The translations under genes were made by a program, and so were the position numbers. Below are positions 1 to 64,000 of a stretch of 64,000 bases of DNA, piece after piece; position 1 is the first letter of the stretch; each line of letters starts with the position of its first letter. Under the pieces are notes generated by a model. The model did not search any database. It saw only the letters and a program-made list of their open reading frames with translations, and was not told where the DNA came from. Source of the stretch: Cenarchaeum sp. (GTDB lineage: Archaea > Thermoproteota > Nitrososphaeria > Nitrososphaerales > Nitrosopumilaceae); assembly GCA_965242695.1 (NCBI GenBank), contig CBDESU010000002.1, positions 96,001 to 160,000 of the forward strand, in the 5' to 3' direction.

Positions 1-40
1 GGGCCGCCGCGATACCCGCTATGCGCAGGCGGTTGTCCAT
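1..40 (-). CDS. 5' end of a gene running off the window (MDNRLRIAGIAAA..., signal-peptide-like)
   Basis: ATG at 40 on the minus strand, AT-rich TATA-like element at ~62-69; only 13 codons visible. Confidence 0.3.
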   Translation of the reverse strand, partial: MDNRLRIAGIAAA

Positions 41-559
41 GCCGCGCGCTAGTGCCGGGCGGTATTATCTGCTTGCCGGGCGGCGGGGAGAGCCCCAATT
101 GGCGCGCCGGCTGCGGCGGCCCGGCCGAACGCTCCCGTCCGCATGCCATGCGGCGCCGGCAGCCGCGCCGCTCGGCGCCGCCTGCAGCGCCAGCACCCGG
201 GCGCAGGCCGGCGCATCCCTGGCGGCCGCTGCCCGGCCTGGCCGCGCCGCGCCGCACGGGCCCCGGCAGGGACGGACGGACCCTCGCGGCATCCCGACCG
301 GACGGCGGCGATGCAGCTCGCGCCGATGCAAGCCCTACTCCCGTCCACGGCCACGCGATGCAGGACGGCACCCTGCCCCGCCGCGCCCTTCGCTGGCTGT
401 CGCTTTTTGTCAATCAAGGCTAGGAAAACGACATGTTGTTTTTAGCCCAATTTCTCCATACGCTCTGCGCCAATCAGGCCATTCGTGCCATATTGACGGC
501 CAGGTGCCCCCGCAATCATATCGCTTTTTGGAATTAAAGCGGCAAACAGCACCATAGTG

Positions 560-566
560 TTTTATA
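560..566 (+). promoter_or_regulatory. Archaeal TATA box for the AbiEi/AbiEii-like pair
   Basis: TTTTATA ~23 nt upstream of GTG at 589 (leaderless spacing). Confidence 0.55.
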
Positions 567-588
567 GCATGTACGCGCACGGCGGCCC

Positions 589-1185
589 GTGAAGACAGAG
601 TGCAGGACGCGCCTCAAGGACAGGATCGCCAGGGTGCTACTCAACTCGCCGAGGGGCGACATCACAAAGTACCGCGTGGCCAAGGAGGCCGGTGCCGGAT
701 ACCCGTGGACGCACAAGCTGCTGCGAAGGCTAGAGGACGCCGGACTTGTCGAGGGCACAAGGGTCGTCGACATGAAGGGGCTCGTCTCGTGGTGGCGGCG
801 GTGGAGGCTGCCCTTTGAGCACCGCGACTACATGGTGAAAAAGCCGCTGAGCCTCCTGGCCGCCTCTGGCATGCAGCACGCGGCGACCACGTACCTGGCC
901 GAGAGGATGGTCCAGGAATACCTGTTCACGTCGCGCGTGGACGTGTACGTGCGGCAAGAGGACACTGCAAGGTGGCACGAGCTCATAGTCGAGGACGGCC
1001 TGGTGGGCGGGGGCAACTTTCGGCTGCTCTTTGGCGACGACCACGTCTTTTACAGGTCGCTCAGCGTAGAGGGCGTAAGCGTCGTGTCCCTCCCCCAGAT
1101 TGTCGCAGACCTGTACGACGTGGGAGGGGCATGCGTCGAGGCGGCGGACATGCTGGTCGAGAAGGTGAGGGACAGTGCTGTATGA
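589..1185 (+). CDS. AbiEi-like type IV antitoxin / HTH transcriptional regulator
   Basis: N-terminal wHTH (KYRVAKEAG..WTHKLLRRLEDAGLV); C-terminal VVSLPQIVADLYDVGG motif resembling AbiEi C-domains; overlaps the downstream NTase gene. Confidence 0.65.
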   Translation: MKTECRTRLKDRIARVLLNSPRGDITKYRVAKEAGAGYPWTHKLLRRLEDAGLVEGTRVVDMKGLVSWWRRWRLPFEHRDYMVKKPLSLLAASGMQHAATTYLAERMVQEYLFTSRVDVYVRQEDTARWHELIVEDGLVGGGNFRLLFGDDHVFYRSLSVEGVSVVSLPQIVADLYDVGGACVEAADMLVEKVRDSAV

Positions 1186-2815
1186 AGAGTATGAGACAAA
1201 AATCTCGCAAAGTAACCTGTCAAGGGTTGTCGCAGAGCTCCCTGCACCCGTATGCTTGCTTGGTGGCTGGGCCGTCTACTATACGGTCAACTCGAGGTAC
1301 CACGCGGACACTGGAACGTCGTACCACGGATCAAAGGACATAGACCTAGGATTCCACATCGAGCCCGACGCAACGGTCGAGTCGCTGCGCAAATCGGCGC
1401 TGGCCAAAGCGATCGATGCACTCAAGGGCATGGAGTTTCGCAGCGTGGGAATACGGCTGTTTAAAGAATACCACCGGGAGACCCATGTCGTTCTTGCGGA
1501 GGCAAAGGCGAAAAAAACTCCCACTTACAACATATTCCATTTATACGTTGATCTTCTGGTCGATAATGCTCCGGGTTGCATCAAAAAGGCGATCGGTTTG
1601 ACACCCATCGACGAAAAGCTGCTTACCAATGTGTTCGATGGGAGAATGTTCAGGGCGATCGACGAGCTGCACGCCCGCGTAATTCTGCCGGACCCTGCGC
1701 TCCTCCTGGCCATGAAGGCCACATCGTTGCCATCTAGGACCAAGGACCACAAGAAACACAAGGATATCATGGATATATATGCCCTGATTTGGTACTCGGG
1801 CGTCCCGATAAAGACCCTCCGCCAGAGCGTGGCAGGGCTCATCTCCGGCGACGGCATGGCTAGGATGCTCTCGTCGATCAGCGGTCCTGACTACAAGCAG
1901 GCCGCGGATGCCCTAGGAGTAGACAGGGAGGGGCTTGAAAACGTTATAAAGAACTTTGTGCGCGGCGGTGCTACCGTGAAGCAAAATAAGGAAAGGTGGA
2001 CAATCCCGCGTAACATGTCTTACGATAGACTTATAATGACGGTCAAGGCACTCCATAGGGCCAGGGCAGATCAAAAGGCTGTAGGACTTGAAAAAATATC
2101 TAAGACGATCGGAGTGAGTGCGGATAGCGCGAGGCGAGGTTTGGCATTCCTAAGAAGCACCGGCATTGTAGAGTTGACAGGACAAAAACAGTACTCACTA
2201 ACTGCCGTCGGCGTATCATATGCCGAAGCACATTCAAACGATGATGATGGTCAAATCTCTGAATGTACTCGGGACATCATCAAGCGATCACATCTTAAGA
2301 TGCTAGAAGATGCCATCGAAATCAACAAAAACATGACCCGAGAAGACCTTTACAAAAGAATCAAGACGTTCGGAAGGCTTCCTAATGGGAAGGATATAGG
2401 CAATATGCATGGCCCCGACGCCACAGGGGCAACGACCATCCTGCGCCTCTTTGAGGATGCAGGCCTGCTCAGGGAGGATACGCGCGCACCCGCCGCCAAG
2501 GGCGCCGAGGGCGGTCACCACGCGGCGGTCGGCACGTCCAAGCCGCGCGGCGGCAAGCGCCCTGCCAGAGCGGGTCGGGGCGTGCCCGGCGGTGGTGGTG
2601 GTGGGCAAGCGCATGTTGACAGGTCGGCTACAGCCGGCGGTGGCGAGATCGACGACCTGGCCGTTCTCACTGTAAGGGGCGTAGGCCTAGTGCAGGTCAA
2701 CGATCTGGAAACGCTGAGGATGGCTGAGGCGGGCCTAGACATGGTGCGGAAGCGGCTGCAGGGTAAGCCCCGAGACGAGGCAGGGCGCTCGGATGCGGCG
2801 CGTTCGCAGTCCTGA
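1175..2815 (+). CDS. AbiEii-like nucleotidyltransferase toxin fused to a C-terminal winged-helix (DUF5343-like) region
   Basis: LLGGWAV...GSKDIDL Pol-beta NTase motif and LAMK...KDIMDI motif; second half is wHTH-like (LAFLRSTGIVE..YSLT). Confidence 0.65.
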   Translation: MLYEEYETKISQSNLSRVVAELPAPVCLLGGWAVYYTVNSRYHADTGTSYHGSKDIDLGFHIEPDATVESLRKSALAKAIDALKGMEFRSVGIRLFKEYHRETHVVLAEAKAKKTPTYNIFHLYVDLLVDNAPGCIKKAIGLTPIDEKLLTNVFDGRMFRAIDELHARVILPDPALLLAMKATSLPSRTKDHKKHKDIMDIYALIWYSGVPIKTLRQSVAGLISGDGMARMLSSISGPDYKQAADALGVDREGLENVIKNFVRGGATVKQNKERWTIPRNMSYDRLIMTVKALHRARADQKAVGLEKISKTIGVSADSARRGLAFLRSTGIVELTGQKQYSLTAVGVSYAEAHSNDDDGQISECTRDIIKRSHLKMLEDAIEINKNMTREDLYKRIKTFGRLPNGKDIGNMHGPDATGATTILRLFEDAGLLREDTRAPAAKGAEGGHHAAVGTSKPRGGKRPARAGRGVPGGGGGGQAHVDRSATAGGGEIDDLAVLTVRGVGLVQVNDLETLRMAEAGLDMVRKRLQGKPRDEAGRSDAARSQS

Positions 2816-2964
2816 AGGGGCGGTGGCACTGGCCGCCGCACTGGGCAGCGCGCGGTGGGCAAGGCAAGGCTGAGGCCGGGGGAGACGCGGGCTGGCCTGC
2901 CCGGAGGGGGCAGGCGGGGCGCAAACGAGCGCATCGAGGGCGCCGCGAGCCGCCCGGTAAGGCG

Positions 2965-2970
2965 TATATA
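2965..2970 (+). promoter_or_regulatory. TATA box of tRNA-iMet
   Basis: TATATA ~23 nt upstream of tRNA 5' end. Confidence 0.6.
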
Positions 2971-2992
2971 CGGCCGGATGGGTTGCCCGCCT

Positions 2993-3081
2993 AGCGGGGT
3001 GGGGAAGTCAGTCTCCAAGGGCTAGGTCATCCCGGCGGGCTCATAACCCGCAAATCAGTAGTTCAAATCTACTCCCCGCTA
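2993..3081 (+). tRNA. tRNA-iMet (CAT), with 14-nt D-loop insertion
   Basis: Acceptor AGCGGGG/CCCCGCT with A1:U72, D-stem GGGA/TCCC, anticodon stem GCGGG/CCCGC with CAT at 3042-3044, T-arm AGTAG-TTCAAAT-CTACT. Confidence 0.92.
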
Positions 3082-4463
3082 CTACCTTCAAGACGCAGCC
3101 AGGCGGAGCGGCCGTCGAACCGGGCCGCCCCCCTGGCGCCGCGCCTCTGCAGCGGCCTTGCCAGGTGCCTCTGCGACGACGGAGGGGGAAGGTACACGCC
3201 GGCGCGCAGCGCGCGCGGCACCTCGACCCTTGCCTTGCCGGCGCCGGCCGGGGCCGGCGCGCCGCACCTCGGGCAAGAGTACCCCTGGTCCCGCCCGCGC
3301 GACTTCATCGACCTGCCGCACGGGAGGCATCGCGGGTTGGCATCGCGCCAGGCGCGTGCGACCGAGGCGACCTCGATCACCTCGGCGTTGAGCACGCGCG
3401 GCAGGCTGCGCGAGGCCGGCCGCACGCCGCCGCCGACGCGCACCATGTCGCCGGCGGCAAGCAGGGAGGCCGTGCCGGCCAGTCCCGACCTCTTGTACGC
3501 GGCGCACCTCACCGCAACCGCGGCCGTCGTATGCACGTCAAAGTACGCGTGGCCGCCGGGGCCGCGCGATGCGGGCCCCGCCACGGTCCCCTCGACGGTT
3601 CCCGACTCGTACGGCCGGAGCGGCGCGCCGCCCATGTCTGCCAAGAGGTGCTCGCCCGTCCCCTGGTTGGTCCTGTACACGGCATGGCCGGCGTCCGCCT
3701 CGCCGCCCGTGCCGACCATGCGGCGCGCCCCGAGCAGAACGGGCAGGTCTTCGCCGCGTATCCCGTACAGGACTGGGTCGGGCCCGCGCGGGGCTATGAG
3801 CGGACGGCGGGCGCGCTCGTCGTAGCTGTTGAACGTGCGGGGGCGCGTCGCGTCCTGCATGCGCCGGACGCTGCCCGCATCGATGCGCCGCGGCCTGCCA
3901 AACATTGGCGGGCGGCGGTAGGAGAGGAGCTCTAGCGTGCTGTCGCCGCCAAACTCGTACCCCGCGGCCGCCACGGCCCCGACGATGCCCTGCCCGTTGC
4001 CGAGCGACTCTACGTCGACTCCGTGCCGCCCCGGAAACCGGCGCGCATCGCCGCGTCCGATCAGGGTGCGGAGCGCCTCGCGCGCAAACCGCGCCACGGG
4101 GCGCGGGACGGCCCCGGCGCCGGAGATGAACGCCGCGGCCGGGTTGGCCCCGCCCCGCACGTCCGAGTGCCGCTCGAGCATCCGCACGGTAGCCTCCCTG
4201 GCCGCCGCCGGATCGCCGGTGTATACGGACATGCCGACGGCGCCGTTGCCCCGCGTCTTCCACGGCACGTTTGGGTTGAGCCGCACGAGGCGCGGGTAGT
4301 CGGCGAACCGTGCCCCCGTCCGGCGCAGCTCGACGGCCAGCCTAAAGCCGATGTACGTCGTGCACATGCCGCTCACCGAGTCGGTGTCGTCCATGCCTAT
4401 CCGCAGCAGCGCCTCGCCACGGCGGGGGCCGGGCGGGCCGGCGTCGCCACCCTGTTCCGTCAT
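3069..4463 (-). CDS. tiaS: tRNA(Ile2) 2-agmatinylcytidine synthetase
   Basis: IGMDDTDS..GMCTT, RLNPNVPWKTRGNG, TNQGT, OB-fold and C-terminal Zn ribbon; start chosen at ATG 4463. Confidence 0.92.
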   Translation of the reverse strand: MTEQGGDAGPPGPRRGEALLRIGMDDTDSVSGMCTTYIGFRLAVELRRTGARFADYPRLVRLNPNVPWKTRGNGAVGMSVYTGDPAAAREATVRMLERHSDVRGGANPAAAFISGAGAVPRPVARFAREALRTLIGRGDARRFPGRHGVDVESLGNGQGIVGAVAAAGYEFGGDSTLELLSYRRPPMFGRPRRIDAGSVRRMQDATRPRTFNSYDERARRPLIAPRGPDPVLYGIRGEDLPVLLGARRMVGTGGEADAGHAVYRTNQGTGEHLLADMGGAPLRPYESGTVEGTVAGPASRGPGGHAYFDVHTTAAVAVRCAAYKRSGLAGTASLLAAGDMVRVGGGVRPASRSLPRVLNAEVIEVASVARAWRDANPRCLPCGRSMKSRGRDQGYSCPRCGAPAPAGAGKARVEVPRALRAGVYLPPPSSQRHLARPLQRRGARGAARFDGRSAWLRLEGSSGE

Positions 4464-4762
4464 CCCCGCACCGCGCATGGGACGACAAGCAGGGAGGGTT
4501 TTTTGCCTGTTGCGCGCAGTACGTGCGCTGGTTGCAAAGGTGGGCATGTTTGCTCGCATTCTACAAGCACTCCCATAGTCGTCCATATGACCCCTCTGGG
4601 TGCCATCAATGGAGTCCGCCGCGATCAGCAACACCCCTGCACGCTAGTAGTTGAACGGGGCGGGAGTCGTGGCAGGTGGGCGGTGGTCGGGAGCTGCCAT
4701 GCATTCCTGTGCAATAACCCGCTCTAGTGTGTTGGCGCGCAGAGTAGGACATGGCACGCCCT

Positions 4763-5272
4763 CTAGGCTCCCGTATCGGCGATCTGGAGGGCTTGGAGTG
4801 CGCTGGACAGGAGATCGTTCATGCCCCTGCCTTCTTTTCCGACATCTATGCGGATGAATTCCCTCCCCGTTAGGGATCCGCCCGGCATGACGCCGTCATC
4901 CGTTATAACGGGCACGATTTTGAACCCCTTATTGGGCTTGAGGTGCCTTAGCATCTGGGCGCAACCGATTTCTTCACGTACGTCGTACGAATCCCTTCCG
5001 CCCGGGGTCAGGAGAATTATGATCGCGTGTGAGTCTTCCATGTTTTTGATGATTTTCTCCCACAGATTTTCCCCAGGTTTTGCGTGACGTTCGGCCACGT
5101 ACGGCAAAAATCCGAACAGCCTGAGCGCGGTGCTGACATCAGCAACAAGATCCATGTCGTCGTTGCTGTGGCTGATAAAGATTTTCTTGCCGTTTGGCAG
5201 GGCGGGCTCTACATTTAAGTTACCCTGATCAAACCATTCTTGCTCTTCGGACCACTCAGGTGGGTTTTTTTT
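4763..5272 (-). CDS. TIR domain (TIR_2-like); 3' part of a gene frameshifted at an A8 run
   Basis: KIFISHS..D, PGENLWEKI..MEDSHAIIILLT, SYDVREEIG with catalytic-type Glu; no convincing start of its own. Confidence 0.8.
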   Translation of the reverse strand, partial: KKNPPEWSEEQEWFDQGNLNVEPALPNGKKIFISHSNDDMDLVADVSTALRLFGFLPYVAERHAKPGENLWEKIIKNMEDSHAIIILLTPGGRDSYDVREEIGCAQMLRHLKPNKGFKIVPVITDDGVMPGGSLTGREFIRIDVGKEGRGMNDLLSSALQALQIADTGA

Positions 5273-5549
5273 GTATTGTATATAGCACGCCTGCCTCAAA
5301 CAGAGAGCCGCGGCCAGCAGTCCAGAGTCCCACTATGACACTCGTCTCCCCTATGCACTTGGATTCCCCTGGTTCGATTCGTATACTCCGCAACAGTGTT
5401 TCATTCCAATTCTCGGTAAGAAAACGGAGTTTAACGCTGTGGAGTACCGCAGAATCCTTGCCGTCGTTTGTGACAAACACCCTCATCCGTGCAGTGTCGC
5501 CGTAATGATATTTCCTGTCGGCTCTGTCGGGATCGACCCGTACGTTCAT
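5256..5549 (-). CDS. Beta-rich (Ig-like?) domain; 5' part of the frameshifted TIR gene
   Basis: ATG overlaps the E1 stop (ATGA); alternating beta-strand pattern (RVFVTNDG, IRIEPGESK); stops 2 codons after the A8 run. Confidence 0.6.
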   Translation of the reverse strand: MNVRVDPDRADRKYHYGDTARMRVFVTNDGKDSAVLHSVKLRFLTENWNETLLRSIRIEPGESKCIGETSVIVGLWTAGRGSLFEAGVLYTIQKKPT

Positions 5550-6922
5550 CCCTGCCTCATCTCCAGCGGCGTAGACATAGGCATGCACCCGCCCTTGCCC
5601 ATTCGCAGCGCGCAGACACACCCCTGCTTGGCCAAGGGTGAGAGTGTGTGCGCCGTCAGGGTCGACATGTCGGCCATCACCATGCAAGCGCTAGGCTCAG
5701 TTATCCTAAAAAGCGTGTCCTTGAACAGGAACACTGCAAGGCTGGCCGCCATCGTAGTAAGCGATACGACGGACGGTGCATCATCGTCGTCAAGGCCCGC
5801 AACGTATCCCCTCTTTGCCCTAGCGCTTCTGTCTTCAGAGCCGAGCGATTCAGCCAATATTCGATCGGCGCTGATCACGCCGGCGCAGTACAGGCACGGC
5901 AAGGACGGGCTTACCAGATTGACCCTCACAGATCCCCCTGAAATCTTGCCGTTTCTCGAGTCGAGTCCAACTCCTACGTCTATGACAGGTATGAACATCT
6001 GGTGGGCCAGTTCGTTGAGCACGCTTCGTGGGCGGTGCTTGTCTGTACAGCTAAAGACCAAGTCGCACTCTTTGAGGAGTGTCAGTCCTTCCTGCGAGAC
6101 GACATCGACGTCTGCCTCCTCCACGGCAGATTCGGGCGATATTCGCCTTATGTGTGCCCCGACTATTTCAACTTTTGGGCTGCGCTTCGTCGTTGCATCC
6201 GTACCGTACATGCGCGTTCGGTTGCTCGGGGAGAATCGGTCGTGATCTACGAGTGTAAAGTGCCGCACCCCCTCCCGGGCAAGCTGCTCCGCCACCGCCG
6301 ATCCCGTGCCTCCCACGCCCACTATGCCAATCTTGATGCCTGACAAGACCCTCTGCCCGTCAAGTCCAAACGCGCGGATCTGCCGGTCGTACAGCCCTGC
6401 GTCGACCGGAACAGGCTTGGCGGATTGGCGGCCCAGGGGCTTGAACTGGACATGCCTATCGACGATCCTAAGCTGGCCGACGGGCTCGACGCGCTCGCCT
6501 ATCGTCCACGCCCTTCCGATCATGGTGTCGTGGCCGAGTAGTAGGCTCCCCATTGGCCTATCTCCCAAACACCGCCTTAGCGTCCCATATGATTCGACTT
6601 CGCCGGCCAAGTCCAACTGTGAGTAATCTAGTCCATTGCCGTGGAATGGGTGCGTATGCGACAGGATCAGAGTGACGCCATCGCACTCCGCCATCCTGAT
6701 GGCCTTGTTGAGGTAGAGCGGCGACATTTGTAAGTTGTGGGCGGTACGCTCATCGTAATCTTCGCGAGTGGGGATTACCATGTCGCGAACCGTAAAGTGG
6801 GTGCCCTCCTTGTTCTTGAAGAACCCAGCAGTAAGGATTATCGCCGACTCTTTGCTCATATCCTCCATAAGGCGCGATTTTAGCTCGTCCATCTGAGAGG
6901 ATGTCATCCGTATGGTGTTCAT
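5546..6922 (-). CDS. JAB/MPN+ peptidase fused to ThiF/E1 adenylation enzyme (BubCD-like)
   Basis: E...SHTHP-x7-SQLD JAMM motif; YDRQ, GIVGVGGTGS, DHD..SNRTR, CTD, PCLYC and C-terminal CVC. Confidence 0.88.
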   Translation of the reverse strand: MNTIRMTSSQMDELKSRLMEDMSKESAIILTAGFFKNKEGTHFTVRDMVIPTREDYDERTAHNLQMSPLYLNKAIRMAECDGVTLILSHTHPFHGNGLDYSQLDLAGEVESYGTLRRCLGDRPMGSLLLGHDTMIGRAWTIGERVEPVGQLRIVDRHVQFKPLGRQSAKPVPVDAGLYDRQIRAFGLDGQRVLSGIKIGIVGVGGTGSAVAEQLAREGVRHFTLVDHDRFSPSNRTRMYGTDATTKRSPKVEIVGAHIRRISPESAVEEADVDVVSQEGLTLLKECDLVFSCTDKHRPRSVLNELAHQMFIPVIDVGVGLDSRNGKISGGSVRVNLVSPSLPCLYCAGVISADRILAESLGSEDRSARAKRGYVAGLDDDDAPSVVSLTTMAASLAVFLFKDTLFRITEPSACMVMADMSTLTAHTLSPLAKQGCVCALRMGKGGCMPMSTPLEMRQG

Positions 6923-6924
6923 GA

Positions 6925-7767
6925 CTATCGGTCCCTACTCAGCCTGTCGTTAACCACGTCAAGATACGTCAGAAGGTTGTCGTGTGCCGGATCCCACCCA
7001 CCGATGTGCCAGCTGAACGACTGCCACTCCCTTCCGTTCCGCGTTTCGGTTATCGCGCCGTCAGGCGGCCCGCCTTTGCGCGATATGGGAGGATCGAGCC
7101 AGAACATGTCGAGCGCAGCGTTGGGGTACGTGTCGTGCGCCATGATGAGCAGATCGGACGAGGTCCGGTCCCAGATGCCCTCGGGAATGGGATAGTCCTT
7201 GATCACGACGTATATCGCGTTGTCGACAGCCACCTCTACTTCAAAGCCCCTCGACTCCAGCTGGGCTATGTGATCCTGCAGCAGCGGAGGCACCCGTATC
7301 GCGGCCTGCGAGCCGAACGTGGCCGCGTTGACCGTACGAAAGCGCATCCCCAACACCAGCCTTATGATGTCGGCATCGGCCTTGGGCTCGTCATCGGCGC
7401 CGGCGGCCCTGCCGGGTTCGTCGACGAGTAGTATCAGCATATGGTGGATGGGAGCTCCCGCCATATCCTTGAGTTCCCTAGCCGTCATCTCCGGCTTCGA
7501 GGTCCTGTATTCTTTCCTGTTGATGGTTATTACGATGCCGCCGCCGGCCTCCGTGGCCGATCCGACCGGCTCGCCAGAGCCTCCCGGCGGCACTGTTCCC
7601 GCACCTCCGCCGATCGTCCCAGACGCCGTGGCCGGCCCAGCCCCGGGCCCCCGCCCCGCGCCATTGGCACCAAGCGACTCGCTACTCGTTAGCGTCCCAC
7701 TGTCAATCGCCTTGTCAACGGCCCGCCCCGCGCCATTGGCACCAAGCGACTCGCTACCCTGACTCAT
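6925..7767 (-). CDS. Multi-ubiquitin-like domain fused to a prokaryotic E2 family E domain (BubAB-like)
   Basis: Beta-grasp pattern IVITINRKEY..MTARELKDMAG..MRFRT ending ATFG; E2-E motifs YPIPEG, YPNAALDMFW, WQSFSWH, WDP..DNLLTYL; ATG 7767 is ~26 nt downstream of a TATA box. Confidence 0.82.
   Translation of the reverse strand: MSQGSESLGANGAGRAVDKAIDSGTLTSSESLGANGAGRGPGAGPATASGTIGGGAGTVPPGGSGEPVGSATEAGGGIVITINRKEYRTSKPEMTARELKDMAGAPIHHMLILLVDEPGRAAGADDEPKADADIIRLVLGMRFRTVNAATFGSQAAIRVPPLLQDHIAQLESRGFEVEVAVDNAIYVVIKDYPIPEGIWDRTSSDLLIMAHDTYPNAALDMFWLDPPISRKGGPPDGAITETRNGREWQSFSWHIGGWDPAHDNLLTYLDVVNDRLSRDR
7650..7757. repeat. 36-bp perfect direct repeat (7650-7685, 7722-7757) around a 36-bp unique insert
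   Basis: cccgccccgcgccattggcaccaagcgactcgctac occurs twice; encodes SESLGANGAGR twice. Confidence 0.9.
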
Positions 7768-7792
7768 ACTCGCTAGGCGGCCCCGCGTTTCC

Positions 7793-7799
7793 ATATAAA
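7793..7799 (-). promoter_or_regulatory. TATA box of the Ubl-E2/JAB-E1/TIR operon
   Basis: TTTATAT on the minus strand ~26 nt before ATG 7767. Confidence 0.6.
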
Positions 7800-8025
7800 C
7801 CTTGGTTGAGGCCAGTATGGCCGATCGATCACAGTGTATGGACAGTTCTTGCCGTCTGCAACTACATATCGAACGTCCACGCCATCGCGCGGCCCCAGGT
7901 CGAGCCGGCCGGCCCCTGCCGCGGCGCCCGCGTAGTGGACGCGTCGCCAGATCCGCCTGCCTGCGCGCTCCCTTGCCCCAGCGGACCAATGACGGTTTAA
8001 ATGGAAAACGCCGGCGCGCTCCCGC

Positions 8026-9051
8026 ATGATCGTCATCGACGAGGAGCGCATGCGCGAGATCATACGCGAGAGCTCGCCGGCGTCGGTGGCCCTCAACGGC
8101 CCCGAGGGGATGCTGCCGCAGGTGCAGCGCGCCGCCTCGTCCATATCCGACGAGTTCGGCATACCTGCGTACGTCCTCGGCGATGCCACATGGGGCGCGT
8201 GCGACCTGAACATGGCCGGCGCCCGCACCCTTGCCGCCGACATACTGTTCAACATCGGGCACACCGTCAGCACCGAGCAGGTCGGAAGGGGCGCGTACAT
8301 GATAAACGCCTACGACGACGTGCGGTTCGACGCGGTGGCCGCAAGGGCCGCGGCCCTCCTCGCCGGCCGGACGGTCTCGCTGCTCACCGACAGCCAGCAC
8401 CTGGACCAGGTCGATGCCGTCAGGGGCGCGCTCGAGGCCGGCGGCGCGTCCGTCGTCGTCGGCCAGGGAAGGGGTCAGCTCAACGACGGGCAGGTGTTCG
8501 GGTGCGAGTTCTATCCGGCCCTCGATGCGGCCGGGCAGGGCCCCCGCGGCGAAGAGGGGAAAAGGGCGGCAGACTGCAACGCCTTCATGGGCCAGAGCAC
8601 GTTCCACGCAGCCGGCGTGGCCCTGGCCACCGGCCTGCCCACGTACGTCCTCGACCCGTACTTTGGCGAGGTCCGCGACGTGACCGAGTTTGCCGCCGGC
8701 CTGCGCAAAAAGGCGACCCTTGCCGTGTACAAGGCAGCCGAGGCCGAGTCGTTCGGCGTCGTCGTCGGGCTCAGGGACGGGCAGATGTCCAAGACCGCCG
8801 GCCTGCGCGTAAAGAAGGAGCTGGAGGCGGCCGGCAAGAGGGTCCAGCTGATCGCGCTCACCGACATTACAAACGATGCGCTGCGGCGCTTTGCGGGGAT
8901 CGACGCGTTCGTCCAGTCTGCCTGCCCGCGCATCTCGACGGACAACCGCTTTGACGTGCCCGTCCTGTCCATCCCGCAGTCCAAGGCGCTCCTCAGGGTG
9001 CTGCGCGGCGAGGAGCCCGGCGAGTACCTGCTCGCGCCGCACTGGCTCTGA
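8026..9051 (+). CDS. dph2: Diphthamide biosynthesis enzyme Dph2
   Basis: GPEG, WGACD, GQVFGC, SACPRI Fe-S cysteine motifs. Confidence 0.9.
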   Translation: MIVIDEERMREIIRESSPASVALNGPEGMLPQVQRAASSISDEFGIPAYVLGDATWGACDLNMAGARTLAADILFNIGHTVSTEQVGRGAYMINAYDDVRFDAVAARAAALLAGRTVSLLTDSQHLDQVDAVRGALEAGGASVVVGQGRGQLNDGQVFGCEFYPALDAAGQGPRGEEGKRAADCNAFMGQSTFHAAGVALATGLPTYVLDPYFGEVRDVTEFAAGLRKKATLAVYKAAEAESFGVVVGLRDGQMSKTAGLRVKKELEAAGKRVQLIALTDITNDALRRFAGIDAFVQSACPRISTDNRFDVPVLSIPQSKALLRVLRGEEPGEYLLAPHWL

Positions 9052-9069
9052 GCGCCGAGGCTGGGAGCC

Positions 9070-10161
9070 TCACGGCCGCATGATGATCTTGCCGAACAGC
9101 CCGCTGCCGCGCAGCATCCTGGCGTGCGCCTCGGCCGCGCGTTCCATCGGGTACACCGAGTCGACTACGGCGCGCAGGCGCCCTCGCGCCATCCATCGCA
9201 GGCCGCGCTCGAGCTCGGCGCGCGTGCCCTGCGTAGAGCCGAGCACGTTCAGGCCCTCGGAGATCAGGCGGCGCAGGTCGGTGCGCACCTCGTAGCCGGT
9301 CGTGGCCCCCGTCGTCACGACGGTGCCGCCGCGGCGCAGCAGGCGCAGCTCCCTGCCCCAGTGCGACCCGCCGATGTGCTCGTAGATGACGTCGATGCAT
9401 CCGCCGTCCCCGCCGCGCCCCCTCGACCGGGCCAGGCCGGACGCGATGCGGCGCACCTCCTCGTCCCAGCCGCCTGAGCGGTGGTCGACGGCATGGTCGG
9501 CGCCGATCTCTAGGCACCGGTCGAGCTTGCCGGGGCCCGCGGTCGCGATCACGTCGCACCCGTGCAGCTTTGCAATCTGCACGCCGAACATGCCCATGCC
9601 GGACCCGCCGCCCATCACCAGGACGGTCTGGCCCGGCCGCACGCCGGCGCGCCCGACGAGCATGTGCCAGGACGTGGTCATCGTCATCGAGGCGGCCGCG
9701 GCCTCGTCGTACCCGACCCCGTCGGGGATCGGGACTGCGTTGTGCTCGGGCAGGTGCGCAAGCTCGCAGTAGCCGCCCCACAGCGGCCCCGTCTGGAATC
9801 CCCACACGAGCCGCCTGCGGCAGTCGTACTCGCGGCCGGCCGTGCACATGCGGCACACGCGGCACGACAGGTTGCCGTGCGAGACGACGCGGTCGCCCGG
9901 CTTCAGCGCAGTCACCCCGGCGCCGACCTCGACGACGTCGCCGGCGGCATCGGTGCCCGACACGTGCGGCATCGGCACGCCAATCGGCTTGCCGCGCATC
10001 CCCCAGATGTCGTCGTGGTTCAGGGCGGCGGCGCGCACGCGGAAGACGACCTCGCCCGGGCGCGCCCGCGGCGGGTCGATGTCCCTCACCGACAGGATCG
10101 ACGCAAAGTCGTCGTCCTCGGCGTACCTGTCGTACACGAGGGCCCGCACGGGGCCGCGCAT
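9070..10161 (-). CDS. Zn-binding medium-chain dehydrogenase/reductase
   Basis: CRVCRMC..C structural Zn site, GGGSGMG nucleotide-binding motif, GKII C-terminus. Confidence 0.85.
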   Translation of the reverse strand: MRGPVRALVYDRYAEDDDFASILSVRDIDPPRARPGEVVFRVRAAALNHDDIWGMRGKPIGVPMPHVSGTDAAGDVVEVGAGVTALKPGDRVVSHGNLSCRVCRMCTAGREYDCRRRLVWGFQTGPLWGGYCELAHLPEHNAVPIPDGVGYDEAAAASMTMTTSWHMLVGRAGVRPGQTVLVMGGGSGMGMFGVQIAKLHGCDVIATAGPGKLDRCLEIGADHAVDHRSGGWDEEVRRIASGLARSRGRGGDGGCIDVIYEHIGGSHWGRELRLLRRGGTVVTTGATTGYEVRTDLRRLISEGLNVLGSTQGTRAELERGLRWMARGRLRAVVDSVYPMERAAEAHARMLRGSGLFGKIIMRP

Positions 10162-10202
10162 GCCGCTAAACGGTTATAATTGAACCCGGCGCGGCGCGCG
10201 CC

Positions 10203-10766
10203 GTGCAGGAAGGGGGCCGCACCATACTGCCCGGCGAGGCGATCGCATCGATAGAGGAGTACGAGGCAGGGCCGAACACGTTCGACGACGGGGACAGGGT
10301 CAGGGCCGCGGCCGTCGGCACGGCCGAGGTGGACAGGGCCGAGAGGGTTGCAAGGGTGTCGACGCCGGTGCGGATGCACGTGCCCGACGTCGGCGACACC
10401 GTGGTCGGCACGGTCGCCATCGTCATGTCGGCGATGTTCGCCGTCGCCATCCGGTACGTCAACGGCAGGGCCGTCACGTCGAACGTAGAGTGCGTCTGCT
10501 CTACGCGCGACTCGCGCCGCCGCATGATCGCGCTCAACGGCGACGTCGTCGCGCTGCGCATACTCAGCCGCATCAACGGGACGATGCATGCGACGATCGA
10601 CGAGCCCGAGCTCGGCGTGCTGTTCACAAAGTGCCGCAAGTGCGGCATGGGCGTGATCACTGTCCGCGACGGCGTAAAGTGCGCCGAGTGCGGCTGGTTT
10701 GACGAGCGCAAGCTCTCGACGAACTTTGGCAGCGACCAGGCTGCCATCGGCGCGGCCGGTGCGTAG
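10203..10766 (+). CDS. csl4: Exosome RNA-binding subunit Csl4
   Basis: ILPGE start, S1 domain, ELGV..CRKCG..CAECG..RKLS. Confidence 0.9.
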   Translation: MQEGGRTILPGEAIASIEEYEAGPNTFDDGDRVRAAAVGTAEVDRAERVARVSTPVRMHVPDVGDTVVGTVAIVMSAMFAVAIRYVNGRAVTSNVECVCSTRDSRRRMIALNGDVVALRILSRINGTMHATIDEPELGVLFTKCRKCGMGVITVRDGVKCAECGWFDERKLSTNFGSDQAAIGAAGA

Positions 10767-10767
10767 C

Positions 10768-11691
10768 ATGGCCCCCGGCGGCGCGGCCGTCCGCGCCGCG
10801 TTCCAGGGCGAGCCCGGCGCGTACAGCGACGGCGCCGCGGTGGCCTTCTTTGGCGGGCAGGATCGCGTCAGGACCGTCCCATGCCAGACCATGGCCGCGG
10901 CCGTGGGCAGCGCAGAGGCCGGCGAGGCCGACTGCGCCGTCGTGCCCGTGGAGAACTCGATAGAGGGCAGCGTCGGCGAGAGCAACGACCTGCTGCGCAC
11001 TACGGGGCTGCGCGCGTTCGGCGAGGCGTACCACCGGATCGAGCACTGCCTCATCGGGCACGGCGCCGTCGGCGACGTTCGCACCGTGTACTCGCACCCG
11101 CAGGCGCTCGGGCAGTGCCGCCGGTTCGTCGAGAAAATGGGCTGGTGCGCCGTCCCCGCGTACGACACGGCCGGCAGCGCAATGATGGTCGCCGGGATGG
11201 GCCCCGCCCGCACGGATGCCGCGTGCATCGCGAGCAGGCGCGCGGCCGAGGTGCACGGCGTGCCCGTCATTCGCACGGGGATAATGGACAGCGGCGACAA
11301 CTACACCAGGTTCCTCGTCCTCGGCAGGGCGGACGGGCCGGGCGGCGGGCCGGGCGGCGCGCTGGCCGATGCGCTGGCGGGCCGCGAGGGCGGGGCAGGG
11401 CGGGCCGCATCAAAGACCTCGATCGTCTTTTCCGTAAGGGACGAGCCGGGCGCGCTCGGCAGGATAGTCGGCGCGCTCGGCAGGCGCGGCATAAACATGA
11501 CGAGGATCGAGTCGAGGCCGACGCGCAGCGCCGCGTGGGAGTACAACTTTTTCATCGACTTTGAGGGCCGCGAGGGCGAGGCGGACGCCGATGCGGCCCT
11601 TGCCGAGGTCGGAAGGGATGCGCTGTTCCTCAGGGTCGTCGGGTCGTACCCAGCCGCTCCGGCGCCGGCATCGGGCCGCCGCGCATCCTAG
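10768..11691 (+). CDS. pheA: Prephenate dehydratase
   Basis: FQGEPGAYS, PVENSIEG, SHPQALGQC, NYTRF, ACT domain IESRP. Confidence 0.92.
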   Translation: MAPGGAAVRAAFQGEPGAYSDGAAVAFFGGQDRVRTVPCQTMAAAVGSAEAGEADCAVVPVENSIEGSVGESNDLLRTTGLRAFGEAYHRIEHCLIGHGAVGDVRTVYSHPQALGQCRRFVEKMGWCAVPAYDTAGSAMMVAGMGPARTDAACIASRRAAEVHGVPVIRTGIMDSGDNYTRFLVLGRADGPGGGPGGALADALAGREGGAGRAASKTSIVFSVRDEPGALGRIVGALGRRGINMTRIESRPTRSAAWEYNFFIDFEGREGEADADAALAEVGRDALFLRVVGSYPAAPAPASGRRAS

Positions 11692-12155
11692 AACCCGCGC
11701 GGGTGGCGCAGGCTGAACGCGGCGCTGAACCCCATGATCACCACGCCCGAGATCATGACTAGCACGTGGTACGTAAAGTAGATCGGGTCGGTCGTCACCT
11801 GGGCGGCCCCCGCTATGACCATCTCCGAGGGGCCCGTGTTGCGCACGTGGACGATGCTCTCGCCGCTCTCCTCGTGCGTCCAGTCCAGGGAGGTGCGGTC
11901 CCGGTACGACGCGAGCGGCGCCTGCACGCCGGCCCCGGGGCTGCTCATCTCCAGCTCGAACAGGTCGGCCGTGACGGCAAGGTGCTGCCGCGCGCCAGCC
12001 TCGGCCGAGAACCTGTACGACGTCTGCTCGCCGGCGGCGAACGTCTCGTCGATGATGACCTCCTGGAGTCCGAGGTCGAGCAGGAACGAGGTCGCGCCGA
12101 TCGCGATTATGGCGGTGCCGGCGATCATGCCCACAAGGGTCTTGCCCGTGATCAC
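11688..12155 (-). CDS. Hypothetical membrane protein (N- and C-terminal TM helices)
   Basis: Hydrophobic termini around a beta-rich core; GTG start with an upstream TTTTAT element. Confidence 0.65.
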   Translation of the reverse strand: MITGKTLVGMIAGTAIIAIGATSFLLDLGLQEVIIDETFAAGEQTSYRFSAEAGARQHLAVTADLFELEMSSPGAGVQAPLASYRDRTSLDWTHEESGESIVHVRNTGPSEMVIAGAAQVTTDPIYFTYHVLVMISGVVIMGFSAAFSLRHPRGF

Positions 12156-12222
12156 GGGGGCGGCGGCGGGGCGCCCCGATAAAAGTCGAGCGCTTCGGCG
12201 CCCCGGCCGGCGGCGGGGCGCC

Positions 12223-13692
12223 CTAGGCGACCGACACGTCGTGCGGCTGGCTCTCGGCAAAGCCGGCGCGCGACATCTTGACGAACTCGGCGCTCGCCTG
12301 CATCTGGGGTATGGTCCGCGCCCCGCAGTAGCTCAGGCCCGAGCGGATGCCGCCGGTCAGCTGCTTGAGTATGTCGACGACGCTGCCCTTGTGGGGAACC
12401 ATCGCCTCGACGCCCTCGGCGACGTAGTCGTTGAGGTCGCCGTCCCCGTCGCCGTCGTAGGCGGCCGAGGAGCCTCCCGCCGCGCCCGGCCCGCCGCCCT
12501 CCTTGGAGCGGCGGCCGAGCGAGGCGCCGAGCGAGGCCATTCCCCTGTACACCTTGAACCGCTTGCCGTTCTTTGTGAGGACCGAGCCGGGCGACTCGTC
12601 GGTCCCGCCGAGTATGCTGCCGGCCATGACCGACGAGGCGCCCGCCGCAAGGGCCTTTGTCGCATCGCCCGACGTGCGCGTGCCGCCGTCCGATATGACG
12701 GGAATGCCGCTGTCGCGCGCGGCCTCGGCGCAGTCGAGGACGGCCGTAAGCTGCGGCACGCCCGAGCCCGTCACGACGCGCGTTATGCAGATCGAGCCGG
12801 ACCCGACGCCGACCTTTACGGCGTCGACGCCGGCCCGTATCAGGTCCCGGGCCCCGTCCGCCGTGGCCACGTTGCCGGCGATGAGCTCGCAGTCCGGGAA
12901 CGCCCTCTTGATGTTGCGCACGGCGTTGATCGCGTTGCTGCTGTGGCCGTGCGCGATGTCGACGACGATGACGTCGGCTCCGGCGGCGAGCAGCGACTCG
13001 GTGCGCTCCATAAAGTCGCCCTTTACCCCGACGGCCGCGCCGACGAGCGGGCGGCCCTTTTTGTCCTTTGACGCGTCCGGGTACCGATCCACGTCGCGTA
13101 TGTCCTTGCCTGTGATCAGGCCCCGTATGGCGCCGGCGCCGTCCACTATGGGAAGCTTTTCGATGCGCTCCCTGTGCAGCACGGCCTTTGCGTCCTCTGG
13201 GGCGATGCCGGGCTTTTCCGTAATGACGCTCCTTGTCATGACGTCGCGGACCGGCGCATCCAGGCCCGGCGCGAACCGCATGTCCCTGCTCGTCAGTATC
13301 CCGACGAGCCGCGAGCCGGGCCCCGCCACGAGCAGGCCCGAGACGCCGCGCTCGGCGGCGTACGCGGCGGCCTCGCCGATGGTCTGGTCTGGGCCGACCG
13401 TGTAGGGGTTCTCGATTACGACGCTGCCCGACCTCTTTGCGCGCAGCACCTCGGCCGACTGGTCGGCGACCGTGAGGAAGCGGTGGACGATGCCGATGCC
13501 TCCGGCCCGGGCCATGGCGACTGCCATGGCAGACTCGGTCACGGTGTCCATGTTGGCGCTCACGAGCGGGATGCGCAGCGAGATGTTGCGCGACAGGCGC
13601 GTCCCCAGGTCGACCTGCGACCGGCTCGTAATGTCCGAGTAGCGCGGGACGAGCAGGACGTCGTCAAAGGTCAGGCCGTCGCGGAATTCCAT
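12223..13692 (-). CDS. guaB: IMP dehydrogenase
   Basis: [39 protein letters not shown] pair. Confidence 0.96.
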
Positions 13693-13898
13693 GTGCCCTT
13701 TCGGGGCGCCGCAAAAATCGTAATAAGCCTTTGTCGGGCCGGCGGCGGGATCCGCGAGGGGCGGCCCGATGGGGCGCCGCGCAGGTCGTCCCCTCGCCCC
13801 CATGCCCCCGCCCGGCGGGGGCGGGCGGGCCAGGCGGCGGGGGCGGGCGGCTCCAGCCCGCCCGCCCCCCCCCCCACGGGCCTGCGCGCACGGCGTTG

Positions 13899-14007
13899 CT
13901 ACCCGGGACGGGCCAGGCGGCGGGGGCGGGCGGCCTCAAGCCCGCGTCCGAGAGCCCGACAGTCAAGGGACTACCCGGGACGGGCCAGGCGGCGGGGGCG
14001 GGCGGCC
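13899..14007. repeat. 37-bp perfect direct repeat (13899-13935, 13971-14007) around a 35-bp insert; duplicates the folP 3' end
   Basis: ctacccgggacgggccaggcggcgggggcgggcggcc twice; a partial third copy at 13826-13851. Confidence 0.9.
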
Positions 14008-14888
14008 CTGCCCGATGCGGCCGAGGCCGCCGCGACCGCCGCGGCCGTGCCGGCCGCGCTGTGCGTGCGTATGACGTCGGCCCCGTTGAGGACGACGGCC
14101 GCCTCGCACGACAGCGAGCCGGCCGCGCGGCGGGAGGGGGCCGGGGCCCTGCCGCCCCGGCCCACCACGGCCCCTATGAACGACTTTGCCGAGGCCGAGA
14201 CGACGACCGGATAGCCGAACCGCAGGCGCCGCAGGTCCCGTACGATGGACAGGTCGCGCCGCGCCCAGGAACCGCGGGCCGCGCGGCCGCCCCGGCCCGT
14301 GCGCGTAAAGAGGCGCCCCCTGCCGGTCCCGCGGAAGAACCCGAGCGCCGGATCGACGGCGATCCTCGAGCGCGGCACCCCTGCATCCCTGGCGATCTCG
14401 ACGCTGCCCTCGAGGAGCGCGCGCGTCTCGCGCCAGCCGCCATCCTCGGCCCGCGACGCGTGGGCGCACACGACGACGGAGGCGCCGTGCCGGGCCGCCG
14501 CGCCGCGCAATTCGGGGTCGTACCGCAGGCCCGTCACGTCGTTGACTATGGATGCGCCGCGCTCAAGGGCCGCCTCGGCCGGCGCGGCGCGGCACGTGTC
14601 GACCGAGACGGGCAGGGACGTGGCCGAGCGGGCCGCCTCGGCTGCCATGGCCACGCGCGCGGCCTCTTCTTTCTCCGGGATCATCGTGTCGAGGTACGGC
14701 GCAGTCGACATGCCGCCGACGTCTATGATGTCGGCCCCCTCGCGCTGCATGCGGGCCGCGGCGGCTGCGACGGCCCGCCGCGTCGTCCTCACCGATGCGC
14801 CGTAGAACGACTCTGGGCTCGCGTTGATGATCCCCATTACAAGGACGGGGGCCGCCCCGCCCGCCCTCGCCCCGCCCAGATGCGCCAC
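13971..14888 (-). CDS. folP: Dihydropteroate synthase
   Basis: MGIINASPESFY, DIIDVGGMST, SVDT, NDVTG, DPALGF, SAKSF, IRTH. Confidence 0.9.
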   Translation of the reverse strand: MAHLGGARAGGAAPVLVMGIINASPESFYGASVRTTRRAVAAAAARMQREGADIIDVGGMSTAPYLDTMIPEKEEAARVAMAAEAARSATSLPVSVDTCRAAPAEAALERGASIVNDVTGLRYDPELRGAAARHGASVVVCAHASRAEDGGWRETRALLEGSVEIARDAGVPRSRIAVDPALGFFRGTGRGRLFTRTGRGGRAARGSWARRDLSIVRDLRRLRFGYPVVVSASAKSFIGAVVGRGGRAPAPSRRAAGSLSCEAAVVLNGADVIRTHSAAGTAAAVAAASAASGRAARPRRLARPG

Positions 14889-14921
14889 AGGTTTATCACA
14901 TGCGGGCCGGATTTGAACCGT

Positions 14922-15800
14922 GTGGCGCACGCGGCGGGGGTGGGGGCGGGGGGCGTGGGGCGCCGCCCTGTCCGCAGGGGATGGATGCCCAGGTACCGCC
15001 GGATACTCGCCGAGTTCGGGTACAGTGAGCGCAGGGACCGCGAGGCGGCCGCGCGGCTCGATGCGGCGCTCGCCGGCCCGCTCCCCGCCGCCCGCGTCGG
15101 CGAGATCGTCAGGGGCAGGACCGCAATAGTGGCCGGCGCCGGCCCGTCCCTGCACCGGCTTGCCGGCGCGCTGCAAAGGCGCGGCATGCCGCAGGGGGCG
15201 GCCCTCGTGTCGGCCGACAGCGCGACCGGCGCGCTGCTAGATGCCGGCGCCGTCCCCGATATAGTCGTGACCGACCTTGACGGCGGCCGGCGCAGCCTGG
15301 AGAGGGCGGCGGATGCGGGATCCGCAATGGTCGTCCACGCGCACGGCGACAACATTGCAGAGATCGCCTGGGCGGCGTCCCGGCTCGGCCGCAGGTGCAT
15401 GGGCACGGCGCAGTGCAGGCCGGTCGGCTCGCTGCACAACTTTGGGGGGTTTACCGACGGGGACAGGGCCGCGTTCCTTGCAGACTCGCTCGGGGCGTCG
15501 CGCATCGTGTTGTGCGGGATGGACCTGTCCGGCGGCCGCATAGGGTCGGCATCGGCCACGCCGGCGTCCGCCCGCGCCGCCAAGCTCGGAAAGCTCGCCT
15601 GGGCAAGGCGCCTGCTCGAGTGGCTCGCGCAGACGTCGCAGTGCGGCCTGCTTACGGCCTCGGACGGGCCGATCGAGGGGTTCGGGAGGGCCGGCATCGG
15701 CGGCATGTGCGAATGGGGCGCGCGGCGGGAGCGCGGCGATGTGGGAGGCGTTCCGGCACGGGGGACGGGGCGGCGGGCGGATGCGCGCGCAAGTCACTGA
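14922..15800 (+). CDS. mptE: 6-hydroxymethylpterin diphosphokinase MptE-like (DUF115)
   Basis: GAGPSL, VTDLDG, HAHGDN, NFGGFTDGDRA; divergent from folP; start approximate. Confidence 0.8.
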   Translation: MAHAAGVGAGGVGRRPVRRGWMPRYRRILAEFGYSERRDREAAARLDAALAGPLPAARVGEIVRGRTAIVAGAGPSLHRLAGALQRRGMPQGAALVSADSATGALLDAGAVPDIVVTDLDGGRRSLERAADAGSAMVVHAHGDNIAEIAWAASRLGRRCMGTAQCRPVGSLHNFGGFTDGDRAAFLADSLGASRIVLCGMDLSGGRIGSASATPASARAAKLGKLAWARRLLEWLAQTSQCGLLTASDGPIEGFGRAGIGGMCEWGARRERGDVGGVPARGTGRRADARASH

Positions 15801-15837
15801 CGAATGCGTTTTATAGCTCGCAGGGTGGTGCGGCGGC

Positions 15838-16536
15838 ATGGCACCCCCCACGGGCGAGGACAGGGTGCGGTCGATCCTGGCGGTCAAGGAGTACGTGGCC
15901 AAGAAGATCGAAGAGTACGAGGCCGAGATCGAGATGCTGCGCAGCAACCTAGAGCTGCTCGACTCGACCCTGACAAGGTCCAGCTTTGCAAAGGCGTCCG
16001 ACCTGCTGCGCGGGGAGGGCGCCGCGCCCGACTCGGGAGCGGGGGAGGGCGCCGCAGGCCCCGCATCCGGCGCAGGCGGGGCGGCCGAGGGGCGCGGGAG
16101 CGGGGCCGCCCCGGGCGACCCCGGCGCAGGCGGGGCGGCGGAAATGACGTCGATTGTCGGGCCCGGCGGCCAGGTCCTTGCAAGGGCGCACGTCACGGAC
16201 GACAGGGTGTCGATCGTAATGGCCGACGGCATCGACGTCGATGCCGAGTCGGACCAGATACAGGAGTTTCTCCTGGGCAAGGTGGTCGGCAGGATGAAGC
16301 GCGAGGACGCGGTGGCCGTCGAGGACGGCAAGATCGAGGCCGGCGAGACGGTCGACGTCAAGGTAGAGTCGGACGGGGCTCGCCTCGTGTCCATTACCGT
16401 CAGCAGGTACCGCGAGCGGGAGAGGTCCAACGAGATCGTCGGCACGGCCAGGTGGGCCATCAACCAGCTAGTCGGCGGGGCGGCATCCGGATCGTCCCAG
16501 TCTGCATCGCCGGCGGCCGGGGCCGGGCCGGAGTAG
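15838..16536 (+). CDS. Hypothetical protein with N-terminal coiled coil
   Basis: Typical codon usage; TTTTATA upstream; coiled coil followed by alpha/beta domain. Confidence 0.7.
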   Translation: MAPPTGEDRVRSILAVKEYVAKKIEEYEAEIEMLRSNLELLDSTLTRSSFAKASDLLRGEGAAPDSGAGEGAAGPASGAGGAAEGRGSGAAPGDPGAGGAAEMTSIVGPGGQVLARAHVTDDRVSIVMADGIDVDAESDQIQEFLLGKVVGRMKREDAVAVEDGKIEAGETVDVKVESDGARLVSITVSRYRERERSNEIVGTARWAINQLVGGAASGSSQSASPAAGAGPE

Positions 16537-16550
16537 CGGGCGGTGGTTGC

Positions 16551-18095
16551 ACGGACACCATCGCCGTGCTCGACTTTGGGTCGCAGTACAGCCACCTCAT
16601 ATGCAGGCGCATACGCGACTTTTCCGTCAGGGCCGAGCTCGTTCCGTACGACACGCCGGCGGCGCGCCTCGCCGAGATGTCGCCGAAGGGGATCGTCCTG
16701 TCCGGCGGGCCGGCGAGCGTGTACGCCGGCGGCGCGCCGCGGCCCGACCCCGCCGTCTTTGATGCCGGCGTGCCTGTCCTCGGCATCTGCTACGGCCACC
16801 AGGTCATCGTCGACAGGTTCGGCGGGGCCGTAAAGAGGGCCAACCGCGAGTACGGCTCGTCCGTCCTGTCGGTGGTCGGGGGCGGCGAGGGCGGGGACGG
16901 GGGCGGCCTGCTCGACGGGCTCGGCGGCTCGACGAGGGCATGGATGAGCCACGGCGACGAGGCCGAGCGCGTGCCGGACGGGTTCGAGGTGATAGGGAGG
17001 ACGGACTCGTCGGCGGCGGCGGCCATAGCGGACACGAGCAGGTCGGTCTATGGCATCCAGTTCCACCCAGAGGTGGCCCACACCGAAAAGGGCGACCTCG
17101 TGCTGCGCAACTTTGCCGTCGGCATCTGCGGCGCAAGGCGGGAGTGGACCATGGAGGCGTTCGTCGACGAGGCCGTCGCGAGGCTCTCGCGCTCCGAGGG
17201 GCGCGTGCTGTGCGGGATCAGCGGCGGCGTCGACTCTACCGTGGCGGCCGCCCTGCTGCACCGCGCAGTCGGCGGGCGCCTCGCGTGCGTGTTCGTCGAC
17301 AACGGCCTGCTCAGGGAGGGCGAGCGCGCCGAGGTCGAGGAGGCCCTCGGCGCGAGCGGGCTGGGCCTGCCCGTCGAGTACGTCGACGCATCGGCTCGGT
17401 TCCTCGGCAGGCTCGCAGGCGTGTCCGATCCAGAGCGCAAGAGGCTCATCATAGGCGAGGAGTTTGCCGCCGTGTTCTCCGAGTTTGCCGGCGCCAACGG
17501 CCCGTTCAGGTCGCTCGCGCAGGGCACGCTGTACCCCGACGTGATAGAGAGCGGCGTCTCGGGCGGGCCGGCGGCGGTCATCAAGTCGCACCACAACGTC
17601 GGCGGCCTGCCCGACTGGCTCGGCCTCGACGTGGTCGAGCCGCTGCGCGACCTGTACAAGGACGAGGTGCGGCGCGTCGCCGGCATACTCGGCGTTCCCG
17701 ACTCGCTCGTCTGGAGGCACCCGTTCCCCGGCCCGGGCCTTGCAGTGCGCGTGATCGGGGAGGTGACGGCCGAAAAGCTCGCCATGTGCAGGCGCGCAAG
17801 CCGCATCGTCGAGGACGAGCTGCGCCGCGCCGGCCTGTACGGGTCCGTCTGGCAGGCGTACGCGGCCGTCGGCGACGACAGGGCCGTCGGCGTCGTCGGC
17901 GACGAGCGCATCTACGGCCGCATCGTAATGGTCAGGATCGTCGACTCGGTCGACGCAATGACGGCAGACTGGACAAGGGTGCCGAGCGCGGTCCTAGAGG
18001 CGATCAGCAACAGGATCACCAACGAGGTGGAGGGCGCCGCGTGGGTGACGTACGCGGTATCGAGCAAGCCGCCGGCGACGATCGAGCCGCAGTAG
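16551..18095 (+). CDS. guaA: GMP synthase (glutamine-hydrolysing); apparent ACG start
   Basis: VLDFGSQY, GICYG, QFHPE, SGGVDS, IKSHHNVGG, HPFPGPG, KPPATIE. Confidence 0.93.
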   Translation, partial: TDTIAVLDFGSQYSHLICRRIRDFSVRAELVPYDTPAARLAEMSPKGIVLSGGPASVYAGGAPRPDPAVFDAGVPVLGICYGHQVIVDRFGGAVKRANREYGSSVLSVVGGGEGGDGGGLLDGLGGSTRAWMSHGDEAERVPDGFEVIGRTDSSAAAAIADTSRSVYGIQFHPEVAHTEKGDLVLRNFAVGICGARREWTMEAFVDEAVARLSRSEGRVLCGISGGVDSTVAAALLHRAVGGRLACVFVDNGLLREGERAEVEEALGASGLGLPVEYVDASARFLGRLAGVSDPERKRLIIGEEFAAVFSEFAGANGPFRSLAQGTLYPDVIESGVSGGPAAVIKSHHNVGGLPDWLGLDVVEPLRDLYKDEVRRVAGILGVPDSLVWRHPFPGPGLAVRVIGEVTAEKLAMCRRASRIVEDELRRAGLYGSVWQAYAAVGDDRAVGVVGDERIYGRIVMVRIVDSVDAMTADWTRVPSAVLEAISNRITNEVEGAAWVTYAVSSKPPATIEPQ

Positions 18096-18097
18096 CC

Positions 18098-19159
<1,062 letters not shown>

Positions 19160-19246
19160 GGCCGGTTGCCTGGATCGCCGTAAAAATACCGTGCGGCGGG
19201 GAAGAGTGGGAAGGATGCGGCGCGGAAAGAGGGAGTCGGGGCGCGG

Positions 19247-20884
19247 CTACATCGGGGGCCCGCCGGCTCCGCCGCCAGGCGGCCCGCCCGAGTCGCCCGC
19301 AATGGCGATCACGTCGTCGATGCGCAATACCATGCACGCCGCCTCGGTTGCCGACTTTACAATCTGCTCCTTTACCGCGACCGGCTCTACGACGTCGATT
19401 GCGGCCATGTCGGCGATCTTTGTGTTGCGCGCGTCGATCCCGGTAGAGGTCATGCCCTGCGAGTGGCTCTGGCGCAGCGAGGCGAGCGTGTCGATGGGAT
19501 CCATCCCCGCATTCTCGGCGATCGTAAGGGGTATCGTCTCGAGCGACTCGGCGTACTTTTTGATGGCCAGCTGCTCGCGGCCGTCAAACGTGTCGGCCCA
19601 CGTCTTTAGCTGCGCCGCAATGTACGCCTCGGCCGAGCCGCCGCCGGACACGATTGCGGGCCGCTCGATCACGTCGCGCACCACCATGAGGGCGTCGTGC
19701 ATGGACCGGTCGACCTCGTCGACTACGCGCTGCGAGCCGCCCCTGATCAGGATCGTAACAGACTGCGGCTTCTTGCAGCCCTCGACGAACACCCACTTGT
19801 CCGACTCTACCTTTTTCTGGTAGACCTTTTCGGCCGACCCGAGGTCCTCGGCCTGCAGGTCGTCGATGTTGGTCGTGACGCGGCCGCCCGTCGCCTTTGC
19901 GAGCTTTGTCATGTCGCTCTCCTTTACGCGGCGGACGGCGAGTATGCCGCTCTTTGCAAGATAGTGCTGCGCAATGTCGTCGATTCCCTTTTGGCAGAGC
20001 AGGACGTTGGCGCCGGCCTCGTGTATCTTGCTGACCATCGACTGGAGCATGCGGCTCTCCTCCTCTAGGAACATCTGCATCTGCGTCGGGTCGGTAATGC
20101 GAATCTCCGAGCTCATCTCGGTCTTTTCGACCTCTAGCGCCGCGTTGAGCAGGGCTATCCGCGCAACGTCGATCCTGGTCGGCATGCCGCTGTGGACGAC
20201 CTCCTTGTCCAGGACGATCCCCGAGACAAGCTGCGTGTCGGATATAGAGCCGCCCGACTTTTTCTCGACCTTTACGTCGTCGAGGTCTACGGCGTACGTC
20301 CCGTCCTCCTTTTTCTCGGCGATCCTCACGACGGCGCTCACGACGAGCCGCGACAGCGGGTCGCTGTCCTCAGAGATGAGCTTCGACTGCATGCTCGTCT
20401 TTGCCACCTTTAGGAGAGAGTCCTCGTCGGTGGGCTCTACCGAGCTTGCAAGGTCGCCGATCATCTCGAGCGACTTTTCGGCCGCCGCCTGGTACCCCTC
20501 TACGACTACCGACGAGTGGACGTCCTTCTTGAGCAGGTCTTCGGCCTTTTCAAGCAGGGCGCCGCCGAACACGACCGACGAGGTGGTGCCGTCGCCGACC
20601 TCGTTGTCCATGGTCTTTGATATCTCGACCATCATCTTGGCGGCCGGATGCTGCACGTCGATCTCCTTTAGGATCGTCGCGCCGTCGTTGGTGATTGTAA
20701 CGTCGCCGAGCGAGTCGACGAGCATCTTGTCCAGGCCGCGCGGGCCGAGGCTGGAGCGGACCAGGTCGGCCACGAGGCGCGCCGCCGCGATGTTGTTGTG
20801 CTGCGCGTCGCGGCCCTTTTGCTGCAGGGCGCTCTCCTTGAGGACGAGTACGGGCCCCTGCGGCGTCTGCTGGATCGATGCCAA
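19247..20884 (-). CDS. ths: Thermosome (group II chaperonin) subunit
   Basis: LGPRGLDKM, TNDGATIL, GDGTTS, LRIDDVI. Confidence 0.96.
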   Translation of the reverse strand: MASIQQTPQGPVLVLKESALQQKGRDAQHNNIAAARLVADLVRSSLGPRGLDKMLVDSLGDVTITNDGATILKEIDVQHPAAKMMVEISKTMDNEVGDGTTSSVVFGGALLEKAEDLLKKDVHSSVVVEGYQAAAEKSLEMIGDLASSVEPTDEDSLLKVAKTSMQSKLISEDSDPLSRLVVSAVVRIAEKKEDGTYAVDLDDVKVEKKSGGSISDTQLVSGIVLDKEVVHSGMPTRIDVARIALLNAALEVEKTEMSSEIRITDPTQMQMFLEEESRMLQSMVSKIHEAGANVLLCQKGIDDIAQHYLAKSGILAVRRVKESDMTKLAKATGGRVTTNIDDLQAEDLGSAEKVYQKKVESDKWVFVEGCKKPQSVTILIRGGSQRVVDEVDRSMHDALMVVRDVIERPAIVSGGGSAEAYIAAQLKTWADTFDGREQLAIKKYAESLETIPLTIAENAGMDPIDTLASLRQSHSQGMTSTGIDARNTKIADMAAIDVVEPVAVKEQIVKSATEAACMVLRIDDVIAIAGDSGGPPGGGAGGPPM

Positions 20885-20927
20885 CGGCCGGCGCGCCCCA
20901 AGTACCCTATATGAACATTCGGATGGC

Positions 20928-22991
20928 TCAATTTCGGCGTCCCGCGCGCCCTGCGAGCGCCGGGATCAGCGTGCGCGACCGGACGTCGACCATGCCGGCG
21001 TGCAGGAGGCGCACCGAGGGGAGGGCCAGGAACGGCAGGAAGAGCGGCACAAGGTGGGGCCGCGCGAGCGGGCAGCCGGCGTCGGCGATCGCCTCGTTGA
21101 CCGCCCTGAACTGCGCGGCGGCCTCGTCGAACGGCGCCGTCGATGCGATCCCGGCGAACTCGAGCGGCATCGATGCGAGCAGGCGGCGGCCCCCGTCACC
21201 GTCCCCGCCGCGGCCGCGGCCGGGCGCCGGGGGAGGAGGGGGAGGGGCCCGCGAGAGGGAAGAGGCGGCCGCGGGGCGGCGGGCAGCGGAGGCGGCCCGC
21301 CCGCCGCCTCGCCCCCCGGAGGAGGAGGGCGAGACGACGGCCATGCCGCCGCGCGTCGCAATGACGGCGTTCGCCGCCGCGGCCATGTCGGCCTCGTCCC
21401 GCCCGATCACCACCAGGTCGTTTTCGTGAAAGCTCCACGTGGATGCGAACGCGCCTATCCCGTCTGCGCCGAACCCGCGGAGGAACGCGACGGCCGAGCG
21501 CCCAGATCCGCGCACCCTGTCGAACGCGGCCGCCTTCCAGATATCGTCGCCGGATGCGGCGCGCACGTTGCCGTCGCGCGCCTCGAGCTCGGCCGCGCCG
21601 CGGCGCGTGACGATCTCGGTCGCCAGGTCTATCGTGTTGGCCTCGACGCGGACGCGCCGCTCCGCGGACGCGCCGCCCCGGGGCCGGACGGCAAAGTCGG
21701 CCGGCGAGAGGCGGCGCAGCATGACGGTGCGCCGCGTCCATGCCCTGGGCCGGCGGCGGGGCGGCCGCGGCCGCCGGCCCGGCGGGGCGGCAAGGCGCCC
21801 CGACTCGACGGTCTGCTTGCCGCCGACAAACACGTCAGAGACCCTGAACGTCTCCAGGTCGCCGAGCACGACGATGTCGGCAAGCCGCCCCGGCGCTATC
21901 CCCCCCAGGTCGCGCGACATACCGTAGTGGTCAAAGCAGTTTCGCGATGCCATTGCGATCGCCTCGGCCGGCGGAACCCCGGCGGCGGCGGCCTCCCGCA
22001 CGCATCGGTCCATGTGCCCGTGCGTCTCGAGGTCGACCGGGTCGACCCCGTCCGAGCAGAGCATGAGGCGGTCGAGGCGCGCGCCGGCGGCGAGCAGGCC
22101 CGCCAGTATGCCGCGCAGGTCGCGGCGTATCGAGCCCTCGCGAGCCATCACCCACATGCCGAGGCGGAGGCGCTCGGCCGCCTGCCCGCCGTCTATGGGC
22201 TCGTGGCACGAGTGTATGCCGGCGGCGGCGTACGCGCTCAGCTTTGCCCCCGACGCGCCGGCCGTGTGGCCGTTGACCGGGCATCCGAGGCCGAGCATCG
22301 AGGCGACCGAGCGCATCGCCGGCGCGTTGCGGGCCGTGATCTTTGTCCACGAAAAGACCTCGCCCATGCAGGCCACGTCCGGGCGCGCGGCGGCCGCGGC
22401 CTCTTCCTCCGGCGACAGGGCGGGGCCGTGCCCGAACCGGGGCTCGACGGGCAGGCCTCCCGGGACGGCCTGGAATATGCGCACCGGCAGGGAGCCGCAC
22501 AGCCTCGCGAACTCGGCAAGGCCCTCGTACCCGGCCACGCGCACGATGTCGATCGGATCGGAGAACATCGACGTCGTGCCGCGCAGGGCGGCGCGGGCGG
22601 CAAACTCGGACGGCAGGACGAACTGGTCGAGGTGGACGTGCGGGTCGGCAAGGCCCGGGCAGGCGTGGCGGCCGCGCGCGTCGTAGAGGCGCGTACTGGG
22701 GCCGCGCGCGTGCGACGCGTCGGGCCCCACGTACGCGATGCGGTCGCCCGAGACGGCCACGTCGGTGCCCCGCAGCACCTCGCCCGTGTACACGGAGACG
22801 AGCGAGCAGTCCCTTACGATCAGGTCGGCCGGGCGGTCGCCGGCGGCTACCGCCGCCAGCCGCGATATCGACGAGGGCAGGTACGAGGCGCCCGGGATGC
22901 GGCCCGGGTCGCGGCCGCCTCCCCGGGGCGGCAAGAGGCGGCCCCCCCGCCCCCCGCCGGGCCGCGCGGAGGGGGCCTGGGCGGCTGCCAC
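20928..22991 (-). CDS. ade: Adenine deaminase
   Basis: PGLADPHVH, GEVF, HE, REGS, CSDG, GGIAPGRLAD. Confidence 0.85.
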   Translation of the reverse strand: MAAAQAPSARPGGGRGGRLLPPRGGGRDPGRIPGASYLPSSISRLAAVAAGDRPADLIVRDCSLVSVYTGEVLRGTDVAVSGDRIAYVGPDASHARGPSTRLYDARGRHACPGLADPHVHLDQFVLPSEFAARAALRGTTSMFSDPIDIVRVAGYEGLAEFARLCGSLPVRIFQAVPGGLPVEPRFGHGPALSPEEEAAAAARPDVACMGEVFSWTKITARNAPAMRSVASMLGLGCPVNGHTAGASGAKLSAYAAAGIHSCHEPIDGGQAAERLRLGMWVMAREGSIRRDLRGILAGLLAAGARLDRLMLCSDGVDPVDLETHGHMDRCVREAAAAGVPPAEAIAMASRNCFDHYGMSRDLGGIAPGRLADIVVLGDLETFRVSDVFVGGKQTVESGRLAAPPGRRPRPPRRRPRAWTRRTVMLRRLSPADFAVRPRGGASAERRVRVEANTIDLATEIVTRRGAAELEARDGNVRAASGDDIWKAAAFDRVRGSGRSAVAFLRGFGADGIGAFASTWSFHENDLVVIGRDEADMAAAANAVIATRGGMAVVSPSSSGGRGGGRAASAARRPAAASSLSRAPPPPPPAPGRGRGGDGDGGRRLLASMPLEFAGIASTAPFDEAAAQFRAVNEAIADAGCPLARPHLVPLFLPFLALPSVRLLHAGMVDVRSRTLIPALAGRAGRRN

Positions 22992-23050
22992 GCGCCGTCA
23001 GGGGCGGGCGCATATTTAACGCTTAAATGCCCGCGCATGCGGGCGCGCCC

Positions 23051-23338
23051 GTGAACTACCCAAAGGCCATCCGCCGGTACTGCCCGCGGTGCAAGCAGCA
23101 CACGCTGCAAAAGGTCTCGATCTACAAGGCCGGCAAGCGGCGCGCGTCAGCGATCGGCGAGCGCCGCCACGCCGAGGACAAGAAGGGGTACGGCGGGCAA
23201 AAGTTCCCAAAGCTGGCAAAGCCGGCAAAGGTGACGAAGAAGGTCACGCGCATCCTCACGTGCCCCGGCTGCAAGAAAAAGTTCAGCACAAGGGGCATAC
23301 GGATCAAAAAGTTCGAGCTGGTGGCGACTGCGGCATGA
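23051..23338 (+). CDS. rpl44e: 50S ribosomal protein L44e
   Basis: YCPRCKQHT, KGYGGQKFP, AKVTKK, CPGC. Confidence 0.95.
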   Translation: MNYPKAIRRYCPRCKQHTLQKVSIYKAGKRRASAIGERRHAEDKKGYGGQKFPKLAKPAKVTKKVTRILTCPGCKKKFSTRGIRIKKFELVATAA

Positions 23339-23562
23339 AGAGGGAGCACAAGGAGATACCGGAGCCGTCGAGCACCTTCAACAGGGTGCAGTGCGACGAG
23401 TGCAAGGAGACGCAGATCATCTACTCGCATGCGACGACGCTCGTCACGTGCCACTCTTGCGGGAACGAGATAGCCACCCCGACCGGGTCGGCCGCCGTCC
23501 TCAAGGGCAAGAGGATGGAGTCGGTCTCTAGCCAGCCGGCGGCCGCGCCGGCCCGCGAGTGA
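23335..23562 (+). CDS. rps27e: 30S ribosomal protein S27e
   Basis: VQCDEC..QIIYSHA..CHSCG..PTG; ATGA overlap with rpl44e. Confidence 0.93.
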   Translation: MKREHKEIPEPSSTFNRVQCDECKETQIIYSHATTLVTCHSCGNEIATPTGSAAVLKGKRMESVSSQPAAAPARE

Positions 23563-23597
23563 GGGACGGCCGAGGGTGTGGGCGCCGGCCGCCCCGG

Positions 23598-24245
23598 CTA
23601 GCGCTCGCAGCCTGCCCTGCGCGCGGCAGGCTCAATGTCCGCGGCGATGTTGTAGCTGACCCGAAGCGCCGGGAGGTCGAGGACAATGCGGGCCTCGTCG
23701 ACCGCTTCCGCGCCGCGCCGCCGGGCGGCGCCCCCGAGGTCGACAATGGACACGCCGGTGTAGGCCGCCTCCCCGCCGGGCGCCAGGTACTCGAACCGGC
23801 CGGCATCGCCGCCCTTGACCGGCACGACAAAGGCGGCCCACGCGGGCCGGCGCCCGTCCCGCCCGGCGCGCGCGGCGTACGCCCGCTCCACGGCGCGCAC
23901 GTCGGCGGCGCGCAGGAGCGGCATGTCGCCGGGAACGGCCAGCACCCTTCCCCTGTGCCCGCGGCCTGCCAGGACCGACAGGGCCGCGGCAAGGTCCAGC
24001 GAATAGCCGTCCGCAGGCGTCGGGACGGTTCCGATGCCGGCGCGGCGGAGGGCGGCCGCGGCGGCCGGCGCGCGCGGGCTTGTCGCTGCGTACACCTCGG
24101 ACACTACACCCGAGGAGCGCAGGGCGTCGACTACGCCGAGGACGACGGGCATGCCGTCGCCGCGCCCGGCGAGGAGCTTTTCGGCGGGGCCTCCGCTCGC
24201 GGCCATGCGGGACCCGCGGCCGCCGGCCATTACGAGCCCGATCAT
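23598..24245 (-). CDS. cobY: Adenosylcobinamide-phosphate guanylyltransferase
   Basis: MAGGRGSRM..EK NTP-transferase motif, PGDMP; located in the cob cluster. Confidence 0.75.
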   Translation of the reverse strand: MIGLVMAGGRGSRMAASGGPAEKLLAGRGDGMPVVLGVVDALRSSGVVSEVYAATSPRAPAAAAALRRAGIGTVPTPADGYSLDLAAALSVLAGRGHRGRVLAVPGDMPLLRAADVRAVERAYAARAGRDGRRPAWAAFVVPVKGGDAGRFEYLAPGGEAAYTGVSIVDLGGAARRRGAEAVDEARIVLDLPALRVSYNIAADIEPAARRAGCER

Positions 24246-25057
24246 GCCGAGACAAAGACCAGCACGGCGGCCAGGCGAGCAACCTCGTTGCCAGCGCCGA
24301 GCACGTCGCCAGTGATCCCCCCCAGGCTTCTTGACGATACGAGCACAAGGACGAGGGCGGCCGCCGCGGCGGCCGCAAGCGCGAGCGCCCCGGCATGCCC
24401 CCCCAGCGCGACTGCCGGCACGGCGGCGGCCGCGGCTGCCGCGGCAAGCCGCAGCCGGCCGGTTCGGCCGCGGGCGGCCCCTGCAAAGACGGCGCCCGAG
24501 CCGGCGGCGGCCGGGCGGCCGGCGGCGGCCATCAGCACCATTGCAAACTTTGCGGCCGCCTCGGAGAGGACGACGGCCAGCAGCATCCCGTACGCGCCGC
24601 CGGCAAGCGACAGGCCTGCGACGGCGCCGATGCACGACAGGGCCACGGCAGACGTGCCGGCCGCGCCGACCGAGCCGTCGCGCATGGCCGCGATGCGGCG
24701 GGCCCTCGTGCCGCGCGCCATCAGGCCGTCGGCCGCATCCGCCAGCCCGTCCAGGTGGTGGAATCCCGTCAGGACGGCCGTGGCTGCGACCGCCACGAAC
24801 GCGGCGACGAGCGGGTCGGCGCCGGCGAGCATCGCGCCTGCGCCGGCCGAGCCGGCCGCAAGGCCGAGGATCATCCCGACTATCGGGAACGCGGGCATGC
24901 CGCGGGCGGCCGGCTCGAGGGCCCGCGGCCCGACCGCATCCGTGCCGGCATCGGCGCCAGCGCCGGCGCCGGCGGGCCGCGCCCCGGCTCTGCCCCCTCC
25001 CCCGACGGGCAGCACGGTCAGGAACGACAGGGCCGCCCGGAACGGATCGTCAGCCAA
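24242..25057 (-). CDS. cobS: Adenosylcobinamide-GDP ribazoletransferase
   Basis: SFLTVLP, HLDGLADAADG, MRD..GAAG, GGITGDVLGA. Confidence 0.9.
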   Translation of the reverse strand: MADDPFRAALSFLTVLPVGGGGRAGARPAGAGAGADAGTDAVGPRALEPAARGMPAFPIVGMILGLAAGSAGAGAMLAGADPLVAAFVAVAATAVLTGFHHLDGLADAADGLMARGTRARRIAAMRDGSVGAAGTSAVALSCIGAVAGLSLAGGAYGMLLAVVLSEAAAKFAMVLMAAAGRPAAAGSGAVFAGAARGRTGRLRLAAAAAAAAVPAVALGGHAGALALAAAAAAALVLVLVSSRSLGGITGDVLGAGNEVARLAAVLVFVSA

Positions 25058-26213
25058 GCGCCAGCCACCACGCCCAGGATACGGCCGCGGCCGACACGGC
25101 GGCAACGGTGCATGCAAACACGGCGCATGCGGCCTTCATAATCGACACCGACGAGCGTATGAGCGCCGCATCGGGAAGCTGGGCAGGGGCGGAGGGGGCG
25201 GAGGGGGCGGAGGGGGCGGAGGGGGCGGAGGGGGCGGAGGGGGCGGAGGGGGGCCGGCTCGCGCCCAGGCAGTACGATCCCACTTTTTCAAGCCTGGCCC
25301 CGAGGGCGCCTGCCATCGCCGCCATCGGGTACCCCGAGTTGAGGCTGTCCGGCGCCGACGCGTCGCGCGCCATGACCCTGTACGCCGCGCGCCAGTCCGC
25401 GCGCGGGACGAGCGCGGCCGCGGCGACCACGCAGAGTGCCGTCAGGCGCGCTGGCGCATAGTTGAGGGCCGTGTCGCACCTAGCCGCAAACCACCCGAGG
25501 TCGCGGAACATCCACGTGCGGTACCCGACCATCGAGTCGAGCGTGCTGACGGTCCGATGCGCAAACGCGCCGGGCAGCCCGAACAGCCCAAAGTAGAACA
25601 GCGGCCCCGTCACGCCGTCGACCGTATTCTCAGAGACGCTCTCGATGGCGGCCGAGGCGACGTGCGCGCCGTCAAGCCGCGACGTGTCGCGCTTTACGAT
25701 CATTGCAAGGGATGCGCGCGCGCCGTCCAGGTCGCCCTCATCGAGCCGCCGCGCCACCGCGAGCGCATGCACCTCCATGCCGCGCAGCGATAACGTCGTC
25801 TTTAGCAGGACGGCCGAGGCGGCGGCCGGCAGCGCAAGGGCCAGGACGGCGGCAGGCCAGCCGGCGGCCGGCACGGGGGTGCCTGGCCAGCATGGCGGCC
25901 AGGGCCAGGCCAGGGCGGCGGCGGCACCCAGGGCCGCGGATGCGGCCCACGCCAGGCCGGCTACAAGTGCGACCATCCCGGCGACCAGGGCCGCGCCGGC
26001 GGCCCTCTTCCCCCCAGGCCCCCCCCTCCGGCCCGCCGCGAGCAGGCGCGGCACGGCCGCGCCGGCAAGCCGCCCGGCCCACGCGGTAGGGTGCAGGCGG
26101 TTTGGCGGATCGCCGGCGGCGCGATCCAGGAGCAGGGCGGCGGCCATCGTGCACGACCCGGCGGCGGCCGCGCCGGCGGCGCCCCACCACCACAGGCAGG
26201 CCTCAGCGGCCAC
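25050..26213 (-). CDS. cbiB: Adenosylcobinamide-phosphate synthase CbiB/CobD
   Basis: GDPP..HP, ESVSEN..DGV, TLDSMVGY, NYAPARL, NSGYP. Confidence 0.9.
   Translation of the reverse strand: MAAEACLWWWGAAGAAAAGSCTMAAALLLDRAAGDPPNRLHPTAWAGRLAGAAVPRLLAAGRRGGPGGKRAAGAALVAGMVALVAGLAWAASAALGAAAALAWPWPPCWPGTPVPAAGWPAAVLALALPAAASAVLLKTTLSLRGMEVHALAVARRLDEGDLDGARASLAMIVKRDTSRLDGAHVASAAIESVSENTVDGVTGPLFYFGLFGLPGAFAHRTVSTLDSMVGYRTWMFRDLGWFAARCDTALNYAPARLTALCVVAAAALVPRADWRAAYRVMARDASAPDSLNSGYPMAAMAGALGARLEKVGSYCLGASRPPSAPSAPSAPSAPSAPSAPSAPAQLPDAALIRSSVSIMKAACAVFACTVAAVSAAAVSWAWWLALG
25185..25252. repeat. 9-bp tandem repeat (ggggcggag)x~7 encoding (SAP)n within cbiB
   Basis: Seen directly in sequence. Confidence 0.85.
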
Positions 26214-27126
26214 CGAGGACCATCTCCTCGACCGCCCTCATGTCGAGGCTTTGCCGCACCGCGCCGGCGAGCCGGTCGATCTCGGCATCGAGCCGGTCGA
26301 CCTCGCGCGGCGTCCACGAGAACGGGTCGCTTGCGGGCGGAGGCGGCCTCTGGCGCGGCATGTAGGGCGGCGGCTGGCGGCTCGCCCCCGCCGCCGCGTT
26401 GCCGGCTCCGACGTCGAGCGAGTCCTCGCCCGGTATGTCCATGTCGATCATTGGGACTACGCCGAGGACGGCGCGCCCCGTGGCCCTCTTCAGCCGCGGG
26501 TACGCCGGCTTGAGCACGGCCGCATCGCCGCGGAACCTGTTGAGGACGAACCCGCGCACGAGCTTTTTGTGGCGCTCGGGCAGCAGCATCATCGTGCCCG
26601 CCAGGCTCGCAAACGAGCCGCCCCTGTCGATGTCGCTGACCAGGATCACCGGGGCCCTCGCCTTTTCGGCCATTGCCATGTTGGCAATGTCGTACCGCTG
26701 CAGGTTTATCTCGGCCGGCGAGCCGGCGCCCTCGAGGATCACGATGTCGCGGCCCGAGGCGAGGCGCCGCAGGGCCGACAGGGCCGCCGCCATGCCGCCG
26801 AGCGGCGCGAACTCGTAGTGGTACTCCTTGTAGTGCATGCGGCGCAGCCGCTTGCCGTTGAGGTAGACCATGCTGTACAGGCCCCCGAGGGGCTTGAGCA
26901 GGACGGGGTTCATGTCGGGCGAGGCGGCCGCGCGGGCCCCGACGGCCTGGACGGCCTGCGCGCGCGAGATGCGAAAGCCCTTGCCCCTGTACGAGAACGA
27001 CGACATGTTCTGCGACTTGAAGGGGGCCACCGAGTACCCCATGTCCGAGAATATCCTGCACAGGGCCGTCACAAGGGTCGTCTTGCCGGCTCCCGACGAC
27101 GTGCCCTGGACCATGAGCGCCATCAT
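26203..27126 (-). CDS. cobQ: Cobyric acid synthase, short form without glutamine amidotransferase domain
   Basis: QGTSSGAGKT, PFKSQNMS, MNPVLLKP, EGAGSPAEINL, DIDRGG, EDS. Confidence 0.88.
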   Translation of the reverse strand: MMALMVQGTSSGAGKTTLVTALCRIFSDMGYSVAPFKSQNMSSFSYRGKGFRISRAQAVQAVGARAAASPDMNPVLLKPLGGLYSMVYLNGKRLRRMHYKEYHYEFAPLGGMAAALSALRRLASGRDIVILEGAGSPAEINLQRYDIANMAMAEKARAPVILVSDIDRGGSFASLAGTMMLLPERHKKLVRGFVLNRFRGDAAVLKPAYPRLKRATGRAVLGVVPMIDMDIPGEDSLDVGAGNAAAGASRQPPPYMPRQRPPPPASDPFSWTPREVDRLDAEIDRLAGAVRQSLDMRAVEEMVLGGR

Positions 27127-28277
27127 ATGCGCCGCAGCGCCCCGACGAGCCTTTTATTTTCAGCTGCCGTGCGCACGGCGACCCGTATGTGGCGGGCGCT
27201 GCGCCCGCCGCGGGGCCCGAGGCCGCCGAACGACGAGCAGTCGCGCACGAGTACTCCCCGCCCGAGCAGGGCCGAGCGGACGGCGGCGGCCGGCCGCGCG
27301 GTGCGGACGAGCACAAAGTTGGCCCTCGGGCGGCCGACGCACTCGAAGCCCGGCGTGGCGTCGATCTCGCGCACGAGGCGGGACCTCTCGCGCGAGACGA
27401 GGCGCCGGGCCCTCTCGACGTGGCCCGCATGCCGGAGCGCCTCGAGCGCGCCGGCCTGGGCCGGCCCCGAGACGCCCCACGGCAGCCTTATCCGGGAGAG
27501 GATCGCCGCCGCGCGGGCCCCGCACACGGCGTACCCGACGCGCGCGCCGGCGAGCCCGAACGACTTTGTCAGCGAGCGGAGGACGACCATGTGGGGACGG
27601 CGCGGCGCGGCCGGCGCCACGGACCCGGCCGGCGCGGCGCCGGGGCCGTCGGCCAGCTCCACAAAGCACTCGTCGACGAGCAGCATCGCCGACGCGTCGG
27701 CCGCCGCCGAGGCCAGCCCGAGCACCTGCCTGGGCTCCAGGGTCTCGCCCGTCGGGTTGTTCGGAGTGCACACGAACGCGCAGCCGTTCCTCGGAATCGC
27801 CTCGGCGAACCTGTCCAGGTCGGCGGCAAGGTCCATCGATGCAAGGCGGAACGGGGCGGCGCCGGCGAGCCGTGCTGCCGCCTCGTACTCGCCGAACGCA
27901 GGGGCCTGGACAAGGGCGCGCGTCCGGCGCGCGGCGAACGCGCGGCAAAAGTTGTAGATGATCTCGGTCGCGCCGCAGCCGACGACCACGTTCGACGGGG
28001 ACCCGGCCCCGGCGTGCCCCGCAAGGGCCTCGCGCAGCAGCGACGAGTCGGGATCCGGATAGGTGCGGCCGGCGGGGCCGGCCGCGGCCCTTGCCATTGC
28101 GGCGGCCGCGGCAGGCGGCGGGCCGAGCGGCGAGACGTTTGAGCTGAAGTCGAGCAGGGGCGGGGCGGGGCGGGGCGGGCGGCCGCCCCGGGCGGGGCGG
28201 GGCGGGGCGGGCGGGGCCGAGTGCGGCCCGCCGTGCTCGGCCTGCCGGTGCATGGCCACCTCAGGGGGAACGCGCAT
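27123..28277 (-). CDS. cobD: Threonine-phosphate decarboxylase (PLP, class I/II aminotransferase fold)
   Basis: HGG, DFSSNVSP, YPD, PNNPTG, DE, RSLTKSFGLAGARVGY; cob cluster context. Confidence 0.8.
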   Translation of the reverse strand: MRVPPEVAMHRQAEHGGPHSAPPAPPRPARGGRPPRPAPPLLDFSSNVSPLGPPPAAAAAMARAAAGPAGRTYPDPDSSLLREALAGHAGAGSPSNVVVGCGATEIIYNFCRAFAARRTRALVQAPAFGEYEAAARLAGAAPFRLASMDLAADLDRFAEAIPRNGCAFVCTPNNPTGETLEPRQVLGLASAAADASAMLLVDECFVELADGPGAAPAGSVAPAAPRRPHMVVLRSLTKSFGLAGARVGYAVCGARAAAILSRIRLPWGVSGPAQAGALEALRHAGHVERARRLVSRERSRLVREIDATPGFECVGRPRANFVLVRTARPAAAVRSALLGRGVLVRDCSSFGGLGPRGGRSARHIRVAVRTAAENKRLVGALRRI

Positions 28278-28321
28278 GCGCGGGCGGCGGGGGCGGGAGT
28301 TTAGTTTGTTTTGCGGGCAGG

Positions 28322-28431
28322 GCGGGGAGAGGGGCCGGCCATGCGGGTGGACGGCGGCCGACGACGCGCCCAACGTAGAGTACAACGGCACGATGCGGGG
28401 AGAGGGGCCGGCCATGCGGGTGGACGGCGGC
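28322..28431. repeat. 37-bp perfect direct repeat (28322-28358, 28395-28431) around a 36-bp insert
   Basis: gcggggagaggggccggccatgcgggtggacggcggc twice, intergenic. Confidence 0.9.
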
Positions 28432-28595
28432 AGGGGCGGCGCCTCGCCGGCCGGGAGCCGTCCCGCATGTGCGGGGCCCGCATCGGCGCCTCGCTTCGCC
28501 GCTGGCCGGGCTAGCGGCGCGCCCTGGTGCCTGCCGCTAGCGCGCATGCGCGCGCCTGCCAACGAATATTAAATCGGCGCGGCCGTCGTGCCGCA

Positions 28596-29693
28596 ATGGA
28601 AGGGGACGGAGGCGCCAAAAAGAGGGTGGCCATACTTGGCGCCACCGGCGCCGTCGGTCAGGAATTCGTCCAGTCGCTCGAGGGGCATCCGTGGTTCGAG
28701 GTCGCGCAGATCGCCGCGTCCGAGCGCTCGGCCGGCAAGACGTACATCGAGGCGATTCGCGACGAGACGGGCATTGTAAACTGGCAGGTAGGCGGCGAGG
28801 TGCCGGGATACGTCAGGGCCATGACGGTCCGCTCCATCGACGAGGTCGACCCGTCGGGCCTGGACCTGGTCTTTTCGGCCATCGAGTCGGGCGCGGCGCG
28901 CGACATAGAGACCAGGTTTGCCGCGCACCTTCCGGTCATATCGACCAGCTCGGCGTACAGGTACGAGGAGGACGTCCCCATACTCATACCCGGCGTGAAC
29001 GACGAGCAGTCCGATCTGCTCGACCGCCAAAGCTCGAACAGGGGCTGGAAGGGCTGGGTCGCGCCGCTGCCCAACTGCACGACCACAGGCCTGGCCATTA
29101 CGCTAAAGCCGCTGCACGAGAGGTACGGCGTCAAAAAGGTGCTCATGACGTCGATGCAGGCCATATCGGGCGCCGGCAGGGCACCGGGCGTGTCGGCCAT
29201 GAACATTACCGACAACATAATCCCGTTCATCGCAAAGGAAGAGGGCAAGGTGCGCAAGGAGACGCGCAAGATACTCGGCAAGCTCGGCGAGGACGGGCGC
29301 ATCCGCGACGCCGACATAATGGTGAGCGCCACGTGCACCCGCGTGCCCGTAATCGACGGCCACACCGAGGCCGTCTCGATCGAGACCGAGAGGGACGTCG
29401 ACCCCGGCGCGGCCAAGGACGCGTACGGCGAGGCGAACCGGACCGTGTCGGTCGCAGGGCTGCCGTCGGCTCCCGAGTCGTACTATGCCTTCCACGAGGA
29501 CCCCACGCGCCCGCAGCCGCGCCTCGAGAGGGACGTGGGCGGCGGCATGACGACGACCATCGGCCGCGTAGAGAGGGAGGAGATATTCGAAAAGGGGCTA
29601 AAGTACATGCTGTTCTCGCACAACAAGAAGATGGGGTCCGGCAAGGGCGCTGTCCTGCTCGCCGAGATGCTGCTCAAGAGGGCAAAGATATAG
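28596..29693 (+). CDS. asd: Aspartate-semialdehyde dehydrogenase (archaeal type)
   Basis: GATGAVGQ, ASERSAGK, PNCTT, QAISGAG, CTRVPVIDGH. Confidence 0.9.
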   Translation: MEGDGGAKKRVAILGATGAVGQEFVQSLEGHPWFEVAQIAASERSAGKTYIEAIRDETGIVNWQVGGEVPGYVRAMTVRSIDEVDPSGLDLVFSAIESGAARDIETRFAAHLPVISTSSAYRYEEDVPILIPGVNDEQSDLLDRQSSNRGWKGWVAPLPNCTTTGLAITLKPLHERYGVKKVLMTSMQAISGAGRAPGVSAMNITDNIIPFIAKEEGKVRKETRKILGKLGEDGRIRDADIMVSATCTRVPVIDGHTEAVSIETERDVDPGAAKDAYGEANRTVSVAGLPSAPESYYAFHEDPTRPQPRLERDVGGGMTTTIGRVEREEIFEKGLKYMLFSHNKKMGSGKGAVLLAEMLLKRAKI

Positions 29694-29805
29694 CCCAGGG
29701 GGCGGTGCCGCCTTTGCGCCGCGGCGGCATGCTGTCCGCCCGTCGGCCGGTGCCAGCCTGGCCTCCTACCGTGCGAAAAAAAAAGGACGGCCGGGATCAG
29801 GCCGC

Positions 29806-30690
29806 CTAGGACAGCTTTTCAAGGATCCTGGTCTGCGTCTCCAGCATGCGCTGGAAGAACACGCGGTTGTCGCTGGACATTGTCTCGATGGACACGGCCA
29901 CGCGGTCAAGCCGGTCTAGGACGCGCGTGTTGCGTTCCTCGGCGTTGGCCTCGGCGCGCTCCGCCCGGGCCTCGGCGCGCTCCGCCCGGGCCTCGGCGTT
30001 GGCCTCGGCGCGCTCCGCCCGGGCCTCGGCGTTGGCCTCGGCGCGCTCCGCCCGGGCCTCGGCGTTGGCCTCGGCGCGCTCCGCCCGGGCCTCGGCGTTG
30101 GCCTCGGCGTTGGCCTCGGCGCGCCTTGCACGGACCTCGGCGCGCCTTGCACGGACCTCGGCGCGCTCCGCCCGGGCCCTTATCACGGCGCGCGTCTTCC
30201 TGCCCTCTTTGCCAAACGCAGTCATGAGGCTCCGGCCGACGTCCATCGTAGTAAGGGACATCACGAATCCTACGCCGCCGGTCAGTATAAAAGCTGTTCC
30301 TAGGCCTATGTGTTCCAGCGCCCCTCGCACGCTCTCGGCGAGCAGGAAGACGCCCGATCCTACCATGGTCACGTAGACGAGGTTCTGGCGGCGTATGAGG
30401 AGCCTGCGGAGCCTGCGGAGCCTAGAGCCGGCGCGCCTCGGCGACGCGGCGTCGGTTGCCTGCGCAGGTGCCTGCGGGTCAGTAGAGAGTGCGGATCCCC
30501 TGCGCCTTGGCGCTGCGGCATCCCGCCTTCCTGCATCGCTCCCGCCCCGGCCTGTCCGGCGCCGGCCGCGGGCGCGCCCCGTCTCTGCGGCATCCCGCCT
30601 TCCTGCATCGCTCCCGCCCCGGCCTGTCCGGCGCCGGCCGCGGGCGCGCCCCGTCTCTGCGGCATCCCTCTTCTTTGCATCTTTTTTCAT
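29806..30690 (-). CDS. Hypothetical 2-TM protein with tandem-repeat coiled coil
   Basis: TTTATAAG ~25 nt upstream of ATG; 69-bp N-terminal duplication; two hydrophobic segments; AERAEANAEAR repeats. Confidence 0.6.
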   Translation of the reverse strand: MKKDAKKRDAAETGRARGRRRTGRGGSDAGRRDAAETGRARGRRRTGRGGSDAGRRDAAAPRRRGSALSTDPQAPAQATDAASPRRAGSRLRRLRRLLIRRQNLVYVTMVGSGVFLLAESVRGALEHIGLGTAFILTGGVGFVMSLTTMDVGRSLMTAFGKEGRKTRAVIRARAERAEVRARRAEVRARRAEANAEANAEARAERAEANAEARAERAEANAEARAERAEANAEARAERAEARAERAEANAEERNTRVLDRLDRVAVSIETMSSDNRVFFQRMLETQTRILEKLS

Positions 30691-30899
30691 GGCGGGGCGG
30701 TACCGTATTACCTTATAAAACTTGGTATATCCAGCATAGGCATACTGCCCGGCCTCCACCATGGCAGAGCCGCCCCCCCCCCCTCCCGGCCGGCAGGTCG
30801 GCGGCCCGGCGCCGGTGCACCCCCGCACCCTACTCCCCCGTCCGCCCGCCCCGGAGGCTGGCAGGGCGCCCCTGCATCGCCCCCCAACCCCCCCTCCTC

Positions 30900-31022
30900 C
30901 CCCTTCCCCCGGCCCGCTGGCGCGCAGCCCTGCATGCGCTTGGCAGAGGCGGGAGCGGCACAGTCAATGTCGGGGCTCCCTCCCCTTCCCCCGGCCCGCT
31001 GGCGCGCAGCCCCGCATGCGCT
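30900..31022. repeat. 41-bp direct repeat (30900-30940, 30982-31022; 1 mismatch) around a ~41-bp insert
   Basis: ccccttcccccggcccgctggcgcgcagccc(t/c)gcatgcgct twice, intergenic. Confidence 0.85.
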
Positions 31023-31096
31023 GCCGCCCAGCCGCTGCCGCCCAGCCGCGATCAAGTTATAACGGCGCGCGCCGCCGACGCGGCGGGGCGCGGGAG

Positions 31097-31654
31097 ATGG
31101 CAAGGCGGAACACGAGCGTGCCAAAGGGGGACGGGGCCACGGCAGGGGGCAGGGAGTCCGAGAGGAAGCCGTCCGCCGCGCCGGCCACCCTAGACGACAC
31201 GGACCGCCGCATCATCGCCGAGCTTGCCGCCGACTCGTCCGTGTCCATCCCGAAGATGTCCAAGAGGGTCGGCATAACGGCCAACGCCGCGTACGCGCGC
31301 ATCGAGAAGCTCAGGCGCCGGGGCGTCATACGCAGGTACTCGATCGCCGTCGACGGCAGGCACCTCGGGTACGGCGTAAAGGCCATGCTCGGCGTCAACA
31401 TGGACATAAAGCGGCGCGACGGCGTCATTGACGAGCTCATGGACATACCCGAGGTCGCCGAGGTCGCCGAGGTGACCGGCAGGTTCGACATGCTCGTTAC
31501 GGTGCACGCCCGCTCGCTCGACGACATGCACCGCATCGTGTACGGCAGGGTGGGGCGCATCGCGGGGATACTCTCGTCGGAGAGCTTTCTGCAGATGAGG
31601 TCGCGCGACAAGGCAATGCCATATATGCAGAGCGGGGAAGGGGCCGCGCCGTGA
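31097..31654 (+). CDS. Lrp/AsnC family transcriptional regulator
   Basis: LDDTDRRII..L, RIEKLRRRGVI, VTGRFD. Confidence 0.9.
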   Translation: MARRNTSVPKGDGATAGGRESERKPSAAPATLDDTDRRIIAELAADSSVSIPKMSKRVGITANAAYARIEKLRRRGVIRRYSIAVDGRHLGYGVKAMLGVNMDIKRRDGVIDELMDIPEVAEVAEVTGRFDMLVTVHARSLDDMHRIVYGRVGRIAGILSSESFLQMRSRDKAMPYMQSGEGAAP

Positions 31655-32589
31655 GCCAGGAGGGGCGCTCTAGGCTGCAGACGAGGGCCGCCGCGTACTA
31701 CGAGCTGAGCAAGCCGAAGATATGGTACCTCTTGGTGTTCACGGCGTTCGGCGCGGCCATCGCAGCCTCGAACGTGTACGGCCTCCCCGTATCGGGCGCC
31801 ACGTGGGCCCTCATGCTAGCCTCGGTGGCGGCCGGCTCTGCCGCGGCCAACGTCCTGACAAACTACCACGACCGCGACATCGACGCCGTAATGGAGCGGA
31901 CGAGGGGCAGGCCCATACCGTCGGGCAGGATCGCGCCGGAGGCGGCGCGCAACTTTGGCATCGCGCTAGCCGCCGCCTCGCTCGCCCTGGCGGCCTCGCT
32001 GTCGCTCACGACGAGCGCCTGGCAGGGCGCGCTAGCCGCCGCGTTCATCGCGTTCGGCCTGTTCAACAACGTGCTGGTGTACTCGTACGCCCTCAAGAGG
32101 CGCAGCCGGTCGAACATCGTCCTGGGCGGGCTGTGCGGCGGGATGCCGCCGCTGATAGGGTGGGTCGCCGTGACGACCGCGGGCCTGTGGACGATGGGGG
32201 CCGTAATGGCCGCCCTGGTGTTCATCTGGATACCGATGCACATATGGGCCCTGACGCTGCACTTTCGCGACGACTACAACAGGGTCGCCGTGCCGATGCT
32301 CACCGCGGTGCAGTCCGAGGCCGCATCGGCGAGGATCATCGCCGCCTCGACCATAGTGATGGCCGCGTTCAGCGCGGCCCCGCTCTTCCTCGAGGCGGGC
32401 GCCGGGGAGGGGCCGTTTGCGGGCCCCGCGTACATGTGGACGGCGGCCGCGTCCGGCGCCTTGATGGTGGCGCTGTCGGCATGGGTCGTGGCGAGGCCGA
32501 CCGAGCGGGCGGCATGGGTGCTCTTCAAGTTCTCCAGCCCGTACCTGGCAGTGCTGTTCATCGCCCTGATGGTCGACACGGCGCTGTGA
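31651..32589 (+). CDS. cyoE: Protoheme IX farnesyltransferase (heme o synthase)
   Basis: ELSKP, DRDID..MERT..RPIPSG, WIPMH, DDY...VPML. Confidence 0.92.
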   Translation: MSQEGRSRLQTRAAAYYELSKPKIWYLLVFTAFGAAIAASNVYGLPVSGATWALMLASVAAGSAAANVLTNYHDRDIDAVMERTRGRPIPSGRIAPEAARNFGIALAAASLALAASLSLTTSAWQGALAAAFIAFGLFNNVLVYSYALKRRSRSNIVLGGLCGGMPPLIGWVAVTTAGLWTMGAVMAALVFIWIPMHIWALTLHFRDDYNRVAVPMLTAVQSEAASARIIAASTIVMAAFSAAPLFLEAGAGEGPFAGPAYMWTAAASGALMVALSAWVVARPTERAAWVLFKFSSPYLAVLFIALMVDTAL

Positions 32590-32627
32590 GCGCTGCGCTT
32601 TTATTGCGGCCGTTCGGGGGCGGCGGC

Positions 32628-33035
32628 ATGGCGGAGGGGGGCAGGTTTGCCACGTCGCTCAGCTGCATAGACGGGAGGGTGCAGGGGCCGCTGTCCGAGT
32701 GGATAAGGCGCAGGTCCGGCGCCGAGTACGTCGATACGGTGACCGAGCCGGGCATGGACAAGGCGCTCTCGGGGGGCGGCGCGGCGGCGGAGGCGCTCAG
32801 GAAAAAGGCCAACATATCCGTAAAGGCTCACGGCTCGCGCATGATCGTCGTGTCGGGGCATGCGGACTGCGCGGGAAACCCCGTGCCCGACGACGAGCAC
32901 GTCCGGCAGATAGCCGAGTGCGTGAGGGTCGCCGAGTCGTGGGGAACCGGCGCCGAGGTGCTCGGCGCGTTCGTAGACTCGGAGCGGAAGGTAGTGCCGG
33001 TCGGCGGCGGCGGTCCTAGCCCCGGCGCGGACTGA
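32628..33035 (+). CDS. Small putative carbonic anhydrase (beta-class-like)
   Basis: CIDGR...H-x2-C metal ligand pattern, TEPG. Confidence 0.7.
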   Translation: MAEGGRFATSLSCIDGRVQGPLSEWIRRRSGAEYVDTVTEPGMDKALSGGGAAAEALRKKANISVKAHGSRMIVVSGHADCAGNPVPDDEHVRQIAECVRVAESWGTGAEVLGAFVDSERKVVPVGGGGPSPGAD

Positions 33036-36000
33036 GCGGCCCCATGCGGACGACGGTCGAGCCGCACTCGGAGCAGCGGCCTCGGACGGCAGGCCGGCCG
33101 TTCTTGAGGCGCGACTCGGTGGGATCCGACACGGCCGTCTTTTTGCGGCATTTGATGCAGTAGGCGGCGATCGCGCCGCGGGAGGGAACGTCGTCGCCGG
33201 CCGCATCGGGCAGGGATGCGACGGCGCGCCGCAGCTCGGCCAGGCGGGCCCTGACGTCGGCGATCTGCTCGGCCTTGGCCGGATCGGGGGAGGGGGAATG
33301 ACCGGGATCCTTTGCCGGCTCGGCCTTGGCAAACCCCTTCGGGAGGGTGCCGCGGGGGGAGGGGGGCGGAGGATCTTTTGCCGGTTCTGGCTCGGGATCG
33401 GGCTCGGCATCTGGCATGGATGAGAGGGCCTCGCGGAGCTCGGCCAGGCGGGCCCTGACGTCGGCGATCTGCTTGGCCTTGGCGGGATCGGGGGAGGGGG
33501 GCGCGGGGGGATACTCAGAACCTGGCGGCTCGGGCTCGGGCTTGGCAAACCCCTTCGGGAGGGTGCCGCGGGGAGAGGCCGGCTCGGGGGGCCGCTTGGG
33601 CTCGGGCGCGGGCTCGGGCGCGGGCTCGGGCGCGGGCTTTTCTTCAGCAGTGAGCTTGGGCTGGGCGGGCTCGGGCTGGGCGGGCTCGGGCTGGGCGGGC
33701 TCGGGCTGGGCGGGCTCGGGCTGGGCGGGCTCGGGCTGGGCGGGCTCGGGCTTGGCAAACCCCTTCGGGAGGGTGCCGTGGGGGGATGCCGGCTCGGGCT
33801 TTTCTTCAGCGGCGGGCGCGGGGGGCTTGTCGGGCTCGGATGGTTCGACGGGTCGCTCGGGCTCGGGCTTGGCGGGCTCGGGCTTGGCGGGCTCGGGCTT
33901 GGCGGGCTCGGGCTTGGCAAACCCCTTCGGGAGGGTGCCGTGGGGGGAGGCCGGCTCGGGCTTTTCTTCAGCGGCGAGCTCGGGGGGCTTGTCGGGCCCG
34001 GATGGTTCGGCGGGTCGCTCGGGCTCGGGCTTGGCGGGCTCGGGCTTGGCAAACCCCTTCGGGAGGGTGCCGTGGGGGGAGGCCGGCTCGGGCTTTTCTT
34101 CAGCGGCGAGCTCGGGGGGCTTGTCGGGCCCGGATGGTTCGGCGGGTCGCTCGGGCTCGGGCTTGGCGGGCTCGGGCTTGGCGGGCTCGGGCTTGGCAAA
34201 CCCCTTCGGGAGGGTGCCGTGGGGGGAGGCCGGCTCGGGCTTTTCTTCAGCGGCGAGCTCGGGGGGCTTGTCGGGCCCGGATGGTTCGGCGGGTCGCTCG
34301 GGCTCGGGCTTGGCGGGCTCGGGCTTGGCGGGCTCGGGCTTGGCAAACCCCTTCGGGAGGGTGCCGTGGGGGGAGGCCGGCTCGGGCTTTTCTTCAGCGG
34401 CGGGCTCGGGGGGCTTGTCGAGCTCGGATGGTTCGGCGGGTCGCTCGGGCTCGGGCTTGGCGGGCTCGGGCTTGGCAAACCCCTTCGGGAGGGTGCCGTG
34501 GGGGGAGGCCGGCTCGGGCTTTTCTTCAGCGGCGGGCTCGGGGGGCTTGTCGGGCTCGGATGGTTCGGCGGGTCGCTCGGGCTCGGGCTTGGCGGGCTCG
34601 GGCTTGGCAAACCCCTTCGGGAGGGTGCCGTGGGGGGATGCCGGCTCGGGCTTTTCTTCAGCGGCGGGCTCGGGGGGCTTGTCGGGCTCGGATGGTTCGG
34701 CGGGTCGCTCGGGCTCGGGCTTGGCGGGCTCGGGCTTGGCGGGCTCGGGCTTGGCGGGCTCGGGCTTGGCAAACCCCTTCGGGAGGGTGCCGTGGGGGGA
34801 TGCCGGCTCGGGCTTTTCTTCAGCGGCGGGCTCGGGGGGCTTGTCGGGCTCGGATGGTTCGGCGGGTCGCTCGGGCTCGGGCTTGGCGGGCTCGGGCTTG
34901 GCGGGCTCGGGCTTGGCAAACCCCTTCGGGAGGGTGCCGTGGGGGGATGCCGGCTCGGGCTTTTCTTCAGCGGCGGGCTCGGGGGGCTTGTCGGGCTCGG
35001 ATGGTTCGACGGGTCGCTCGGGCTCGGGCTTGGCGGGCTCGGGCTTGGCGGGCTCGGGCTTGGCAAACCCCTTCGGGAGGGTGCCGTGGGGGGATGCCGG
35101 CTCGGGCTTTTCTTCAGCGGCGGGCTCGGGGGGCTTGTCGGGCTCGGATGGTTCGGCGGGTCGCTCGGGCTTGGCGGGCTCGGGCTTGGCGGGCTCGGGC
35201 TTGGCGGGCTCGGGCTTGGCAAACCCCTTCGGGAGGGTGCCGTGGGGGGAGGCCGGCTCGGGCTTTTCTTCAGCGGCGAGCTCGGGGGGCTTGTCGGGCC
35301 CGGATGGTTCGGCGGGTCGCTCGGGCTCGGGCTTGGCGGGCTCGGGCTTGGCAAACCCCTTCGGGAGGGTGCCGTGGGGGGAGGCCGGCTCGGGCTTTTC
35401 TTCAGCGGCGAGCTCGGGGGGCTTGTCGGGCCCGGATGGTTCGGCGGGTCGCTCGGGCTCGGGCTTGGCGGGCTCGGGCTTGGCAAACCCCTTCGGGAGG
35501 GTGCCGTGGGGGGAGGCCGGCTCGGGCTTTTCTTCAGCGGCGGGCTCGGGGGGCTTGTCGAGCTCGGATGGTTCGGCGGGTCGCTCGGGCTTGGCGGGCT
35601 CGGGCTTGGCAAACCCCTTCGGGAGGGTGCCGTGGGGGGAGGGAGGCACGGGCTCGGCATCTGTGCTTGCAGCCGGCCGCCCACCATCACTAGAGGCAGC
35701 AGTGCTTGCCTTCGACTCTGCCGGCCGCGCCCGTATGCCGAGCCTGGCAAGATACCCCGCCTCGTACTCGGCGAACACCTCGCTGCGAGAGCGGCCATCG
35801 TGCGCCCGCCGCGCAGGCCGCGCAGACATTGCATCTGCCGCAAGGGCATCCGACCCGGCCGGCAGTTCGGACGTCGTATCCGCGCTCGCCGAGGCCCCTC
35901 CTGCGCTGGCACCCATGTTCTTGAGCATCGCCTTGTCCTGCGCTGTGATCGACGGGGCGGCTGCGCCAGCGGTGGCAGCGGCGGCAGCCTCCCTGGCCCG

Positions 36001-36342
36001 GGGCGGCTTTTCCGCAGTGCCGCGATCCCCGACCGGAGCGGCTGCAATGCCCATGATCGGCCCGAGGTAGTCGAGCGCCACCTTGTTGTCGTCTACCCTC
36101 AGGTAGAAGCGGCCTCCGGTCATGAACCGCCTTATCGGGGATCCCTTGCGCCAGTTGTCGCCTGCGCCGTACACGGTCATGTACGAGTCGCCCCTGCCCA
36201 TGCCGGTCGCCACTGTCATCTTGTCGACGACCTCCCCGGCGCCTATCTCGCCTCCCGAGTCGCGGTGCCGCACGACCGCCGACAGCTCGCGCCCGGCGCC
36301 ATACGACGCGGCCGACACGAGGTAGTCAGACCACTTGGCCAT
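33016..36342 (-). CDS. DUF3892-like N-domain, ~700-aa Pro/Glu/Lys repeat linker, C-terminal DUF5679-like Zn ribbon
   Basis: N-terminus paralogous to 38641-38964; 16 GTLPKGFAK units; AYCIKC..KNGRPAVRGRCSECG. Confidence 0.7.
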   Translation of the reverse strand: MAKWSDYLVSAASYGAGRELSAVVRHRDSGGEIGAGEVVDKMTVATGMGRGDSYMTVYGAGDNWRKGSPIRRFMTGGRFYLRVDDNKVALDYLGPIMGIAAAPVGDRGTAEKPPRAREAAAAATAGAAAPSITAQDKAMLKNMGASAGGASASADTTSELPAGSDALAADAMSARPARRAHDGRSRSEVFAEYEAGYLARLGIRARPAESKASTAASSDGGRPAASTDAEPVPPSPHGTLPKGFAKPEPAKPERPAEPSELDKPPEPAAEEKPEPASPHGTLPKGFAKPEPAKPEPERPAEPSGPDKPPELAAEEKPEPASPHGTLPKGFAKPEPAKPEPERPAEPSGPDKPPELAAEEKPEPASPHGTLPKGFAKPEPAKPEPAKPEPAKPERPAEPSEPDKPPEPAAEEKPEPASPHGTLPKGFAKPEPAKPEPAKPEPERPVEPSEPDKPPEPAAEEKPEPASPHGTLPKGFAKPEPAKPEPAKPEPERPAEPSEPDKPPEPAAEEKPEPASPHGTLPKGFAKPEPAKPEPAKPEPAKPEPERPAEPSEPDKPPEPAAEEKPEPASPHGTLPKGFAKPEPAKPEPERPAEPSEPDKPPEPAAEEKPEPASPHGTLPKGFAKPEPAKPEPERPAEPSELDKPPEPAAEEKPEPASPHGTLPKGFAKPEPAKPEPAKPEPERPAEPSGPDKPPELAAEEKPEPASPHGTLPKGFAKPEPAKPEPAKPEPERPAEPSGPDKPPELAAEEKPEPASPHGTLPKGFAKPEPAKPEPERPAEPSGPDKPPELAAEEKPEPASPHGTLPKGFAKPEPAKPEPAKPEPAKPEPERPVEPSEPDKPPAPAAEEKPEPASPHGTLPKGFAKPEPAQPEPAQPEPAQPEPAQPEPAQPEPAQPKLTAEEKPAPEPAPEPAPEPKRPPEPASPRGTLPKGFAKPEPEPPGSEYPPAPPSPDPAKAKQIADVRARLAELREALSSMPDAEPDPEPEPAKDPPPPSPRGTLPKGFAKAEPAKDPGHSPSPDPAKAEQIADVRARLAELRRAVASLPDAAGDDVPSRGAIAAYCIKCRKKTAVSDPTESRLKNGRPAVRGRCSECGSTVVRMGPLSPRRG
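33320..35645. repeat. Composite coding tandem repeat (~130-160 bp units with nested 15-bp KPEPA units)
   Basis: 16 copies of aaaccccttcgggagggtgcc. Confidence 0.95.
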
Positions 36343-37831
36343 GCGATCGAACCCCTACATTACGATGACAGGCATGGCGGCGGCGCAAGCAGGCGCGGCG
36401 CGCCCTGCCGGCGGCCCACGCTGCTGCCGCCGGCGCGCCCACATAGGCAGCCGCGTTCAGCGCGACGACCAGGACGCCGGCTGCAAGGACGGAGCCTGGC
36501 GACCCTGGATCGGCAACAGACATGAGCGAGAGAGATGCAAGCATGGGCGCAAGCAGCGCTGCGACTGCGGCGCGTAGCGCCGGCGCCTCCCGCTCCATGT
36601 CCGCCACCGCGGGCGAGAATGAGTAGTACGCGGCGCTGAACGCAGACATGAACGCGGCGCCGTGCGGCGTCTCGAGCAACGTCCCGTCACGCACCTCGCG
36701 GAGCAGCTGCACCTGCGGCGCCATCTCGGTCCCGTACGCGGCAGTAGCCACCAGGCAGCCGCCCCCTGGCGGCTCGGGAGCGGGCGGCGGGGAAGAGGCC
36801 CCGCTGCTGCCGCCCGCCTGCGTCCCCTCCCGCGGGGGAGGCGGGGGCCTGACCGGCACGCACTCGCCGCCGATGAGGCTCGTTCCTATGCCGCACTGCC
36901 CGTACCCCAGGGCCTCGGACTCGTCGATGCCGACCGCCTCGTAGATCGTATAGCCCGGATAGCTCCTTTCAAACCAGGCCCTGTAGTCCGGCTCGCTGTC
37001 ATACCTGGCAACATAGTAGCGCGGGTCGACGTCTGGATCGACGAACGGGGCTATCGGCCTTGGCGCGGGCAGGCCGACGGCGGCGTAGAACGACGGGTAC
37101 GCGGAGCCGTAGTTCTCGTCGTACCACTCGCGGTACGAGCTGTCGCTCTCGTAGCGCTCGACGAGCTCTGACGGGTCGGCCGCTTCCGCGGCAAACGGCG
37201 CCGGCTCGGGCACGCCGACAGCCCCGTATATGCTCATGTCCCCAAAGATCGAGTCGAACCACTGGCGGTACGAGCTGTCGCTCCTGTAGCGCTCGACGTA
37301 CGAGTATGGGCCCGCGGTGGGATCGACGACGTACTGGGCAAAGTCGGGATGGGGTGCAAAGGCGGGGGCGGCGGCCGTAGACGCGGCGGGGGCGGCGGCC
37401 GTAGACGCGGCGGGGGCTTCAGGGCTCGGCAGCCCGACGGCCTCGTATATCGAGGCGTACTCGGAGGAATACGTGCCGTCGAACCACTGGCGGAAGGCCT
37501 CTTCCGTGTCGTACCGTTCGACGTACGACCTCGGGTCGGTGCCCTCCTCGACGAACGAGGCGGGCTCGGGCACGCCGGCCGCCTCGTATATCGAGTCGTA
37601 CGTCGAGGCATGGTGGTCGTCAAACCACTGGCGGAAGGCATCGTCCGTCTTGTACCGCTCTATGTACAGGTACGGGTTGTCCGCAGCCTCCGGCATGGGA
37701 GCCGGGCTGCCGCCCCCGACCCACGCCGCCTGGCCGAGCGCATCCTGTGGCGCCCCAGACATGGAGGCGGCAAGCACGACGGCGGCCACGGACGAGGCGG
37801 CAAGCAGGGCTGTCCTGGCCATACGACTCAT
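36326..37831 (-). CDS. Secreted CFI-box-CTERM domain protein with five Tyr/Trp-rich repeats
   Basis: Signal peptide; YVERY..WFD..SIYEAVG repeats; GGCLVATAAYGTEMAPQVQLLREVRD followed by a TM helix. Confidence 0.8.
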   Translation of the reverse strand: MSRMARTALLAASSVAAVVLAASMSGAPQDALGQAAWVGGGSPAPMPEAADNPYLYIERYKTDDAFRQWFDDHHASTYDSIYEAAGVPEPASFVEEGTDPRSYVERYDTEEAFRQWFDGTYSSEYASIYEAVGLPSPEAPAASTAAAPAASTAAAPAFAPHPDFAQYVVDPTAGPYSYVERYRSDSSYRQWFDSIFGDMSIYGAVGVPEPAPFAAEAADPSELVERYESDSSYREWYDENYGSAYPSFYAAVGLPAPRPIAPFVDPDVDPRYYVARYDSEPDYRAWFERSYPGYTIYEAVGIDESEALGYGQCGIGTSLIGGECVPVRPPPPPREGTQAGGSSGASSPPPAPEPPGGGCLVATAAYGTEMAPQVQLLREVRDGTLLETPHGAAFMSAFSAAYYSFSPAVADMEREAPALRAAVAALLAPMLASLSLMSVADPGSPGSVLAAGVLVVALNAAAYVGAPAAAAWAAGRARRACLRRRHACHRNVGVRSHGQVV

Positions 37832-38156
37832 TGGGCTACGGCGCCCATGCAAGGCGGGTTCATTTTATATGATTGGAGTGTAAAAAATGATTGACCCGCG
37901 GGCGAGCTGCGGCAGGCCCACAGGTCAACATTTCTAGACCCCGCCCTGCATACCCCCGGCCCCCCATAGTGGCCATGCCGTACGAGGAGGACAAGCTGCA
38001 GGGGCTTGACGAGGACGCCGCTGCCGGCGGAGACGGGGACAGGCGGGCCGCTAGCCCGCCGCGCGGCGGGCGGCCGCGGCGCCGCTAGCGCCGGCGGCCT
38101 AGGGGGCAGGCGCCGGCGGGGGAGGGTTTATCATACGGCCCGCGGCGGGGGCCGCC

Positions 38157-38585
38157 ATGTCAACTATGGGACAGGGCAGCCGGGCCGACTGGCAGACCCT
38201 CTGGGACGAGTACACGAGGTCGTTCGAGAACTGGAAGCAGATGGTCGAGTCTGTCCAAAGGGCATCGGCGGACATGCAGCGCAGCTTCAACCAAGTCATG
38301 GAAAAGGCGGCATCCGAGTCGTCGACAGACACCATGAAAAAGTTCGGCGAGACATGGCAAAAGGCCATGAGCGAGGCGGGCATGAGCGGCGTGAGGCAGT
38401 TCGGCGAGACATGGCAAAAGGCCATGAGCGAGTCGTCCATCGAGTCGTACAGGCAGTTCGGCGAGACGTGGCAAAAGACGCTCAGCGAGTCTGGCATGGA
38501 GCAGATCAAGGCGTACGGAGACATGATGAAAAAGTTCGCCGAGACATGGGACAGCATGTGGCCGCAAAAGGGCCCGCAGTCCTGA
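38157..38585 (+). CDS. Hypothetical helical repeat protein (FGETWQK 19-aa repeats)
   Basis: TTTATC element ~25 nt upstream; typical codon usage. Confidence 0.75.
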   Translation: MSTMGQGSRADWQTLWDEYTRSFENWKQMVESVQRASADMQRSFNQVMEKAASESSTDTMKKFGETWQKAMSEAGMSGVRQFGETWQKAMSESSIESYRQFGETWQKTLSESGMEQIKAYGDMMKKFAETWDSMWPQKGPQS

Positions 38586-38640
38586 CCGGGCCGCGCGCGA
38601 CCCCCCTAATTTTATATTCCGATCCGGCGGGGCCGCGCCG

Positions 38641-38964
38641 ATGGCCGGGTGGGCAGACTACCTCTTGTCAGCGGTCCGGTACGACTCGGGCAGGCGGATC
38701 GTCGAGGCGCGGCAGCACGCCGACGACGGCGCGCAGATAGGGCGCGGCAGCACGGTCGACCGCAGTACGATCGCCGACAACATGAGAAAGGGCTCGACGT
38801 ACGCCACCGTGTTCGCCGGCAGGGGCGGCACTTGGAGGCTCGGCGAGGCCGTCAGGCTGCTCAGGTCCGGCGGCGAGTATTCGATCCGCGTAGACTCGAA
38901 CAGGGTCATGTTCGACAACCTCGGCATGCTGCCCGGCCTCGAAGAGGGCGGCGGGCAGGCCTAG
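38641..38964 (+). CDS. DUF3892-like protein
   Basis: WADYLLSAVRY..IRVDSNRVMFDNLGMLP; TTTTATA upstream. Confidence 0.75.
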   Translation: MAGWADYLLSAVRYDSGRRIVEARQHADDGAQIGRGSTVDRSTIADNMRKGSTYATVFAGRGGTWRLGEAVRLLRSGGEYSIRVDSNRVMFDNLGMLPGLEEGGGQA

Positions 38965-40346
38965 CCGCCGCCGTCCCGCCCGCCCGCGTCCCCTGCATAG
39001 TCTGCAAGCGACACCTCGTCGTATCCAGGTATCCTGGCAATCTCAAACCCCTCGGCCCTCTTTTCAAGCGGCCTTGTCGCGTCGATTCCAAGCTTTGCCG
39101 TGCGCAGGTTCTCCTGGTCGCTCGACGGATCCAGGCTAGAGCCCCGCACGCCCCGCACCACCGTCAGGTCCCTGTCGGCCTGGAAGCGCGTGGCCATCGC
39201 GTACTCGACGGCCTCGGCGGACGACGGGTCGATATCCCCGTCGACGACCGTAACCTGCTTGAGCGACCGGTGGGCAGCAAACGCCGCCTCGATGGCGGCC
39301 GCGGCGTCGCCTTCGGCGCGCTTTGAGATCTGCACCACCGCGTGCAGCCAGCTGCACCCGCCGGCGGTGAGGCGGACGGCGCGCACGAGCGGGCCGAGGC
39401 GGGCCCTCAGCTCGCCGTCAAGCTTGGACTCGGCCGGCATGCCCATGAGCAAGCGGTGCTCCGAGTAGCCGGCGAGCACGTCGTGGTACACGGCCCTGTC
39501 GCGGTAGTGCAGGCGGTCGAGCTCGAAGACGGGCTGGTCCCGCGCGTGGTCGTACGTTTGGAGCATCTCGACCATCCACTCCCGGTGCGTCGCGTCGGCA
39601 AGCATGCGCCCCTCCATGACGATCTCGGCGCCGGCCGGCACGAGCAGGCCCGTAGACGGGCACCTGGCGAGCTCGGGGCGGCGGCCGGACAGGGCGGCGG
39701 CAATGGCGGTCTCGCTCGCCCCCCACTCCGCCTGGTACGCCCCGGCGATCGAGTGGACGGGGTGCACGCCGACCGTGACGGCGACTGCGAGGTCCTCGCC
39801 GCGCTCCCTTGCATCGGCGTAGCAGCGGTGCAGGTGCCGCCCCTCGACCATCCTCACGGACATGCGCGCATCGCCTATCGGCATCATGCGGTGGAACGAG
39901 GAGTTTTGCGCCCCCGTCTCGGGGTTGCGCGCATGCACTATGGACGACGTGATGAACGGGCCAGGCTCCTTTTCAAAGTGCGTCGCGATCGGCAGCGGCG
40001 AGAGGTCGGACGACGAGTTCTCCAGGAACGGGGGGCTCGGGGAGCCGGGCTCTTCGCGGGGGGCGGGATCGGCGGCCGAGCCGGCCGCCGCGGCCGCCCC
40101 GGCGACGGCAGCGTGTATTCCGTCGGCGGCGCATCCGATCGCCATGGCAAACCGCTCCCGCGTGCCGACCACGTTCGTCGCCGCGCGCATCGGCGAGCCC
40201 TCGACGTCCTCGAAGAGGAGCGCCTGTAATCCGTCGGCGCGCGCCGTCACGGCCGCCATCTCGTACCGCGCCGAGACTCGGCGGCGCACCGTAGACAGGG
40301 CGCCGGCGCGGCGAATCTCTTCCAGGTACGAGCGCAGGTCATGCAT
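38961..40346 (-). CDS. ubiD: UbiD family decarboxylase
   Basis: DLRSYL, NSSFHR, VPAGAEIVMEG, VVDGDIDP, SSLDPS, KLGIDAT. Confidence 0.88.
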   Translation of the reverse strand: MHDLRSYLEEIRRAGALSTVRRRVSARYEMAAVTARADGLQALLFEDVEGSPMRAATNVVGTRERFAMAIGCAADGIHAAVAGAAAAAGSAADPAPREEPGSPSPPFLENSSSDLSPLPIATHFEKEPGPFITSSIVHARNPETGAQNSSFHRMMPIGDARMSVRMVEGRHLHRCYADARERGEDLAVAVTVGVHPVHSIAGAYQAEWGASETAIAAALSGRRPELARCPSTGLLVPAGAEIVMEGRMLADATHREWMVEMLQTYDHARDQPVFELDRLHYRDRAVYHDVLAGYSEHRLLMGMPAESKLDGELRARLGPLVRAVRLTAGGCSWLHAVVQISKRAEGDAAAAIEAAFAAHRSLKQVTVVDGDIDPSSAEAVEYAMATRFQADRDLTVVRGVRGSSLDPSSDQENLRTAKLGIDATRPLEKRAEGFEIARIPGYDEVSLADYAGDAGGRDGGG

Positions 40347-40773
40347 TGCGCCGCACCATGTCGGAGACCGCCGCCATTACCGCCCTTGCCCCGTCGGCGC
40401 CGAGCGGCTCCTTCGAGCTGCACGACACGACGGATATTCCGCCGTTCAGGTGGCCGACCTGCTCGGCGGCAAGGCGCATGAACAGGCCGTCGTGCTTTGA
40501 CGGTATGACCATGGTCGTCGCCGGCGGAAGGCCGGGCGTGCTTATCGACACGGCCATTGCGCCGATTCCGGCCGCGGGCGGAGGCGCCCCCTCCGTGACC
40601 GAGACAAAGTCGCCGTTGGCAAAGCGGACAGCGGCCACATGGTACGTTCGGCCGCCGGCGCTGACCGTCCGCGCAGCGTACGGCTGCCCTGCCGGCGACG
40701 GCGAACCCGGCGATGGCGCGGCTGGCGCGGCTGGATCGCTGCGCCCGTCGGGGCTGCCGGGACGGCCGGCCAA
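40339..40773 (-). CDS. Hypothetical protein, proteasome assembly chaperone PAC4-like
   Basis: FANGDFVSVTEG..IGAMAVS pattern recalled from thaumarchaeal proteins; start uncertain. Confidence 0.5.
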   Translation of the reverse strand: MAGRPGSPDGRSDPAAPAAPSPGSPSPAGQPYAARTVSAGGRTYHVAAVRFANGDFVSVTEGAPPPAAGIGAMAVSISTPGLPPATTMVIPSKHDGLFMRLAAEQVGHLNGGISVVSCSSKEPLGADGARAVMAAVSDMVRRNA

Positions 40774-40784
40774 TGCGCAGCCGC

Positions 40785-41024
40785 CTACTTTTTCGATGCC
40801 GACTCTTCTTCCCTCGAGTCGGCCTCGACGCGCGCCCTGAGCTTTGCCTTGTACTTTAGGTTGCGAGGCTTTGTGCGCAGGCGGTACCCGCAGCACGGGC
40901 ACCAGAGGCCCTCCCACTTTATGAATATCTCGCATATCTGGCACCGCCTCTGCCCAGAGACATACCTGCCCGTTCCGACCGGCTTTTGCGCCTTGTACCT
41001 GATGCATATCCCCTTGCACGTCAT
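40785..41024 (-). CDS. Small Cys-rich (Zn-finger) hypothetical protein
   Basis: CKGIC, RCQIC, CPCCG..LRTKPR. Confidence 0.8.
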   Translation of the reverse strand: MTCKGICIRYKAQKPVGTGRYVSGQRRCQICEIFIKWEGLWCPCCGYRLRTKPRNLKYKAKLRARVEADSREEESASKK

Positions 41025-41208
41025 GCCGCTCCCCTGCGCCGATGCTGGAATACGGCCCGTATATAAATATGGATGTAAGATTTAATGGGCGTTGGGGCCC
41101 AAATAGCGCATACGGATGGCCAAAAAGTGCCTTTTGACGGTGTAAATTCCATAAGAACGGGTTGAAAAGTGCAAAACGTGCAGTGTCTTGGCTGCCGCAC
41201 ATACGCCC

Positions 41209-43218
41209 TCAAGTCGCAGGCAGCTCCGCAAGGCCCAGGCTGCGCAGGTACCTGTACGTCTCGTCGTAGAACTCTGGCGATCGGGTGCCGTCCTCGCTGT
41301 CGCCCTCTGGCACGAATATGACCATGCCCTGCCGCGCCCTGGTGAGCAGGACCCTGTACGCGTTCCGCAGGTACGACTGCCTGTCGGCCTTGCGCATGTT
41401 CATCCACCGCTTCCCCTTGAACTCCCAGTGGCACCAGCCGCCTCCGCCGCCGCTGTGCCGCAGGTTGGCATCCCATGCGACGCACACCCAGTCGAGCTCG
41501 AGCCCCTGCACGTCAAACTCGGTGGCCGCGTACTCTAGGCTGTACGACGAGCGCGGGTCGTCGCGCCCGTTGAGGAACCACTTTGTGGCATCGACGGTCA
41601 GCTCGACGTAGATGCCGTGCGGCTGGAGCCTGTACGACTTTGCCGCCGCGACTATGCCGAACCGCTCACTCCCGCGGGCCCTGTCGCGGAGCCACTTCTT
41701 TGCAAGCCCAAAGTCGCGCGTGATCACGATCGGGTACCGGCCGAGACGGGGCCGCAGGGCAGCGGCCGCGCCGACGTCGATGTCGAGCAGGGCCTTTACG
41801 AACTTTGAGACGTGCTCGCTGCGAAACGACCTGATCGACGTGCCCAGGTGCAGCTCGGGCACGGACTCGGCGCCGACCATCGAGACCATTGCGCCCATGT
41901 CCCCGTCCGGGGCGTACTCGCTGTCGGCGATCTCGCCGGACACGTACACGTCCCAGTCGGGGTACCGGTCGCGGACGGCCCTGAACCACTCGGGCAGCCC
42001 CGCCTCGCCGGTGTTGATCTCCTGCCCGCCGCCGACGAGGCAGACGATCGTGGCCCAGCCCTTGTGGCGGTCCATCGCCCCGATCAGGAACTCGGGCTCG
42101 GACATGTCGAACCCCTTTATCCCCTTCCTGCGCGCAAGCCACGACGAGAGGTGCCCGCGGTTCCACGCCCTCTGCGCCTCGTCGAATACGGCCACCCTCT
42201 CGTGGGGCGCATCGCCCCTTGCCATGTACTCGTCGCGGAAATGGTGTATGTTCTGGATGAACGCGGACGCCTCGCGGCGCGCCTTGCCCTTTGTCATCGG
42301 GGGGCGGGCGGGATCGGCGACGCGGTCGCGGGCGAGCGCCTCCCGCAGCACGCCCACGAGCGGCCCGTTCCCCGACAGGAAGATCGCATGCTCGCTCTTG
42401 TCGACGTTCTGCCGCTCGTTCGCAATGTTCAGGCCGGCGAGCGTCTTTCCCGCGCCCGGCACGCCCGTCACGAAGCAGATCGACTTGCGCCCCCCGGCCT
42501 TTGAGCGCTCTATGATCCCCGAGACTGCAGCGGCGGTCTCGGACAGGTTTCGGGCGCCGCCCTCGTGCCGGGTTATCTCGTCGACCCTGTGGTTGGCGTA
42601 CAGGGCGCGCGCCGCCTCGATGATCGTCGGCGTCGGCTTGTAGGCGGACCCTTCCCAGGCGGCCGGATCGATCTCGTCCAGGCCCGCGCAGGGGCCGTCC
42701 AGGACGCCGGCGATCTCGCGGCCAAGGCAGGCAGCGTTCGTCAGGACGATCCCGAACACGCCGTCCGATCCGGCGCGCGGCGGCGCCCCGCCCGCGCCCT
42801 TCCCTAGCCCGCGGTCCGGCGCCCCCGTGGCTATCAAGACGGGCACGATCGGTGCGGCGTGGCTGCCCTCGTGGAAGTTCTTGAGGTCCAGCGCATAGTC
42901 GACGCACTGGTCCATGTCCGCCCTGTCGTGCGCCCGCTTGCCGACCTTGAACTCCATCACAAAGACGGCGCCGCCGCAGACGAGGACCGCATCGGCGCGC
43001 TTTCCCATGCGCGGTATCGAGAACTCTAGGAAGATGCGGCCGCCTCGGCCGCCGAGCCCCCGCAGCTCCCTCTTGAGGATCGCAATCTCCTGCTCCCAGG
43101 CGCCGCGCTGCTCGTCGCCCAGGTCAAAGGGCAGCTCGCGGGCCATGTCGGCCACGATGCGGCCCGGGTCGGCGGATGCCAGCCCTGCCAGGTCTGCCGA
43201 ATAGTACGAGCGCCCCAA
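41209..43218 (-). CDS. DUF2075 (Schlafen-group-3-like) helicase with N-terminal PD-(D/E)XK nuclease-like domain
   Basis: RADAVL..VMEFK; GVPGAGKT; DEAQR; QGLELD; YRVLLTRAR; TTG start chosen from an upstream AT element. Confidence 0.82.
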   Translation of the reverse strand: MGRSYYSADLAGLASADPGRIVADMARELPFDLGDEQRGAWEQEIAILKRELRGLGGRGGRIFLEFSIPRMGKRADAVLVCGGAVFVMEFKVGKRAHDRADMDQCVDYALDLKNFHEGSHAAPIVPVLIATGAPDRGLGKGAGGAPPRAGSDGVFGIVLTNAACLGREIAGVLDGPCAGLDEIDPAAWEGSAYKPTPTIIEAARALYANHRVDEITRHEGGARNLSETAAAVSGIIERSKAGGRKSICFVTGVPGAGKTLAGLNIANERQNVDKSEHAIFLSGNGPLVGVLREALARDRVADPARPPMTKGKARREASAFIQNIHHFRDEYMARGDAPHERVAVFDEAQRAWNRGHLSSWLARRKGIKGFDMSEPEFLIGAMDRHKGWATIVCLVGGGQEINTGEAGLPEWFRAVRDRYPDWDVYVSGEIADSEYAPDGDMGAMVSMVGAESVPELHLGTSIRSFRSEHVSKFVKALLDIDVGAAAALRPRLGRYPIVITRDFGLAKKWLRDRARGSERFGIVAAAKSYRLQPHGIYVELTVDATKWFLNGRDDPRSSYSLEYAATEFDVQGLELDWVCVAWDANLRHSGGGGGWCHWEFKGKRWMNMRKADRQSYLRNAYRVLLTRARQGMVIFVPEGDSEDGTRSPEFYDETYRYLRSLGLAELPAT

Positions 43219-43381
43219 CGCCGGCTGCAGCGACGGACGCCGTAATAACGGCTCCGATCTGGCAGGGGCCGCGCCCGGAGCTGCGCCGGCGGGAGGCACG
43301 GCGGGCTGGGCGGAGGCGGGGGAGGGGTGTGATCAGGGGGCAGAACTGTCAACCGGCGCGGCCGGCGGCCGCATCAAGGGG

Positions 43382-45046
43382 CTAGACGAGCGCCTGCGAG
43401 GCCTCGTGGAACATCTGGCTCTTTGCGCAGCCTGCCGCAAGCTCGTCGCCGGCGCCGCGCCTCATCAGGCCGCGGTACAGGCCGTCCTCTAGCTTTACGT
43501 CCTCGCGCTTCTCCCACTCCTCGACGGTGATAGAGTACTTTTTCTGGATGCGGTCTCGGTACCACTCGGGTATGACGTTGAACGCGCAGAAGGGGATTAT
43601 GCGCAGGTCGGGCGTCACGTAGTGTATGTCGCACCGCTGCAGCCGCTCTAGGTCCTCGTTGTACTTGTCCTGAAAGTGCATCATGCCGAGGAACAGCCCC
43701 TTTACGTGCCACGACCCGACCGAGTCGAACGAGCGCTTCATGAGTATGTTGCCGAACATCTTGGCTAGGTCGAGGCCGGCCGGCTGCTTCTTCGTGTCGA
43801 CAAAGCCCTTTAGCTTGCGGACCACCTCTAGCATTGTAAAGTACTTGTTCTTGCCGGAGCGTATCTCCTCGGCCTTGTCCTCGAACAGCTCTAGCATGCC
43901 CTGGATGTCGCAGAACTTTGTGAGCGGGACGAACTTTTTCGTATCCTCGTCCTCGAACACGTACGTGCCCGCCCCGCACGCAAAGTGTATGGACAGCTCG
44001 TACTTTGGCTTGCTCGAAAACGCCTCGATGACGTTCGTGAGCGGCATGCAGCTCGGCACCGGAAACCAGTCGTCGATCGTGACCTCGCCGCCGGTCTGCT
44101 CCTCGATGCGCTGTATGCAGTCGGGGATGGTGATGCGGTACTTTTCGCGCTCCTGCTTGCCCATGCGTCCCGTGAGCGAGACGGGCTGGAAGTTGACGGC
44201 GTGGACCACGTCCATGTTCTTCTGGGCGTACCGGATGATGCCGCCAAGCTCGTGGTCGTTGATCGACTTGATGACGGTCGGCACGAACACGACCGTCGTG
44301 CCGGTCTTGCGGCAGCTGTCTAGGGCGTGGGGTATCTCCCAGTGGTTCTTCGGGTTGGTTCTTGCGGTGACCCCGTCGAAGCTCAGGTACAGGTTGTTGC
44401 AGCCGGCAAGCCGCACGTCGCGGGCCGCCTCTGGGTCCATCGCATGCCGGATGCCGTTGGTGTTCATCTGTATGTGGTCGACGCCCTCTTCCTTCATGAT
44501 TCGGATGACGTCCGTAATGTCCTCGCGCAGCATCGGCTCGCCGCCCGTAATCTGCATCGAGTTGCCAGGTATGGGCCGCTCGGCCCTGAGCGTCTTCATC
44601 ATCGCGCGCACCTGGTCCTGAGACGGCTCGTACATGTACGCGCCCTCCAGCCCCTTCTTGACGTAGAAGAAGCAGTACCAGCACGTCAGGTCGCACCTGT
44701 TCGTGACGATCATGTTGGCCAGGCCGCTGTGAGAGAGGTGGTTCGAGCACAGGCCGCAGTTGTTGGGGCAGGCGCACTTTTCGATCATGACGTTGGGTGC
44801 GTGGGCCCCCTTGCCGTCCTGCCAGTACGTGCTGAACTTTTGGTACAGCTCGTACGAGCCAAAGTAGAGCTCTTCGCACTCTCCGTGCGTGGGGCATGTC
44901 TTTGTCATGTAGACGCGGCCGTCCCTCTCGAACACCTCGGCGTCTAGGATCATGTTGCAGTCTGGGCAGATGCTCTGCGTGAACCGCACGGTCGACTTCT
45001 TGCCGAGGCTCTTTTGCGCCTGGTTGGCGATCTGGATCAGAGACAT
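43382..45046 (-). CDS. tes: Radical SAM tetraether (GDGT) lipid synthase
   Basis: N-terminal CPDC/CPTHG, CPNNCGLC..H, CDLTCWYC, C-terminal HFACG/CDIHY/PFC ligands as in Tes/GDGT-MAS. Confidence 0.85.
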   Translation of the reverse strand: MSLIQIANQAQKSLGKKSTVRFTQSICPDCNMILDAEVFERDGRVYMTKTCPTHGECEELYFGSYELYQKFSTYWQDGKGAHAPNVMIEKCACPNNCGLCSNHLSHSGLANMIVTNRCDLTCWYCFFYVKKGLEGAYMYEPSQDQVRAMMKTLRAERPIPGNSMQITGGEPMLREDITDVIRIMKEEGVDHIQMNTNGIRHAMDPEAARDVRLAGCNNLYLSFDGVTARTNPKNHWEIPHALDSCRKTGTTVVFVPTVIKSINDHELGGIIRYAQKNMDVVHAVNFQPVSLTGRMGKQEREKYRITIPDCIQRIEEQTGGEVTIDDWFPVPSCMPLTNVIEAFSSKPKYELSIHFACGAGTYVFEDEDTKKFVPLTKFCDIQGMLELFEDKAEEIRSGKNKYFTMLEVVRKLKGFVDTKKQPAGLDLAKMFGNILMKRSFDSVGSWHVKGLFLGMMHFQDKYNEDLERLQRCDIHYVTPDLRIIPFCAFNVIPEWYRDRIQKKYSITVEEWEKREDVKLEDGLYRGLMRRGAGDELAAGCAKSQMFHEASQALV

Positions 45047-45500
45047 GCTCTAGCAGGGGCGGGCGCGCGCCGGTATATAAGGTATCACTGCCCTTGCCCC
45101 GTGTGAAACGGGGGCGCGCTTATAAGCACAGGTGAGAGATCGCGGCCCCTAGGCGCCAGCCACGCCTAGCATTCGGTCTCGCGCCCCCCTAGGCCCCCTC
45201 CCCCCACCCCTAGGCCTGCTGCCCGCCGTGTCAACCACAGGCCATTCACCTAGGCGCCGCCCCTGCTCCCCTCCGCATGCCTGCCCTACCGCTGCACGCT
45301 AGCCCACTGACCGGGCATATCCAGCGCCGCCCCTGCGCCCTCTCCCCCCCCCCCCGCTAGTCGCCACGGATGGGGGCGCTGGTCGCGGCCACGTCCCGCG
45401 CTCGACGCGGCCGGTCTGGCCCCTCTTGGCTGCCACGGACGGGGGCCTGGTCGCCGGCACCTGCGCCGATTTTTAAGGGCGGCCCCTACAGCGTGGCACG

Positions 45501-46295
45501 ATGGCAGTCGTCATCCCCGAGAGGGCCCGCAAGGCCCTAGAGCGCATCGGGCTTACGGGCCACGAGACGAAGGCGTACGCGGCGCTCCTCGGCAAGGACG
45601 CAGAGGGCGGGGCAGGGGGCATGACGGCGGCAGGCGTGAGCGGCGAGTCCGGCATACCGCAGTCCAAGATATACGACATCCTCGGCTCCCTAGTGGAAAA
45701 GGGGTGGGCCGGCTCGGACGACTCCCGCCCCACGCTGTACTACCCAAAGTCGCCCGCAACCGGCCTAGAGACCGCCAGGCGCCGCGCCGACGCCGAGTTC
45801 GCCGAGATGGGCCGCGTCGTCTCTAGCGAGCTGCTCCCCCTGTACGAGATGAGCGGCGCAAGCGAGAGGCCCGAGATATGGTTCCTGTCGGGCGCGGCAA
45901 GCATCGCCGCCAAGATACTAGAGATGGTCGATACGTGCAGGAGCGACGTGCGGATCGCCGTGCCAAAGGCGAGCGAGTCGCTAGTCCGGCAGGCCCTCCC
46001 AAGGCTGCGGCAGCTGCGCGACAGGGGCGTGACCATTACCGTACTGGCGTCGGGCAGCATCAGCGCCGACTCCCTCAGGTCCCTCTCAAGGGTCGTCACG
46101 TCGGTCAGGACGCGCGACGGGCTGTTCGCGGGCGGCATCATCGCCGACGGGCGGTACGTCGTGATCCTGCTCGGCCACGAGATGGGAGAGTCGTCGTCGG
46201 CCGGCACGGTCGCAATCTGGGCCGACCACGCGGGGCTGGCCGGATTTGCGCTCGAGTACTTTGAATATTTATTAAAGGACTCCGAGGTGGTGTAG
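45501..46295 (+). CDS. TrmB family transcriptional regulator
   Basis: IGLT..E.KAY..LL, SGIPQSKIYDILGSLVEKGW. Confidence 0.88.
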   Translation: MAVVIPERARKALERIGLTGHETKAYAALLGKDAEGGAGGMTAAGVSGESGIPQSKIYDILGSLVEKGWAGSDDSRPTLYYPKSPATGLETARRRADAEFAEMGRVVSSELLPLYEMSGASERPEIWFLSGAASIAAKILEMVDTCRSDVRIAVPKASESLVRQALPRLRQLRDRGVTITVLASGSISADSLRSLSRVVTSVRTRDGLFAGGIIADGRYVVILLGHEMGESSSAGTVAIWADHAGLAGFALEYFEYLLKDSEVV

Positions 46296-46296
46296 C

Positions 46297-46884
46297 GTGG
46301 ACGACCGCGAGATACTGTTCGTCGGGACGGCCGAGGCAGAGCATGTAGAGATGTACCTCAAGGCCATCTGGCACCTCAACGAGCGGAAGGAGGACGTCAA
46401 GATAAGCAGCATTGCGAGGATGCTGCACGTGCGGCAGCCTAGCGTGGTGCAGATGCTCAAAAAGCTCGACTCGCAAAAGCTCGTCAGCTACACCAAGGCC
46501 GGCGTGCACCTAACGGAGGAGGGCAGCAAGGTCGGCGCGACGATGATGCGCAACAGCAGGCTGCTCGAGGTCCTCATGGACAGCGCCCTAAAGATAGAGA
46601 TCGACGAGGAGATGGTCTGCGGGATAGAGCACCACATGAACCCGCAGTTCACCGACGCGCTCTGCACGATGCTGGGGCACCCCGGCCTGTGCCCCCACGG
46701 CCTCGGCATACCCCCCGGCGATTGCTGCCTTGCGGCGCGCAGGGAGGGCGATGCCGCGGGTGCGGCGGGGCCGGGCGGCCACGGCGGGGCCGGGGGCGAT
46801 GCCGCGGGTGCGGCGGGGCCGGGCGGCCACGGCGGGGGCGATGCCGCGGGTGCGGCGGGGCCGGGCGGCCACGGCGAGAGCTGA
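46297..46884 (+). CDS. DtxR/MntR family metal-dependent regulator with a Gly/His repeat tail
   Basis: EMYLKAI, PSVVQMLKKL, RLLE, CGIEH, CPHG..IP. Confidence 0.88.
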   Translation: MDDREILFVGTAEAEHVEMYLKAIWHLNERKEDVKISSIARMLHVRQPSVVQMLKKLDSQKLVSYTKAGVHLTEEGSKVGATMMRNSRLLEVLMDSALKIEIDEEMVCGIEHHMNPQFTDALCTMLGHPGLCPHGLGIPPGDCCLAARREGDAAGAAGPGGHGGAGGDAAGAAGPGGHGGGDAAGAAGPGGHGES

Positions 46885-46966
46885 CGGCGGGCATTCGCGC
46901 GGCGCGCTGCGAAGGGCGGCGTAGGGGTCGGCAAGGGTTATGTTGGGCCCCGCTCGCGCCGCCCCG

Positions 46967-47131
46967 TTGGCGTGCTTTTGCGGGTGCCAAAAATACGAGG
47001 CGAGCCCAAACGGGTTCGTCATAGGATGCGTGCGGTGCGACCACGGCCCGCAGAACCACGACGACGAGTTCCGCAGGTCGGCCAGGGCGAACGAGAACGC
47101 GAGCCAAAAGCGCGATGCCGACTTTGGGTGA
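46967..47131 (+). CDS. Small Cys/His-rich hypothetical protein
   Basis: CFCGC..CVRCDH..H; AT element upstream of TTG. Confidence 0.55.
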   Translation: MACFCGCQKYEASPNGFVIGCVRCDHGPQNHDDEFRRSARANENASQKRDADFG

Positions 47132-47149
47132 CCTCGAGAGGGGGCGCCA

Positions 47150-47569
47150 TCACTCGCCGATGACCTTGACCAGGACCCGCTTGTCGCGCCTGCCGTCAAA
47201 CTCGCCGTAGAACACGCGCTCCCACGTCCCCAGGTCCAGCGAGCCGTCCGTGACTGCGACGACCACCTCGCGCCCCATGACCTGCCGCTTGAGGTGCGCA
47301 TCGGCGTTGTCCTCGCCCGTGTCGTTGTGCCGGTACTGGCCCGTCGGCTCGTGCGGCGCCAGGCGCTCAAGCCAGCGCTCGTAGTCGCCGTGCAGCCCCT
47401 GCTCGTCGTCGTTGATGAAGACGCTCGCCGTGATGTGCATCGCGTTCACCAGGCACAGCCCCTCGCGCACGCCGCTCCTGCCTACGGCATCCTGCACCTG
47501 GCCGGTGATGTGCACGAACGCCCTGCGCGTGGGCGTCTTGAAGTGGAGGTACTCGGTGTGCGACTTCAC
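47150..47569 (-). CDS. yjbQ: YjbQ/UPF0047 family protein
   Basis: [26 protein letters not shown]. Confidence 0.9.
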
Positions 47570-47747
47570 CGCGCGGGGGGCGCCGGCGCGCCTTAAAAGG
47601 GCTCGCGGGCGCTGTGGGCAGGCTCAGAACTCAAGATCCTCATCATGCGTCAGGTGGATAGATTCGTCAGCGCCCGCGCCTGCCCCGCGCGGCGCGCACT
47701 TATCTGCCTTTCATAATGCTAATAAACTACGGCAGGGCAGGCGGGGC

Positions 47748-48185
47748 ATGGTCGCCATAGACACGACGTCGTCGCTTGAGAGCTTTAGGCGGTTCGTGTA
47801 CCAGAGCACGTGCGCCTCGTACGCGCCGCGAGGCTACATGGACGACAGGGAGGTCTACGCCGAGCGCGACCCCGAGCTCGGCGCCATCCACGTAGAGGCC
47901 ACCGACAAGGCGCAGCTCAAGAAGATAAGGGACATTTCGTTCGTCAACGCCTCTGACGTGCTCGGCGTCATCTACAACTCGAAGAGCGGCAACACGTCCC
48001 TCAAGTGGCGCCAGACGGACAGGTACAGGGGCAGGGTGACGGGGGAGGCATCGACGAACTCGCTCGCCAACCTGGCCGCTGCCGGCGTGCTCACCCTAGA
48101 GTGGGTCGAGGAGTACGTGGCCGAGAGGCTCGCCGAGAAGGAGGCGGGCGGCGGCGGCGGCAGTGGCGACGCCCCGCAGGGCTAG
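47748..48185 (+). CDS. Hypothetical protein
   Basis: Typical codon usage, AT-rich upstream element. Confidence 0.7.
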   Translation: MVAIDTTSSLESFRRFVYQSTCASYAPRGYMDDREVYAERDPELGAIHVEATDKAQLKKIRDISFVNASDVLGVIYNSKSGNTSLKWRQTDRYRGRVTGEASTNSLANLAAAGVLTLEWVEEYVAERLAEKEAGGGGGSGDAPQG

Positions 48186-48224
48186 GGGCCGCGGCGCGCC
48201 GGCGGCAGGGCGGGTGCGCGCCGC

Positions 48225-49295
48225 GTGATCTCAAAGGCCGTCGACGAGAGGACCTTTACGGTGCAGCCCGAAGAGTCCGACGACCTGCTCGCCGTCCGGC
48301 GCATCCTCGAGTCGGGCGACCACGTCTCGGGCGTGAGCAACAGGGTCGTAAAGCGCGAAAAGGAGTACTCTAGGCCCGACAGGGGGGAGCGCGTGACAAT
48401 GCGCCTTACGGTCCAGGTCGAGGCGGCCGCCCTCGACAGCGTCCTTGACAGGCTCAGGGTGCGCGGCACGATAACGGCATCGACGCACGAGTCGGTCCAG
48501 CGCGGATCGCACCACTCGATCGTCGTCCAGCCCGGCGACACCGTGGCAATCTCAAAGCAGCGCTGGTCGCCCGTCCACAGGAGGCTCGTCTCCGGCGACA
48601 GGGGGGGCGCCTCGCCCGGGTTTGTCCTGGTCGCCGTCGACTCGGCCGAATGCGCAGTGGCCAGGCTCAAGGGCACGCGCCTCCACGCGGCATCCTCCAT
48701 AAGGTCGGGCGCCGGGGGCAAGCGGTACGCCGAGTCGCAGGCGCGGAGGGGGAAGGGGGCAGGCAGCCCGGCAAGGTACATCGACGACATTGCCGGCGCG
48801 GCCGCATCGCTCGTCCGGAGGGGGGATGCCTTCATTGTATTCGGCCCCGGCGAGGCCAAGAGAAGGGTGGCCAACCGGCTGCAGGAGGGAGGCGGGGCCC
48901 CCGTCACCGTCGTCGAGGGCGCCGACACGGGGGGAATGGACGGGATATACGCCTTTACAAAGTCCGACGCGATGAGGAAGGCGATCGGCGGCGGCAAGCT
49001 TGCGGCGGTGTACAGGATAGTCGAGGAGGTGATGCGCATGGCAGGCGCAAGATCGCGCAAGTTCGCCATGGGGTACGCAGAGGCCCGCAGGGCATGCGGC
49101 ATGGGAGCCGTCGAGTCTATGGTATTCTCGGAGCGGCTGCTCCACGACGCAGGCGAGCAGGAGGCGATCGACCTGCTCAACGCCGTCGAGGGCGGCGGGG
49201 GCAGCGTCTACGGCGCGGACTCGTCGACGGATGCGGGAATGCAGGTGGCCGGCCTGGGGGGCGTAGTCTGCATCCTGAGGCACCCCGTGGAGTGA
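48225..49295 (+). CDS. pelA: mRNA surveillance protein pelota
   Basis: PEESDDL..ILESGD, RLRVRG.I, GSHHS, GPG, GLGGV..ILR. Confidence 0.88.
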   Translation: MISKAVDERTFTVQPEESDDLLAVRRILESGDHVSGVSNRVVKREKEYSRPDRGERVTMRLTVQVEAAALDSVLDRLRVRGTITASTHESVQRGSHHSIVVQPGDTVAISKQRWSPVHRRLVSGDRGGASPGFVLVAVDSAECAVARLKGTRLHAASSIRSGAGGKRYAESQARRGKGAGSPARYIDDIAGAAASLVRRGDAFIVFGPGEAKRRVANRLQEGGGAPVTVVEGADTGGMDGIYAFTKSDAMRKAIGGGKLAAVYRIVEEVMRMAGARSRKFAMGYAEARRACGMGAVESMVFSERLLHDAGEQEAIDLLNAVEGGGGSVYGADSSTDAGMQVAGLGGVVCILRHPVE

Positions 49296-49381
49296 AGCGG
49301 CGGCAGGGGGCGGCGGGGCAGCCGCGCTGCGGAAAAATAAAAAGGGGGGGCGGCAGGCTCGCGCCTGCCGGGCACCACGCC

Positions 49382-52024
49382 TTACGAGGTCCGGTCGTCA
49401 GCGGCAGTGGCTTCGTCGCCGTTGCCGCTGTCGTCTGAAGCGGAGCTGTATGTTACCGAGTAGCTGTCGTCGTACGTCGCATCGTCGCCGCCGTAGGCCG
49501 GGCTCTGCGTTGCCGTGTACCACTCTTCGAGTGGCGCATCGCCGCTGGCGCCGTAACCCTCGTCGTCGCCGCCGTAGGCCGGGCTCTGCGTTGCCGTGTA
49601 CCACTCTTCGAGTGGCGCATCGCCGCTGGCGTCGTAGCCCTCGTCGTCGCCGCCGTAGGCCGGGCTCTGCGTTGCCGTGTACCACTCTTCGAGTGGCGCA
49701 TCGCCGCTGGCGTCGTAGCCCTCGTCGTCGCCGCCGTAGGCCGGGCTCTGCGTTGCCGTGTACCACTCTTCGAGTGGCGCATCGCCGCTGGCGTCGTAGC
49801 CCTCGTCGTCGCCGCCGTAGGCCGGGCTCTGCGTTGCCGTGTACCACTCTTCGAGTGGCGCATCGCCGCTGGCGCCGTAGCCCTCGTCGTCGCCGCCGTA
49901 GGCCGGGCTCTGCGTTGCCGTGTACCACTCTTCGAGTGGCGCATCGCCGCTGGCGTCGTAGCCCTCGTCGTCGCCGCCGTAGGCCGGGCTCTGCGTTGCC
50001 GTGTACCACTCTTCGAGTGGCGCATCGCCGCTGGCGCCGTAGCCCTCGTCGTCGTCGTCGCCGTAGGCCGGGCTCTGCGTTGCCGTGTACCACTCTTCGA
50101 GTGGCGCATCGCCGCTGGCGCCGTAGCCCTCGTCGTCGTCGTCGCCGTAGGCCGGGCTCTGCGTTGCCGTGTACCACTCTTCGAGTGGCGCATCGCCGCT
50201 GGCGCCGTAGCCCTCGTCGTCGCCGCCGTAGGCCGGGCTCTGCGTTGCCGTGTACCACTCTTCGAGTGGCGCATCGCCGCTGGCGTCGTAGCCCTCGTCG
50301 TCGCCGCCGTAGGCCGGGCTCTGCGTTGCCGTGTACCACTCTTCGAGTGGCGCATCGCCGCTGGCGCCGTAGCCCTCGTCGTCGTCGTCGCCGTAGGCCG
50401 GGCTCTGCGTTGCCATGCGCTGGTCGTGCGTTGCATTGCCTTCGTCGTCCTGGCCGTGGCCCTGCGTTGCCGCGTGCCACTCTTCGAGCGCCGCCTCGAT
50501 CCTGTCGTAGATGTCGACCAGCCCCTCGTTCACGACCGTCCCGCCTTCCGAAGGCGATTCGGGCGTGACGGTGAGGTAGTCGTACTCGTCCGCAGGCGCG
50601 GCGTTTTCAGCGCCCGCCTGCGAGGCGTGCCGCTCGTCCTCGTCGAATGCGTCGTGCACCGTGGTGCTGCCGTTGGCGGGCGGCGCGGCTGGCGGCTCGA
50701 TCGGGTCTGGGACGGCTGCCTGGCCGGCGGCCGGGCCGCCATCCGCGCCGTCGTCCCCGCCCGCGCCGTACGCCGGGTATGCCGCGTCGAACGCAGCGTC
50801 GATCCGGGCGTAGATGCCGGCCAGCCTCTCGTTCATTGCCTCCCTGTCCTCGGCGGACAGTTCGGGAATGACGATGACGTAGCCGAACTCGGCGAGTATG
50901 GAGTTGTGCTCGGCGCTGGCCCGTTCGGCCAGCCTCTCGTCCTTGGCGAACGCGTCGGTCATCGCAATGCCGCCGTTCGCAAGCAGGGGGGCAAGCCGCC
51001 CTGCCAGATCCTCGACCTTGTCGGTGTGCAGTTCGAACAGGCGTCCCATCCTAGCGTCAAGCTGATCCAGCTGCGCATCGGTCAGGTCGGCCGGCTCCCT
51101 GTACTCAAACCCGTACTCGGCCAGCACGGCCTCGTGCTCTGCGTACAGTCCGTCGGCCGCGGCCGCAATGCCGTAGGGCGAGACGCTGAACGCGCCGTGC
51201 CCGTGGCCGGCAAAGTCGCCGTCCGCGCCGTCCGCGCCGATGGGCTCGGACTGCTCGACCATGCAGTGCTCTTCGAACAGCCTGTCCATCTTGCCCATGA
51301 CCGCGTCGAGCCTCTCGGCCAGGCGCTGCTCGTCGGCATCGGACAGCCGCGGCGTGCTGACGACAAAGCCGTGCTTGCGCAGGATGTCGTCGTGCTCGGC
51401 GGCAATCAGCTGGTAGACGGCAGCCATAGTGGCCTGCGGCCCAAAGGCGGCGAACGGGGGCCCCAGCAGGGCGCCGTCGGACCGCCTGGTCAGGTTGTCG
51501 ACCTTGTCCAGCATGCCGTCGTACCTTGCCGCAGAGGCCATCATCTCGGCCTCGATGCGGTCCATCTGCGCGCCGGTCAGGTTGGCCGGCTCCCTGTACT
51601 CAAACCCGTACTCGGCCAGTATGGCGTCGTGCTCGGCGTACAGCGCGTCCATGGCGGACGTCATGTTGGCGGCCTGCGCGGCGCTCGGCTCGCCGGCCGC
51701 GCCCGCAGGGTGCCCGCCGTACATGGGCCCGCAGATGGTGGCGTACGGGGCCGGCGCGGCGCCGGCTGGGTGCGCCGCGCCGCCGTCGCCGCCGGAGGCC
51801 GCCGCCGTCGACATGGCCATGGCCATGTCGTCGGCGGACAGTTCTGGCCCCTCGGCATAGCCCGAGGCCGCTCCGGCGGCAAGCGCCGCCACGAGGACCG
51901 CGGCCGAGGCCGCGCCGAGCGCTAGGAGGCCCGAGCCCCCGCGCGCCCTGCGGCCTGCCGCTGTGGTAGCGGTGGTGGTGGCAGTCTTGCCTTGCGTCGT
52001 CTCGGTTCGTGTCTTTGCTGTCAT
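49382..52024 (-). CDS. Secreted acidic protein with internal duplication and 11 tandem 27-28-aa repeats
   Basis: Signal/TM segment, duplicated LYAEH..LAEYGFEYREP domain, LEEWYTATQSPAYGGDDEGY repeats. Confidence 0.75.
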   Translation of the reverse strand: MTAKTRTETTQGKTATTTATTAAGRRARGGSGLLALGAASAAVLVAALAAGAASGYAEGPELSADDMAMAMSTAAASGGDGGAAHPAGAAPAPYATICGPMYGGHPAGAAGEPSAAQAANMTSAMDALYAEHDAILAEYGFEYREPANLTGAQMDRIEAEMMASAARYDGMLDKVDNLTRRSDGALLGPPFAAFGPQATMAAVYQLIAAEHDDILRKHGFVVSTPRLSDADEQRLAERLDAVMGKMDRLFEEHCMVEQSEPIGADGADGDFAGHGHGAFSVSPYGIAAAADGLYAEHEAVLAEYGFEYREPADLTDAQLDQLDARMGRLFELHTDKVEDLAGRLAPLLANGGIAMTDAFAKDERLAERASAEHNSILAEFGYVIVIPELSAEDREAMNERLAGIYARIDAAFDAAYPAYGAGGDDGADGGPAAGQAAVPDPIEPPAAPPANGSTTVHDAFDEDERHASQAGAENAAPADEYDYLTVTPESPSEGGTVVNEGLVDIYDRIEAALEEWHAATQGHGQDDEGNATHDQRMATQSPAYGDDDDEGYGASGDAPLEEWYTATQSPAYGGDDEGYDASGDAPLEEWYTATQSPAYGGDDEGYGASGDAPLEEWYTATQSPAYGDDDDEGYGASGDAPLEEWYTATQSPAYGDDDDEGYGASGDAPLEEWYTATQSPAYGGDDEGYDASGDAPLEEWYTATQSPAYGGDDEGYGASGDAPLEEWYTATQSPAYGGDDEGYDASGDAPLEEWYTATQSPAYGGDDEGYDASGDAPLEEWYTATQSPAYGGDDEGYDASGDAPLEEWYTATQSPAYGGDDEGYGASGDAPLEEWYTATQSPAYGGDDATYDDSYSVTYSSASDDSGNGDEATAADDRTS
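49480..50414. repeat. 81/84-bp coding tandem repeat, ~11.5 copies
   Basis: cactcttcgagtggcgcatcgccgctgg recurs every 81-84 bp. Confidence 0.95.
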
Positions 52025-52059
52025 TGGGGGCTAGAATGCGCGGTGGATATAAGCAGTTC

Positions 52060-52443
52060 CTATACATTGTTCAGCTTGGGGTCGGCGCCCGTACCGGGCG
52101 GCCCGCGCGCCCGCGTCGACTCGGCAAGCCACTCCATGTAGAGGGCGTTGACCCGGCCGGCGGCCAGCTCGGCGATCTCGGGCACGTCGTACGGGTGCGT
52201 CGCGGCGATGCGGCTCTTGAGGGCCTCGCAGGCCACGGCCGTCGTCTTGAACAGGGCCAGGCACTCGGTCTCCTCCTGGATACTCCCGTTCCACCGGTAC
52301 ACCGACGAGATGTCCGCCATGTTGGCGCACGCGGCAAGGCCGGCGCCGATCGCGTCGCGGGCGGCGCGCGCCGCCGCCTCCCGGTCGGGGTACGTCGAGA
52401 CGACCATGGCAGGCCCCCCAGGGGCGCCGGCGCCGGATTCCAC
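52060..52443 (-). CDS. cutA: Divalent cation tolerance protein CutA
   Basis: LAACAN, SVYRW.G, E..ALFKT, HPYDVPEI. Confidence 0.9.
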   Translation of the reverse strand: MESGAGAPGGPAMVVSTYPDREAAARAARDAIGAGLAACANMADISSVYRWNGSIQEETECLALFKTTAVACEALKSRIAATHPYDVPEIAELAAGRVNALYMEWLAESTRARGPPGTGADPKLNNV

Positions 52444-52488
52444 GGCAAGCGGTAAAATAGGCGGGTTAAAAAGCGTGCGCGACTGCTG

Positions 52489-53691
52489 TTGGAGCTTGCG
52501 GCACTGGCGGACAATGCCATCATATACGTCCTGATCGCGTGGGGGGTCGTACTTGCCGCGGCCAAGGGCCTCAGGCTGCAGAACCACGGGTTCGACGTCA
52601 AGCCGTACAGCCTGACGTACAAGAACGCCCGCGTGCAGTCCGTCCTGGTCAGGATGCTCGGCCGCACACGCCGCGGCGTGCGCGTCTTCGCCGACGTCAG
52701 CGTCGTCGCGGGGTTCGGCATGATGGGGTTTGCGTTCTGGTTCCTCATATCGAACGTGGCCAACTACTTTGTCGCCCCGTCGGGGTTCTCAGAGGTGACG
52801 GTCCTCATACCCGGCGTGACCGTGACGTCGTACTCGGCGATCGTCAACTTCCTGCTGTGCATCCCGATCGTGCTGATCATGCACGAGGGCGCGCACGGCA
52901 TCGTGGCGGCCCTCGAGAAGATCAAGATCAAGACGGGCGGCTTTGCGATCTTCATCGCCCTGTTCGCGGGGTTCGTAGAGCCCGACGAGGACGAGTTCAA
53001 CAAGGCCAAGAAGGTCTCGAAGCTGCGCGTGATCGGCGCCGGGGCCACCTCGAACGTCATATTCTCGTTCGCCCTAGGCGCCGTCCTGCTGACCAACCCC
53101 GTGTTCGCCATCATCATGCCCGAGCCCATCAAGGGGGCGTTCTACGAGGCGCCCGACGGCGTGGTGGTCCTGTCCGTGATCGGGGGGTCCGGCGCCGAGA
53201 GGGCCGGCATCCTGCCCGGCGACGTCATAAACGGCATCAACGGCATGCCCGTGTACACCGCGTTCGACATGGAGAGGGCCGGCCTCGAGCCGGGCCAGAC
53301 CGCGGCCGTGTCCGTGCTGCGCGACGGGCAGGTCGTCGAGATGCCCGTCGAGATAACCGCCGCCGAGGACGACCCCGAGAGGGGGCTCGTCGGCATCATG
53401 CGGGACAGCTCGGCCGCGTACAAGCCCGTGTACGACTTTGTCGAGTGGGACAACCGCGAGCTGTCGCTGTTCCTGCTGTGGCTGTGGATGATCTCGTTCT
53501 TCATAGGGATCATCAACATGCTGCCCCTCCCCATACTGGACGGCGGCAAGTTCATACACACTATAATAGACGAGAGGATATCCGAGGGGGCGGTGAACGC
53601 GGCCATGTGGGCCATCTATGCGTTTACGTTCGTGCTGTTCGCGCTCAACATCGGCCTGTCGTACGCAAAGTCCGGCTGGTTTACGATATAG
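52489..53691 (+). CDS. Site-2 (M50) membrane metalloprotease with PDZ domain
   Basis: HEGAH, AGATSN, NMLPLPILDGG. Confidence 0.92.
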   Translation: MELAALADNAIIYVLIAWGVVLAAAKGLRLQNHGFDVKPYSLTYKNARVQSVLVRMLGRTRRGVRVFADVSVVAGFGMMGFAFWFLISNVANYFVAPSGFSEVTVLIPGVTVTSYSAIVNFLLCIPIVLIMHEGAHGIVAALEKIKIKTGGFAIFIALFAGFVEPDEDEFNKAKKVSKLRVIGAGATSNVIFSFALGAVLLTNPVFAIIMPEPIKGAFYEAPDGVVVLSVIGGSGAERAGILPGDVINGINGMPVYTAFDMERAGLEPGQTAAVSVLRDGQVVEMPVEITAAEDDPERGLVGIMRDSSAAYKPVYDFVEWDNRELSLFLLWLWMISFFIGIINMLPLPILDGGKFIHTIIDERISEGAVNAAMWAIYAFTFVLFALNIGLSYAKSGWFTI

Positions 53692-53710
53692 GGCGGGGGC
53701 GGATGCCGCA

Positions 53711-54940
53711 ATGCAGGCAGCCGCGCAGGCCGAGGGGGGCTCCGCGGGGGGCGCGTGCGGCGCGTGCGGCGAGCGCCCCGCGGCGTACGCCAGGGCGTAC
53801 TCGGGCGAGCGGCTGTGCGCCCCGTGCTTTACCGCCGCAATCGAGCGCAAGGCGGCAAGGACGATCTCGAGGCACTCGATGATACGCGGCGGCGACCGCA
53901 GGGTGTGCGTCGCCGTCTCGGGCGGCAAGGACTCGCTTGCGCTGCTTCGCGTGCTGAGCCGCATGTCCGAGCGCCGCAGGTTCGACGTCAGCGCCGTCAT
54001 GATAGACGAGGGCATTCCCGGGTACAGGGACGAGGCGCTCGGCATCGCCGAGCGGTACTGCGGGGGCCTCGGAGTCGAGCTCGCCGTGAGCTCGTACAGG
54101 GACCTGTTCGGGACTACGCTCGACGAGGCGCTGCGCGCCAGGGACGGCCCCGGGGCGCCGACGTCGTGCTCGATCTGCGGGACGCTCAGGCGGCGCGCCA
54201 TCGACATTGCGGCGGCCGAGGCCGGCGCCGACGTGGTCGCAACGGCGCACAACCTCGACGATGCGGTGCAGACGTTTTTGATCAACGTGATATCGGGCGA
54301 CACGGAGCGCATCGGGAGGATGCTGCCCGGGTCGGGCGGGGCGCTCGGCGGCGGCGCCCCCCGGAGGGTGCAGCCGTTCTGCGAGATATACGAGCAGGAG
54401 ATCGTCTTCTACGCGTTCGTCAACAAGATACCGTTCCAGGCCGAGCCGTGCCCCCACATGAACGAGGGCGTGCGCACGGGGCTGCGAGAGTTCCTCAACG
54501 GCCTAGAGGCCGCGCATGCCGGCTCAAAGAACAGCATGTACAGGTCCGCCATGCGCCTGGCCGAGGCCGTGGCGGCGGCAGGTGGCACCGGCGGGGACGC
54601 GGCCAGTGCCGGGGCCGGAGGGGCAAGGGTGGCGGGGCGGGCCGGAAGCGGCAGGGTGGCGCACCCCTGCCCGTCGTGCGGCGCGCCCTGCACCTCTGAC
54701 GACGTGTGCTCGGTGTGCAGGACGCTCGGGGGGCTGGCCGCAGGCCCGGGGGCGGGGGCGGGGGCGGCGCCCGCAGGCCCGGGGGCGGGGGCGGGGGCGG
54801 CGCCCGCAGGCCCGGGGGCGGGGGCGGGGGCGGCGCCCGCAGGCCCGGGGGCGGGGGCGGGGGCGGCGCCCGCAGGCCCGGGGGCGGGGGCGGGGGCGGC
54901 GCCCGCAGGGGGGCCTAGCGGCGCCCGCAGGGGGGCCTAG
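53711..54940 (+). CDS. tRNA 2-thiolation protein (TtuA/Ncs6 family)
   Basis: CxxC Zn fingers, SGGKDS PP-loop, CSICG..RR, HNLDD, CPH; 33-bp x5 C-terminal repeat. Confidence 0.85.
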   Translation: MQAAAQAEGGSAGGACGACGERPAAYARAYSGERLCAPCFTAAIERKAARTISRHSMIRGGDRRVCVAVSGGKDSLALLRVLSRMSERRRFDVSAVMIDEGIPGYRDEALGIAERYCGGLGVELAVSSYRDLFGTTLDEALRARDGPGAPTSCSICGTLRRRAIDIAAAEAGADVVATAHNLDDAVQTFLINVISGDTERIGRMLPGSGGALGGGAPRRVQPFCEIYEQEIVFYAFVNKIPFQAEPCPHMNEGVRTGLREFLNGLEAAHAGSKNSMYRSAMRLAEAVAAAGGTGGDAASAGAGGARVAGRAGSGRVAHPCPSCGAPCTSDDVCSVCRTLGGLAAGPGAGAGAAPAGPGAGAGAAPAGPGAGAGAAPAGPGAGAGAAPAGPGAGAGAAPAGGPSGARRGA

Positions 54941-54991
54941 CGGCGGCGCTCGGCAGGCAAGGCAGATATACCACGCATGCAAAGGGCAACC

Positions 54992-55307
54992 GGTAGCAGG
55001 GAGGGTCGGGGTGCCAGCCGTGCCCCATTCCGAAACCGGCTATACGCGGAGGCCAGCAACCGTCGGGGTAATCTTCAGGCGGGCGGTACCTGCGGGGCGG
55101 GCGGAAATGAACCCACGCCGAGGCGGGTGGTTGCAGGCCCGGAAACGCCCGAAGGGGCGGCTTCTAGGGCCGAGCCGTCGAAAGGGACGAGGTCCGGGAG
55201 GGAGCAGTCCTAAGACGGAGCATCCACGCTTCCTCGTCCACGTGGCGGATCTTGCGCGCTTCGAGACGGGGCCGTTCGTGTGGACTGGAACCGGCGGGCC
55301 TGCTACC
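54992..55307 (+). ncRNA. ffs: Archaeal SRP (7S) RNA
   Basis: Terminal helix GGTAGCAGG/CCTGCTACC; helix-8 motif AGGTCCGGGAGGGAGCAG; ~316 nt; GATATA upstream. Confidence 0.85.
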
Positions 55308-55376
55308 ACAAACGATCGGCGGGAGCGCCGCGGGCGTTGCCGCCCCCCCCCCCACCGGCCCCGCAGCGGCGGCACC

Positions 55377-55664
55377 CTAGCTCCCGTACCCGACGGCGAA
55401 CGGTCCGGACTCGCCGGCCGGATCCTCGTCGACTATATCCAAGCCCGACACCCTTGCGCCGGCGGGTCCGTGCCTGCACCACTCCGCCACGGCGGCCACC
55501 GCCGCGGCGGGGCCCTCGACGACGGCCTCGACCCTTCCGTCGTCCAGGTTGCGCACCCATCCGGCCACGCCGGCCTTTGCCGCCTCCGCCCTGAGGGCCT
55601 GGCGGAAAAAGACGCCCTGCACCTTGCCGCTGACGTGCACGTGTATGCGGCGGCTCCGTTCCAC
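55377..55664 (-). CDS. acyP: Acylphosphatase
   Basis: GKVQGVFFR, GWVRNLDDGRVE, GP..ARV. Confidence 0.93.
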   Translation of the reverse strand: MERSRRIHVHVSGKVQGVFFRQALRAEAAKAGVAGWVRNLDDGRVEAVVEGPAAAVAAVAEWCRHGPAGARVSGLDIVDEDPAGESGPFAVGYGS

Positions 55665-55735
55665 GCGGCGGGCCCCGCCGGCGCCCTAATCAACATGGCG
55701 GCCGCCGCGGCCGCGGCCGCGGCCCCGGCACCGGG

Positions 55736-56467
55736 CTAACGCCGCTTCTTGAGGCGGGCCCTGCCCGTCTTGCGGGCCGCTATGCTGCCGACCTTTGCGC
55801 CCGGCGGCGCATCGCGCGCGACCGTAGAGCTCTGCCCGACGTGCTGGTGCCTCCCGCCGCCGTGCGGGTGGACGTACGCGGCCTGCGCGACGCCCCTGAC
55901 TATCGGGTACTTGCGCCCCTTTGAGCGGAACCGGCGCCACTTGCCGCCGGCGCTTATGAGCGGGCGCTCCGTGACGCCGCCGCCGGCGAGCGTGCCGATC
56001 ATTGCCCGGTTCTTCGGGTTGAGCGTGGCGAAGCGCCCCGAGGGCAGCTTTATAGTGACCCCCTCGTCGCTGTGCGAGAATACCGTCGCCGAGCCGCCGG
56101 CCGACTTTGCAATGGTTCCGCCGTCGCCGAACTGCCGCTCGACGTTGCACACGGTCGTCCCGTCGGGTATGTTCTGCACGCTCACGACGTTGCCGTCCTC
56201 TATGCTCGACTTCAGCCCAAAGTGGAAGACCGAGCCGACGCGCGTGCCGAGCACGGCCGGCACGTACGCCGTCTTGCCCGTCTCGAAGACGACCTTTGCA
56301 AGCGGCGCGTCGCGGCCGCGCTCGTGCACCAGGTCCACGACCCTGCCCTCGTGCTGCTCGGAGAGGGCAAACCCCGGGTAGCGCGCGCGGGCGACCTTGC
56401 CCGTCTTTGCGGCGCGGAACTGCATGCCGCCCCGGCCCCTTCTCCGCACGAGCGGCCTCTTGCCCAT
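55736..56467 (-). CDS. rpl2: 50S ribosomal protein L2
   Basis: MGKR...RRGRG, VRGVAQ..HPHGGG, PPGAKVG. Confidence 0.96.
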   Translation of the reverse strand: MGKRPLVRRRGRGGMQFRAAKTGKVARARYPGFALSEQHEGRVVDLVHERGRDAPLAKVVFETGKTAYVPAVLGTRVGSVFHFGLKSSIEDGNVVSVQNIPDGTTVCNVERQFGDGGTIAKSAGGSATVFSHSDEGVTIKLPSGRFATLNPKNRAMIGTLAGGGVTERPLISAGGKWRRFRSKGRKYPIVRGVAQAAYVHPHGGGRHQHVGQSSTVARDAPPGAKVGSIAARKTGRARLKKRR

Positions 56468-56571
56468 GCGCGCGCGGCGCGCAGGCGGCCGATTTTAAGC
56501 TTGCGCGCGGGTCCCTCGGCATGCCCCGATTTCGCCAAAGGTATAAAACCAAAGGACGGGCGCCGTCGCGC

Positions 56572-58758
56572 GTGAGCGCCAACCCCCTGTCGCTAAAGGT
56601 GCTCGAGGCCTACACGAGGGACGTCGGGAGGGGCGTTGCCAGGATAGACTACGACTCGATGGACACGCTGAGCGCGTCGACGGGCGACGTCATCGAGATC
56701 AAGGGCAAGAGGCGGACGGTGGCAAAGTGCCTCCCGCTGTACCCGTCCGACGAGGGCAAGGGGATCATCAGGATAGACGGCCTGGGCAGGAACAACTCGG
56801 GGATAGCCATCGGCGACACCATATCGGTCAGGAAGATAAAGGCGGCCGCGGCCGAAAAGGTCGTCGTCGCCCCGCTCGAGGCCATGCCGCCCATCGACGA
56901 GCGGTACCTGGCGGACGCCCTGGAGAGCGTCCCGCTCGTCAAGAGCGACAACGTGATGGTGCCCTACTTTGGCGGCCGCCTGACGTTCCAGGTGATCGGC
57001 GTCACCCCGGTGGCCGACGCCGTGCTCGTCACGCAGAAGACCGTGTTCCACATCGCCGAAAAGGGCGAGACGCTGCGCGGCGTCCCGCAGGTCACGTACG
57101 AGGACATCGGCGGCCTGACCGACGAGATCAAGAAGGTCCGCGAGATGATAGAGCTGCCCCTCAGGCACCCCGAGATATTCGAAAAGCTCGGCATCGAGGC
57201 GCCAAAGGGCGTCCTCCTGTACGGCCCTCCCGGGACCGGCAAGACGCTGCTCGCAAAGGCCGTCGCCAACGAGAGCAACGCGCACTTTATCAGCATATCC
57301 GGCCCCGAGATCATGAGCAAGTTCTACGGCGAGAGCGAGGCGAGGCTGCGCGAGATATTCAAGGAGGCGCGCGAAAAGGCGCCGTCCATAATATTCGTCG
57401 ACGAGATCGACTCGATCGCCCCGAAGAGGGAGGAGGTCACGGGCGAGGTCGAGCGCCGCGTCGTCTCGCAGATGCTCTCGCTCATGGACGGCCTAGAGGC
57501 GCGCGGCAAGGTCATCGTCATATCTGCGACGAACCGGCCGAACGCCATAGACCCCGCCCTGCGCAGGCCCGGCCGCTTCGATCGCGAGATCGAGATCAAG
57601 GTGCCCGACAAGAGGGGCCGCAAGGACATACTCGCCATCCACACGAGGAACATGCCGCTCACGGACGAGGTGCGGCTCGACAAGGTCGCCGGGCTGAGCC
57701 ACGGCTACGTCGGCGCCGACCTAGAGTACCTGTGCAAGGAGGCCGCCATGAAGTGCCTCAGGCGGCTCCTGCCCGAGCTGAACCTCGAGGACGAAAAGAT
57801 ACCGGCCGAGACGCTCGACAAGCTCGTCGTCAACGCGGACGACTTCAACAGGGCCCTCGTCGAGGTGACGCCGTCTGGCATGAGGGAGGTGTTCATCGAG
57901 AACCCCGACGTCAAGTGGGAAGAGGTCGGCGGCCTCAAGGAGGTCAAGCGCGAGCTTCAAGAGGCCGTCGAGTGGCCCATGAAGTACCCCGAGCTGTACG
58001 AGACGCTCGGGCACCGCATGCCGCGCGGCATACTCCTGCACGGCCCGAGCGGGACCGGCAAGACGCTGCTTGCAAAGGCCGTCGCCACGCAGAGCGAGGC
58101 CAACTTTGTGTCGGTGCGCGGCCCCGAGCTGCTCTCAAAGTGGGTCGGCGAGTCCGAGCGCGGCATCAGGGAGATATTCAGGCGCGCCAGGCAGGCGTCG
58201 CCGTGCGTCATCTTCTTTGACGAGATCGACTCGATTGCGCCGGTGCGCGGCGCCGGCGGCGAGACGGCCGTAGCCGAGCGAGTCGTAAGCCAGCTGCTCA
58301 CCGAGCTCGACGGCATGGAGAACCTGCACGGGGTCGTCGTGCTCGCTGCCACCAACAGGGCCGACATGATAGACCCCGCGCTGCTCCGCCCAGGCAGGTT
58401 CGACAAGATAATCCAGATACCCCTGCCCGACGAGCAGAGCCGCAGGAGCATACTCGAGATCAACGCCGAAAAGATACCCGTCGTCGACGACAAGGACAGC
58501 CCCGACAGGGTCTCGCTCGACAAGATCGCCGAGATCACCGACGGCATGAGCGGCGCCGACGTTGCGTCGATAGCCAACACGGCCGTCTCGCTCGTCATAC
58601 ACGAGCACCTCGACGAGGATCCCGACGCCAAGAAGATCGAGAGCGACGCCAAGAAGGCGCGCGTCACGATGCGGCACTTCGAGGAGGCCGTCAAGAAGGT
58701 GCGCGAGCAAAAGGACCTCAAGCTAGGCCAAAAGGTCGCCACGCCGTACTACGGGTAG
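56572..58758 (+). CDS. cdc48: CDC48/VAT family AAA+ ATPase
   Basis: Two AAA modules ([27 protein letters not shown]); N-domain [10 protein letters not shown]. Confidence 0.95.
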
Positions 58759-58832
58759 CTGCCCCGGCGGGGCCGGCCGGCTGGTGGGCGCGGCGGGCAT
58801 TCATATTAATAAAAAAGGCCGGCGGGGCGGCC

Positions 58833-60257
58833 GTGTCCGGGTTCAGGGGGTACGCGGGGAGGTCGCTCGAGTTCCTCAGGGAGCGCGGCATCGAGGTCGG
58901 CGACCGCGTAAGGGCCGCGGCCGGCGGAACCGCCCACGAGGGGATCGTCATGCCGCGGTACGAGTCCGGGGGCGGCGGGGCGGGGGGGCGGCTGGTCCTC
59001 AAGCTCGCCAGCGGCTACAACGTCGGCATCGAGGTCGAGGAGATCGAGGGGGCCGAGATCGTCGCCAAGGGAGGCGGAAGCGCCGCGGAGGATCGGGCCG
59101 GGGGGCAGGGGCCGGCCGGCGAAGGGGAGGGGGCGGGCGGGGAGCTGCCGCGCATACTGCTGCTCTCGACCGGCGGGACGATAGCGAGCCGCATAGACTA
59201 CCGGACGGGCGCCGTGACGCCGGCCGTGACGGCCGGCGAGCTGAGCGCGTCGGTGCCAGAGCTCGGCGGGATCGCCCGCGTCGAGCCGCGCATACTGTTC
59301 TCCGAGTACTCGGAAAACATAGAGCCGCGCCACTGGATGCGCCTGGCCTCCGAGCTCGACTCGGCCGCCGGCGAAGGGGGGGACGAGGGGGGCGGGGGCG
59401 GGGGCGGGTACGCCGGCGCCATCGTGGCCCACGGCACGGACACCATGCAGTACACGGCCTCGTACGTCTCGTTTGCGCTGCGCGGGTACCCGATGCCCGT
59501 CGCGTTCGTAGGCTCGCAGCGGTCGTCGGACCGGCCCTCGTCGGACGCCGCGCTCAACCTGATCGCCGCGGCGAGGCTGATCGCAAGCGGCAGGGCCGGC
59601 AGGGGCGTGTACGTCGTAATGCACGCGGACGGGGGCGACTCGGCCGCGGCATGCCACCTCGGCACGCGGGTCCGCAAGTGCCACACGAGCAGGCGGGACG
59701 CGTTCCGCACGATAGGCGGGGAGCCGGCGTTCGTCGTGAGGCACGACAGGGGCGGAGAGGTGCAGGCGGCGGGGGGGAGCGGCGGGGGCGGGGCGCCGGA
59801 CTACTTTGGCGGGGCGCGCTACTCGCCCGAGATCGCGGCCGGCGAGGGCGCCATCCTCGTAAAGTGCCATCCCGGGTACGACCCCGCGGCCCTCGACCAC
59901 ATGATCGAGGCGGGCAGGTGCAGGGCAGTCATATTCGAGGGCACGGGCCTAGGACACGTCGGCAGGCCGCTGTACCCGACCGTCAAGAGGGCCGCCGAGC
60001 GGGGCATCTTCATGGGGATGACGTCGCAGTGCGTCGAGGGAAGGGTTCGCATGACCGTGTACGAGAGCGGCCGCGACCTGCTGGCCATGGGCATCGTCCC
60101 GCTCGGCGACATGCTCGCCGAGACCGCCCTTGCAAAGGCCGTCTGGGCCCTCGGCAGGGAGGACGCGCGCGGCGGGGGCGGGGGCCGGCGGACGGCGGCG
60201 GAGTCGCTGCGCAGCGCCATGCTCGAGCCGATCGCCTCCGAGGCAGCGGCCGGATAG
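58833..60257 (+). CDS. gatD: Glu-tRNA(Gln) amidotransferase subunit D
   Basis: KLASGYNVG, TGGTIASRIDY.TG, HGTDT, GSQRSSDRPSSD. Confidence 0.95.
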   Translation: MSGFRGYAGRSLEFLRERGIEVGDRVRAAAGGTAHEGIVMPRYESGGGGAGGRLVLKLASGYNVGIEVEEIEGAEIVAKGGGSAAEDRAGGQGPAGEGEGAGGELPRILLLSTGGTIASRIDYRTGAVTPAVTAGELSASVPELGGIARVEPRILFSEYSENIEPRHWMRLASELDSAAGEGGDEGGGGGGGYAGAIVAHGTDTMQYTASYVSFALRGYPMPVAFVGSQRSSDRPSSDAALNLIAAARLIASGRAGRGVYVVMHADGGDSAAACHLGTRVRKCHTSRRDAFRTIGGEPAFVVRHDRGGEVQAAGGSGGGGAPDYFGGARYSPEIAAGEGAILVKCHPGYDPAALDHMIEAGRCRAVIFEGTGLGHVGRPLYPTVKRAAERGIFMGMTSQCVEGRVRMTVYESGRDLLAMGIVPLGDMLAETALAKAVWALGREDARGGGGGRRTAAESLRSAMLEPIASEAAAG

Positions 60258-60320
60258 GCGGCGCAGGACGCCCCGCAGGGGGCGGGGTAGGTTTAATGGG
60301 CGGCCGCCGGAGGGCAGCCC

Positions 60321-62318
60321 ATGGCCGGGGCCCACGGCGGGGGCGATGCGGACTACTACGGCCGGATAGGCCTCGTCGTCGGCCTGGAGATACACCAGCA
60401 GCTGGCGACCGGCCGCAAGCTGTTCTGCGGATGCAGGCAGGGCGGAGGAGGGGCAGGGGATGCCGGCGGCGAGCAGTCCGGCGGCTTTTCAAGGTCGCTG
60501 CGCGCATCAAAGAGCGAGACGGGGCGGTACGATCCGGCCGCCGTATTCGAGAGCGGCAAGGCCGCGACGATCACGTACAGGAGGGGCGCGGCCGGCACAA
60601 GCTGCCTCGTCGAAGAGGACGACGAGCCGCCGCACGACCTGGACGGCGATGCGCTGCGGACGTCGCTGATCGTGGCGGCGGCCCTCGGCTCGCGGGTCTT
60701 CCGCGAGCTGTTCCCCATGCGCAAGATGGTCATTGACGGGTCCAACACGTCCGGCTTCCAGCGGACGATGCTCGTAGCCCAGGGCGGCAGCCTGGCGGTC
60801 GGGGGGAGGGAGGCGGGGAAGGGAGGCGGCGGCCCCGTCGGCGTCCAGTCCATATGCCTCGAAGAGGACGCTGCCAGGCTGCTCGGCGGCGGCTCGGGCG
60901 GCGCGCGGGAGTACTGCCTGGACCGGCTCGGCGTTCCGCTGGTCGAGATCGCGCTCGAGCCGACCAGGGCCAGCCCCGGCAGGACCAGGATGATCGCCGT
61001 CTCGGTCGGCAGGCTGCTGCGCGCCAGCGGAAGGGTCGCGCGCGGTATCGGCACGATAAGGCAGGACGTCAACGTCTCGGTCGGCGGCGGGCCGGTCGTC
61101 GAGGTCAAGGGCGTCCAGCAGCTCGACCAGCTCGAAAAGGTCGTCGCGTTCGAGGCAAGGCGGCAGGACGGGCTCAACCTGATCGCCGAGAGGCTGAGGG
61201 CGGCGGCAGGGGGCGAAGGCGGCGGGCGGTTCGCATCGGCCGACGTGACGGGCGCCATGGAGGGGTGCGCATCAAAGATAGTCAAGGGGGCGATCGCCGG
61301 CGGCGGCAGGATCATCGCAGTGCGCGCCGCGGGGTTTTCCGGGCTGCTCGGCTACGAGCCGCACGAGGGCATCAGGCTCGGCCGCGAGATCGCGCAGGCC
61401 GTCAAGCCCTACGGCATCGGCGGCGTGTTCCACACCGACGAGCTTCCAGCGTACGGAATCTCCGGCGGGGACGTAGAGGCCGCATCCCGCGCCGCTGGCG
61501 CCGGCCCCGGCGACGCCGTGCTCCTGCTGGCCGCGCCGCCCGCCGTAGCCGGCGCGGCCGCCGGCCAGGTGATCGCCCGCCTCGAGCAGGCCCTGCGTGG
61601 CGCGCCTGCCGAGACGCGGCAGGCCCAGCCCGACGGGACGACGACCTACCTCAGGCCGCGGCCGGGCCCCGCAAGAATGTACCCCGAGACGGACATACCG
61701 CCCGTCATGGTCGCCGGCGGCGACCTCGACGAGGCCGCCGCCGCGGCGCCGCCGCCGTGGGAGGACCTTGTCGCGGGCCTCGCCGAAAGGCTCGGGCTCA
61801 ACGCGCAGCTCGCCGAGCAGGCCCTCGACTCGGGCCGCGCCGCGCTGCTCGAGAGGGTGTGCGCCGACCGGCGCGTCCCGCCCAACTTTGCCGCATCCGC
61901 CATATGCTCGACCCTGGCATCCCTGCAGAAGAGGGACGGCCTGGACGCCGGCCGCCTCGCGGACGCGGAGATCGCCGAGACCTTTGCGATGCTCGCCGAC
62001 GGCCGCATAACAAAGGATGCCGTCGCGATGATATTCGAGAGGATAATGGCCGGCGAGTCGGGGACGGCCGCCGGCGCGGCCGGCGGCCAGGGCCCCGCCG
62101 ACGGCGACGAGATATCGCGCATCCTCGACGAGGTCGTCGCCGAGCGGGCAGACTATATCGACAGGGCCGGCGAGCGGGCCGCAAAGCCGCTCATGGGAGC
62201 CGCCATGGCCAGGCTGCGCGGCAGGGCCAAGGGCGGCGACGTGAGCCGCATGCTGGCCGACAAGATCAGGGCCCGGCTCGACGGCGGGGGCCAGCGGGGC
62301 GAGGGCAGGGCCGCATGA
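60321..62318 (+). CDS. gatE: Glu-tRNA(Gln) amidotransferase subunit E
   Basis: GLEIHQQL, DGSNTSGFQRT, LDRLG.PL.EI, IRQD.NVS, RMYPETD. Confidence 0.95.
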   Translation: MAGAHGGGDADYYGRIGLVVGLEIHQQLATGRKLFCGCRQGGGGAGDAGGEQSGGFSRSLRASKSETGRYDPAAVFESGKAATITYRRGAAGTSCLVEEDDEPPHDLDGDALRTSLIVAAALGSRVFRELFPMRKMVIDGSNTSGFQRTMLVAQGGSLAVGGREAGKGGGGPVGVQSICLEEDAARLLGGGSGGAREYCLDRLGVPLVEIALEPTRASPGRTRMIAVSVGRLLRASGRVARGIGTIRQDVNVSVGGGPVVEVKGVQQLDQLEKVVAFEARRQDGLNLIAERLRAAAGGEGGGRFASADVTGAMEGCASKIVKGAIAGGGRIIAVRAAGFSGLLGYEPHEGIRLGREIAQAVKPYGIGGVFHTDELPAYGISGGDVEAASRAAGAGPGDAVLLLAAPPAVAGAAAGQVIARLEQALRGAPAETRQAQPDGTTTYLRPRPGPARMYPETDIPPVMVAGGDLDEAAAAAPPPWEDLVAGLAERLGLNAQLAEQALDSGRAALLERVCADRRVPPNFAASAICSTLASLQKRDGLDAGRLADAEIAETFAMLADGRITKDAVAMIFERIMAGESGTAAGAAGGQGPADGDEISRILDEVVAERADYIDRAGERAAKPLMGAAMARLRGRAKGGDVSRMLADKIRARLDGGGQRGEGRAA

Positions 62319-62450
62319 CGCGGCGCCTGCCCGCGCCGCGCCCCGTCCCGACCCGGGCCTTGGCTGGCAGGCGGCGGCGAACGCAGCCTCCGCGGACCTG
62401 CGGCGCGGCAACGGCCTCACGGCTGCGCGAAGCGCCGTTTTGCTGCGGGA

Positions 62451-62535
62451 TGCGGGAGATGGGATTCGAACCCACGAACTCCTGAGAGACAAGGACCTGA
62501 ACCTTGCGCCTTTGACCAGGCTGGGCGACTCCCGC
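62451..62535 (-). tRNA. tRNA-Leu (CAG)
   Basis: GCGGGAG acceptor, anticodon arm CAAGG-TTCAGGT-CCTTG, long variable arm, GTTCGAATCC. Confidence 0.93.
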
Positions 62536-62604
62536 GCGGGGGCGCGCCCCGGTCCCCAATAAGTCTCTTTATGGTTAAAAGGGGCGCCTGCGGCGGGGCG
62601 CCGC

Positions 62605-62832
62605 TTGATCGTCTACCGCGAGCTGTACTGCCGCGACTGCGACAAGATCATCGGGAGGTACAACGCAAAGTACTACACCGAGGCGCGCGTCGGCGAGGTC
62701 GTCAACATGTGCCACACGGGCCACGTAAAGCTCGGGCACGACGTGGAGCAGAGGCGCGTCGTCGTCGAGGCCGGCGCGGCGAGGCCCGCGGGGGTTGGGC
62801 CCGCCCGGCAGCCTAGCCGCCGCTCTCCCTGA
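62605..62832 (+). CDS. Small Zn-binding hypothetical protein
   Basis: LYCRDC..H..GH; TTAAAA upstream of TTG. Confidence 0.55.
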
Positions 62833-63886
62833 ACTTCTTGAGCAGCTTGCGCTGCTCGCGGCTGACCTTGCGCGGTATGTTCACGACAACCCTCACGTAC
62901 AGGTCGCCGCGCCCCGAGTTGTGGAGCGGGATGCCCCGCCCCCTGAGCCGTATGAGCGAGTTCGGCTGCGAGCCAGAGTCGACCTTTACCTCCCTAGGCC
63001 CGTCGAGCGTCGGCACCTCGAACCTGCCGCCGAGCACCGCGTCGACCATGCCCACGTCCAGGTCGTAGTGGAGGTCCCTGCCGTCCCGCTTGAGGACGGG
63101 GTGCGGCTCGACGGCGACCTCGACCACAAGGTCGCCGCTCTGCCCGCCGGGGACGAACTCGCCCTTGCCCTCCACCGTGTAGTTCCCCTCGACCGTCCCC
63201 GGTGGGAGCGCAAAGTCCAGGTCCTCCCTGCCCTGCACGGCCCTGCGCCCCCTGCACTCGGGGCACGGGCTCTTGACGACCTTGCCCTCCCCGCCGCACT
63301 CGGGGCACGTCGAGATGGCCATGGCGATCCCGAACGGGGTCCTCTGCTGCCGCCGCACCTGGCCGCGCCCGCCGCACGCCCCGCACCGCTCCGGCGACGT
63401 TCCCGGCGCGCACCCCGTCGCCCTGCACTTGGGGCAGGGGACGCCCTTGCGCATGGTGATCTTCACCCTCTTGCCGCGCAGCACCTCTTCGAGCGTCACC
63501 GTGGTGCGGAACAGGATGTCGCGGCCGCGGCGCTGCTGAGGGCCCTGGAAGCCGCCGCCGAAGATCGACTCGAACCCGCCGCCGCGCCCGAACAGGTCGC
63601 TGAATATGTCCGAAAAGCTCCCGCGCGCGCCCTGGAAGATGTCCTCTGTGCTGTACTGGCTGTCGACTCCCTCGTGGCCGTACGAGTCGTACACGGCGCG
63701 CTTCTTCGGGTCGGACAGGACGGCGTACGCCTCTGAGACCTCCTTGAAGTGCTCGGCGGCCTCGTCGGACTTGTTTCGATCCGGATGGAACTTTAGCGCG
63801 AGCTTGCGGTACTGCGACTTTACCTCCGCCGGGGTGGCGCCCTTGCCGACGCCAAGCACCTCGTAGTAGTCCCTCTTGGCGCTCAT
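62813..63886 (-). CDS. dnaJ: Chaperone DnaJ
   Basis: J domain with HPD, G/F region, four CxxCxxxG repeats. Confidence 0.96.
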
Positions 63887-63918
63887 GTCCGCACTAGTTC
63901 ACCCTTTGGTACAAGCGG

Positions 63919-64000
63919 CTAGGGCGCCGGCCCCCTGCCCTGCTGATCGCCGCCGGGCTGCGCCTCCTCGGCCGTGCCGGGGCCGGGCTGCGCCTCCTCG
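63919..64000 (-). CDS. 3' tail of upstream gene, probably DnaK
   Basis: EEAQPG repeats ending TAG just upstream of dnaJ; assigned by synteny only. Confidence 0.35.
   Translation of the reverse strand, partial: EEAQPGPGTAEEAQPGGDQQGRGPAP

Follow-up and report, generated by a model that had tools for sequence, protein, structure and literature searches.

Repeat-insert-repeat scars across a Cenarchaeum genome as probable off-target spacer integrations by a type I-G CRISPR-Cas system

The genome of the sponge-associated archaeon Cenarchaeum sp. contains dozens of apparent stray spacer insertions, short pieces of DNA of about 36 bp that are enclosed by two copies of the local sequence. These scars are very probably off-target (ectopic) spacer integrations that have become fixed and that stem from the organism's own type I-G Cas4g/Cas1g fusion protein together with Cas2, a process known so far mainly from engineered E. 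coli. Frequent ectopic spacer integration by Cas1-Cas2 had been proposed in a preliminary description of four loci, and it is supported here by a genome-wide peak of repeat spacing, by the geometry of the resident CRISPR array, by inserts traced to their donor loci and by paralogs in which the target is present only once; the unknown ruler-based integrase named there as the alternative is needless. That the enzyme is Cas4/1-Cas2 we infer from this matching geometry and from the co-occurrence of scars and Cas1.

Repeat loci in the window

The window, i.e. the whole stretch of 64,000 nucleotides that was analysed, contains four loci for which one common architecture had been described. This holds for loci 1 to 3, which are exact arrangements of a target copy, an insert and a second, identical target copy (Table 1), but not for locus 4, whose two copies differ from each other (94% identity over 47 nt, of which 31 nt are exact) and lie 35 nt apart at a period of 82. 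With this period, the earlier division of locus 4 into three parts of 41 bp is arbitrary; the locus falls outside the period class of 70-74 defined below, and its membership is uncertain. The duplicated stretch is, as originally noted, ordinary local sequence, which differs at every site and can take in the end of a gene.

Locus 1 is intergenic, located between the predicted genes at 5549-6922 (minus strand) and 8026-9048 (plus strand, diphthamide synthase), and locus 3 lies in the divergent intergenic region between an aminotransferase gene (minus strand) and an aspartate-semialdehyde dehydrogenase gene (28596-29690, plus strand). At locus 2, the second copy begins with CTA, which reads as the stop codon TAG on the minus strand, and comprises this stop and the last 11 codons of a predicted pterin-binding gene (13974-14888, minus strand), which is intact because the target was duplicated. 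The insert of locus 1 has no further copy in the genome, and when viral contigs were scanned for exact matches to the locus 1 and locus 3 inserts, each gave 0 matches, a result compatible with a viral origin because only identical sequences would have been retrieved.

Table 1. Positions of the repeat loci in the window and of the Cas4g/Cas1g gene
Feature	Position	Strand	Remarks
Locus 1, first copy, 36-bp target	7650..7685		exact A-B-A arrangement
Locus 1, insert, 36 bp, putative ectopic spacer	7686..7721		GC 0.56
Locus 1, second copy, 36-bp target	7722..7757		identical to first copy
Locus 2, first copy, 37-bp target	13899..13935		family D16
Locus 2, insert, 35 bp, putative ectopic spacer	13936..13970		GC 0.66
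Locus 2, second copy, 37-bp target	13971..14007		identical to first copy
Locus 3, first copy, 37-bp target	28322..28358		family D19
Locus 3, insert, 36 bp, putative ectopic spacer	28359..28394		GC 0.61
Locus 3, second copy, 37-bp target	28395..28431		identical to first copy; period 73
Locus 4, atypical direct repeat	30894..31022		family D20; copies 30894-30940 and 30976-31022
Cas4g/Cas1g fusion, 653 aa	L003:4922-6883	-	Cas2 adjoins

A genome-wide class of scars

Exact direct repeats were searched for across the whole 3.89 Mb genome. Among 282 non-tandem pairs (copies of 28-44 bp, period 45-160), 70 have a period of 68-73, distributed as 9, 2, 6, 16, 29 and 8 pairs over the periods 68, 69, 70, 71, 72 and 73, respectively. 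Apart from these, periods not divisible by 3 contain only 0-2 pairs each. This peak is far above chance. For the slightly wider range of 68-76, in which 19 of 109 candidates were tandem-like and were removed, the non-tandem pairs number 86, and their histogram has a sharp peak at 71-73 (68, 8 sites; 69, 5; 70, 7; 71, 22; 72, 33; 73, 8; 75, 2; 76, 1). The genome-wide length distribution, which the preliminary description had suggested as a check, is thus not flat and peaks sharply at about 36 bp for both copy and insert.

A core set of 51-52 sites was defined by a copy length of 34-39 bp and a period of 70-74. Copy lengths peak at 36 (18), 37 (11) and 38 bp (10); the excess over 36 bp is approximately that expected from chance matches at the boundaries, and at 16 of 52 core sites the copies measure 34-35 bp, less than the length of the CRISPR repeat. 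The inserts had been described as less GC-rich than their flanks, which holds for the 52 core sites (0.68 versus 0.75 for the duplicated stretch). No common motif was found among the 86 inserts; the sequence CAGTCAA, shared by loci 2 and 4, was considered as a general insert motif and rejected, as it occurs in only 2 of the 86.

The resident type I-G CRISPR-Cas system

As noted before, the window itself contains no cas genes; a type I-G CRISPR-Cas system is encoded on a different contig. Its array (C1:1072688-1096404) is located between cas2 and cas3 and consists of 330 repeats of 36 nt, with spacers of 36 (121), 35 (77), 37 (66), 34 (30) and 38 nt (28). The only Cas1 gene of the genome encodes a CRISPR-type fusion protein that matches the Pfam families Cas_Cas1 (E = 4.5e-87) and Cas_Cas4 (E = 1.1e-14) and the NCBIfam model Cas4g/Cas1g (688 bits versus a cut-off of 560). 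An alignment of 7 homologues shows that its conserved Cas4 motifs are preserved, and among genome contigs, near relatives excluded, homologues of at most 48% identity occur in many phyla. Cas7g (Csb1) and Csb2 are present with scores above their cut-offs; those of Cas3g (390 versus 400) and Cas8g2 (111 versus 125) are slightly below.

The comparison with array and cas genes, also suggested earlier, bears out the proposed geometry. The duplicated target, with copies peaking at 36-38 bp, corresponds to the 36-nt repeat, and the insert length of the scars (period minus 36; 34-37, mode 36) to that of the array spacers (34-38 nt, mode 36); a single Cas4/Cas1 fusion and a Cas2 are encoded in the genome. 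The periods 68-69, found at 13 of the 86 sites, fit less well and are rare in the array. It is extremely improbable that the scars are what is left of CRISPR arrays, decayed or orphan, that have lost all but two repeats and one spacer. One such mini-array does exist at C2:312248, where a variant of the canonical repeat is present twice. However, the canonical repeat has no match outside the array even with up to 7 mismatches allowed, the duplicated stretch of the scars is different at every site and includes gene ends as at locus 2, and a target that is single-copy in paralogs contradicts array decay.

Paralogs and origin of the inserts

For three sites (C1:1059971, C1:398407 and C1:1455387), the same genome contains paralogs in which the target occurs only once and which align with a flush gap of 71-72 bp. 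Judged from these alignments, the three pairs show an insertion accompanied by duplication of the target: target plus flank alone is the older state, to which insert and second copy were added as one block. Two further sites (C1:1104056 and C1:1488776) have paralogs with a matching BLAST overlap, for which global alignments are unclear.

Searching the inserts against the host genome, another of the checks suggested at the outset, traced 8 of the 52 core inserts to different, distant loci, from which they were copied at full length with identity stopping at the insert boundaries; about 15% of the inserts are self DNA. Two of three donor sites checked are situated in ordinary genes, e.g. for arginyl-tRNA synthetase and tetrapyrrole methylase. 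Mobile elements were considered as donors and rejected, the checked donor regions containing ordinary housekeeping genes. The shared PAM for which the preliminary description had suggested a search was not found: at the 8 donor sites traced, TTN is absent from all 16 flanks, and for this reason the traced inserts look like prespacers that were taken up without PAM selection. Full-length self matches are found for 2 of the 329 canonical spacers, both with TTA on one side, and this low number fits selection against self-targeting that acts in a working array and not at stray sites. The position of the leader side by cas2 and the repeat end AGC, as in Geobacter, favour the minus strand for the array, an orientation that places the TTA of these two spacers (n = 2 only) on the wrong side.

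The same observations bear on the possibility that the inserts are native sequence and the scars 1.5 copies of 72-bp tandem duplications, which arose through unequal exchange or through slippage during replication. Such repeats are not foreign to this genome: a genuine tandem with 2.5 copies of a 72-bp unit lies in the window at 30502-30681, the region C2:173431-173700 resembles a mixed or decayed 72-bp repeat region, and the 19 candidates removed above were tandem-like. Yet a third copy is present in none of the 70 pairs of period 68-73, and the periods 70, 71 and 73 are enriched as the array predicts, whereas the other tandem repeats of the genome favour multiples of 3. Together with paralogs which show that insert and second copy were gained as one block and with inserts that are copies of distant loci, this makes a tandem origin highly improbable, and the inserts are not the diverged halves of 72-bp tandem units that had been named as a conceivable refutation.

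Target sites

Most sites are intergenic or at gene ends, where duplication spares the gene: intergenic sites make up 36 of the 52 in the core set, 9 are located at gene edges and 7, mostly near the ends, inside predicted genes, with the labels coding and intergenic being approximate as the gene map stems from a codon-bias caller of our own that covers 75% of the genome. The scars were earlier thought to generate new sequence. They do add DNA, but the amount is small (about 86 x 72 bp), which we ascribe to their mostly intergenic location.

The sites used are GC-rich. GC at bases 4-5, counted inwards from each end, is found in 39 of 102 copy ends, compared to 14% of random intergenic 36-mers (binomial p about 1e-9). 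The two ends of the canonical repeat are GCTTC and CCTTC, which have the C at base 5 in common; the target motif resembles the canonical repeat ends only weakly.

Relatives with and without Cas1

The same filter was applied to samples of 200-380 kb from six relatives, in which pairs of period 68-74 were counted; as these organisms are kin, the comparison is not a statistical test. Of the four relatives that have Cas1 (or Cas4/1), three show scars in their samples; of the two that lack Cas1, neither does. Two Cas1-bearing members of the same genus show 27 of 35 pairs (G002) and 9 of 25 pairs (G004) in 380 kb each. The most frequent period of G002 is 71, which is also that of its array, and neo-arrays of 3-4 repeats occur in this genome in addition; in G004 the peak is close to the period of its array. 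G055, which belongs to another genus and has Cas4/1, yielded 3 of 3 pairs in 200 kb, while G017, also with Cas4/1 and with a GC content of 0.39, yielded 0 of 1 pairs in 200 kb. The congeners without Cas1, G001 and G003, gave 0 of 1 and 0 of 2 pairs in 200 kb each. Extrapolated from the samples, Cas1-bearing congeners would contain about 75-225 sites, and one relative has more sites per megabase than the genome studied here.

Empty sites were also sought in relatives. In G004, which is the closest species and shares about 85% identity in genes, the ortholog of locus 2 gives a hint of a single copy, in low-complexity sequence; the regions orthologous to locus 3 and C1:1495196 could not be aligned across the site, and that of C2:885523 is not colinear. 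With the adenine deaminase beside loci 2-4 as query, metagenome contigs contained only relatives of at most 50% identity, none at strain level.

These data also allow two further explanations to be weighed. Pieces of about 36 bp might be inserted with a target duplication of about 36 bp by another ruler-type integrase or a small mobile element. Consistent with this, the TTN PAM that spacers processed by Cas4/1 should have is missing from the traced inserts, G017 has Cas4/1 and yet no site in the 200 kb sampled, and the role of Cas4/1-Cas2 in this organism is a prediction from geometry and co-occurrence. Such an integrase would nevertheless have to share both insert and duplication length with the resident array, to shift its commonest period to 71 along with the array of G002, and to leave no site in the samples of two relatives without Cas1; a mobile element is further contradicted by inserts that share neither sequence nor ends nor a motif. 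We therefore consider it very unlikely. Little credence can likewise be given to a process unrelated to CRISPR in which staggered double-strand breaks were repaired by end joining and filled with DNA templated from other sites. It would account for inserts templated from distant chromosomal sites and for the absence of a PAM, but it offers no reason for a fixed stagger of 36 bp and a fixed filler of 34-38 bp, both matching the array, nor for the absence of scars in relatives without Cas1. No nuclease is known to make 36-nt staggers.

Proposed mechanism and significance

Following established Cas1-Cas2 chemistry, spacer integration at a stray site would begin with a prespacer of about 36 bp, whose two 3' ends the integrase joins to the chromosome, one to each strand, at positions 36 bp apart. 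This spacing would be fixed by the complex in the same way as for the CRISPR repeat, and fill-in of the two single-stranded gaps would leave the 36-bp target copied on both sides of the new piece. The sites are probably errors that were kept as nearly neutral. Speaking against spacer integration by Cas4/1-Cas2 is the lack of TTN at all 16 donor flanks, although TTN is what the one type I-G Cas4/1 studied selects and although the Cas4 domain of this genome seems intact; further points are the Cas4/1-bearing relative with no site in 200 kb and the weak likeness between targets and repeat ends.

Genomes such as this one appear to hold a large natural record of off-target integration, with about 86 events here, which would show what Cas4/1-Cas2 inserts and where in the absence of selection for immunity. 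The scars are candidate early stages of new CRISPR arrays, and they would represent a measurable mutational cost of CRISPR adaptation, one that host-associated archaea, with their enlarged and gene-poor genomes, seem to tolerate. They are also a warning, as programs that search for CRISPR arrays will call many spurious two-repeat arrays in genomes of this kind. It is conceivable, though rather unlikely, that stray integration is a regular and consequential activity of the type I-G module, which would seed repeat-spacer units throughout the chromosome, some of them growing into arrays, some being transcribed and processed into guides (including guides against the organism's own genes) and some adding in-frame segments of 24 codons at gene ends. 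If true, these genomes would offer a natural view of the birth of CRISPR arrays, and the CRISPR integrase would be a genome-wide source of new sequence in organisms under relaxed selection.

Comparison with known systems

Integration with target-site duplication by a Cas1-like casposase has been described for casposons (PMC5137440, in the part cited here), and the scars resemble these in the proposed Cas1-family integrase and in the duplicated target. Casposons are, however, multi-kilobase elements with terminal inverted repeats, whereas the inserts of the scars measure 33-38 bp and have no common ends. Casposon duplications are about 14-15 bp long, unlike the 36 bp observed here. Casposons were thus rejected as the identity of the inserts, which are short and without common ends, in a genome whose sole Cas1 is the CRISPR-type fusion.

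Ectopic spacer acquisition within arrays, as reported for Streptococcus thermophilus and S. mutans in the relevant sections of PMC7999890 and PMC5338259, likewise takes place away from the leader-proximal repeat; these events use genuine internal repeats of the array, whereas the scars use unrelated chromosomal sequences.

More closely related is the system of Geobacter sulfurreducens, classified as I-U and now as I-G. According to the portion of PMC6547450 considered here, its Cas4/1-Cas2 inserts mostly 36-bp spacers, canonical integration takes place at the leader-proximal repeat with selection of TTN-flanked protospacers, and Cas4 mutants lose the choice of PAM and keep the spacer length. 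The Cenarchaeum system shares with it the protein family, the predominant spacer length of 36 bp and the location of Cas2 and array downstream of cas4/1; it differs in stray inserts at sites that are not repeats and in donor flanks that lack TTN throughout.

A literature search retrieved no paper on natural accumulation at this scale. Off-target integration by Cas1-Cas2 and formation of neo-CRISPR arrays were reported for E. coli by Nivala, Shipman and Church 2018 (as cited in 10.1101/148544, PMC7054753 and PMC6698737). In these accounts, the type I-E proteins Cas1-Cas2 were overexpressed, oligonucleotides were supplied and the events were detected in cultures; evidence from natural genomes is, in the excerpt of 10.1101/148544 used here, circumstantial and limited to two other species. 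As in E. coli, DNA of spacer size enters a site outside the array, where a target as long as the repeat is duplicated, which results in a repeat-spacer-repeat unit that further integrations can extend, as the neo-arrays of 3-4 repeats in G002 illustrate. In contrast to E. coli, the scars described here are ascribed to a natural type I-G system of an archaeon, are fixed at about 86 sites and have a duplication of 36 bp.

Genome-wide distribution of the sites

The whole genome studied here (3.89 Mb in two contigs, C1 and C2; GC content 0.67-0.68) was scanned for all exact direct repeats of at least 20 nt within 400 nt of each other; the window corresponds to C2:96001-160000. Once the CRISPR array and tandem repeats of short period had been excluded, there were 282 pairs with a copy of 28-44 nt and a period (the distance between the starts of the two copies) of 45-160. 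In 70 of these the period was 68-73, with 9, 2, 6, 16, 29 and 8 pairs at 68, 69, 70, 71, 72 and 73, respectively; outside this range, each period that is not a multiple of three was represented in the same set by zero to two pairs. A third in-register copy was found for none of the 70 pairs. When mismatches were permitted, the scan gave 109 candidates of period 68-76, from which 19 tandem-like and later four further tandem cases were discarded; in 60 of the 86 remaining sites (46 on C1, 40 on C2) the two copies are identical. The core set, with copies of 34-39 nt and a period of 70-74, comprises 52 sites, or 51 once one tandem case is removed.

A minor class of 13 sites has a period of 68-69 (e.g. 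C1:38299, C1:1680131, C1:2138088), and its inserts fall about 3-4 nt short of nearly all array spacers; the congeneric genome G002 likewise shows a shoulder at period 69. Separately, a family of 102-nt tandem repeats accounts for 42 exact pairs (C1:1736600-1737150 and elsewhere) and is also present in the sample of another congener, G004. The stray insert at C2:1502087 copies part of its unit.

Sites in the window

Four loci in the window had been described as sharing one architecture (A-B-A), in which two copies of a stretch of 36-41 bp enclose an unrelated insert of similar length. This was borne out at three of them, where the outer copies match each other exactly and the insert bears no relation to them (see table of coordinates). 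The fourth departs from this geometry, with a period of 82 and imperfect copies that agree at 94% over 47 nt, or exactly over 31 nt, and its membership in the class is uncertain. At locus 2 the final 11 codons of a predicted pterin-binding gene, together with its stop codon, fall within the gene-side copy, so that the gene is unchanged; on this pattern, sites at gene edges are tolerated.

The window also contains a genuine tandem repeat with a 72-bp unit in 2.5 copies (A-B-A-B-A', 30502-30681). It lies within a predicted 318-aa gene without Pfam matches and may be either a former A-B-A unit enlarged via unequal exchange or a coding repeat of unrelated origin. Long coding tandem repeats are unusually abundant in the genome; many in the window (33612-35741, 49428-50507, 54695-54942, 25177-25252 and 29883-30196, with units of 15/132-162, 81, 33, 9 and 12-33 nt) lie in large predicted genes, including frames of 1108 and 880 aa.

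Coordinates of window sites, single-copy paralogs and the resident CRISPR array
Feature	Position	Structure	Remark
Locus 1, A-B-A unit	window 7650-7757	36+36+36	direct sequence inspection
Locus 2, A-B-A unit	window 13899-14007	37+35+37	direct sequence inspection
Locus 3, A-B-A unit	window 28322-28431	37+36+37	direct sequence inspection
Paralog of site C1:1059971	C2:384823-385105	one target copy	92-95% identical
Paralog of site C1:398407	C1:2010807-2011144	one target copy	
Paralog of site C1:1455387	C1:1445896-1446220	one target copy	
CRISPR array	C1:1072688-1096404	330 repeats of 36 nt	

Insertion versus tandem duplication

Each site was compared by BLAST, together with 150-nt flanks, with its own genome, and for several sites paralogs were found in which both flanks map to overlapping positions, the overlap being equal to the copy length. 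Global alignments yielded three unambiguous single-copy paralogs, which comprise both flanks with a single target copy between them, and relative to which the sites are longer by a flush block of 71-72 nt; for C1:1104056 and C1:1488776 the paralog alignments were ambiguous. The nearest species, G004, is too diverged in intergenic DNA to align cleanly at the sites, and a scan of metagenome contigs found no close relative.

The resident CRISPR-Cas system

The array is adjoined by a 653-aa Cas4/Cas1 fusion (NCBIfam Cas4g/Cas1g, 688 bits at a cut-off of 560) and Cas2, with Cas3g, Cas8g2, Cas7g and Csb2 on its opposite side, and on this gene content the system is classified as type I-G. There are two copies of both Cas7g and Csb2, separated by DDE/IS66-type transposase frames (C1:1052001-1072000), which indicates that the cas locus has been rearranged. 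The fusion is the only Cas1 in the genome, and an alignment with six homologues shows conservation of the nuclease and cysteine motifs in its Cas4 part. Array spacers are mostly 36 nt long (121), followed by 35 (77), 37 (66), 34 (30) and 38 nt (28); the CRISPR-like geometry noted in the preliminary description thus has a counterpart in the same genome, as the copy and insert lengths of the sites match its repeat and spacer lengths.

A two-repeat mini-array (C2:312248-312345) and two degenerate repeats just upstream of C1:1072688 keep the conserved ends of the main repeat (CTTCAATGGGGCCGC...GCGGAA) and differ in their hairpin stems by compensating changes; they look like leftovers of other I-G arrays.

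Origin of the inserts

The preliminary description had proposed comparing the inserts with the host genome and virome and looking for a shared PAM. Eight of the 52 core inserts match a distant locus of their own genome full length (identity is 100% for four, about 94% for three and 88% for one), the identity ending at the insert boundaries in all eight cases. Two of three donor loci checked lie in ordinary genes, e.g. for arginyl-tRNA synthetase and tetrapyrrole methylase. A ninth match, C2:21121, reflects the duplication of an entire site and was set aside. The remaining 44 core inserts have no match in their own genome, and no motif common to the inserts was found; mean GC content is 0.68 for inserts and 0.66 for array spacers. 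Full-length self matches are found for only 2 of 329 array spacers (0.6%) versus 15% of core inserts, as would be expected if self-targeting spacers were purged from the working array yet harmless elsewhere.

No shared PAM was found: the eight donor sites have 16 flanks, and TTN is absent from all of them. The Cas4/1 fusion of the Geobacter I-U (now I-G) system is described as selecting a TTN PAM, and Geobacter Cas4 mutants as losing PAM choice while keeping the 36-bp spacer length (PMC6547450). Taken together with the donor flanks, this makes the stray inserts look like prespacers that evaded PAM selection.

Array spacers 246 and 320 are the only two with a perfect self match (C2:698844-698878 and C1:975632-975669). 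TTA adjoins both protospacers, on the wrong side if the array is read from a cas2-proximal leader; these spacers may be flipped and harmless to the cell.

Target sites

The duplicated stretches have a GC content of 0.75 versus 0.67 in non-coding DNA, and the bases GC occupy positions 4-5, counted inward, at 39 of the 102 copy ends, versus 14% of 36-mers drawn at random from intergenic DNA. At these positions the two ends of the canonical repeat both have TC (GCTTC, CCTTC), of which only the C is common to the target bias. According to a home-made codon-bias gene map, which covers 75% of the genome and whose coding and intergenic labels are approximate, 36 of the 52 core sites are intergenic, nine lie at a gene edge and seven within predicted genes, mostly in the first or last tenth of the gene.

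Relatives with and without Cas1

The genome encodes a thermosome and diphthamide synthase and is thus archaeal; sequencing runs that contain it are labelled sponge metagenome, several of them with a word share of 0.53-0.80, and it may be a thaumarchaeal sponge symbiont. Among four genomes of the same genus, a Cas1 frame of Cas4/1 size is present in G004 (3.7 Mb) and G002 (3.2 Mb) and absent from G001 (2.0 Mb) and G003 (1.8 Mb). In G004 as in G002 the arrays are large and built of 36-nt repeats; the period seen most often is 72-73 in the former and 71 in the latter. The co-occurrence of the sites with Cas1 is a pattern seen in sampled stretches of related genomes and not a statistical test.

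Non-tandem repeat pairs of period 68-74 in samples of 200-380 kb from related genomes (same filter throughout)
Genome	Cas1	Sample	Pairs at period 68-74	Remark
G002	yes	380 kb	27/35	commonest period 71
G004	yes	380 kb	9/25	8 of remainder: 102-nt tandem family
G055	Cas4/1	200 kb	3/3	another genus, GC 0.64
G017	Cas4/1	200 kb	0/1	GC 0.39
G001	no	200 kb	0/1	
G003	no	200 kb	0/2	

G002 also contains neo-arrays of three to four copies with differing inserts. One of these (36223-36460 of the 380-kb concatenated sample) has four copies and three different inserts. One of the three includes the final 12 nt of the canonical G002 repeat, followed by other sequence, and looks like a piece taken from the CRISPR array.

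The genomes that have both Cas1 and stray inserts are roughly double the size of the congeners that lack Cas1 (3.2-3.9 Mb vs 1.8-2.0 Mb) and more GC-rich (0.67-0.69 vs 0.51-0.57), and predicted coding coverage of the studied genome is only about 75%. The stray inserts total about 6 kb and therefore cannot account for the difference in size.

Comparison with known off-target integration

The central proposal of the preliminary description, ectopic spacer integration by Cas1-Cas2, is supported by the genome-wide 36/36 peak, the matching array and the single-copy paralogs. The A-B-A scars are real, and the mechanism is of a known kind: in E. coli, off-target integration by overproduced Cas1-Cas2 can give rise to new arrays (Nivala et al. 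2018, as cited elsewhere), and circumstantial evidence from natural genomes is mentioned for two other species in a preprint citing that study. In the literature searched, no report was found of such sites having accumulated naturally on a large scale, nor any that concerned sponge archaea. What appears to be new is the scale of off-target spacer integration in natural genomes, its presence in an archaeal type I-G system across several related symbiont genomes, and two properties of the inserts, namely their origin from self DNA and the lack of a PAM.
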